In this document: positions 1-20,079 of the stretch, piece by piece
How positions within the stretch are numbered: the first letter of the stretch is position 1
How the letters are laid out: every line of letters begins with the position of its first letter
DNA from: an archaeon
GTDB lineage: Archaea > SpSt-1190 > DYHY01
Direction of reading: 5' to 3'
Length of the DNA: 20,079 bases
NCBI GenBank assembly: GCA_043803745.1
Contig: JAZDJS010000050.1
Location: forward strand, 1-20,079
The notes under the pieces: model-generated
Database searches by the model: none
Seen by the model: only the letters and a program-made list of their open reading frames with translations
What the model was told of the DNA's origin: nothing
Program-made: the position numbers and the translations under genes

Positions 1-362
1 AAATCCCGACCGTCGCACCAGAAACCCTTCTTTTTTCAAAAGAAGCCTTTCACGGGAAGAAAAGAAAGCGCGCGAGGGTTCCTGAGCGCTAGCGAAGTGC
101 TTAGAGGAGCAAAATCCCGACCGTCGCACCAGAAACCCTTCTTTTTTCAAAAGAAGCCTTTCACGGGAAGAAAAGAAAGCGCGCGAGGGTTCCTGAGCGC
201 TAGCGAAGTGCTCAGAGGAGCAAAATCCCGACCGTCGCCTAACCAGAGCCCTTCTCACTACGTTCGAAGCCGTTGACGGGTTGTCCGTTTGCTTCAAACG
301 GACCTTTTGGTGAAACTTTCCCAAAGTTTCAAGACCGACCGTCGCCTAACCAGAGCCCTTCT
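1..362. repeat. Tandem array: two 111-bp units (1-111, 112-222, one mismatch) plus a third divergent ~107-bp unit; anchor CCGACCGTCGC(CTA)ACCAGARCCCTTCT recurs at about 6, 117, 228 and 335
   Basis: AAATCCCGACCGTCGC starts at 1, 112 and 223. CCGACCGTCGCCTAACCAGAGCCCTTCT is at 228-255 and 335-362. Each unit is built from short hairpins (e.g. CTTCTTTT-ttc-AAAAGAAG, GTCCGTTTG-ctt-CAAACGGAC 283-303, GAAACTTT-ccc-AAAGTTTC 312-330). The array may extend left of the window. Confidence 0.92.
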
Positions 363-377
363 TTTTCCAAAGAAAAC

Positions 378-384
378 TTATAAA
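378..384 (+). promoter_or_regulatory. Archaeal TATA box (TTATAAA, A-rich BRE-like upstream) for the 406-930 gene
   Basis: About 22 nt upstream of ATG 406; similar spacing recurs before most genes in the window. Confidence 0.6.
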
Positions 385-405
385 CGGAATTCGGCTCTTC
401 CCGAA

Positions 406-930
406 ATGAAAACCGCGCTTGATTTGTATGTTGACGAACCAGGGGCTTTCGAGATTCTCGAGTCCCAAGTGAGGGCGGGGCTTGCCGCACCCGAACCGAA
501 TCTGGATGACGAATCCCTTTTCGACGGGGACCTTTTCACGCGGGAGGACCCGTTCAACAAGATAGGCGACTATTATGCGAGAAAGGACGGGGACACGGTC
601 CGGGTATTCGTGAACGCTGCAAAGGTGGTCGTTTCCCTGGAAAAGAGAGGACGGGCTGCTATTGGAGAAACACTCGGCAAGGCTGTCCGCACAGTTGACC
701 CGACCTTCTCAATATACTCGGATCGGAGAGAGATTCTGGACTTTCCGGAGCCGAAGGAGCCTCCCGCTTTCTCCGGAGGCAGGCGCGTCAACATTTATCC
801 GGGCAGCTTGATTTTCCCAGCGGGAACCGCTCTCAGCTTCAGCCTGCCGGCAGAAGCTGGCGAGAGAATCGCCGGAACTGTCACGGAATACATCCTCGCT
901 GTCGGGAACTTTTACGCGAATGAGTTCTGA
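406..930 (+). CDS. Hypothetical protein (174 aa, MKTALDLY...)
   Basis: ORF-track 289..930 re-started at the in-frame ATG 406, because 289-405 runs through the repeat array and the TATA box sits just before 406. No family recognised. Confidence 0.7.
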   Translation: MKTALDLYVDEPGAFEILESQVRAGLAAPEPNLDDESLFDGDLFTREDPFNKIGDYYARKDGDTVRVFVNAAKVVVSLEKRGRAAIGETLGKAVRTVDPTFSIYSDRREILDFPEPKEPPAFSGGRRVNIYPGSLIFPAGTALSFSLPAEAGERIAGTVTEYILAVGNFYANEF

Positions 931-1020
931 GGCCGGTTGTCGGAAATCCGCTGAAAAGATGAACTAACTGACGGCTTTTCCTGACAATTAATAATAAAGT
1001 TCGGGTTCCCGGAAAGGCGG

Positions 1021-2511
1021 ATGGGAAAAAACCCGATTCCGAGGTGCATGAGCACCCAGCACCCGGACAACGTCACGACGCCCTTCTTCGCCGAAAGCCC
1101 CATCCTCGGGGGCGAGGATGAGATAAAGGAGACCTACTACGCCTTCTCGCACCTCGGCTGCACCGAGCAGATGTGGGATTACGAGGGGAAGGAGGTAGAT
1201 AGCTTCGTGATAAAGAAGCTCCTCTCCAAATACCCGGACTTCTTCAGGGGGAAGGAAATCGGCCGGAGCGTCTTCATAACCCCGCGGGTCCCGAATCCGG
1301 AGTTCGAGCGGGATGAGGCGAAGAGCCTGCTGGAGACCCTGGAAAGCATCCCCCGCTCCTTCGACACTGCGCGCCTATTCTATGGAAAAGGCTGCGTCCC
1401 GCCGATATTCGAGGTAATCCTTCCGATGACAACCTCGGCAAAAGCCGTCAACAAAATACATTCCTACTACCGGGATTTTGTCGGGGGAAAGGGCAAGTTC
1501 CTTGTTTCGGGCGAGCGGGTTGCCGACTGGATCGGGGAGTTCAACCCGAAGGAAATTTCCGTAATCCCCCTTCTTGAGGACAGGGAAAGGATGTCGAAGA
1601 CCGGAAGAATAGTGAAGGAATATCTCCGGGACAAGAACCCCCCTTACCAGAGGGTCTTCCTTGCGAGGTCGGACCCTGCGATGAACTACGGGCTTGTCGG
1701 GGCGGTGCTCCTTGCGAAAATCGCTCTTGCGAAACTTGACGGCGTTTCGAAAGACACCGGGATCGAGATACACCCGATAATCGGGGTCGGCTCGGTCGTT
1801 TTCCGCGGGGGGTTTTCCCCCGCAAGGGTGAAGGAAACTGTCGAGGAATATCCGAGCGTCTCGACATACACGATACAATCCGCGTTCAAGTACGACTGGG
1901 CGCCCGGCGAGGTCAGCGAGGCAATCGAGGACGTTTCCGCCGCGGGAAGGAAGCGGGCCCAGCAGGTTTCGGAAGGAGACGAGCGGGAAATCGACAAGTT
2001 AATCGACAAATATTCGCGCAATTACCAAAGGCAGATCCTGAAGCTTGCCAAGATAATAAACAAGGTTTCCGAGCATGTCCCGTCAAAGAGGAAAAGGAAG
2101 CTGCACGTCGGAATCTGGGGATATTCCCGGAGTCTCGGGAAGAAGAAGCTCCCAAGGGCAATAGGCTTCACTTCCGCGCTCTATTCAATCGGGCTTCCGC
2201 CGGAGCTGATAGGGCTGGACTGCCTTGACCGCGCGGACGTTTCCCTCATCGAGAGGTTCCATTCGAACTTCCTTTCGGACATTGGGGAGGCGGCGCGTTT
2301 CGCCAACTTCGGGAGCGGAGCGGTTCCCGAAAAGCTCGGGAAGAAAGTCAGGGACCTTATCGATGTCGAGGCGGACGCCGAGGCGGACGCCGAGCCCGAG
2401 CATGCGAGAATCTCCGGCGAGATATTCAAGAGGCTGAAAAGGAAGGACCATTCAGAGGGGATTTCGGAGCTTGTCGTACGGGCGGGTTCAATCCGCAAGT
2501 TCCTCGGGTGA
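1021..2511 (+). CDS. ppcA: Phosphoenolpyruvate carboxylase, archaeal type
   Basis: 496 aa; N-terminal IPRCMSTQHPDN and the ITPRVPNP, FEVILPMT, RVFLARSDPAMNYG, TIQSAFKYD and LPRAIGF motifs typical of PpcA. Confidence 0.95.
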   Translation: MGKNPIPRCMSTQHPDNVTTPFFAESPILGGEDEIKETYYAFSHLGCTEQMWDYEGKEVDSFVIKKLLSKYPDFFRGKEIGRSVFITPRVPNPEFERDEAKSLLETLESIPRSFDTARLFYGKGCVPPIFEVILPMTTSAKAVNKIHSYYRDFVGGKGKFLVSGERVADWIGEFNPKEISVIPLLEDRERMSKTGRIVKEYLRDKNPPYQRVFLARSDPAMNYGLVGAVLLAKIALAKLDGVSKDTGIEIHPIIGVGSVVFRGGFSPARVKETVEEYPSVSTYTIQSAFKYDWAPGEVSEAIEDVSAAGRKRAQQVSEGDEREIDKLIDKYSRNYQRQILKLAKIINKVSEHVPSKRKRKLHVGIWGYSRSLGKKKLPRAIGFTSALYSIGLPPELIGLDCLDRADVSLIERFHSNFLSDIGEAARFANFGSGAVPEKLGKKVRDLIDVEADAEADAEPEHARISGEIFKRLKRKDHSEGISELVVRAGSIRKFLG

Positions 2512-2520
2512 TGGAATTTC

Positions 2521-3306
2521 TCAGAAAAGGAATGCCCTCGCGGCCGCATAGACCATCACCGCAAGTATCAGTATCAGGACCAGGAGGTCGAAGGAAACCG
2601 TCTGGGCCCATGAGGGCAGGAAGGGCAGGTCGATCAAGAAGAAGCCTTTTCCCCTCCGTTCCTCGGCGACCCGGGCCTCTAGATCCGGAAGATTCTCCCG
2701 GACGACGGTCAGGACGCTCTCGGAAAGGGAATATTTCCCCTCCGAATAAAACTGCTCGGCGAAATAAAGGCTTGAATTGGTCTCGGCGAAAAGCGCGATT
2801 GTCTCGGAATTCTTGATCGCGCCGATCCTTGACGAAACCCTCGAAAGCCTTGACTTGAAATCCTTCAGTTCCGAGGATATTTTCGCGCCCTCCTCGGGGG
2901 AGAAAACGACGACCTTCGCGTATTCCTCGCGGGGGAGGATTCCCTCGCCGGAAAGGGAGACTGTCAGGAAAAACTCCCCGGGAGTCCTCGGGATCAGCAG
3001 GACCTTGGTCGACTGCCTCATCCCCACAATCATCCTTCGCTCGGTCCAGGAAAGCTCCCCTTCGTTCGGCCAGTCCGCCGAGAGTGCGGCGACCCGGCCG
3101 CTCTCCCCCGGCTCGGAAACAATTGTTATCTGGAATTCGACCGACTTGTTGGAAACCGGGACGCTTGCGGAGGAAGGTTCTACGCGCAGATAGCTGAAGC
3201 CCGCTGGGAGGACAAGGAGGAAAAAGAGGAAAGGGACCAGAAGGGCCAGAAGGACCAGAATTGACACAGGCGGTCCGCTTCTTCCAGCCCTTTCTCCGGA
3301 TTCCAT
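2521..3306 (-). CDS. Predicted membrane-anchored surface protein (N-terminal hydrophobic segment, Ig-like beta domain, helical segment, C-terminal TM)
   Basis: Start moved to the in-frame ATG at 3306 (MESGERAG...) so it does not overlap the upstream gene; AAGGAG upstream; hydrophobic segments at both ends. Confidence 0.75.
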   Translation of the reverse strand: MESGERAGRSGPPVSILVLLALLVPFLFFLLVLPAGFSYLRVEPSSASVPVSNKSVEFQITIVSEPGESGRVAALSADWPNEGELSWTERRMIVGMRQSTKVLLIPRTPGEFFLTVSLSGEGILPREEYAKVVVFSPEEGAKISSELKDFKSRLSRVSSRIGAIKNSETIALFAETNSSLYFAEQFYSEGKYSLSESVLTVVRENLPDLEARVAEERRGKGFFLIDLPFLPSWAQTVSFDLLVLILILAVMVYAAARAFLF

Positions 3307-3337
3307 TTTTCCGCGGCTTCTTCTTCTCCTTGCGTCC

Positions 3338-5596
3338 TCAGAACATCCTTCCGAAGGTGAGTATTGCCGCTCCAACAAGGACGACGACGACTCCCGCGAC
3401 AACATATGTGTTGAGCCCGGTTGTCGGGGGCTCGATCCCATACGCCTCCTCGGTATATCTCGCAACTGCGAAAGCTCCCTCTGCGGATTCAAGGGCTTTC
3501 TTGCAGAGGACGTTAGCGGAGTCGTAGTTTCGCTTGTTAAGCTCAGCCATGCATGCCGCAAGAGCCGTCTTGGCATCGTTGACCGCAACCTCGGCCGGAC
3601 CCGCGTCCTTCCCTGAATTCGCAATCCGCTTCACCTCGGCTTCGGCCTGGCTCACCTTCGTCTGCGCCCTTGACGCAATGTCCGCAACCGTCGTGACGTC
3701 GCCAGCTGACGGGGTTATCGAAACCTCGAGGGACTTGGTCAGGCTCCCGGACGAATCCGAAAGGGTCACTGAGAAGGTGCAGGAAACGGTCTTTCCAAGA
3801 GAGTTAACCTTGAATGAGTTCGAATAGCTTCCGCTTTCGGCAAGGGAAATTGACGATGCGTTCAGGAAGGAGGTCCCGGTTATCACGCCGGACGGGCAGG
3901 AATTCTCGACAAGGGGCTTGACGCTCCGCGTAAGGGTTGAGCGGGAAATTACCGAAAAGTCCACGCTAACCGGAGAGTCAGCCTGCACGCCAAGCTCGAC
4001 CCGCTCAGTCGAGAACGAAAAGTCGAAAAGACCGCCGGAAGACCGGGAAATCCGGATGTTCGCGGGAACGCACGACTCCTCGCCCGAGTCAATTGATGCG
4101 CAGAGCGAAAGCCCGTATTCGCCTTCCGTCGAGAATGTGGGGGCAATCTTGACTGGAACCGACCTCTCCTCGGCGGAGGCAAGGGTGAACTGGGTGTCGC
4201 TCGCGAAGCTCACCGCTCCCGCTGCGGAGCCTTTGGAATAAATTGAGAATGCGCCGCTTGAGCTTCCGGTGTTCTTCACCGTTGCAACGAATTCCGCATA
4301 TCCGCCCGGCTCGATTGAGAAGGGAGAATTCCGCGAAAGGGAAATCCTCGGATGGGCGCCCGACGTCTGTCCCGATGAGGTCGAGACAATCAGCTTCTGT
4401 ATCTGGACTTCGCCCGCCGTAGAGAACTCCGCAATCGAAATCTGGTATGTCCCTGCGACAGCAGGAGTCGTTACCGAGACCTTGTCGGTTGCGCCGGCCC
4501 CGATGGATATCTTCCTCGTTTCCGTCCCGTCAATCCGGACCCCTTCGGAAAGGGATTTCACGGTGAATTCGGTCGAGGCGGTGTCAAGGTTCGTTATCGA
4601 GAGGGAGAATGTCCCCTGGATATCGCCGGTCTTGAGGATGTACTCGGAGGGGAAAAGCGCAATCGACGCCTTGAGCTGTTTCAGGTAGTTGACCGAATAG
4701 TCGTATTGGTAGAGTTTGTTTTCGACTGAGAGGAGGGCTGAAAGGGTGTCGACGCAGGAAACATCCGGCTTGATTGTGAAAACGTTCTTGTTGCATCCGA
4801 GGCTGTCAACAATGCTGCCCTGGCAATATGCCTGCCAGCAGAGCGTGTATGCGTCAACCGGCTTGTTCTGGGCCCTGTTGATGACCGCCCTGGGGGAAAG
4901 GAGGAATTGGGAGCCCCTGTAAATCGTTCCGGGCACGTCAATGACCAGGTCATACGTTTCAATGCAGAGCCGGGAGGATGAAGAGCAGGCGCTCCGTTCG
5001 CATCCGCGGCAGTCGACGCAGCAGTTGAGATAGTTCTCGCCGGAATCGCAGACCCTGTTCCCGCATGCCTGATTTGTCCCGTTGATGATTGTTGTTGTCG
5101 TTGTCGATTGTGTCGGGTCGCCGCATGCCGCCGAATAAACGCAGGCCGCTTCCTGGAGGCATCCGGAAGGCGTGCAGGTCCGCTTCTGGAGCATCTGGTT
5201 CTGGGCGCAGGAGGACATTCCGCAGCCCAAATTAGAATATCCGGTGCAGCTGCACTCCGGAAGCTTGTCGCCTATGTTCACCTGGAAAACGTTCGAGAGG
5301 GTGTCGCCACACCGGGCCTGAATGTTGTATGTCTCCTTCTGCGGGGAATAGAAGCTCGCCCTGCCGTTGAGAATCGAGAACGCCCCGACAGGCGCCCCGG
5401 TTGAATTCGTCAGAACGAGCGTTCCGGAATCGCAGGGGGTTACGGTGCATTCGCAGGAAAGTTCGGCGGTGCAGGTTGTCGAGCAGGAAAGGGTTGCCGA
5501 GAATGCCGGAGAGGCGAGAACGATAGTCAGAACGAGCGCAATCAAACTAATTCCTGCCGTCTTGCCAGAGAACGAGAAAAATCCCCTTTCTTCCAT
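3338..5596 (-). CDS. Secreted/membrane-anchored Cys-rich surface protein (752 aa)
   Basis: Signal peptide, Cys-rich modules including CGNRVCDSGENYLNCCVDC, a Thr linker, several beta-sandwich-like segments, a helical segment and a C-terminal TM. TATA-like TTTTTAA about 22 nt upstream. Confidence 0.88.
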   Translation of the reverse strand: MEERGFFSFSGKTAGISLIALVLTIVLASPAFSATLSCSTTCTAELSCECTVTPCDSGTLVLTNSTGAPVGAFSILNGRASFYSPQKETYNIQARCGDTLSNVFQVNIGDKLPECSCTGYSNLGCGMSSCAQNQMLQKRTCTPSGCLQEAACVYSAACGDPTQSTTTTTIINGTNQACGNRVCDSGENYLNCCVDCRGCERSACSSSSRLCIETYDLVIDVPGTIYRGSQFLLSPRAVINRAQNKPVDAYTLCWQAYCQGSIVDSLGCNKNVFTIKPDVSCVDTLSALLSVENKLYQYDYSVNYLKQLKASIALFPSEYILKTGDIQGTFSLSITNLDTASTEFTVKSLSEGVRIDGTETRKISIGAGATDKVSVTTPAVAGTYQISIAEFSTAGEVQIQKLIVSTSSGQTSGAHPRISLSRNSPFSIEPGGYAEFVATVKNTGSSSGAFSIYSKGSAAGAVSFASDTQFTLASAEERSVPVKIAPTFSTEGEYGLSLCASIDSGEESCVPANIRISRSSGGLFDFSFSTERVELGVQADSPVSVDFSVISRSTLTRSVKPLVENSCPSGVITGTSFLNASSISLAESGSYSNSFKVNSLGKTVSCTFSVTLSDSSGSLTKSLEVSITPSAGDVTTVADIASRAQTKVSQAEAEVKRIANSGKDAGPAEVAVNDAKTALAACMAELNKRNYDSANVLCKKALESAEGAFAVARYTEEAYGIEPPTTGLNTYVVAGVVVVLVGAAILTFGRMF

Positions 5597-5680
5597 AAGG
5601 GGTTACTGCGCACCACTGGTTAAAAAGGTTTTCAGTTCGCCCCGGGGCTTTTGGCGGGCGCTCCCCGGGAACACTACGAC

Positions 5681-5690
5681 TTTTTATAAA
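5681..5690 (+). promoter_or_regulatory. TATA box of the tRNA gene
   Basis: TTTTTATAAA ending about 23 nt before the mature tRNA 5' end. Confidence 0.7.
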
Positions 5691-5712
5691 CGACAATTCC
5701 CATTTTTCCCGG

Positions 5713-5787
5713 GGGCTCGTAGCTCAGCTTGGATAGAGCGACTGCCTTCTAAGCAGTAGGTCGTGGGTCCAAATCCCACCGGGCCCG
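5713..5787 (+). tRNA. tRNA-Arg (anticodon TCT), intronless, CCA not encoded
   Basis: Acceptor stem GGGCTCG/CGGGCCC plus discriminator G; D arm GCTC/GAGC with A20 (Arg identity element); anticodon arm ACTGC-CTTCTAA-GCAGT; T arm GTGGG-TCCAAAT-CCCAC. Confidence 0.96.
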
Positions 5788-5790
5788 CTC

Positions 5791-5953
5791 GAATTCGCCC
5801 GGAAAATACATCCGCGAATTCGAGGACCTCGCTACGCACTGCGTGCTGCTCGGCCGCAGAGGAATTCGCCCGGAAAATACATCCGCGAATTCGAGGACCT
5901 CGCTACGCACTGCGTGCTGCTCGGTCGCGTCGAAACCCCTTTTCCCTAAAAGC
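5791..5953. repeat. 71-bp-period tandem duplication (5791-5857 / 5862-5928) just after the tRNA, followed by a partial hairpin-element end (5931-5953)
   Basis: The copies differ at one base (CGGCCGC vs CGGTCGC). Each contains the hairpin GAATTCGC...GCGAATTC. GAAACCCC-TTTT-ccct-AAAA-GC follows. Confidence 0.9.
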
Positions 5954-6025
5954 TCGGAGCGCTGGCGCTGCGCTTTGCAGATTCGATGCGTGCAGATGCA
6001 CGCGCCGCGCAGGAACTTTTCCTTT

Positions 6026-9000
6026 TCACTGGACCTTCCCTATGTAAATCGCCTTCACAAAAGCCGCCGGAACGCTAAGGTATGCGTCCCTCGGATATAT
6101 GAAGACTGAAACCTCGTGCGGTCCGGTTCCCCTGTAGCTGATGTTGCTGAAGGAAATCGTCCTGTTGCCAGTCCATCCGCTCCCTTCCCTCCGAAGCTCT
6201 GAGAACGCAAGCCCCTTCGAAGCGTTCCCGAGGATGAAAAAGTCCAGCGGAACCGCCTTGCTTGAGTTCATCACAAGGGTGCAGTTGTTCCTGTCCGGGA
6301 TTGTGCAGTTCCCGCCGACAACCGAGACCGTGAAGCTCGTTGCAGCTACTTCAAGGGTCTTGACCTCTGACGCCCGGTCGCCGCAGACAGCCTGGATTGA
6401 ATGGTTCCCCGCAAAGGGCGGGTAGAAGGAAATCCCTCCGGACGAATTCGCCTTGAGCTCTATTCTTGAGCCGAGCTTGGCTGATGCGACGTAAACCGTC
6501 CCCAGGGAGCAGTTCGTGAAGCCGTAGAAACACTCGAAATACTGGGTGCAGTTTGCGGTCTGGTTCTCAGGGGTCGGAGTTGGCACGGGCGTCGGGGTCG
6601 GGATTGTGTGGGGTATTTCAATCGTGTAGTTCACCGAGGAAAAGTTCCCGTCGGGAGTCACGGCAGTTGCGTAATACTTGTGCGTTGTTCCGGCAACATA
6701 CAGTCCTACCGTTGCGGAATAGGGAGTCCCCGAATCCTCCCCGACCTTGAGTCCGTCAATGAAGAAGCCTATCTTGGTTACCGCGCCGGAATAATTGCTC
6801 ACGTTCGCGCCAAGGGACACGTTGAAATTGGCGGTTCCTCCGAGATTTATCGTCGACCAGTTGCCGGTGACAATGGGGATGCAGGACGAGTCGTTCGCGC
6901 AGTAGGTCACTGTCGTGAGTCCGCAGATTCCCTCCGTGCATGTCTTGTTGAAAGCCATCTTGAGCTTTGAGCAGGACGCCATCCCGCAGCCAAGCTTCAC
7001 GGGGGTCGCGGCAGTGCTGTTAATGCAGATTTCGGTGCAGTTCTCGCCGGGGCAAGTGAGGGCGACCGCCGAGAGGGCGGTGTAGTTCGTCCAGTTGACG
7101 AGGGTCGACCCGTTGAGGAAGGAGAAGTTGTATTTCCCCTCCTTCGCAACCGGGGCCCTCCATATCCAGTAGAAGGGCGCGACGGCGTCCTGGGTGAGGT
7201 TTGCTGTAACGGGAATTTCAGTAGTGTCGGCATGCTTCATTGTAAGCCGAGGGGTCTGGTAAGGCGTTGTTCCGGTGAGCTGGGTAACGTTGATTGTTGC
7301 TATGCAGCCGGTCGTAAGCTTTTTGTCGGGGGTCGCGGGCTTGACCGAGATGTTCACTGCCGGAAGATCCGTCAGGCAGTTCCAGGCACCCGTTGAGAGG
7401 GCGGTGTAGGTCGTCCAGTTGACGAGGGTCGACCCGTTGAGGAAGGAAAAGTGGTATGGTCCGTCGCTCGCAATCGTAAGGTTCCAGGTCCAGTAGAAGG
7501 GCGCGACGGCGTTCTGCGTGAAATTCTTCGTTACGGGAACGCCCGTTGTCCCGGCATATTTCACTACAAGGCTTTCGCTGCTGTATGCGACAGTGCCGGT
7601 GAGCTGGGTAACGTTGACAAGGACTTTGCAGCCTGTCTTGAGCTCCTTGTTCGGCGTTGCGGGCGTGACCGAAATGTTCACTGCCGGGAGCGCCGGAACA
7701 TCCACCGGGCAGGTTATCGCGACTGTCGATGATGCGGTGTATTGCGTCCAATTGATGATTGCGGTGCCGGACAGGAAGGAGAAGTTGTATGTCCCGTTGT
7801 TGGGAACCGAGACGTTCCAGGTCCAGTAGAAGGGCAGGGCGGCGTTCTGCGCGAGGGTCTTTACCGCGGGGATGTTTGTTGTAATCCCTTTGTCCGTGTT
7901 ATTCACGACAAGGTTCTCGTTCTGGTAAGCCGATGCGCCTGTTTTCTGGGTCACGTTCACCGTAACCTTGCAGCCTGTCTTGAGCCTCTTGTCAGTTGTC
8001 GAGGGCTTTACCGAAATCTCGATGGGGTTGCCCATTGATTTTTCCATGCAGATCGGGACGCCCCTCCAGCAGCAGGAATCGTCGCTGTGGCAGGGGAGGG
8101 AAGTCTCGACCCAGCCGTTCGCAACCTCCTGGTTCGATGCCTCGAGCGTCATGCATTTCCGTTCCTTGCCGTCCGCCGATTTGCAGAGAAGGAGCTGGTC
8201 AAGCGGCGCGTAGCAGAGCTCGTGGTTCGGGCAGCAGGTGTCCTCAAGGGTGCAGGGCTTGAACCAATCCTCGGAATAGAGCCTGTTATTGTCGTCCGGA
8301 TTGACATAATACATCCCCGTCTCGTCCCTGTGGGCGAGGGAAGTTTCCAGGTCAACGCAGATTCGCGTCACGGTTGCGTCGGATTCGCATCCCGCCGGAG
8401 TGTATTCGTCGCCCCCGCAATCCTCCCCTTCGCATTCCTCTTCGTCACCGTCGCCGTTGTCTCCATTGCCCCAGCCGTTCCCTCCGCCGTTGTCACCGGA
8501 AGCCTGGCAGTTCGGGTTCGTCCGTTCATAGCACTGGAGATCCGAGTTTCCGCACGCCGATAAACTTGGTTCTATTTCGCCGAAAGCGGCATTCGCGTCG
8601 AAAGGGTCTTTTTTGCAGCTGTCATCAAAATCGCCGGCTCCGGGTTCCGTTTCCGAGCAAATCCTTTCAACCCCGGCTCCGCTTTTGCAGGTTCCTTCCA
8701 TGCAGACGTAGTCTGCTGAGCATATTCCGGGAGATTCGACAACTAAATCATTATTTGTGAGCGTTCGATGAATTGGCGTTCCTGTGAGATGTGTTCCCGT
8801 GAGTAGAACGCAAGCCCAGTTTCCATCGGGAGATTTTCCGATTCCGCATTCGCTCTCCTGCTCAGCCCTGACTGAAGCGTCAACGCAATCCCCTTCGACA
8901 ATTGCTCCGGCACCGGTGACTGAATAGACGCAGGGGGACCAGGTTCCTGAAATAAGATTGTTCGGATAGCAGGTCTGGTCAGCTCCGGTACATGCTCCGG

Positions 9001-10423
9001 AAGGCACTGCGGTGCCTGGAGCAAGGCAGACTTTCAGTCCGCTTGGAAGGGGGGTGCAGATTCCAGTTCCCCTACACTGTACGGTAGGTGAGCAAGAGCC
9101 GCCCAATGCTCCGGGCGCGGCAGCATACGCAGCTCCGGTTGAACAGGTCGAAACGGTGCCCGTCACGCTCGTGCAATATGCTCCTGTTCCGAGAAGACCT
9201 TCTTCGCATTTTTCAACGTGTATCGTGCAGCCCGGACCAACCATACATGTTCCGGTAGCGCCCCCCGGCGCATCAATAGCGCCTCCGCTTACGCAGCAGG
9301 CGCAGTTATCTCCGCAACCGGGAGTAGTGTATTCTATTCCGTCACAGGCAACTGGAATGTTAGCAGGCCAGAACATCACAGTCCCTCCCCCGGAGGAAGG
9401 CATGCACATTGCGGTGTAATCGGGTGTTGGCGAGTTGGGTAGCTGCAACCAGCTGCAACCAGTTGGATAAGATGTGCAGGTGCAATAGCGGTTATTTCCT
9501 GTTGGCGGATTAAGGAAAACAGAAAGGCTGCCAGTTAAACTGCTCAATTCGTCAACACATCCGACAGGGCAGGTTGCCGGGATTGTGCCCTCGCATAGAT
9601 GATAAGTTGAGGGCGCACTGGAAGGACTCAACCATGAACACGCGCCCAAAGCCGCAGTGTCGCAAGCAACGCTGGCGGGACAGTAGCACATTGTGTTGGG
9701 AGGTTGACTGGCGGGGTCGCAACCAGAGCCGCCTGCAGTTAATCCGGTGCAGTCTTCTGGCGGAATGACACTGTAAAACTTACTACCCTCAGAGCGAGGC
9801 GCCGTGTCCCATCTACAGTCATTGTATTGATTGTTAGCACAGAAACAGTTGTAATAACCCCCTGAGGTGGGGCTTGGGCCATCACAGTAGCAAGAGGTCC
9901 TGGAGGCTCCGCAAAGTGCTCGAGAACTGCAAGAAGCCACTTCTGATATGTGACAAACTCCTACTGCTGTCGCATCCCATCCACAAGAAGCACCTGAGTC
10001 CTGAACATAGCACTTGCTGGACGAAGTTGGTTTGCAGCCTGCGCAAGGACAGGTTGTTCCGGAGCTTCCGCCAGAAACTGATGTGGTTGTAGTTGAACTA
10101 GTGGTTGCAGTTGAAGGGTTGCATTGCTTGCATTTAGAAAATGCAACTCCAAAGCACTCCCAACACCACGTAGATGATGAATCTGCCCAGCCGCAGACTG
10201 AATTTGAAGCGGAATTAGAAGGGCAAGGATTGCTGCTTCCATCAACGTTGCAGAAACAATTTTCGCCAGGGCCAAGTTCCCCAGCAGAACAGCCAGATAT
10301 ACTTTTTTCTTCGGAACACGACCAAGCGAGCCCTCTTTCCCCCCAGACCCCGACGAAAACAACCGCAAAAGCGAGCACAAAAACCAATCCAAGAACTAAA
10401 AGAACCCTTCTGTCGTTAGCCAT
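6026..10423 (-). CDS. Very large Cys-rich secreted/surface protein (about 1465 aa) with three ~108-aa internal repeats
   Basis: Start placed at ATG 10423 (MANDRR...), 27 nt below TTTATTTAAA at about 10450-10459. N-terminal signal/TM, dense Cys N-half, Gly/Asn/Asp/Glu linker, PTPTP linker and many N-x-S/T sequons. Confidence 0.88.
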   Translation of the reverse strand: MANDRRVLLVLGLVFVLAFAVVFVGVWGERGLAWSCSEEKSISGCSAGELGPGENCFCNVDGSSNPCPSNSASNSVCGWADSSSTWCWECFGVAFSKCKQCNPSTATTSSTTTTSVSGGSSGTTCPCAGCKPTSSSKCYVQDSGASCGWDATAVGVCHISEVASCSSRALCGASRTSCYCDGPSPTSGGYYNCFCANNQYNDCRWDTAPRSEGSKFYSVIPPEDCTGLTAGGSGCDPASQPPNTMCYCPASVACDTAALGACSWLSPSSAPSTYHLCEGTIPATCPVGCVDELSSLTGSLSVFLNPPTGNNRYCTCTSYPTGCSWLQLPNSPTPDYTAMCMPSSGGGTVMFWPANIPVACDGIEYTTPGCGDNCACCVSGGAIDAPGGATGTCMVGPGCTIHVEKCEEGLLGTGAYCTSVTGTVSTCSTGAAYAAAPGALGGSCSPTVQCRGTGICTPLPSGLKVCLAPGTAVPSGACTGADQTCYPNNLISGTWSPCVYSVTGAGAIVEGDCVDASVRAEQESECGIGKSPDGNWACVLLTGTHLTGTPIHRTLTNNDLVVESPGICSADYVCMEGTCKSGAGVERICSETEPGAGDFDDSCKKDPFDANAAFGEIEPSLSACGNSDLQCYERTNPNCQASGDNGGGNGWGNGDNGDGDEEECEGEDCGGDEYTPAGCESDATVTRICVDLETSLAHRDETGMYYVNPDDNNRLYSEDWFKPCTLEDTCCPNHELCYAPLDQLLLCKSADGKERKCMTLEASNQEVANGWVETSLPCHSDDSCCWRGVPICMEKSMGNPIEISVKPSTTDKRLKTGCKVTVNVTQKTGASAYQNENLVVNNTDKGITTNIPAVKTLAQNAALPFYWTWNVSVPNNGTYNFSFLSGTAIINWTQYTASSTVAITCPVDVPALPAVNISVTPATPNKELKTGCKVLVNVTQLTGTVAYSSESLVVKYAGTTGVPVTKNFTQNAVAPFYWTWNLTIASDGPYHFSFLNGSTLVNWTTYTALSTGAWNCLTDLPAVNISVKPATPDKKLTTGCIATINVTQLTGTTPYQTPRLTMKHADTTEIPVTANLTQDAVAPFYWIWRAPVAKEGKYNFSFLNGSTLVNWTNYTALSAVALTCPGENCTEICINSTAATPVKLGCGMASCSKLKMAFNKTCTEGICGLTTVTYCANDSSCIPIVTGNWSTINLGGTANFNVSLGANVSNYSGAVTKIGFFIDGLKVGEDSGTPYSATVGLYVAGTTHKYYATAVTPDGNFSSVNYTIEIPHTIPTPTPVPTPTPENQTANCTQYFECFYGFTNCSLGTVYVASAKLGSRIELKANSSGGISFYPPFAGNHSIQAVCGDRASEVKTLEVAATSFTVSVVGGNCTIPDRNNCTLVMNSSKAVPLDFFILGNASKGLAFSELRREGSGWTGNRTISFSNISYRGTGPHEVSVFIYPRDAYLSVPAAFVKAIYIGKVQ
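7049..8023 (-). repeat. Three tandem intragenic ~324-bp (108-aa) domain repeats
   Basis: Units begin (I/V)xISVxPxTxxKxLxTGC at 8023, 7681 and 7357 and share PFYWxW, YxFSFL and NWTxYTA. Nucleotides 7082-7123 and 7406-7447 are nearly identical. Confidence 0.9.
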
Positions 10424-10567
10424 CCTAAGGGATTTTACCACTGAACTAGTTTAAATAAATTTAGCCGGGGCTTCTACCGAGCCTTCCGCGACTTCTGGCG
10501 CTTGGTTAATCGTCGCTGCGGCATGAGAAAATGCCGGAAAAGGGATTCTTTCAGCCCCTTGGAAAAT

Positions 10568-10774
10568 CTGACGGCTTCTTTTCCCTTGAACTGTCCTCTG
10601 AGGAGGAGGGTCCTGTCACATCCATTCGACCTTGCGCCTGATGGCTCCAGATCTCACATGCGTTCGACTTGCTTAAAGCCTGCTGCTAACTGCTTCTTTT
10701 TCCCGTGAACGGCTTTTTCTTTGCAAGAAAAAGGGGTTCCTTCACATGCGTTCGACAACGGGAATCCCGAGGAA
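10568..10774. repeat. Stack of three extra copies of the argS 3' end (10616-10630 degenerate, 10654-10668, 10742-10774) interleaved with two hairpin elements (about 10568-10615 and 10688-10741)
   Basis: TCACATGCGTTCGAC, the reverse complement of the argS stop region, is read directly at these positions (13/15, 15/15 and 32/33 identity to the sequence starting at 11768). Confidence 0.88.
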
Positions 10775-10778
10775 GGGC

Positions 10779-11285
10779 TTAGGACTTGAAAAGGACGGGC
10801 TTCCTGGAAAAGCCAATCTTCCAAGATTTGAAGAACTCCAACAACGGACTATCGCCCGAGGAAGGAACGCTGACTGCTCCGCTCCCAAGGCGGGTCCCGC
10901 CCAAGCGGAAAAGCAGACCTTCCCCGGAAGACCTTCCGAAAAGTGCGTGGGAAAACCTGCTTTTTCCTGTCCCCTCAAGTCCCTTCAAGTCATATGTGTA
11001 GACGACCGAGGGATGAAAGCCGAATTCCGAGGAGAACGCCCTGCCGTTCGGAAGGAATCCTTCGGAAAGCGCGGTCCGGAACAGCGAACTTTTGAAAATT
11101 CCGGAGACTTCCAACCTCACAACATGGAAATTCTTCGCAAGCTTCGGAAGCACGACCGCGTCGGTCTCAACAAGCACAAGAACGTCGACGTCTCTTGGCG
11201 CGCGCTTTCCCCGGACATATGAGCCGAACAATATCGCTTTCAGCACGCCCTTGGCGCGCTCAAGCTTTCTTAATTCCGGGAACAC
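10779..11285 (-). CDS. Minimal nucleotidyltransferase (MNT/MntA-like antitoxin) with an extra C-terminal domain
   Basis: ILFGSYVRG...RDVDVLV matches the GS...DxD pol-beta motif. GTG start with SD GGAGGTAG (11295-11302); overlaps the end of the HEPN gene. Confidence 0.88.
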   Translation of the reverse strand: MFPELRKLERAKGVLKAILFGSYVRGKRAPRDVDVLVLVETDAVVLPKLAKNFHVVRLEVSGIFKSSLFRTALSEGFLPNGRAFSSEFGFHPSVVYTYDLKGLEGTGKSRFSHALFGRSSGEGLLFRLGGTRLGSGAVSVPSSGDSPLLEFFKSWKIGFSRKPVLFKS

Positions 11286-11610
11286 GTTCGGAAACTACCT
11301 CCTCAACGGCGTTCTTGACCTTTTCAGCTTCAGCCCGCTTCAGCCGGAGGTTGTAGCTTCTCCGGTAGACCGAGAACACCTGCTTCATCAGGGAAACCAG
11401 CTCCTTGTCGATCAGTTCAAGGTAGGAAAAGCGCTCCTTGTGGTCCTTCGGGAGAATCTTGTATTTTTCGTATACCAAAAGCGTCCCTACCGTTGCAAGC
11501 GCCTTGAAATAAAGGGTCGCGGAACTGTTACAGTTCCCTCTCTTGAACTCCGACCTTGCCCCGGAAAGGAACTCGTTCAGGTTTTCCAGGAGCTCGGTTC
11601 TTTCATCCAT
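11260..11610 (-). CDS. HEPN domain protein (putative toxin of a HEPN-MNT module)
   Basis: 116 aa, predicted helical; the A..EFKRG...SATLYFKAL, PKDH and YRRSY pattern resembles archaeal HEPN proteins; paired with an MNT gene. Confidence 0.78.
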   Translation of the reverse strand: MDERTELLENLNEFLSGARSEFKRGNCNSSATLYFKALATVGTLLVYEKYKILPKDHKERFSYLELIDKELVSLMKQVFSVYRRSYNLRLKRAEAEKVKNAVEEVVSERVPGIKKA

Positions 11611-11662
11611 GTAAACTGTTTACAAATAAGCTATTAATAAAGCTTTCTGTAAACCGTTTACA
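11610..11662 (-). promoter_or_regulatory. TA promoter: TATA box (TTTATTAATA) flanked by two 15-bp palindromes TGTAAAC-N-GTTTACA
   Basis: Palindromes at 11610-11624 (touching the ATG) and 11648-11662, with identical arms. Confidence 0.8.
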
Positions 11663-11666
11663 TATT

Positions 11667-11767
11667 GGCTTTTCCCGTGAAAGACGGCCGGAGCTTTCGC
11701 AGAGCAGGTGGGTTCCTTTCGCGCTTTCCGTGAACGCTTTTTTTCCTGCAGGAAAAAAAGGGTTCTG
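11667..11767. repeat. Two adjacent hairpin elements immediately downstream of the argS stop
   Basis: CCGTGAAAGAC...GGGTTCC (about 11667-11716) and CCGTGAACGC-TTTTTTTCC-tgca-GGAAAAAAA-GGGTTCTG (about 11721-11767). Confidence 0.75.
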
Positions 11768-13663
11768 TCACATGCGTTCGACAACGGGAATCCCTAGGAA
11801 TGTCAGGCTTGAGCGGAGGGCGAAATAGGCAGCCCGGACAAGAGCGAGCCGCCTCTCCTCATGCTCGGACCCGAGGACCCGGCAGGTCGTGTAGAACTTG
11901 GAAAGTATTGTCGCAAGCTGGAAGGCATATTCGGAAATCCGGGAAATCTCGGTCCGGGTCCCCCAGACCTCCTTTCTCAGGCTTCCGGCAATCCTGACTA
12001 TTTCAGCCGGGAGGAACGCAATCTGCTTCGCCAGAAGATATTCATCCTCCTCAATTCCGGATATGTCGGAGATTTCCGCATTTCCGCCGGCCTTTTCCCG
12101 GCCGGCCTTTTCCAATATCCGGAGGCATCTTGCGAGGGCATACTGGAGATAGGGCGCGCTGTCCCCGTCGAAGGAAAGGGCGTCCTCCCAGCGGAAGGTT
12201 ATCTTCTTCTCCGGCGCGAATTTCAGGAGGGTGTACCTTACCGCGCCGACTCCGACAGCCTCGGCAATCCTTTTCTTCTCCTCCTCGGGGAGGGCCTGGT
12301 TCTTTTTCTCGACTTCCGCGCGCGCTCGCTCGACAGCCTCGTCAAGGACCTCGTCAACCGAAAACCCGACCCAGGTCCCCTTCCTGCCGGAGAATTTCCC
12401 CTCGGGAAGCCAGACGTGCTCGTAGGAAAGGTGGAAGCTCCTTGCCTCTTCAGAGGCAAAGCCGATTTTCCCGAGGATGGAATATACGATCCTCTGGGGG
12501 TGCGCCTGCTCGGCTCCGATGACGTTTATCACAATCTCGTATTTCGGCAGGGAGACCTCGTCTCCCGAGAGGGCGGATTTGCGGACCATCTGCCCATTCG
12601 GCTGCTTTTCGAAATCGGAGAACCTGAACGGGTTCTCGAAAAGACCGAACTTCCACATCTGGAAAGCCACGTCCTTCGCAGCATATGTCGCTGTCCCGTC
12701 GCTCCTGACAAGGACGACGTCGGTATCCTCAAGGTTTTCGAATCCGGGGAAGCCGGAAACGTCGCAGATTATGCATCCGGCCTTTTCGCCGGAATCGGCG
12801 CGCTTGACAACCCCTGTCGCGAGCATTTTCTCGAGGGCCTTGGAGAAAAGCCCCGCGGAGATTATCTCGGACTCGTAAATCTGGAGGTCGTGGAAAATCC
12901 CGAACCGGTATGCGGTCGCATACTGGGCGCGGACGCAGTTTTCGGCGATTTCCCGCGCGCCCGATGCAGCCGGCTCGACCCCCTTTTCCATGTCATGCAT
13001 TATCGCACGGACTGCCGCCTCGACCTCCGGATTCTTCCCGGTTTCGGCCTCGACATCAACGTAAAGGAGCCCGAGATTCTGGTCGAATTTCGGATGCAGC
13101 TTCTCCGCGCCAGGACGGTTCTTAACCCCCCAGTAGACCTTCGCAACCTGGAGCCCGAGGTTGTCGATATAGTCCATCTTGGTCACCAGGTATCCTGCGC
13201 CGGAAAGCACCCGGGAAAGCGTGTCCCCGAGAACCGCGTTCCGCGCATGCCCGATGTGCCAGGGCTTGTTCGGGTTCACCGAGGGGAATTCGACAAGAAC
13301 GCTTTTCCCGGAAAATGCGCGCGATTTGCCGTAATTCTCGCCGGCGGAAACCGCTTCGGAAACCGCGCGGGAAAGGAGCTCGCTCTTTTTGGAGAAGAAA
13401 TTCAGGTAGCCGCCCTTGTTCTCGACCCGCTCAATCAGGGGGAATTCCGGAAGCCTGATCGAGGCAATCAGGTCCTCCGCTATTCTGAAGGGCGCCCGCC
13501 TCTTCTCGCGCGCAAGCTCGAACGCAACGGAAGAACTGAGGTCGGCTCCGTCCGAAGCATCCTTCTGCGGGATCGCGAGCTTTTCCTTCGAAACGCCGAG
13601 CGCGGCGGAAACCTGCGAAACGAACTCGTCCCAGACGGGAATTTTATCAGCCATTTCAATCAT
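11768..13663 (-). CDS. argS: Arginine--tRNA ligase
   Basis: SVNPNKPWHIGHARN (HIGH motif), RSDGTATYAAKD, KFSGRKG, FDGDSAPYLQYA and C-terminal LGIPVVERM. Start is ATG 13663 or 13654; TATA-like TATAATAA at about 13691-13698. Confidence 0.97.
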   Translation of the reverse strand: MIEMADKIPVWDEFVSQVSAALGVSKEKLAIPQKDASDGADLSSSVAFELAREKRRAPFRIAEDLIASIRLPEFPLIERVENKGGYLNFFSKKSELLSRAVSEAVSAGENYGKSRAFSGKSVLVEFPSVNPNKPWHIGHARNAVLGDTLSRVLSGAGYLVTKMDYIDNLGLQVAKVYWGVKNRPGAEKLHPKFDQNLGLLYVDVEAETGKNPEVEAAVRAIMHDMEKGVEPAASGAREIAENCVRAQYATAYRFGIFHDLQIYESEIISAGLFSKALEKMLATGVVKRADSGEKAGCIICDVSGFPGFENLEDTDVVLVRSDGTATYAAKDVAFQMWKFGLFENPFRFSDFEKQPNGQMVRKSALSGDEVSLPKYEIVINVIGAEQAHPQRIVYSILGKIGFASEEARSFHLSYEHVWLPEGKFSGRKGTWVGFSVDEVLDEAVERARAEVEKKNQALPEEEKKRIAEAVGVGAVRYTLLKFAPEKKITFRWEDALSFDGDSAPYLQYALARCLRILEKAGREKAGGNAEISDISGIEEDEYLLAKQIAFLPAEIVRIAGSLRKEVWGTRTEISRISEYAFQLATILSKFYTTCRVLGSEHEERRLALVRAAYFALRSSLTFLGIPVVERM

Positions 13664-13716
13664 CGCCAACCTGAAATCCGGAAAGCTTGCTTATTATACT
13701 TTTGAAGAACTATTCG

Positions 13717-13748
13717 GGGGCGGGAAAATCCCGCCCCGTCAAAAAAAA
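13717..13748 (-). terminator. Oligo-T tract plus 9-bp GC hairpin downstream of the poly-Lys micro-ORF
   Basis: A8 at 13741-13748 (U8 on the minus strand, directly after TAA) and GGGGCGGGA-aaa-TCCCGCCCC at 13717-13737. Confidence 0.55.
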
Positions 13749-13775
13749 TTACTTTTTCTTTTTCTTTTTTGCCAT
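13749..13775 (-). CDS. Putative micro-peptide MAKKKKKK (8 aa)
   Basis: ATG GCA AAA AAG AAA AAG AAA AAG TAA, with an in-frame stop just upstream. SD-like AGGGGGTTGA 8 nt before the ATG, TATA-like TTATTTATA at 13833-13841 and a T-tract after the stop. Confidence 0.5.
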   Translation of the reverse strand: MAKKKKKK

Positions 13776-13871
13776 TTAAGAAGTCAACCCCCTTTGATTT
13801 TGTCGTTATGACATCCTAAACCGACGACCAAGTATAAATAAGTGTTTAATCAGGGAAGACATATCGATGTG

Positions 13872-13895
13872 CAAATGTTCCATTTGGAACGTTTG
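13872..13895. promoter_or_regulatory. Near-perfect 24-bp palindrome in the divergent promoter region (possible operator)
   Basis: CAAATGTTCCA-tt-TGGAACGTTTG (10 of 11 arm positions match). Confidence 0.45.
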
Positions 13896-13951
13896 AAGAG
13901 CGTTTGAAAATAGGAAAACAATAAAACCTTCCGGATGCGGGAGCCCCGCAT

Positions 13952-14533
13952 ATGGGAAGAACGCTCGGCGTTTCCGAAACTCTCGCACTCGCCGAGAAGC
14001 ACGGGCTTGCCGTTGCAAGAATCTTTTCGGCGGATACGGCGGAATTCCCGGTTTTCGTCAAGCCGGACATCTCGGGGCACAAGAGCGACAGGGGGCTGGT
14101 TTTCCTTGCGAACGACAAAGGGGAGCTTGCCGAAGCAGTCGGGAAAATCTCCCCGGACTCGAATCCGATAATACAGGAAAGGCTTTCCGGGACCGAACTC
14201 ATTCTCGGGGCGAAGAAGGACCCGGTATTCGGAACGGTCGCCCTTGCGGGGATAGGGGGGACCCTTGCGGAGGCATATTCCGACGCAGCGGTTGGCGTAA
14301 CGCCCCTTTCCGAAGAGGATGCGCTAAGGATGATTGACTCGCTGAAGGGGCAGAAAATACTCTCGGGATTCAGGGGGAAACCGGCAGTTGACAGGGCTGC
14401 CCTCGCCCGCGCAATAGTCCTTGTGGGGAAAATGGCTGATGCGGAAGGACTTGCCGAGCTCGACCTCAATCCGGTTATTGCGGACGGGGAGAGGATTGTT
14501 GCTGTCGATGGGCGCGCGGTTGTTTGTGATTGA
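13952..14533 (+). CDS. Acetate--CoA ligase (ADP-forming) family ATP-grasp subunit, stand-alone beta-like
   Basis: FPVFVK, HKSDRGLV, ELILGAKKDPVFG, LSGFRGKPAVD and ELDLNPV...AVDGR motifs of the ACD ATP-grasp domain. Confidence 0.88.
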   Translation: MGRTLGVSETLALAEKHGLAVARIFSADTAEFPVFVKPDISGHKSDRGLVFLANDKGELAEAVGKISPDSNPIIQERLSGTELILGAKKDPVFGTVALAGIGGTLAEAYSDAAVGVTPLSEEDALRMIDSLKGQKILSGFRGKPAVDRAALARAIVLVGKMADAEGLAELDLNPVIADGERIVAVDGRAVVCD

Positions 14534-14628
14534 ATAGGCAACCTGCTTCTTTTTGACCGTAAACGACTTTTTCTAGCGAGAAAAAGGGGTTTGTCGATGG
14601 GCGCGCGGTTGTTTGTGATTGAATAGGC
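14503..14628. repeat. Perfect 37-bp direct repeat (14503-14539 / 14592-14628) of the ACD gene 3' end flanking a single 52-bp hairpin element (14540-14591)
   Basis: TGTCGATGGGCGCGCGGTTGTTTGTGATTGAATAGGC occurs twice; the insert reads AACCTGCTTCTTTTTGA-CCGTAAACGAC-TTTTTCT-agcg-AGAAAAA-GGGGTT. Confidence 0.93.
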
Positions 14629-14631
14629 CGG

Positions 14632-15219
14632 TTACCTGTTCTTTCTTTTCAGAAACTTGCTGAGAAGGGAGAATATCTTCTTTTCGCCCCTGCGAGCCCT
14701 TTGGTGGAGATAGAGGGCGGAAAGGAGAACGAGCGAGCCGAGAATGAAGATGAAAACCAGAGGCCTGCTCTCCGAAATCCTCACCTGGGAGGTTTTCCGG
14801 TCGAAACCGGAGGGATAAACATAGATTGTCGTGAGGTTGAGGGCGCCCTCCGAGGGCGACGTGAAGAAATAGGTGAGGGTTGCGGTCTCCCCGGGAGAGA
14901 ACCCCTGCCGGAAATTCCAGCGGTATTTCGTTCCAAGCCCCTCCTGCCTTTCCTCGAAGGAAACCATTGCGGCGTCATAGCCCGAAACCGTCCATTCCTC
15001 AAGCCTTGCCGGAAGGGGAATTTCTTCCACGATGTTGAGGGATGCTGTCGAGGATTCCGAGGAAATCTCAAGGACAACCATCCCCTTTGCGCCGACGTCG
15101 ATCGCGAAAGGCGCGGACTTGTTGACCGTAACTTTCGAGAATCCCGGGGATATCAGGAGGCTGACAAGCAAAAGCGCGAGGATTCCCGAATAAACTGGAA
15201 GAGCCTTCCCGGATGACAT
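14632..15219 (-). CDS. Predicted membrane-anchored protein with one Ig-like domain
   Basis: Signal peptide, beta-rich domain (VVLEI...IVEEIP...FSPGETATLTY), C-terminal TM and basic tail. Confidence 0.8.
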   Translation of the reverse strand: MSSGKALPVYSGILALLLVSLLISPGFSKVTVNKSAPFAIDVGAKGMVVLEISSESSTASLNIVEEIPLPARLEEWTVSGYDAAMVSFEERQEGLGTKYRWNFRQGFSPGETATLTYFFTSPSEGALNLTTIYVYPSGFDRKTSQVRISESRPLVFIFILGSLVLLSALYLHQRARRGEKKIFSLLSKFLKRKNR

Positions 15220-15275
15220 TGCGGGAAATGAGGCCAGCCAAAGTTTATTAAACTATATACCCGGGAAATCGGGAA

Positions 15276-16046
15276 ATGGCTGATTCACCCGCAACAACCA
15301 ACCGGGGAAAATTCATCGTAATTGACGGGACTGACGGGACTGGCAAGGCAACCCAGTCAAGGATTCTCCTCGACCGGCTGAGGGGGGCGAAACTCCCCGT
15401 TGATTTCTTCGATTTCCCGAGATACGGGCAGAAAAGCGCAGGGCTTGTCGAGGAGTATCTGAACGGTAAATACGGGACTGCCGAGGAGGTCGGTCCGTTC
15501 AGGGCATCGATATTCTACGCAATTGACAGGTATGCAGCAGCATTTTCGCTCAGAAAAGCGCTTGATGAGGGGAAAATAGTGCTTGCGAACAGATACACTT
15601 CTTCGAGCATGGGGCATCAGGGCGGGAAGATAGAGAAGGGGGCCGAACGCGACTTTTTCCTTACCTGGCTCGAGAACCTCGAGTTCGGGATTTTCGGTAT
15701 TCCCGTCCCGGATGCAGTCATAATCCTATACATCCCTCCGGAGATTGGCCAAGCCCTCATCAAGCAGAAGAAAATCCGGGAATATATCGAGGGCGGGAAG
15801 AAGATGGACATACACGAAGCAGACCTGGCCCACCTGAAGAAGGCTGCGGAATCCTACCTCTACTGCGCGGAGAAATACGGCTGGACCGTAATAAACTGCG
15901 CCCCGGAAGGGAAGCTCCTGTCAATTGAGGAGATTTCGGAGAAGGTTTTTGCCGCCGTTGAGGGGGCTCTTGCTTCTTCCGAGGGGAAGAAGGGTTCGCC
16001 AATCAGTTCTATTCACGGAAGCAGCAGGGTAAGCCCGATTTCCTGA
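15276..16046 (+). CDS. tmk: Thymidylate kinase
   Basis: GKFIVIDGTDGTGKATQ P-loop, FYAIDR, LANRYTSSSMGHQG and DIHEAD. Confidence 0.92.
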   Translation: MADSPATTNRGKFIVIDGTDGTGKATQSRILLDRLRGAKLPVDFFDFPRYGQKSAGLVEEYLNGKYGTAEEVGPFRASIFYAIDRYAAAFSLRKALDEGKIVLANRYTSSSMGHQGGKIEKGAERDFFLTWLENLEFGIFGIPVPDAVIILYIPPEIGQALIKQKKIREYIEGGKKMDIHEADLAHLKKAAESYLYCAEKYGWTVINCAPEGKLLSIEEISEKVFAAVEGALASSEGKKGSPISSIHGSSRVSPIS

Positions 16047-16069
16047 GTTCAGTCCTCAGTATATTCTTC

Positions 16070-18481
16070 TTAGTCGCGGCACGGGCAGCAGCCGTCGCCG
16101 TGCGAGTGACCCGCCTCCTCCAATTTCCTGAGCTTCGTCAGCATCACTTTCTTCTCAATTCCGGCAACAAGCTTCCTTGTCGCTACGACCGCGTCAGGGT
16201 TCACCGAAATTGACGTAATCCCCTCCGCAACAAGGAACTCGACAAAGTCAGGCATGTTGCTAGGAGCCTGGCCGCATATCGAGATTGTCTTACCGTTCCT
16301 GTGGGCGGCGACAATCAGCTGGCGGATTGCTTCGACAACAGCTGGGTCGCGCTCATCGGTATAGCCCATGTTCCCAAGGAGTTCCGAGTCGCGGTCCGCC
16401 CCGATTGTAAGCTGGGTAAGGTCGTTGCTCCCGATCGAGAACCCGTCGAAATACTTGTAGAAGGTGTCCGCCTGGAAAACTATTGACGGCACTTCCGCCA
16501 TTGCCCAGACCTTGAAATCCCTGTTCTTTTCCAGGCCCTCCTCAGCCATTATCTGGAGGGCGCGCTTCACCTCCCACTCCGTCCTTACGAAGGGGAGCAT
16601 TGCCCAGACGTTCTTCAGGCGGAACTCCTCGCGGCATTTCAGGAGAGCCTGGCATTCCAGCCGGAATGCCTTCTCAAAGCCGGGGGAAATGTAGCGGGAA
16701 ACCCCGCGCCAGCCAATCATCGGGTTGTCCTCCTTCGGCTCATACTTTTCCCCGCCGGGAAGGTCGCGGTATTCGTTCGTCTTGAAATCCGAGAAACGGA
16801 CCACAACCGGGCGCGGGTTTATTGCCTTCGCCACGATCCCAATTCCCTCCGCAAGCTTGTCCTTGTATTCAGTCCCCTTGCCCTGCGCAATCAGGTCCAT
16901 CGGGTGTGCCTTGACATATGTCGCAATGATGAACTCGAGCCGCATGAGGCCTATCCCGTCAAAGGGAAGGTTGCCATAATCATCTATCTTTTCAGGGATC
17001 CCGAGGTTCATGTAAATCTTGGTCGCGGTCGGGGTATAGCTCTCGGCAATCACGGCCGTGCCCTTCTCATATGCCGCCTTCTCAGCGGTCTTCCTCTCCG
17101 CAAGCTTTCCCGCGTAAACGACCCCGGCTTTCCCGTCGACCGTGTAGAAGGACGCTTCTTTCATGACCGTCATCGCGTTTCCGGTGCCGACAACGCAGGG
17201 TATCCCGAGCTCGCGCGAGACAATTGCCGCGTGGCAGGTTGCGCCGCCCTCCTCGGTAACTATTGCGCACGCCTTGCGCATTGCGGGAACCCAGTCCGGC
17301 GTTGTCATGCTTGTGACCAAGAGGTCCCCGTCCTTGACAAGGCTGATTTGCTCAACCGAGGGGATTATCTTCGCGGCCCCCGCAACCGTTCCGGGAGATG
17401 CTGACATCCCCTTGCAAACCACTTTTCTCTCCGTTGTCTCCGGGACTGCTGATTCCGGCGCCTTCTGCCCTTTCTTGCTCCAGACGGTTTCCGCCCGCGC
17501 CTGGACAAGGAAGACCGATTCCGGAAATTTCATGTCCCGGTCGACCGCCCATTCAATGTCCATCTCCCTGCCATAGTGCTTCTCAATTAGCTTGCCGAGT
17601 TCGGCAATCCGGACTATTTCCTCGTCGGTCAGGGAGGGGATGTTCTGCCTGTCTGCCGGAACCTGGGAATGCATTACCCCGCCGGTTTTCGGGTCCCGAA
17701 TATACTCAATATGCTTCACCGCAAGATGCCGGTCAAGTATCTGGAGGGTGTTCTCGTTGACGTGGAAGCTGTCTGGAGTTACCGCTCCGGAGACAACAGC
17801 TTCCCCAAGGCCCCAGTTGGATTCGATGATAATGACATCAGGCTCTCCGGTTGAGATGTCAAGGGTGAACATCACTCCTGCCGAGCGCGAGTTGACCATC
17901 TTCTGGACCGCGACCGAAAGGAGGACGTCCTCGTGACGGAAGCCCTTGTCATGGCGGTAGAAAGTCGCCCTTGGCGTGAACAGGGAGGACCAGCATTTCT
18001 TCGTGTAGAGGAGGAGGTCGGGCTCGCCGCGCACGTTGAGGAAGGTCTCCTGCTGCCCTGCGAAGCTTGCATCGGGCAGGTCCTCCGCGGTTGCCGAGGA
18101 GCGGACTGCAACGAAGAGCGCGCTCTGCTTGTATTTTGCGGAAAGCTCCTTGTACCCTTTCTTGACGGCTTCCTCTATTTCCTTGGGCATCGGGGCAGCC
18201 TCGATAAGGTCGCGGATTTTCGCGCACGCCTTCGTCAACGCGTCCGAGTTGTTGACGTCCGCCTTGTTGAGGAGTTCGTAAACGCTTTCAGCGATTCCGG
18301 TTTCGGTAATGAATTTCTTGTACGCATATGCCGTGACGGCAAAGCCTCCGGGAACGGGGATTCCGGAGGAAATCATCTCCCCTAGGTTGGCGTTCTTTCC
18401 CCCGACGAGCGGGATGTCGTCCTTCCTCAAATCTTCAAACCAGAGAATGAGTTCCTTGCTTCTATCAACCGTTTTCGCCAT
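16070..18481 (-). CDS. ppsA: Phosphoenolpyruvate synthase (pyruvate, water dikinase)
   Basis: VGGKNANLGEM, AVRSSATAEDLPDASFAGQQETFLN, phospho-His motif GGATCHAAIVSRELG, DGFSIGSNDLTQL and ICGQAPS. Confidence 0.97.
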   Translation of the reverse strand: MAKTVDRSKELILWFEDLRKDDIPLVGGKNANLGEMISSGIPVPGGFAVTAYAYKKFITETGIAESVYELLNKADVNNSDALTKACAKIRDLIEAAPMPKEIEEAVKKGYKELSAKYKQSALFVAVRSSATAEDLPDASFAGQQETFLNVRGEPDLLLYTKKCWSSLFTPRATFYRHDKGFRHEDVLLSVAVQKMVNSRSAGVMFTLDISTGEPDVIIIESNWGLGEAVVSGAVTPDSFHVNENTLQILDRHLAVKHIEYIRDPKTGGVMHSQVPADRQNIPSLTDEEIVRIAELGKLIEKHYGREMDIEWAVDRDMKFPESVFLVQARAETVWSKKGQKAPESAVPETTERKVVCKGMSASPGTVAGAAKIIPSVEQISLVKDGDLLVTSMTTPDWVPAMRKACAIVTEEGGATCHAAIVSRELGIPCVVGTGNAMTVMKEASFYTVDGKAGVVYAGKLAERKTAEKAAYEKGTAVIAESYTPTATKIYMNLGIPEKIDDYGNLPFDGIGLMRLEFIIATYVKAHPMDLIAQGKGTEYKDKLAEGIGIVAKAINPRPVVVRFSDFKTNEYRDLPGGEKYEPKEDNPMIGWRGVSRYISPGFEKAFRLECQALLKCREEFRLKNVWAMLPFVRTEWEVKRALQIMAEEGLEKNRDFKVWAMAEVPSIVFQADTFYKYFDGFSIGSNDLTQLTIGADRDSELLGNMGYTDERDPAVVEAIRQLIVAAHRNGKTISICGQAPSNMPDFVEFLVAEGITSISVNPDAVVATRKLVAGIEKKVMLTKLRKLEEAGHSHGDGCCPCRD

Positions 18482-18556
18482 GCAAGAGGGAAGGAAGGCG
18501 GTTATATATTGTTTTAGGCAGGCTTTTAGGGTTGCAGAGGGGAAGGCTGGAAAACA

Positions 18557-18928
18557 ATGAGAATCCTTTCAGGAAAGAAATTGCTCTTTGACAAGGTCAG
18601 GGTCTGCGACAGCTTCCTTTCGAAGGGCCTCGGGCTCATGTTTCGGAGAAAGCCGCTTGAAAAGGGCGAATGCCTCCTTTTCGTTTTCGACAGGGAACTG
18701 CCGCCGGCTCTCCTTGGGATACATATGAACTTCTGCCTCTTCCCGATAAAGGTCGCCTGGCTCGATTCCGACAGGCGCGTGGTGGATTGTCAGATTGCTG
18801 AACCGGCAAGCTTTCTCAAGCCGGCAACGTTGAAACTCCACAAGCCAAGGAAGCCCGCGAAATACATTATTGAGTGCTCCCCCGGCGTAAGGCTTGCTTC
18901 GGGGCAACGGCTCTCCTTCCGCAATTGA
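18557..18928 (+). CDS. DUF192 / UPF0127 family protein
   Basis: CDSFLSKGLGLMFR, LLFVF, IHMNFCLFPI.V.WLD and PAKYIIE motifs. Confidence 0.85.
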   Translation: MRILSGKKLLFDKVRVCDSFLSKGLGLMFRRKPLEKGECLLFVFDRELPPALLGIHMNFCLFPIKVAWLDSDRRVVDCQIAEPASFLKPATLKLHKPRKPAKYIIECSPGVRLASGQRLSFRN

Positions 18929-18960
18929 GGTCTTTTTTGGGGCGCAGCGGAAGATGTGGG

Positions 18961-18984
18961 AGATACATTAATAAACCAGATACA
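18961..18984 (+). promoter_or_regulatory. Promoter of the Cys leader/cysteine synthase unit: TTAATAAA (18968-18975) flanked by AGATACA direct repeats
   Basis: The TATA-like box ends 23 nt before ATG 18999; AGATACA occurs at 18961-18967 and 18978-18984. Confidence 0.6.
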
Positions 18985-18998
18985 GGTAATATACCGCA

Positions 18999-19055
18999 AT
19001 GCCTAGCGGACCGGGTAATTTGTTTTCCTGTCGCTGCTGCTGCGCTGCCTGTTAG
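18999..19055 (+). CDS. Putative polycysteine leader peptide MPSGPGNLFSCRCCCAAC (18 aa)
   Basis: Translated by hand; 5 Cys codons in the last 8, three of them consecutive; at the leaderless position after the TATA box; directly upstream of the cysteine-synthase-family gene. Confidence 0.72.
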   Translation: MPSGPGNLFSCRCCCAAC

Positions 19056-19142
19056 GCGGTTTTCTCAGACCGGCGAACTGTGACGATAAACCGGCTTGGC
19101 TGAATTCTGGCATTGCCGTTGCTTTTTGGTTTTTGGCGTTTT
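19056..19142 (+). terminator. Candidate attenuator region: alternative pairings plus repeated U-tracts
   Basis: CGGTTT (19057-19062) can pair with AGACCG (19067-19072) or AAACCG (19088-19093); TTTTTGGTTTTTGGCGTTTT at 19123-19142. Confidence 0.5.
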
Positions 19143-19177
19143 GAAGAAGATGATGATGGAAAAAGATGAACCAAAAA

Positions 19178-20079
19178 ATGAAAATATACAATAATGTGCT
19201 TGAACTATTTGGTAGAACTCCGCTTGTCCGGCTCAAAGGAGAGAAGGGAAGCGCGGAAATCGTTGCGAAACTCGAGTATCTTAACCCAGGAGGGTCAGTC
19301 AAGGACAGAATTGCCCTTGCAATGGTTCTTGACGCCGAGCGGAAGGGCCTTCTGAAGCCAGGGGGGCTAATTGTTGAACCCACAAGCGGGAACACAGGGA
19401 TAGGGCTTGCCCTTGTTGCGGCAGCCAGGGGATATAGGACGCTTTTCGTGCTTCCCGACAAGACATCCAAAGAGAAGGTGGGGATTCTCCGAAGCCTCGG
19501 GGCCGAAATTGTCCTCTCCAAATCCGGGGTCGCCGTCGACAGCCCAGAATCTGACGTTTCACTCGCAAGGAAACTCGCGGAAGAAAGGGGCGCGTTCATG
19601 CCCAACCAATATGACAATCCGGAAAACCCGCGCGCGCATTATGAGGGAACCGGCCCGGAAATCTGGGAAGCTTCGGAAGGGAAAGTCGACGCCCTTGTCG
19701 GGGGAATGGGGACTGGGGGGACGCTCAGCGGGTCTGGGAAATTCCTGAAGGAAAAGAACCCTGCGCTCCTGATTGTCGGGGCGGATCCGGAGGGCTCTGT
19801 TTTCCACAAGCTCAAGGAAGGAAAGCGCCCGGATTCAAGCGCGTACAGGATTGAGGGAATTGGGAAGAATTTCGTGCCCGGGAACGTCGACCTCTCCCTT
19901 GTCGACCGGTTCGTCGTTGTCTCCGACGCGGACGCATTCTCTGAAGCAAGACGGGTCGCAAGGGAGGAGGGCCTCCTTGTCGGGGGTTCGGCAGGAGCCG
20001 CTATTTCCGCCGCAAGGAAGATCGCCCGGGAACTGGGGGAGGGCAAGCGGGTTGTCGTAATCGTCCCGGACCGCGGGGA
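19178..20079 (+). CDS. Cysteine synthase / cystathionine beta-synthase family PLP enzyme, 3'-truncated by the window edge
   Basis: Absent from the ORF track because there is no stop. Hand translation gives MKIYNNVLELFGRTPLVRL...KLEYLNPGGSVKDRIA (PLP Lys), EPTSGNTGIGLA, NQYDNPENP.AHY.GTGPEI, GMGTGGT and IEGIG. PDKTSKEK and ADPEGS look CBS-like. Alternative start at 19166. Confidence 0.93.
   Translation, partial: MKIYNNVLELFGRTPLVRLKGEKGSAEIVAKLEYLNPGGSVKDRIALAMVLDAERKGLLKPGGLIVEPTSGNTGIGLALVAAARGYRTLFVLPDKTSKEKVGILRSLGAEIVLSKSGVAVDSPESDVSLARKLAEERGAFMPNQYDNPENPRAHYEGTGPEIWEASEGKVDALVGGMGTGGTLSGSGKFLKEKNPALLIVGADPEGSVFHKLKEGKRPDSSAYRIEGIGKNFVPGNVDLSLVDRFVVVSDADAFSEARRVAREEGLLVGGSAGAAISAARKIARELGEGKRVVVIVPDRG

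Follow-up and report, generated by a model that had tools for sequence, protein, structure and literature searches.

A structured element of about 50 nt marks sites of repeated short gene-end duplication in an archaeal genome, and no known enzyme accounts for the process. We analyzed a 20,079-nt stretch of contig JAZDJS010000050.1 (hereafter the window) together with the rest of its source genome and related genomes. Our best explanation, which we hold tentatively and as a whole, is that the motif represents a family of structured intergenic modules patchily present in other small archaeal genomes, and that each is an end-of-transcript non-B-DNA module moved by an insertion-plus-long-duplication process still without explanation.

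Anatomy and distribution of the element

A covariance model of the element, R1, was used with filters off for the window scan. R1 gave 38 matches in the source genome (1.23 Mb, archaeal), 13 in the congener, and 4 and 2 in two further relatives, and matches were found at E ≤ 0.01 in 8 of 41 genomes and at E ≤ 0.001 in 19 of 151 archaeal genomes. Five of the six strong window matches were training rows, and the model is validated by independent copies from the rest of the genome and from other genomes. Copies from distant genomes, read individually, had identical anatomy and were placed after tRNA and 5S ends, and no Rfam family matched the element. The 11-mer core (at most 1 mismatch) occurred 4 times against 0.50 expected, a count reached by 1 of 100 shuffles. 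No recent burst is evident, since copies inside one genome are 75 to 90% alike and fall short of near-identity. An initial annotation of the window had described a dispersed family whose flanks are conserved and whose stem compensates for changes, and this description holds. Of its 10 motif positions, 6 were solid by R1 and 1 was weak (~350), but those at ~5931, ~10615, and ~11716 were not significant.

The element has a sharp 5' end, (CCAG/CTCC)-AACCC, followed by a covarying T-rich/A-rich hairpin, a CGTT.ACGG core that can be drawn as a mini-hairpin or within an outer helix, and a purine tail; unlike the 5' end, the 3' end lacks sharp definition. Whichever strand is read, a T-tract comes first. 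The 9-bp helix is 90% paired, compared with 47 to 70% in slid controls, and helix cells changed on both sides numbered 43 versus 14.8 in shuffles (0 of 500 as high). RNAfold energies showed nothing unusual (z from -0.06 to -1.9).

The purine tail is the mirror image of the hairpin's 3' arm, a feature that had been overlooked in the initial annotation. Compared with the 5' arm's parallel complement, the tail scored 7.69/10 versus 6.76 ± 0.18 when shuffled (0 of 5000; 26 non-redundant copies from 4 genomes, kinship ignored). The direct-repeat relation gave 6.0 versus 5.73 (396 of 5000). Ten copies from 4 distant genomes scored 8.8 versus 7.15 ± 0.36 (0 of 5000, again ignoring kinship of the copies). 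Because the tail mirrors the 3' arm, the purine tract can be read by both a Watson-Crick partner and a third strand. This layout would be that of an intrastrand triplex or H-DNA, with the triplex itself predicted from sequence.

Of the 38 copies, at least 16 are found up to 350 nt downstream of a tRNA or 5S gene in the same orientation, and 9 come after the end of a co-oriented ORF. Two are upstream of tRNA-Ser, and 1 faces tRNA-His; the 10 outside these neighbor classes include several that follow tRNA-end copies. Occupancy of orthologous tRNAs differs between two congeners. In two distant genomes, the 23S rRNA genes also contain element-like copies, present as insertions of 81 and 88 nt, which makes the element hard to reconcile with an obligatory terminator.

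Duplicated gene ends in the window

The window opens on the 3' end of tRNA-Gly(gcc) (1-21, +), which is truncated by the contig start and identical to that of the congener's tRNA-Gly(gcc) (L046); the gene is absent from the genome's ARAGORN list. An element copy lies directly behind it (18-68, +; R1 49.2 bits). Between this copy and the next tRNA-end copy sits a second conserved module, a CTGA..GAAG hairpin that is K-turn-like by eye (79-98 and again 190-209, +), which takes an equivalent position at tRNA-Ala, tRNA-Thr, and 5S loci. The tRNA end, element, and second module together form a tandem array with a period of 111 and 2.1 copies (1-238, +; TRF and repeat search), with 99% identity between 1-111 and 112-222 and a second element copy at 129-179 (+; 49.2 bits). 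A variant tRNA-end copy (228-255) precedes the third element copy, whose hairpin is not T-rich (243-292, +; 31.7 bits), and recurs at 335-362 (28 nt, 100%), after which comes a weak, partial fourth copy (350-415, +; 19 bits, E 0.007). At tRNA-Arg(tct) (5713-5788, +; ARAGORN and Rfam), a tandem duplication with a period of 71 begins 3 nt past the gene (5791-5928, +; TRF and repeat search), and its repeats, 5791-5857 and 5862-5928, are 67 nt long, 99% identical, and spaced by 71. R1 did not detect the element-like start at ~5931, even with filters off. The orthologous tRNA in the congener also adjoins an 83-nt array.

The arginyl-tRNA synthetase (ArgRS) gene (11768-13669, -; Pfam tRNA-synt_1d, DALR_1, and Arg_tRNA_synt_N) is followed by an element copy that begins at its stop codon (11715-11768, -; 54.6 bits) and by a degenerate second one (11662-11714, -; 9.5 bits, E 0.88). 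Two repeats of ArgRS end plus element, at a spacing of 1026, enclose an insert of two genes (10779-11610, -), namely an ORF with a nucleotidyltransferase domain (Pfam NTP_transf_2, 23.7 bits) and a small ORF without a family. Beyond the insert, a 27- to 33-nt copy of the ArgRS 3' end (10742-10774), part of a 47-nt pair (10728-10774 and 11754-11800, 91%), is followed by another element copy (10690-10742, -; 59.3 bits). The last 15 nt of ArgRS, found in the gene at 11768-11782, recur at 10742-10756 and, including the stop codon, in two further copies at 10654-10668 (100%) and 10616-10630 (87%), both on the minus strand; a degenerate element-like copy lies behind the last of these (10543-10616, -; 6.1 bits, E 4.9; read by eye).

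At the fourth locus, the last 31 nt of an ATP-grasp domain gene (13952-14533, +; Pfam ATP-grasp_5) plus 6 nt are duplicated. The first copy of this 37-nt direct repeat (14503-14539, +) is within the intact gene and the 6 nt behind it, and is 100% identical to the second (14592-14628, +), which ends 3 nt short of the stop of a convergent ORF (14632-15219). The element between them (14544-14595, -; 42.8 bits) is co-oriented with the convergent ORF. The orthologous junction in the congener has no element but carries another module with another duplicated gene end, so that the two genomes hold independent, different inserts at this junction, an instance of turnover. In genome L002, ArgRS has no element. 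Related genomes thus differ in occupancy, and one gene copy stays whole at the duplicated loci, in keeping with the view that host genes are left intact. The duplications had been described as gene 3' ends, but at 2 of the 4 window loci the duplicated ends are tRNA ends.

Flank duplication and tRNA-end copies across genomes

For 37 nhmmer copies, we looked for an exact copy of at least 12 nt of the upstream 40 nt within 400 nt. Such a duplication was present at 21 of 37 copies, whereas the rate was 2.1% for 1000 random positions and 1.4% for ORF-end proxies (17 of 1246), confirming the excess of long flank duplications that had been proposed. The underlying structure is D-X-D, in which 12 to 60 nt of local sequence (D) stand on both sides of a 30- to 100-nt insert (X), extending in some cases to D-X-D-X-D. 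D may be a gene 3' end, a promoter, or the 5' part of a tRNA together with its promoter. The element is located within or next to D-X-D, D adjoins AACCC within 0 to 10 nt, and one gene copy is kept whole. D-element-D occurs in other genomes with D of 52 nt (L039), 59 nt (L053), 40 nt (L250), and 34 nt (L245), and in L246 with 30 nt of the tRNA-Val 5' part. The order tRNA 5' fragment, element, whole tRNA was seen in three genomes. For none of the recently duplicated sites did we find an identical donor copy.

Outward tRNA-end duplication is a class-wide lineage trait that is not specific to the element and also occurs around unrelated short modules. Copies of tRNA 3' ends downstream and of 5' ends upstream were found at 20/40 and 7/40 tRNA genes in the source genome, 12/41 and 6/41 in the congener, 5/26 and 0/26 and 11/29 and 1/29 in two other genomes, and, in a family that gave no R1 matches, 3/22 and 2/22. 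Wrong-side controls gave 0 in the source genome and congener, and an unrelated complete archaeon gave 0/29 and 0/29. Among tandem arrays with a period of at least 25, 7 of 14 touch tRNA 3' ends. At Arg(tcg), Pro(cgg), and Glu(ctc), the element comes after the last tRNA-end copy of the array, so the insert there is another module. The tRNA-end copies arose at the DNA level; 43 of 57 lack CCA, like the gene, and most carry the gene's own trailer. A tRNA-Ala(cgc) end copy is present in the source genome and G003 but not in G001, and the tRNA-Gly(gcc) end copy is decayed in G001 and amplified in the source genome.

Enzymes, known systems, and competing explanations

Searches of the source genome (90% complete) found no HUH Y1, tyrosine recombinase, Cas1, RT, or TnpB, which leaves the first four, all suggested in the initial annotation, without a match. 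Neither terminal inverted repeats, which that annotation had also reported missing, nor a transposase was found in the window. The sole transposase in the genome is a single IS5-like DDE gene, which fits IS5 best and scores 22.8 bits against IS1634 (cut-off 100). RT turned up solely in a relative that lacks the element, and neither RT nor integrase presence follows the element across five relatives (84 to 94% complete); with genomes at these levels of completeness, enzyme absence falls short of proof. Tyrosine recombinase was likewise not found in G002, G003, G004, or G005, and the congener has one integrase gene, which lies ~550 nt away from tRNA-Cys and a copy of the element.

Several known systems resemble the element in part. 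CRISPR spacer integration and casposons use Cas1 to insert short DNA with duplication of about 15 to 37 nt, giving a similar D-X-D-X-D appearance, but here Cas1 was not found, duplication length is variable, and X units within an array are identical. REP/BIME sequences with RAYT (HUH) are also short, non-coding extragenic palindromes at gene ends in many copies; the source genome yielded no Y1 HUH gene, and REPs are not known to have 12- to 60-nt flank duplications, a tRNA-end link, or a mirror tail. Like MITEs, the element is non-autonomous, structured, dispersed, and flanked by direct repeats at a scale of ~50 to 100 nt, but it has no terminal inverted repeats or parent IS, its 3' end is variable, and its duplications far exceed the usual ones in both length and variability. 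The bacterial intrastrand-triplex (PIT/TM) repeats, which are associated with local genome instability (Holder et al. 2015, PMC4666352), are likewise short, dispersed, and intergenic, described as two hairpins sharing a homopurine strand, with raised local rearrangement and no known enzyme. They differ in that the motif studied is G/C-rich, in having no reported tie to tRNA or rRNA 3' ends, and in showing instability as deletions and variable regions (PMC4666352), whereas the element has A/T-rich tracts, an AACCC start and CGT..ACG core, archaeal hosts, and long direct flank duplication. Archaeal oligo(dT) terminators are T-runs of at least 5 right behind genes that work in both directions (PMC2253867), and the known signals need neither hairpin nor conserved core; the element has a hairpin and a core as well as a mirror tract.

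A true non-autonomous transposable element, with a trans-acting enzyme that recognizes the fold and makes widely staggered cuts leaving 12- to 60-nt target duplications, is possible but rather doubtful, taken jointly with a preference of insertion for tRNA loops and gene ends and an enzyme shared with other short modules. The sharp 5' end with D so close to AACCC, D-element-D at protein-gene junctions that are unrelated to one another, in five or more genomes of which some are distant, the 23S rRNA insertions, the three tRNA 5' fragment cases, and the patchy phyletic distribution all suit it. So does the precedent of IS1634 and IS1549, whose target duplications are long and variable (8 to 514 bp; PMC2266710), unexplained in mechanism, and the only well-known case; these, however, are 1.5 to 2 kb long, have inverted ends, and encode a DDE transposase, for which the source genome has no match. 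Against it stand the enzyme searches, including RT and integrase presence that does not follow the element, as well as the undefined 3' end, the divergence among copies, and several arrays in which the element is the flank and not the insert. Of the single-stranded-DNA transposon originally proposed, then, the real family, excess duplications, and variable occupancy survive, but its enzymes were not found, duplication is not element-specific, and the element is sometimes a resident flank. The repeated ends might instead be functional rather than scars, with tRNA and 5S end copies and modules serving in precursor-RNA processing as decoys, as alternative 3' exons, or as a source of non-canonical introns cut by a broad-specificity splicing endonuclease. 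Such an enzyme has been described for ultrasmall archaea (PMC3239211), the layout of tRNA, element, hairpin, module in a split T-loop copy, and tRNA end recurs at many tRNAs in several genera, break points gather in the T-loop and D-loop, and the gene end is often copied with 100% identity although spacers are not conserved. We consider this improbable, as the tRNA-Ala(cgc) and tRNA-Gly(gcc) copies vary between congeners and protein-gene ends and promoters, where such RNA logic fails, are duplicated too.

Decayed scars of site-specific integration, in which tyrosine-recombinase plasmids or viruses repeatedly entered tRNA genes, duplicated the attachment site and shrank to ~100 nt, are very unlikely. 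The 3' parts of tRNAs are classic attachment sites that leave partial copies, as direct repeats with the whole gene, and in Thermococcaceae 7 such cases in 20 genomes have repeats 9 to 23 kb apart around foreign DNA with an integrase (PMC9897764); the integrase gene near the congener's tRNA-Cys also fits. Here, by comparison, copies are 30 to 250 nt apart and affect up to half of the tRNA genes with no integrase, no intermediate kb-scale islands were seen, 5'-end copies exist as well, and the targets (many tRNAs, 5S rRNA, protein-gene ends, and promoters) are so varied that there is no single attachment sequence. That short-read assemblers made or mis-sized the repeats is extremely unlikely. 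Several contigs do end within arrays (C10/C14, C19/C24, and the window start), which makes it uncertain how many identical units there are, but collapse cannot yield D-X-D with a unique X, diverged copies (87 to 98%) exist, and the pattern recurs in independently assembled genomes of different projects and is absent from the unrelated genome.

In our preferred explanation, a host replication or repair route would insert short sequences with long, variable target duplication, perhaps through template switching or repair of widely staggered breaks at structure-prone, heavily transcribed sites; this is its weakest step. A quirk of host repair would need to turn up again in distant lineages, which favors either an element that provokes the events or a dedicated, unrecognized enzyme. 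The element would spread slowly as non-autonomous cargo of the host route, without help from an enzyme of the HUH, integrase, or Cas1 type. Its natural home would be the 3' flank of stable-RNA genes (tRNA and 5S) and some protein genes, where it may serve as a two-way end-of-transcript or 3'-end-protecting signal, with termination predicted from position and T-tracts only, and may also act as a non-B DNA obstacle.

Members and placement of the element family

The genome containing the window, G000, comprises 1.23 Mb in 51 contigs at 54% G+C, and the window is its complete contig C50 (20,079 bases). Archaeal-looking genes in the window are those for an archaeal-type PEP carboxylase, ArgRS, and PEP synthase, and the closest ArgRS loci come from records labelled Micrarchaeota or Micrarchaeia. 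The window also holds a 1471-codon ORF (6026-10441, minus strand) with a weak bacterial Ig-like domain match, inside which a 324-nt internal repeat (7071-7687) runs for 1.9 copies at 76% identity.

The initial annotation had described a dispersed family with a pairing stem and listed ten motif positions in the window. An nhmmer profile made from 20 clear copies returned 37 matches in G000 at E < 0.1, and a covariance model built from 25 copies (R1) returned 38 at E ≤ 0.01, which bears out the family as a whole; within the window R1 recovered six strong copies and one weak copy, and the other three listed positions were not significant. The copies are short, imperfect, extragenic palindromes with a 9-bp stem that is 90% paired and shows 43 double-change cells compared with 14.8 in shuffles, none of 500 of which scored equally high. 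No Rfam family matched the element at its gathering score (in the window, tRNA alone was matched), permissive Rfam scans gave chance-level matches only, and no description of the element was found in the full-text literature, with subscription journals and supplementary files outside reach. The element family is genuine, and it is absent from Rfam and from the literature searched.

A co-oriented RNA gene or ORF end precedes 25 of the 38 copies: nine come after an ORF end, and sixteen lie at most 350 nt beyond a tRNA or 5S gene, often beginning at the base that immediately follows the RNA. Two more are upstream of tRNA-Ser, one faces tRNA-His, and ten were assigned to no gene, several of these following tRNA-end copies at contig ends. 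As in archaeal intrinsic terminators, a co-oriented gene is followed directly by a T-run: along the sense strand the T-rich arm is met first, and along the opposite strand it is the T-rich complement of the tail. The element is probably an end-of-transcript, non-B-DNA module. Two tRNA genes missed by ARAGORN in G000 are followed by it: one (C21:52925-53040) holds a long insertion, since its Rfam match spans 115 nt, and precedes an element copy, and the other (C18:32250-32350) has, by eye, an apparent long insertion in the anticodon region and precedes an element variant.

R1 found 13 copies in the congeneric genome G001, and four and two in the relatives G003 and G004. No copy was found in a further relative, G002, nor in 12 genomes belonging to two other families of the class. 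When the sample was widened to 151 genomes, 19 had an R1 match, scattered over many families. The 11 distant matches inspected have the same parts and are positioned after tRNA or 5S ends, and two of them sit inside archaeal 23S rRNA genes as insertions of 81 nt (locus L253 in G017, about 116-196, at model positions 2882/2883, where an 8-bp inverted repeat closes it) and 88 nt (locus L254 in G037, about 124-211, at about model position 2571). Copies within 23S genes argue against obligatory termination.

A hairpin, a core, and a mirrored tail

After the hairpin comes a core, CGT..ACG(G), and then a purine tail. Two drawings of the core are possible: in one it forms a mini-hairpin of 3 bp, and in the other it supplies the 3' half of an outer helix that pairs (G/C)AAC with GTT(C/G) and shows a G:C to C:G switch between subfamilies. 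RNAfold z-scores for the element were unremarkable. Variants with a 33-nt two-hairpin insertion placed exactly within the CGTT|ACGG core, and with the mirror tail retained after it, occur in G000 at C26:19646-19720, C15:39353-39440, and C6:5016-5140.

The interruptions of the tail, where a G stands among the A residues, track the T-rich 5' arm in parallel register, which makes the tail a mirror image of the 3' arm. Mirror symmetry, which cannot arise by copying, is what a purine-pyrimidine duplex requires of a third strand. Among 26 nonredundant copies from four genomes, arm and tail of the same copy scored 7.69 of 10 compared with 6.76 ± 0.18 when shuffled (0 of 5,000 shuffles as high), while the direct-repeat relation of the tail was weak (6.0 versus 5.73, with 396 of 5,000 shuffles as high). 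These 26 were kept from 41 rows after removal of nine that the regular expressions did not parse, subfamily-B copies, duplicate arm/tail pairs, and rows with no pyrimidine-rich arm. An independent set of 10 copies from four distant genomes gave 8.8 versus 7.15 ± 0.36 (0 of 5,000).

We infer from these sequences that the element would form an intrastrand triplex. It has the three-tract design of the PIT/TM repeats, namely a pyrimidine arm, a purine arm, and a third tract in mirror/parallel register. Bacterial "intrastrand triplex" repeats of the same design are linked to local instability (PMC4666352).

Duplicated flanks with and without the element

Repeats beside the AACCC end of the element lie within a few bases of where the initial annotation had placed them, and the excess of flank duplication that it implied is present throughout G000: for 21 of 37 copies, at least 12 nt of the upstream 40 nt recur exactly within 400 nt, compared with 2.1% of 1,000 random positions and 17 of 1,246 ends of long ORFs. 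The duplications range from 12 to 59 nt, and a fixed-length short target-site duplication was not seen. What is duplicated at 1-355 could not be recognized in the initial annotation. Bases 1-21 of the window match the end of tRNA-Gly(gcc) in G001 exactly and represent the 3' end of that tRNA in G000; the four duplicated flanks are thus tRNA 3'-end copies. A 71-nt tandem repeat (5791-5928) likewise begins 3 nt past tRNA-Arg(tct).

At 14503-14628, the end of an ATP-grasp gene occurs as two identical copies of 37 nt with the element between them; an exact search of metagenome contigs with this 37-nt repeat returned no stretches. Those two convergent genes abut in G001, and there it is the other gene whose end is present three times, framing two copies of a different 59-nt module. 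In the congeneric genome, gene 3'-end copies of 17 to 20 nt also frame an unrelated second module, about 59 nt long and bearing a CCTTT-ACG-AAAGG hairpin (L010, on contig C10 of G001, 1977-2135; L001, 4842-4950). Downstream of ArgRS, G000 has two elements and four gene-end copies, L001 bears the other module, which has a duplication to itself, and the related locus L002 has neither. Two 47-nt repeats, each consisting of the ArgRS end plus the element and spaced 1026 nt apart, enclose a two-gene cassette (10779-11610, minus strand) of a small ORF and a nucleotidyltransferase-domain ORF, possibly an MNT/HEPN-type pair, as if inserted with a long duplication. Elements between two flank copies of 30 to 59 nt are found in G001, G004, and two other archaeal genomes as well (G027 and G030), the duplicated flank in one case being a tRNA-Val 5' fragment. 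Across seven junctions at which flank copies enclose an insert, the spacing was about 89-142 nt.

Relatives differ in occupancy. Among orthologous tRNAs, the element is found at Leu(gag) and Ala(ggc) in G000 only and at Gly(ccc) and Val(gac) in G001 only. Together with the ATP-grasp, ArgRS, cassette, and flanked-element loci above, these differences are evidence that the element itself reaches new sites. Transduction from a donor copy, which would leave shared downstream flanks, was rejected, as only paralogous tRNA loci share them.

Duplication also occurs at tRNA genes more generally. For each tRNA, we scored whether the last 22 + 4 nt recurred (at least 12 exact) within 450 nt downstream and whether, in the 450 nt upstream, the first 28 nt did; the two wrong sides were the controls. 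Copies of 3' and 5' ends were found at 20 and 7 of 40 tRNAs in G000 and at 12 and 6 of 41 in G001, with none on the wrong sides. Among the best 30 tRNA loci per genome, from which flanks under 300 nt and duplicate tRNAs were dropped, the counts were 5 and 0 of 26 in G003 (wrong sides 0 and 0), 11 and 1 of 29 in G004 (1 and 0), 3 and 2 of 22 in G005, from a family lacking the element (0 and 0), and 0 and 0 of 29 in an unrelated complete archaeon, G019 (0 and 0). On these counts, the duplications are a broader phenomenon than the element, which is embedded in a lineage-wide insertion process with long duplication. CCA is missing from 43 of 57 tRNA-end copies, just as it is from the gene, and the genomic trailer of the gene itself is attached to most; these are therefore DNA-level events, and retro-copying of mature tRNAs was ruled out. 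CCA was gained in only five, four of which run directly into the 5' end of the element.

Only 14 tandem arrays with a period of at least 25 were found in G000, and seven of them touch tRNA 3' ends. Flank copies alternate in them with a short insert, beginning and ending on a flank copy. Three arrays, those of Arg(tcg), Pro(cgg), and Glu(ctc), finish with a flank copy abutting the element, so that there the insert is another short module and the element is a resident flank. Insert modules share motifs across unrelated tRNAs (Lys and Ile in G001). A second module, a CTGA-GC-loop-GC-GAAG small hairpin with tandem G.A pairs, K-turn-like by eye, lies within the copied T-loop of tRNA-end copies or within a copied 5S end (window 79-98 and 190-209; C51:18776-18841, C49:54768-54843, and C36:30838-32465); hairpins of this form also recur genome-wide, frequently lying immediately ahead of ORFs. 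Two different tRNA-Thr genes are followed by one tRNA-trailer module of about 60 nt (C51:32173-32235 and C19:14482-14754), 100% identical at both and tandem after one of them, and tRNA-Val trailers are common to three loci in G000. The idea that trailer modules and a tRNA-end copy mimic an acceptor stem as a minihelix fitted tRNA-Pro only and was not general. Kb-scale islands were also rejected, the distant 16-nt tRNA-end copies being few and belonging to the same arrays on other contigs. Contigs of G000 end inside tRNA-end arrays (C50 start, C10 end/C14 end, and C19 start/C24 start); these breaks detach tRNA-Gly(gcc) and make the copy counts of identical units minimum values.

Possible routes of insertion and their consequences

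The initial annotation proposed a nonautonomous, structure-recognized system served by an enzyme encoded elsewhere, but no HUH, tyrosine recombinase, Cas1, or RT enzyme was matched in G000, at a genome completeness of 90% (84 to 94% for the five relatives that were also screened). REP/RAYT systems are likewise short extragenic palindromes in many copies, but G000 has no match to their Y1 HUH gene (Y1_Tnp, PF01797) and none to TnpB. No Phage_integrase match (PF00589) was found in G000, and only one of the five relatives, G001, has one, which sets the element apart from integron attC and other tyrosine-recombinase sites. Cas1 integration, as in CRISPR or casposons, is set apart by the lack of a Cas1 match (PF01867) in G000 and by duplications of variable rather than fixed length; a CRISPR array is present in G001 (C9:64605-65089 and the end of C3), its repeat being 36 nt long. 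SINE-like retroposition is disfavored by the gain of CCA in no more than five copies and by RVT_1 (PF00078), which had no match in G000, G001, G003, G004, or G005; the only relative with an RT is G002, which lacks the element.

Unlike MITEs, the element has neither terminal inverted repeats, none being seen at copies in protein-gene contexts, nor the ends of a parent IS, and its duplications are variable. An apparent terminal repeat, GAACCC at the 5' end of the element and GGGTTC downstream, was discarded because GGGTTC follows the local tRNA's copied T-arm, which has GTCAC in one tRNA-Ala and GCCAC in the other, and because GGGTTC is absent at 5S and protein-gene copies. Long variable duplications are a likeness to IS1634, but the model for its DDE transposase (NF033559) scored only 22.8 bits against a cut-off of 100. 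The sole DDE transposase-like gene found in G000, a single-copy IS5-like gene between tRNA-Ile and tRNA-Leu (C15:86409-86936), is below NCBIfam cut-offs and shares no ends with the element. Ku and Prim-Pol had no matches in 17 genomes, and we know of no enzyme that accounts for insertion with long, variable duplication.

The reading we lean toward, at somewhat under even chances, is that replication or repair in the host makes the insertions and that the element is both cargo and hotspot. A true transposon, whose enzyme would be of a kind yet to be recognized, is rather unlikely; the enzyme searches in G000 go against it. A functional RNA design, integrase scars, and assembly artifacts share the rest.

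We also entertain, as a doubtful proposal, that DPANN-type archaea possess an undiscovered insertion mechanism that would move hairpin modules with 12- to 60-nt duplications and prefer loops and ends of tRNA, 5S, and 23S genes, the triplex-capable element being its recognition structure or trigger. Besides the element, it would carry the K-turn-like and the tRNA-trailer modules, and even a cassette of two genes.

On our main reading, if correct, a conserved element that Rfam release 15 lacks would mark where the most-transcribed genes of small-genome archaea end. It would show a rare three-way sequence covariation pointing to a nucleic-acid triple helix under selection and be central to a mutational process in which insertion comes with long, variable duplication. 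In practice, the arrays interrupt metagenome assemblies at tRNA loci, and their pseudo-tRNA fragments may be miscalled by annotation pipelines. The process leaves intact genes together with fragments, and such gene fragments are the proposed raw material for noncanonical tRNA introns and split tRNA genes. An undiscovered insertion mechanism, if real, would be the source of the partial tRNA copies and rRNA-gene insertions and perhaps the origin of the noncanonical introns and split tRNA genes of these lineages.

Follow-up and report, generated by a model that had tools for sequence, protein, structure and literature searches.

A recombinase-free HEPN/MNT cassette bracketed by copies of the argS gene end in a small archaeon, and related cassettes at other gene ends

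Introduction

Toxin-antitoxin and restriction-modification units are called mobile, and how they move without a transposase or an integrase is an old open point. The gene cassettes of integrons, archaeal integrons included, are small and often carry toxin-antitoxin genes, and integrase-less cis-mobilisable elements exist in streptococci. In the sources cited here, the only route described for units without mobility genes is insertion with long target duplication, which is based on bacterial restriction-modification cases (Nobusato et al. 2000, cited and extended in Furuta, Abe & Kobayashi 2010, PMC2853133). Such insertions are recognised by direct repeats longer than 30 bp; according to that survey, archaeal cases did not pass its screen, and the mechanism is given as unknown (PMC2853133).

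HEPN/MNT pairs are described as the HepT/MntA modules, toxin-antitoxin systems of type VII (PMC7641770, PMC11586414). Literature searches restricted to the main text of articles outside subscription journals returned no toxin-antitoxin cassette with a long target duplication or an archaeal gene-end duplication. Here we analyse an archaeal cassette of this general kind, compare it with these systems, and weigh the ways in which it could have reached its site.

A cassette between two argS ends

The window, which is the whole stretch of DNA analysed (20,079 nt), comes from the 1.23-Mb genome of a small archaeon, a metagenome bin that is 90% complete. Behind the arginyl-tRNA synthetase gene, argS, lies a two-gene cassette of about 1 kb bracketed by copies of the last 33 nt of argS. 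The features are as follows.

6026..10441, minus strand: gene for a Cys-rich surface protein, downstream context
10577..10630, minus strand: argS-end copy 4 (13/15 over 10616-10630), together with its degenerate hairpin and a box
10654..10668, minus strand: copy 3 of the argS end (15/15), encoding VERM-stop
10700..10741, minus strand: trailer B, a hairpin (arms 10707-10721/10725-10739) and box
10742..10774, minus strand: repeat copy 2, the orphan end of argS with CTC for Leu, peptide and stop unchanged
10775..10778, minus strand: 4 nt separating the MNT stop from repeat copy 2
10779..11285, minus strand: gene for an MNT-type nucleotidyltransferase, 168 aa (Pfam NTP_transf_2, invariant residues, AF2 model)
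11260..11610, minus strand: gene for a HEPN-fold protein, 116 aa, putative toxin partner (AF2 model and fold matches)
11610..11662, minus strand: putative cassette promoter region, two 15-nt palindromes (11648-11662, 11610-11624) around an A/T-rich TATA-like box (about 11632-11642)
11663..11724, minus strand: spacer with a second trailer-like box (11668-11682, repeat family D4), without a gene-end copy
11725..11767, minus strand: trailer A, a 3-nt spacer, a near-perfect hairpin whose arms are 11732-11748/11749-11765, and a short box of CACGG type
11768..11800, minus strand: repeat copy 1, the last 10 codons and stop of argS, functional copy, Leu = CTA
11768..13669, minus strand: argS, arginyl-tRNA synthetase, 633 aa, the target gene (Pfam tRNA-synt_1d 4e-32, DALR_1 4e-20, Arg_tRNA_synt_N 1e-10)

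An original prediction, made from the sequence, had placed such a cassette between two argS ends, and sequence reading together with a repeat search bore out this anatomy in full. Copies 1 and 2 are spaced 1026 nt apart, are identical at 32/33 positions and in frame both encode FLGIPVVERM-stop; codon comparison agreed with the prediction that their sole difference is the synonymous one between CTA in argS and CTC in the distal copy. Inverted arms and folds placed the expected hairpin 3' of each copy in the sense of argS, with folding energies of -15.1 kcal/mol for trailer A (z -3.3) and -10.8 kcal/mol for trailer B. The MNT-like reading frame ends immediately before the 4-nt spacer, and the cargo consists, as proposed, of a putative promoter and two genes only, of the HEPN-fold and MNT types. 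Copies 3 and 4, the partial argS ends, had been absent from that prediction.

The likeness between the copies extends past the 33-nt repeat: locally, 76 nt align with 64 identical positions, across the gene end, the hairpin and the short box, and the alignment score was 43.5 as against 9.1 +/- 0.9 in shuffles; none of 600 random windows, matched for geometry and genome, reached a score of 18.5. The orphan coding part differs at 1/33 positions and the remainder of the alignment holds 11 differences, despite which both trailer hairpins still fold. Trailers A and B are alike in architecture with different stem sequences, and the stems also differ among all three hairpins that follow argS-end copies. 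The terminal 15-mer of argS occurs exactly three times in the genome, each time at this locus.

The direct repeats at argS are thus longer than 30 bp (33 nt, or 76 nt with the trailer, at 64/76), and no mobility gene lies in or beside the insert. Like the restriction-modification insertions, the argS cassette is a small, self-contained unit of post-segregational-killing type between target-derived direct repeats; cassettes of the argS type share with them the lack of a transposase or integrase and repeats that differ from site to site, and some of the published repeats overlap gene 3' ends. Unlike in those insertions, the cargo is a HEPN/MNT-type pair, the hosts are small archaea, the repeats nearly always include a gene's stop codon, and the two copies differ in the way that alleles of diverged lineages would, a sign of homology brought in with the cassette rather than of duplication at insertion.

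Cargo genes and promoter

The HEPN gene comes first and overlaps the MNT gene by 26 nt. The AF2 model of the HEPN-fold protein (pLDDT 93.4) has AF_0298 HEPN (TM 0.81), SsR10, sacsin HEPN and ST0689 as its best folds; the best Foldseek matches, all of them HEPN proteins, were 2hsb (TM 0.81, prob 1.0, E 2.5e-2), 2q00, 3o10 and 1wol, and none had E <= 0.001. H57, R60, F61, Y82 and Y86 are the invariant residues, and the protein had no Pfam or NCBIfam match. Rx4-6H is the RNase motif of HEPN toxins. This canonical motif is absent here, as the single His (H57) has no Arg 4-6 residues ahead of it, and the role of toxin is therefore putative.

The MNT-like protein matched Pfam NTP_transf_2 at 23.7 bits (cut-off 21) and carries the G-S...D-x-D signature, with G21, S22, D32 and D34 invariant among 13 sequences. 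Its AF2 model (pLDDT 90.3) comprises an N-terminal nucleotidyltransferase domain and a C-terminal ferredoxin-like domain, and matches the MntA/MNT chains 7bxo_E and 8xeh_E (Z 7.0); against the NCBIfam MntA_antitoxin model the protein scored 16.4 bits, under the cut-off of 60. We rejected homology of the C-terminal domain to Cas2. Foldseek found Cas2 chains only at E about 0.05, and in a wide structural search Cas2 (Z 6.8) was level with many unrelated ferredoxin-like folds (Z 6-8), so for this domain we claim the fold alone.

The cassette resembles HepT/MntA in being an overlapping two-gene operon that pairs an MNT protein bearing the same signature with a HEPN-fold partner, and the predicted folds of its two proteins match MntA and HepT chains; the pair may act as toxin and antitoxin. 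It departs from HepT/MntA in a HEPN partner without Rx4-6H or a Pfam/NCBIfam match, an MNT protein below the NCBIfam MntA cut-off and with an extra ferredoxin-like domain, and the order of its genes, HEPN first.

The promoter region resembles an autoregulated, leaderless archaeal promoter and may function as one. Its palindrome at 11610-11624 extends to the ATG of the HEPN-fold gene, and comparable palindrome pairs occur upstream of homologous cassettes. Rfam and sigma-70/terminator scans of the region gave nothing useful, and no paralogue of the cassette was found elsewhere in the genome.

Recurrence at other gene ends

A HEPN-like gene lies directly upstream of an MNT-like gene in 29 of the 31 loci examined, and the pair is a conserved module. 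Across several archaeal genomes and metagenomes, nine of 28 testable HEPN/MNT loci have a bracketing repeat of 26-76 nt that stands above shuffles by z > 7 (the argS locus, L024, L026, L028, L031, L032, L035, L049 and L054), and the remaining 19 lack one; three non-bracketed pairs resemble one sequence sampled twice, and on that count the proportion would become 9/25. At eight of the nine bracketed loci the repeat includes, or stems from, the 3' end of a flanking reading frame. Its sequence differs from locus to locus, and no common terminal motif was seen.

The same genome holds a second, non-homologous pair, HEPN with wHTH-MNT (C33), between perfect 66-nt copies of the end of another gene and without a hairpin. 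A relative of that pair sits in a three-copy array in another genome (G015), beside a cassette of the argS-locus family. Whether other cargo has such boundaries was a check that the original prediction had itself set, and C33, the G015 array and the bracketed loci answer it in the affirmative. The gene-end-bracketed architecture is present in independent assemblies.

Comparison downstream of argS in relatives, a second such check, did not find the cassette in the two closest genomes. In G003 a homologue of the surface protein lies about 92 nt beyond argS, with no cassette between them, at an ArgS identity of 67% and with DNA that is not alignable; no closer genome or metagenome contig turned up. 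G001, of the same genus, has its own orphan argS end at a distance of 71 nt; it is exact over 27 nt, and the codons immediately ahead of the exact stretch carry two synonymous changes. The 27-nt argS end had 0 exact occurrences in the metagenome contigs scanned. Neither a high-identity empty site nor alternative cargo was found in the compared genomes and metagenome contigs, nor was a circle junction found, so we infer insertion from the anatomy and from distant relatives.

Origin of the second gene end

Codon differences between the copies of cargo-bearing repeat pairs were synonymous in 26 cases and non-synonymous in 12, under a counting rule that stops where three amino acids in a row mismatch, trims these away and so favours synonymous counts. 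Among random single-base changes to codons, roughly one in four is synonymous. In all of these pairs the stop codon is in register, three times as a different stop codon. Given mostly synonymous differences and a stop that keeps its register, the orphan copy has the look of an allele that arose in a diverged lineage. The suggestion that the incoming DNA brought its own argS end accordingly gains from the pattern across loci, whereas the single difference at argS, on which it was first based, proves nothing alone.

We think it somewhat probable that an addiction-type cassette came in horizontally from a relative, through recombination with the argS end as its anchor. The 1026-nt unit, a HEPN-fold protein and an MNT nucleotidyltransferase behind their own palindrome-flanked promoter, would have entered exactly at the argS end, guided by homology to the argS 3' end and the hairpin trailer. 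Donor DNA would have come from a diverged relative whose cassette already sat behind argS, and would therefore have come with a gene end of its own. A circular molecule may have integrated through a single crossover, or homology may have served at one end and an illegitimate join at the other; either would leave argS intact and displace the second gene-end copy beyond the cassette. Host recombination, or an enzyme acting in trans, would take the place of a cassette-borne recombinase. Once in place, the cassette may have been retained because loss of a toxin-antitoxin-like pair would be costly, and repeated events at the argS end could have produced the row of orphan ends (copies 2, 3 and 4).

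Alternatively, the duplication may have been made at insertion. A break with long staggered ends, or a template switch during repair or replication at the gene end, would have picked up the cassette and doubled 33-76 nt of the recipient's sequence, as has been proposed for restriction-modification units; the copies would then have diverged, or the structure would have spread between lineages by homologous recombination that mixed alleles. We regard this as unlikely, though several points favour it: the repeats are identical at L035 (47/47) and C33 (66/66), the genome contains many short inserts with 15-40-nt duplications of varied targets, and there is a published precedent with repeats of 45-420 bp and no mobility genes (PMC2853133). 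Later spread by homologous recombination could also yield the synonymous pattern. Neutral decay of a duplicate, however, predicts mostly non-synonymous differences and a lost stop, as against the 26:12 seen with the stop in register, and the coding part of the argS orphan is better conserved than the adjoining non-coding part.

Some observations weigh against the favoured reading. Of the 28 loci, 19 lack a bracketing repeat. Perfect repeats such as those of L035 and C33 fit a fresh target duplication or transfer from a near-identical strain equally well. The roughly 20 short bracketed inserts look more like duplication made at insertion, and circles of 80-190 nt are physically unlikely.

Search for mobility genes

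The cassette had been predicted to be recombinase-free. It holds two genes only, and genome-wide searches for six recombinase and transposase families, namely tyrosine (PF00589) and serine (PF00239) recombinases, Cas1, reverse transcriptase, TnpB and Y1 transposase, were negative. As the genome is a 90%-complete bin, a recombinase gene may be unassembled. A single DDE transposase (C15) is encoded on another contig, and no ends resembling the hairpin were found at it. Across the phylum, tyrosine recombinases were found in only 4 of 17 genomes, and among the five genomes with bracketed cassettes in one.

The cassette could still be a cis-mobilisable remnant of a site-specific integrative element, whose repeats are attL and attR and whose integrase is encoded elsewhere, by another element, a virus or the symbiont's host cell. 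Of 68 thaumarchaeal elements, 14 use 3'-distal parts of protein genes (PMC6563490); tandem accretion is typical of integrative elements and may be compared with the row of argS orphan ends and the G015 array; and the bin is incomplete. We nevertheless consider such a remnant quite improbable, given that no integrase lies in the cassette or was found in the genome, that none was found in four of the five genomes with bracketed cassettes, that the repeat differs at every homologous cassette with no common core, and that a scan of viral contigs found no relative.

Archaeal elements that integrate into tRNA and protein genes at their 3'-distal parts (PMC6563490), and the integrase-less streptococcal ones, resemble the argS locus in having direct repeats that rebuild the target gene end, an original end displaced to the far side and tandem accumulation. 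They are several kb or more in size and carry or depend on a tyrosine integrase or casposase with a fixed attachment sequence, unlike the 1-kb cassette with its locus-specific repeat and no integrase found. Integrons offer a likeness in the stacking of cassettes into arrays split by a recurring site (G015) and in the hairpin beside the cassette at argS. In contrast to integrons, no integrase of the IntI type was found, a copied host gene end takes the place of an attC as the recurring site, the hairpin lies 5' of the genes without integron core sites, and the cassettes bring their own promoter-like region.

Several known element types were considered and rejected. An integron cassette does not fit the absence of any detected tyrosine recombinase, the hairpin 5' of the genes or the promoter-like region of the cassette's own. 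A casposon is contradicted by the failure to find Cas1 and by the lack of terminal inverted repeats, the 15-nt copies being parts of longer gene-end copies. An IS element or MITE would end in inverted repeats on both sides and make a short target duplication of fixed length; here the one inverted repeat is the complete hairpin at one end, and the duplications vary in length and are long. For an origin of the variable long duplications by target-primed reverse transcription, the genome offered neither a reverse transcriptase nor A-rich tails.

The hairpin family

The hairpin belongs to a family of about 20 genomic repeats that lie behind many tRNA and protein genes. About 20 short hairpin-containing inserts in the genome are flanked by 15-40-nt copies of differing targets, and tandem duplications of gene end plus hairpin occur as well. 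A reading of the tRNA-linked repeats as split or permuted tRNAs was discarded, as it leaves the protein-gene cases unexplained.

According to the original prediction, the hairpin system can carry genes; the hairpin would then be a small mobile element with the HEPN-MNT pair as its cargo. The family of about 20 copies, usually flanked by a duplicated target, and the fact that the cassette begins with such a hairpin would suit this account, which we nonetheless judge very unlikely. The only inverted repeat of the cassette is the complete hairpin at one end, and it is complete ahead of the cargo, which lies outside it. Homologous cassettes and C33 duplicate gene ends without such a hairpin: bracketing occurs without the argS type at C33 and at all eight other bracketed loci of the family. 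The family, moreover, trails many tRNA and protein genes of the genome, and the differing stems behind the argS-end copies suggest diverged trailer alleles rather than one element copied. The hairpin is better read as a lineage-specific gene-end trailer inside the duplicated or homologous stretch than as a vehicle. Of the earlier interpretation, the inserted, recombinase-free cassette with its own gene end is supported, and the hairpin as a cargo-carrying system is not.

Strain-variant misassembly of this metagenome bin, or an old gene-end tandem duplication later hit by the cassette (gene end plus hairpin duplications do occur in the genome), is barely credible: with a maximum of 76 nt, the repeats fall short of the 141-nt contig-end overlaps that suggest the assembler word size, so assembly should not be confused by them, the architecture recurs in independent assemblies, and the synonymous bias speaks against an old in-situ duplicate.

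Implications

Gene-end-bracketed HEPN/MNT cassettes are best read as the archaeal toxin-antitoxin counterpart of restriction-modification insertion with long target duplication. What is new is that an archaeal cassette family of the HEPN/MNT type repeatedly bears this signature, and that its insertions occupy one defined place, the very end of a gene. A further clue is that the two copies behave like alleles of different lineages, which turns the question into one of carried homology versus duplication made at insertion. With a 1-kb unit, sites of 33-66 nt and cases with perfect repeats, there is material for experiments, and the finding also explains some of the unusual gene-end duplicates with which the genome is filled.

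Tentatively, and as something we hold to be possible rather than probable, DPANN-type archaea may have a recombinase-independent cassette system in which the last 30-80 bases of a gene and its trailer serve as a portable attachment site, with addiction modules or other single genes passing between related genomes in units of about 1 kb that bear a copy of the gene end, are integrated by host recombination and stack in arrays behind the gene. If true, such a gene-end attachment system would amount to an integrase-free platform resembling integrons, and would explain in general terms how toxin-antitoxin and restriction-modification units can move when they lack mobility genes.

Duplication of the argS 3' end around a two-gene cassette

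The source bin comprises 1.23 Mb in 51 contigs and is 90% complete; the window is one entire 20-kb contig, which also encodes an archaeal-type PEP carboxylase. Read in argS sense, the locus is arranged as follows.

11768..13669, minus strand: argS, with three Pfam domains; the protein ends FLGIPVVERM-stop
Directly past argS, argS sense: 3-nt spacer, then a near-perfect hairpin and short box (trailer A)
Past trailer A, argS sense: spacer of ~60 nt
Next: promoter-like stretch, an A/T-rich box between two 15-nt palindromes, the second touching the start codon
11260..11610 and 10779..11285, minus strand (argS sense): 116-aa gene, then 168-aa gene, overlapping by 26 nt
Past the 168-aa gene: 4-nt gap, then the final 33 nt of argS in a second copy (10742-10774)
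Past that copy: 3-nt gap, then a second hairpin and box (trailer B)
10654-10668: further argS-end piece, 15/15 match
10616-10630: further argS-end piece, 13/15 match, with a degenerate hairpin
After the last piece, argS sense: promoter and gene for a 1471-aa cysteine-rich surface protein

The duplication of the argS end around the cassette was confirmed. The 33-mers are identical at 32 of 33 positions, the sole difference being a synonymous Leu codon. With the trailers included there are 64 identities across 76 nt, scoring 43.5 against 9.1 ± 0.9 for shuffled sequences, and 600 random windows with matching geometry from the same genome all stayed below 18.5. The terminal 15-mer of argS occurs exactly three times genome-wide, always at the argS locus. 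Misassembly is an unlikely source of these repeats, as independent assemblies show the same layout and the assembler word size, probably 141, far exceeds the repeat. That word size is suggested by several contig ends that overlap by exactly 141 nt (e.g. C39/C44, C29/C39, C26/C51 and C25/C46), so the bin could be joined further.

The window holds other short repeats. The last 29 nt of an ATP-grasp gene (13952..14533), with 8 nt past its stop, form an exact 37-nt duplicate (14503-14628) whose copies surround a 52-nt hairpin-and-box element in opposite orientation. At the contig start (1-340) there is a tandem 111-nt unit with a hairpin-and-box element, 101 nt of it exact, and just past tRNA-Arg (5713-5788) a 63-nt repeat recurs at 71-nt spacing (5791-5924).

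Proteins and distribution of the cassette

The 168-aa protein carries a nucleotidyltransferase signature, with G21, S22, D32 and D34 invariant in 13 sequences. It narrowly passes the Pfam NTP_transf_2 model (23.7 bits, cut-off 21) and falls below the cut-off of the NCBIfam MntA model. In its AlphaFold model (pLDDT 90.3) the N-terminal domain is MNT-like, with structural matches to Hailong HalB and to MntA/MNT chains, none of them as strong as E 0.001. The C-terminal half was matched by no domain library. It is modelled as beta-alpha-beta-beta-alpha-beta and resembles many ferredoxin-like folds at Z 6-8; Cas2 is one of these, and with so many folds matching equally well only the fold, not kinship with Cas2, can be claimed. 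A profile of the MNT-like family retrieved 1258 proteins at E ≤ 0.001, mostly full length, and 148 representative clusters at E ≤ 1e-30 that combine the nucleotidyltransferase with the ferredoxin-like C-terminal domain. These matches indicate a real, sizeable family that is only partly covered by domain libraries.

The 116-aa protein had no Pfam, NCBIfam or PADLOC match. Its model is a helical bundle (pLDDT 93.4) whose best fold matches are HEPN proteins: AF_0298 (TM 0.81), then SsR10, sacsin HEPN and ST0689. The canonical Rx4-6H motif is absent; the residues invariant in its family are H57, R60, F61, Y82 and Y86. The label "HEPN-MNT" of the original prediction thus holds for fold and architecture, and does not extend to membership of the characterised HepT/MntA family, whose catalytic motif is missing. 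The 116-aa protein is a putative toxin.

The pair has no paralogue in its own genome. The MNT-like query matched nine of the 17 genomes of the phylum, with no match in the two nearest genomes, G001 and G003; additional relatives were found in three Nanoarchaeota/Woesearchaeota bins and 15 metagenome contigs. A HEPN-like gene lies immediately upstream of the MNT-like gene in 29 of 31 loci examined. The pair is an accessory module.

Gene-end repeats at other loci

At 29 loci, one of which had insufficient flank, the 450 nt preceding each pair were aligned with 490 nt spanning and following its end. Of the 28 tested loci, nine had a direct repeat that brackets the pair and scores well beyond shuffled sequence (z 7.5 to 37), and 19 had none; the fraction becomes nine of 25 if non-bracketed loci with identical numbers (L036/L040, L047/L048 and L038/L052) are, as is probable, the same sequence twice. 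The bracketed loci are the argS locus itself, L024, L026, L028, L031, L032, L035 (47/47 identical), L049 (61/68) and L054 (26/26), with the repeats spaced 970 to 1370 nt apart. The repeat sequence is different at each, and across these loci we saw neither a shared terminal motif nor a copy of the hairpin of the argS-locus genome. Eight of the nine repeats include or derive from the 3' end of an adjacent ORF, which runs with the cassette at some loci and against it at others; the exception is L024, where the repeat overlaps the start of a gene.

Further cargo with this kind of boundary, which the original prediction had proposed looking for, occurs in the argS-locus genome on four contigs. At C33:8334-9548 (L055), a non-homologous pair of a HEPN-type protein (148 aa) and a wHTH-MNT protein (185 aa; NTP_transf_2, 1e-7) is enclosed by two perfectly matching 66-nt copies of the 3' end of the gene upstream; no hairpin accompanies this pair, and its MNT stop directly adjoins the distal copy. 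An HD-domain gene (C12:9529-10365) is bracketed by 61-nt repeats of a PAC2-family gene's end; in their last three codons, counting the stop, the two copies differ at synonymous positions only. Copies of 63 nt flank a 912-aa Cys-rich surface protein (C2:900-4024), and repeats of ~100 nt flank a Fic/DOC gene (C45:3494-5070). For at least five protein genes, including the ATP-grasp gene of the window, the gene end is repeated at a distance of 86-130 nt, and a hairpin separates the two copies.

Bracketing repeats were present in two of nine loci of the wHTH-MNT family. One of these two belongs to an array in genome G015 (L066 and L032, contig C24, ~6815-9918) in which the end of a 187-aa gene is present three times, every copy with a stop codon in register. 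Copies 1 and 2 enclose a wHTH-MNT cassette, and copies 2 and 3 enclose a HEPN-like/MNT-like cassette of the argS type.

Differences between repeat copies

We compared the copies codon by codon, backwards from the stop. Synonymous and non-synonymous differences numbered 1/0 for argS, 3/0 for C12, 0/1 for C2, 5/1 for L031 (including a switch between two serine codon families), 2/2 for L049, 9/4 for L026 and 6/4 for L028. All pairs keep a stop in register, in three cases a different stop codon. Only about one random single-base change in four is synonymous. The total over differing cargo-bearing pairs, 26 synonymous versus 12 non-synonymous, should not look like this under neutral decay of a fresh duplicate, even though the walk-back rule trims trailing mismatches and so favours synonymous counts. 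In the argS orphan, one of 33 coding positions differs, compared with 11 differences in the remainder of the 76-nt alignment, and the three hairpins behind argS-end copies all still pair, each with a different stem. Judged by these sequences, the repeat copies behave like alleles.

G001, of the same genus, likewise carries an orphan argS end, 71 nt past the real one; 27 nt of it match exactly, and two synonymous changes lie just before them. The end of argS has thus served as a site more than once. In G003 a homologue of the surface protein (29% identity, E 1e-7) lies ~92 nt beyond argS and the cassette is absent, which makes this a candidate empty site at the family level, too diverged for DNA alignment. 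The last 360 nt of the G001 locus (L002) hold, past the orphan end, a hairpin-and-box element between two copies of a 45-nt stretch with a TATA-like box in it; the contig stops within this repeat.

Proposed recombination at gene ends

Searches of the 90% complete genome detected no tyrosine or serine recombinase, Cas1, reverse transcriptase, TnpB or Y1 transposase. These negative searches and the allele-like copies support the part of the original prediction in which an inserted, recombinase-free cassette brought its own gene end with it. The hairpin, which had been proposed as carrier of the cassette, is not supported in that role: it follows many tRNA and protein genes, and the best reading is a gene trailer, specific to the lineage, inside the homologous stretch, not a vehicle. 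The genome's only DDE transposase, on another contig (C15:86409-86936), shows no resemblance to the hairpin. It sits 2 kb beyond one of two inverted hairpin elements 45 kb apart on that contig (C15:39403-39436 and 84378-84404), each with a similar 45-nt stretch outward of it.

Acquisition of the cassette from a diverged relative, via recombination anchored on a gene end, fits best. This could occur by a single crossover with a circle bearing gene end and cassette, or with one junction formed by homology and the other illegitimately. As an addiction-type module resists loss, the pair would afterwards persist, and repeated events would yield rows of orphan ends and arrays. A serious rival is that the duplication is made at insertion and later spread by ordinary homologous recombination, which accounts better for the identical repeats and for the numerous short inserts; the excess of synonymous differences is unlike a fresh duplicate. 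An integrase acting in trans is less likely, as the repeat differs at every locus. Tyrosine recombinases were found in four of the 17 phylum genomes, and in only one of the five with bracketed cassettes, all incomplete bins.

Relation to known systems

The closest described phenomenon is the "insertion with long target duplication" of restriction-modification units. According to a published survey, these have 45-420 bp repeats and no mobility genes, some repeats overlap gene 3' ends, the mechanism is unknown, and no archaeal case passed the screen (PMC2853133). Archaeal integrative elements likewise use 3'-distal parts of protein genes but, unlike the argS cassette, carry integrases or casposases (PMC6563490). 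In the literature searched, we found no description of toxin-antitoxin cassettes with this gene-end and long-repeat signature. The cassettes described here provide a recurrent, well-bounded archaeal system for testing an old question, how addiction modules move.

What the first reader, a model, noticed from the sequence alone, without database searches (positions are those of the whole stretch)
18961..19180. Leaderless polycysteine uORF ahead of cysteine synthase/CBS: candidate ribosome-mediated cysteine attenuator in an archaeon
Seen: a TATA box, then ATG 18999 at a spacing similar to other start codons in this window, encoding MPSGPGNLFS-CRCCCAAC-stop. After it come mutually exclusive pairings of CGGTTT, three U-tracts and the cysteine-synthase-family start about 120 nt later. 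Established: leader peptides rich in the cognate amino acid regulate bacterial biosynthetic operons, and leaderless polycysteine sORFs act as cysteine-responsive attenuators in mycobacteria. Archaea couple transcription and translation and terminate at U-rich tracts (aCPSF1/FttA). Inference: ribosome stalling on the Cys run when Cys-tRNA is low blocks termination at 19123-19142 or frees the downstream start. I know of no described archaeal example for cysteine, but have not searched.
Basis: partly seen in the sequence, partly recalled or inferred. Interest (0 to 1): 0.88.

Follow-up and report, generated by a model that had tools for sequence, protein, structure and literature searches.

The report
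Cysteine-sensing leader peptide in archaea
A tiny, promoter-adjacent reading frame that ends in a cluster of cysteine codons sits in front of a cysteine-synthase-type gene in this small archaeon and in several other archaeal lineages, which points to a ribosome-based cysteine sensor of a kind so far described only in bacteria.

Summary
ATG 18999 to TAG 19055 encodes MPSGPGNLFSCRCCCAAC. A TATA-like box lies 31 nt upstream, the modal spacing for leaderless genes in this genome. A CysK/CBS-family gene starts 122 nt downstream, at 19178.

It is not chance:
- In this genome it is the only one of 12,304 short ATG frames with both a Cys-rich tail and a TATA box at that spacing.
- Among 119 archaeal cysK upstream regions, 15 carry such a frame, against 1 of 119 on the reverse complement and a mean of 0.45 in shuffles. 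They come from at least 6 families.
- In one class, all 3 cysK-bearing genomes have Cys-rich frame, then tRNA-Cys, then cysK. One is followed by cysS.
- In another order, 12 of 13 loci have such a frame, and a covarying hairpin holds its stop codon.

Best reading: a translated leader peptide that senses Cys-tRNA supply. How the signal reaches cysK is unresolved. The window's leader is not unusually stable, equilibrium folding does not open the start region, and T-tracts are not general. No RNA data exist. My searches found no archaeal report. It is a new variant of a known bacterial kind.

The parts
18933..18938 (+). T6 tract just after the stop (18926-18928) of the upstream DUF192 gene (18557-18928). 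It is the likely end of the preceding transcription unit.
   Evidence: T5+ tracts are 2-4 times enriched in the 0-80 nt after stop codons in this genome.
18968..18975 (+). TATA-like box (TTAATAAA), 31 nt before the ATG of the short frame.
   Evidence: The spacing equals the genome-wide mode for leaderless genes. It is the only TATA-like match on the + strand in 18900-19200. Similar boxes lie at -26 to -35 in the other small-genome lineages.
18999..19055 (+). Leaderless short ORF: 18 codons plus TAG, peptide MPSGPGNLFSCRCCCAAC.
   Evidence: It is unique in the genome for Cys-rich tail plus TATA spacing. Counterparts occur in the two other cysK-bearing genomes of the family.
19029..19052 (+). 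Cluster of five Cys codons in eight codons (TGT, TGC x3, TGT). The last one lies directly before the stop. This is the proposed stalling site.
   Evidence: In a test that ignores reading frames, all 7 runs of four or more TGY triplets upstream of archaeal cysK lie in an ATG frame and end 0-4 codons before a stop.
19044..19060 (+). Predicted 7-bp hairpin. Its 5' arm is the last sense codons. The stop codon lies in its loop and 3' arm.
   Evidence: duplex -12.5 kcal/mol, z -1.5. The window's own 36-nt stretch is not exceptional (z -0.23). The equivalent hairpin covaries in another order.
19057..19093 (+). Alternative pairing: the hexamer 19057-19062 with its complement 19088-19093. It excludes the stop-codon hairpin because both use 19057-19060.
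   Evidence: duplex -11.9 kcal/mol, z -2.2 against shuffles. The same-genus relative keeps the 3' partner and pairs it with a different 5' sequence.
19079..19094 (+). 16-nt block nearly identical in the leader of the same-genus relative (locus L005).
19113..19142 (+). Block with three T-tracts (T5, T5, T4). It is partly conserved with the same-family relative L002. It is a candidate archaeal termination signal, a pairing partner of the start region, or both.
   Evidence: All 3 family members have a T5+ tract 30-50 nt before the cysK start. Only 115 pairs of T5+ tracts within 15 nt exist in 2.46 Mb of both strands.
19169..19177 (+). A-rich 9-mer directly before ATG 19178. It is perfectly complementary to 19123-19131 in the T-tract block.
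   Evidence: present in the MFE in all states. The duplex is not exceptional against shuffles (z -0.44).
19178..20077 (+). 5' 300 codons of a CysK/CBS-family PLP enzyme gene, cut by the contig end. An alternative in-frame ATG lies at 19166.
   Evidence: Homologues found in 120 of 401 archaeal genomes searched.

Best explanation
The 18-codon frame is a translated leader peptide at the 5' end of a leaderless transcript that continues into the cysK/CBS-family gene.

Its terminal cluster of Cys codons acts as a sensor of charged tRNA-Cys. When cysteine is scarce, ribosomes stall on 19029-19052. When it is plentiful, they reach the stop and leave.

The position of the ribosome decides which of the competing pairings around and just after the stop codon forms. 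These are the hairpin 19044-19060 and the pairing 19057-19062 with 19088-19093. That choice is passed on to the T-tract block 19113-19142, which can act in two ways: as an oligo-U termination signal for archaeal RNA polymerase or FttA, or as the pairing partner of the start region 19169-19180.

Shown here:
- the frame, its promoter spacing and its uniqueness in the genome;
- recurrence in many archaeal lineages;
- its link to tRNA-Cys and cysS;
- a covarying stop-codon hairpin in one order.

Inferred:
- that it is translated and that stalling occurs;
- that expression rises under cysteine limitation;
- which output (termination or translation) is used.
For: (1): leaderless architecture is common in this genome. 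The frame's TATA box is at the modal -31.

(2): there is no other TATA-like box between the frame and cysK, so cysK most likely shares this promoter.

(3): 1 of 12,304 short ATG frames in the genome combines a Cys-rich tail with a TATA box at that spacing.

(4): 15 of 119 archaeal cysK upstream regions have a frame of 4-45 codons with at least 3 Cys in the last 8 codons. The reverse complement gives 1 of 119. Two hundred shuffles give a mean of 0.45 and a maximum of 3. The hits fall in 8 family labels (f1, f15, f80, f68, f76, f42, and weaker ones in f97 and f34).

(5): the test that ignores reading frames shows the runs are in frame with an ATG and a nearby stop.

(6): both TGT and TGC are used. 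The N-terminal parts vary in length (8-25 codons) and sequence, as expected if only the Cys codons matter.

(7): the leader has no detectable nucleotide similarity to its relatives (all E above 0.03), yet the Cys-rich frame is kept.

(8): in one class, 3 of 3 cysK-bearing genomes have Cys-rich frame, tRNA-Cys(GCA), then cysK on one strand. One continues into cysS.

(9): in another order, 12 of 13 loci have such a frame. A hairpin holds the stop codon in its loop: 85.7% of cells are paired against 29-47% when partners are slid, 3 of 8 pairs change on both sides, and 0 of 500 shuffles reach the covariation score.

(10): the genome has CysRS, and no SepRS passes the cut-off. Cys-tRNA charging should therefore follow free cysteine.

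(11) Precedent: polycysteine leaderless short ORFs are cysteine-responsive attenuators in mycobacteria (10.1101/834739, passages read).
Against: - No transcript, 5'-end, 3'-end or ribosome data exist. No sequencing run was listed.
- The window's leader is no more stable than shuffles (z -0.04; spacer z +0.14).
- The window's stop-codon stretch is unexceptional (z -0.23).
- Equilibrium folding with a stalled-ribosome footprint leaves the cysK start unchanged in the window. Across 22 leaders the mean change is +0.02, with 5 up, 3 down and 14 unchanged.
- T5+ tracts are no commoner than A5+ tracts in such leaders (9 of 17 each).
- No hairpin-plus-U terminator is found in the leader.
- Only 3 genomes of the family carry cysK, so no covariation test is possible for this leader.
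- A second A/T-rich 8-mer at 18986-18994 could place the transcript start inside the frame. An in-frame TTG at 19020 would still read the Cys cluster.
- cysE was not found above cut-off in this 90%-complete genome, and the gene is truncated. The enzyme's role is therefore not settled, nor is the direction of control.
- Most archaeal cysK loci examined (104 of 119) lack the element.
Confidence: 0.72

Rival explanations
1. The frame is a regulatory upstream ORF but not a cysteine sensor. It would damp or couple cysK expression constitutively, or act through the nascent peptide or the stop-codon hairpin regardless of Cys-tRNA supply.
For: The stop-codon hairpin is the best-supported structure. 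In one order the C-terminal motif C-x-Q-C-R-[LVA] is conserved beyond the Cys codons. Equilibrium models show no Cys-stall-specific effect.
Against: The only feature shared by all lineages is the Cys cluster near the stop. The conserved Arg-Leu codons in that order are explained by the hairpin arms. The link to cysK, tRNA-Cys and cysS is specific. Other matches to a four-Cys-codon pattern in five genomes were out-of-frame coding sequence.
Confidence: 0.1
2. The frame encodes a functional small Cys-rich peptide, for example one that binds metal or carries sulfur, and is merely co-expressed with cysK.
For: Small Cys-rich proteins exist in archaea. One with four conserved cysteines is described in Methanosarcina mazei (PMC11456600, passages read).
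Against: The peptides are 8-25 residues long. They share no spacing such as CxxC and no conserved N-terminus across lineages. In several the Cys residues are simply consecutive at the C-terminus. They occur only next to cysK or tRNA-Cys.
Confidence: 0.07
3. It is an RNA-only element. The UGY repeats and the hairpin would be bound by a protein or pair with another RNA without being translated.
For: RNA structure around the stop codon is under selection in one order. In family f15 the Cys codons are predicted to pair with a conserved segment just after the stop.
Against: All 7 runs of four or more TGY triplets are in frame with an ATG placed at leaderless distance from a TATA box, and end 0-4 codons before a stop. 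No such arrangement is seen on the reverse complement. Between the two same-genus leaders, Leu and Phe codons differ by synonymous changes. No Rfam family matches.
Confidence: 0.07
4. It is a chance open frame in an intergenic region.
For: Twenty short ATG frames with Cys-rich tails exist in the genome. One look-alike on contig C21 turned out to be an out-of-frame reading of an Ala run in a real gene.
Against: (enrichment and uniqueness), plus recurrence in independent lineages.
Confidence: 0.02

Closest known systems
Polycysteine leaderless short-ORF attenuators of mycobacteria (Ms5788A; Rv2334A upstream of cysK1-cysE). Source: 10.1101/834739, abstract start and passages read.
   Same: Both are leaderless short ORFs with a polycysteine tract at the C-terminal end and an untranslated spacer of about 100 nt. 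In both the downstream gene is in cysteine metabolism, cysK among them. Sensing is proposed to work through ribosome pausing at Cys codons.
   Different: This one is in Archaea and uses a TATA-box promoter. In mycobacteria the Cys tract pairs with the Shine-Dalgarno region of the next gene and control is translational. In the window the Cys cluster shows no such pairing with the start region (-1.4 kcal/mol, z +1.48), and T-tracts are present. Some archaeal versions include tRNA-Cys.
Predicted Cys leader peptides of Actinobacteria (cys operon; cbs of Bifidobacterium longum). Source: PMC1262725, passages read.
   Same: Both have runs of Cys codons near the stop codon of a short upstream frame, before cys or cbs genes. 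Neither has a conserved terminator hairpin. That paper proposed factor-dependent termination, as in the tna operon.
   Different: Those are bacterial and would use Rho. An archaeal analogue would have to use oligo-U tracts or FttA (PMC13681488, passages read).
Classical leader-peptide transcription attenuators (trpL, hisL, recalled). Also the uORFC-8-2 motif upstream of cysS in Rhodobacterales (PMC8632094, passages read).
   Same: All have codons of the cognate amino acid in a short upstream frame, competing pairings that start inside the frame, and a U-run downstream.
   Different: Those depend on a G+C-rich terminator hairpin directly followed by U. None is found in the window. Bacterial examples of this classical type were seen in passing upstream of cysK homologues.
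T-box riboswitches and other RNA sensors of cysteine or sulfur supply
   Same: They have the same physiological purpose: sensing tRNA-Cys charging or sulfur status in the leader of cys genes.
   Different: They need no translation and have a large conserved RNA fold. No Rfam family matches the window's leader, even at E up to 10.

Membership tests
Ribosome-mediated leader-peptide attenuator (general) | A short ORF lies on the same transcript, upstream of the regulated gene. | tested here: inconclusive
   The TATA box sits at the modal leaderless distance. No other TATA-like box lies before cysK. There are no RNA data.
Ribosome-mediated leader-peptide attenuator (general) | The ORF is enriched in codons of the amino acid made or handled by the downstream gene. 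| tested here: met
   5 of 18 codons are Cys, all in the last 8. The downstream gene is CysK/CBS family.
Ribosome-mediated leader-peptide attenuator (general) | The ORF and its key codons are conserved in relatives while the rest drifts. | tested here: met
   3 of 3 cysK-bearing genomes of the family have it. So do 15 of 119 archaeal loci, against 1 of 119 in the control. TGT/TGC vary. There is no nucleotide similarity otherwise.
Ribosome-mediated leader-peptide attenuator (general) | Mutually exclusive RNA pairings link ribosome position to a terminator or to the start site. | tested here: inconclusive
   Competing pairings exist (-12.5 and -11.9 kcal/mol, z -1.5 and -2.2). There is no excess stability and no effect on the start region at equilibrium. 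A covarying stop-codon hairpin is found in another order only.
Ribosome-mediated leader-peptide attenuator (general) | Expression responds to supply of the amino acid. | not testable with these tools
   This needs a reporter or transcriptome experiment.
Mycobacterial polycysteine leaderless sORF class | The Cys tract pairs with the ribosome-binding region of the downstream gene. | tested here: not met
   Duplex of 19029-19055 with 19160-19183: -1.4 kcal/mol, z +1.48. It is met in one other archaeal leader, L076.
Classical intrinsic-terminator attenuator | A G+C-rich hairpin is directly followed by a U-run between the leader ORF and the gene. | tested here: not met
   The terminator scan finds none in 19056-19177. 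The T-tracts have no preceding stable hairpin.
T-box or other Rfam leader RNA | Match to the family's covariance model. | tested here: not met
   only sub-threshold chance matches (best E 1.5).

The most novel reading that the evidence does not exclude
Archaea possess amino-acid-sensing leader peptides. Leaderless polycysteine frames would control cysteine synthase, and in some lineages tRNA-Cys and CysRS as one unit, by coupling ribosome position to transcript fate. This would be the first natural case in which regulation by translation-transcription interplay could be tested in the archaeal domain. It appears to have arisen, or been kept, in several distant lineages.
Probability: 0.65. Interest if true: 0.9.

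Novelty: new variant of a known kind. Interest (0 to 1): 0.82.

Why it matters
Leader-peptide attenuation is a textbook bacterial mechanism. My searches found no description of an archaeal counterpart (passages).

[quoted passage not shown] A conserved leader whose only common feature is a Cys-codon cluster next to the stop gives a concrete, mutable test object. With it one can ask how a stalled archaeal ribosome influences termination at oligo-U tracts, FttA action, or downstream initiation.

The element also marks a compact cysteine supply unit (leader, tRNA-Cys, cysK, cysS) in very small archaeal genomes. This is informative about how such organisms budget cysteine.

Tried and rejected
- Sequencing runs: none was listed for 18600-19600, so no expression evidence either way.
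- Closer relatives: the metagenome scan and the genome-collection scan with the CysK protein returned only homologues of at most 56% identity, mostly bacterial. They served as negative controls. By the tail criterion with any start codon, 3 of 80 metagenome loci scored, none of them resembling the archaeal element. By the tail criterion alone, 0 of 76 genome-collection loci scored.
- Nucleotide search with the leader in the 17 genomes of the phylum found nothing significant.
- A cysteine regulon: a second polycysteine frame in this genome (contig C21) is an out-of-frame reading of an Ala run in a leaderless gene. The other matches to a four-Cys-codon-plus-stop pattern in five genomes were out-of-frame coding sequence.
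- T-tracts as a general feature: rejected (9 of 17 with T5+ against 9 of 17 with A5+). Sorting genome-wide T-tract pairs by gene context was uninformative.
- Translational masking as a general equilibrium effect: not supported.
- Thermodynamic stability of the family's spacers: not supported.
- MAFFT could not put the hairpin's 3' arms in register. I used a covariance model instead. That alignment is fitted to the model. It contains the 5 training sequences and one spurious match (E 0.92). The model matched only 8 of the 13 hairpins.
- Coverage of the survey: about two dozen of the weakest cysK matches listed were not fetched. Frames more than 400 nt upstream were missed by the first screen; one such frame, in G208, was found later.
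- Supplementary files of the archaeal Ribo-seq papers were closed. Their lists of upstream ORFs could hold related cases.
Full report
**What is there**

The window is a whole 20,079-base contig of a 1.23-Mb, 51-contig, 90%-complete genome. It carries an archaeal-type PEP carboxylase.

- A DUF192 gene ends at 18928 and is followed by a T6 tract.
- A TATA-like box (TTAATAAA) lies at 18968-18975.
- ATG 18999 opens an 18-codon frame, MPSGPGNLFSCRCCCAAC, closed by TAG 19053-19055. Five of its last eight codons are Cys, using both TGT and TGC.
- A PALP-domain gene starts 122 nt later, at ATG 19178. Its best NCBIfam matches are cystathionine beta-synthase and cysteine synthase A. It is cut by the contig end after 300 codons.
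- The spacer holds T5, T5 and T4 tracts at 19123-19142.

**Is the frame likely to be translated?**

- In this genome TATA-like 8-mers pile up 33 to 28 nt before the first start codon of long ORFs (85 motif matches in that bin range, before the starts of at most 1008 long ORFs). Leaderless mRNAs are therefore common. The frame's box lies at -31, the mode.
- It is the only TATA-like match on the + strand between 18900 and 19200, so cysK has no recognisable promoter of its own.
- Of 12,304 ATG frames of 4-45 codons in the genome, 20 have at least three Cys in the last eight codons and 20 have a TATA-like box at -36 to -26. Only this one has both.
- A look-alike on contig C21 proved to be an out-of-frame reading of an Ala run at the start of a real leaderless gene.
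- One caveat: an A/T-rich 8-mer at 18986-18994 might shift the transcript start into the frame. An in-frame TTG at 19020 would still read the Cys cluster.

**Conservation**

The phylum holds only 17 species genomes. Five have a cysK homologue.
- All three in the window's family carry a short ATG frame 105-141 nt upstream of cysK that ends in Cys codons. Each has a TATA-like box 30-35 nt before the ATG.
- The four loci of the large-genome family in the same class do not carry one.

I then widened the survey. In a sample of 401 archaeal genomes, 120 have a homologue at E up to 1e-45.
- I examined 400 nt upstream of 119 loci: 40 delivered by the searches and 79 of 80 fetched. One fetched locus was too short. 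About two dozen of the weakest matches were not fetched.
- With a fixed criterion (frame of 4-45 codons, at least three Cys in the last eight), 15 of 119 loci score. The reverse complement gives 1 of 119 with ATG starts, or 3 with any start. Two hundred shuffles give a mean of 0.45 and a maximum of 3.
- The hits carry eight family labels. Two of them (f97, f34) look weaker.
- A test that ignores reading frames found runs of three or more TGY triplets in 14 of 119 regions. Nine of these, including all seven runs of four or more, are in frame with an ATG and end 0-4 codons before a stop. None of the four runs on the reverse complement does.
- Controls: the tail criterion scores 3 of 80 mostly bacterial metagenome loci (with any start codon) and 0 of 76 genome-collection loci.
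- Kin are not independent, so these figures overstate the number of events. The hits nevertheless lie in lineages related only at domain level.

**Lineage details that bear on function**

- In the class of G151, 3 of 13 genomes have cysK. All three show, on one strand, a TATA box, a 9-13-codon frame ending in four to six Cys codons (one has two more codons before the stop), tRNA-Cys(GCA), and then cysK. In one, the next gene is cysS (E 7e-51 on 145 residues).
- In the class of G027, 3 of 3 cysK loci of family f15 have 10-12-codon frames ending in four or five Cys codons directly before the stop. Two further loci have weaker versions.
- In the order of G308, 12 of 13 loci of families f80 and f145 have a 18-25-codon frame. 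Ten pass the strict criterion. Most end in C-x-Q-C-R-[LVA].
- Searching five of these genomes for four Cys codons plus a stop-like triplet found no further genuine frames. The other matches were coding sequence read out of frame.
- The element is therefore tied to cysK, tRNA-Cys and cysS rather than being a general feature.

**RNA structure**

In the G308 order, the last sense codons and the bases just after the stop form a hairpin with the stop codon in its loop. The four-base arms differ between genomes yet stay complementary.
- I built a covariance model from five sequences. It matched eight of the 13 hairpins, five of which were the training set, plus one spurious hit.
- On the resulting, model-fitted alignment, 85.7% of cells pair, against 29-47% when partners are slid.
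- Three of eight pairs change on both sides, and 0 of 500 shuffles reach the covariation score.

Across 25 Cys-rich frames:
- The 36 nt around the stop fold better than shuffles (mean z -1.67, against -0.21 for 63 control stretches; Mann-Whitney p 1.2e-5; kin not independent).
- The stop is enclosed by a pair in 25 of 25, against 261 of 357 controls.

The window has such a hairpin at 19044-19060, but its z is only -0.23.
- It competes with pairing of 19057-19062 to 19088-19093 (-12.5 and -11.9 kcal/mol; z -1.5 and -2.2).
- The same-genus relative keeps the 3' partner within a nearly identical 16-nt block, and pairs it with a different upstream sequence.

**How the signal is passed on: unresolved**

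Against a structure-driven switch in the window:
- The whole leader is no more stable than shuffles (z -0.04).
- The family's spacers give z of +0.14, +1.64 and -0.19.
- Blocking the nucleotides under a ribosome stalled at the first or the last Cys codon leaves the cysK start region unchanged in the window. It changes by +0.02 on average in 22 leaders: 5 up, 3 down, 14 unchanged.
- The Cys cluster does not pair with the start region, unlike the mycobacterial case.

For termination:
- T5+ tracts are 2-4 times enriched after stop codons in this genome.
- Closely spaced pairs of them are rare.
- All three family members have a T5+ tract 30-50 nt before the cysK start.
- Part of the T-tract block is conserved with the same-family relative.

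Against termination as the general output:
- T5+ tracts occur in 9 of 17 leaders, and so do A5+ tracts.

The T-tract 19123-19131 is also perfectly complementary to the nine bases before ATG 19178, so it could mask the start instead. In locus L008 a four-part arrangement can be read from the fold: frame, partner, T-rich anti-ribosome-binding segment, ribosome-binding site. That would work kinetically, which equilibrium models cannot capture. This reading is my inference.

Archaeal polymerases terminate at oligo-dT tracts, and FttA prefers U-rich nascent RNA (PMC13681488, passages). That a stalled ribosome covers about 12-15 nt beyond its A site is recalled knowledge.

**Physiological logic**

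The genome has CysRS above cut-off. It has no SepRS above cut-off, so charging of tRNA-Cys should track free cysteine. cysE was not found above cut-off and the gene is truncated. The enzyme could therefore be a cysteine synthase using another substrate, or a CBS-type enzyme. The direction of control (induction under limitation) is assumed by analogy.

**Comparison with what is known**

- Mycobacterial polycysteine leaderless short ORFs act as translational attenuators. One lies before cysK1-cysE (10.1101/834739, passages).
- Actinobacterial Cys leader peptides without hairpins were predicted in 2005, with factor-dependent termination proposed (PMC1262725, passages).
- A cysS leader with two Cys codons and a terminator is predicted in Rhodobacterales (PMC8632094, passages).
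- My full-text searches and the passages read from two archaeal small-proteome papers showed no archaeal cysteine leader peptide.

I therefore file this as a new variant of a known kind. It has the same sensing principle in a different domain, with a different promoter type and necessarily different termination machinery. In some lineages tRNA-Cys lies between the frame and cysK, with cysS following in one.

**Verdict**

- The interpretation as a cysteine-linked, translated leader is well supported by comparative evidence.
- The output mechanism is open.
- Confidence in the sensor reading is about 0.7.
- Of the two outputs, I give termination at the T-tracts and masking of the start roughly equal and modest odds.

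Noticed in passing
L328 (G151), L329 (G341), L330 (G208); tRNA positions: In one archaeal class the Cys-rich frame is followed by a tRNA-Cys(GCA) gene and then cysK on the same strand. In G341, cysS follows cysK. A/T-rich stretches just before the tRNA could be a separate tRNA promoter, so co-transcription is not certain.
   Followed up: partly
L045, L046, L049, L033, L331-L340 (order of G308), between TATA box and ATG: One to three copies of the palindrome TTAAC-N4-GTTAA flank the TATA box upstream of the Cys-rich frame. In L049, which lacks the frame, they lie directly upstream of cysK. This is probably an operator for a transcription factor acting on top of the leader.
   Followed up: no
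L171, L214, L217 (metagenome contigs) and L296 (record titled Candidatus Gottesmanbacteria): These are bacterial-style cysteine attenuators upstream of cysK homologues. Each has a sigma-70-like promoter, a 20-23-codon frame with three consecutive Cys codons in mid-frame, and a G+C-rich hairpin followed by a T-run.
   Followed up: partly
L003, L043, L047 (one genus, family f19): A conserved 9-10-codon frame with a single Cys codon next to the last sense codon lies upstream of cysK. It sits behind a TATA-like box and a short palindrome. It may be a low-copy version of the same idea.
   Followed up: no
L001 compared with L005 and L002: The same-genus relative shares a 16-nt leader block and part of the leader peptide with the window, yet its CysK is only about 45-47% identical. 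The other-genus relative has a 61% identical CysK and shares the T-tract block instead. This suggests gene replacement or recombination behind a retained leader.
   Followed up: no
window 6026-10441 (-) and 3338-5596 (-): Two long ORFs of 1471 and 752 residues have no NCBIfam match. They were not scanned against Pfam.
   Followed up: no
window 11768-13669 (-) and 11861-13705 (+): The arginyl-tRNA synthetase gene on the minus strand is shadowed by a 614-codon open frame on the plus strand that has no Pfam match. It is most likely a non-coding antisense frame.
   Followed up: no
G000 contig C21, 70136-70177: An apparent 13-codon frame ending in four Cys codons is an out-of-frame reading of the Ala-rich N-terminus of a leaderless 224-codon gene that starts at 70152. 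It shows how such frames can arise by chance.
   Followed up: yes
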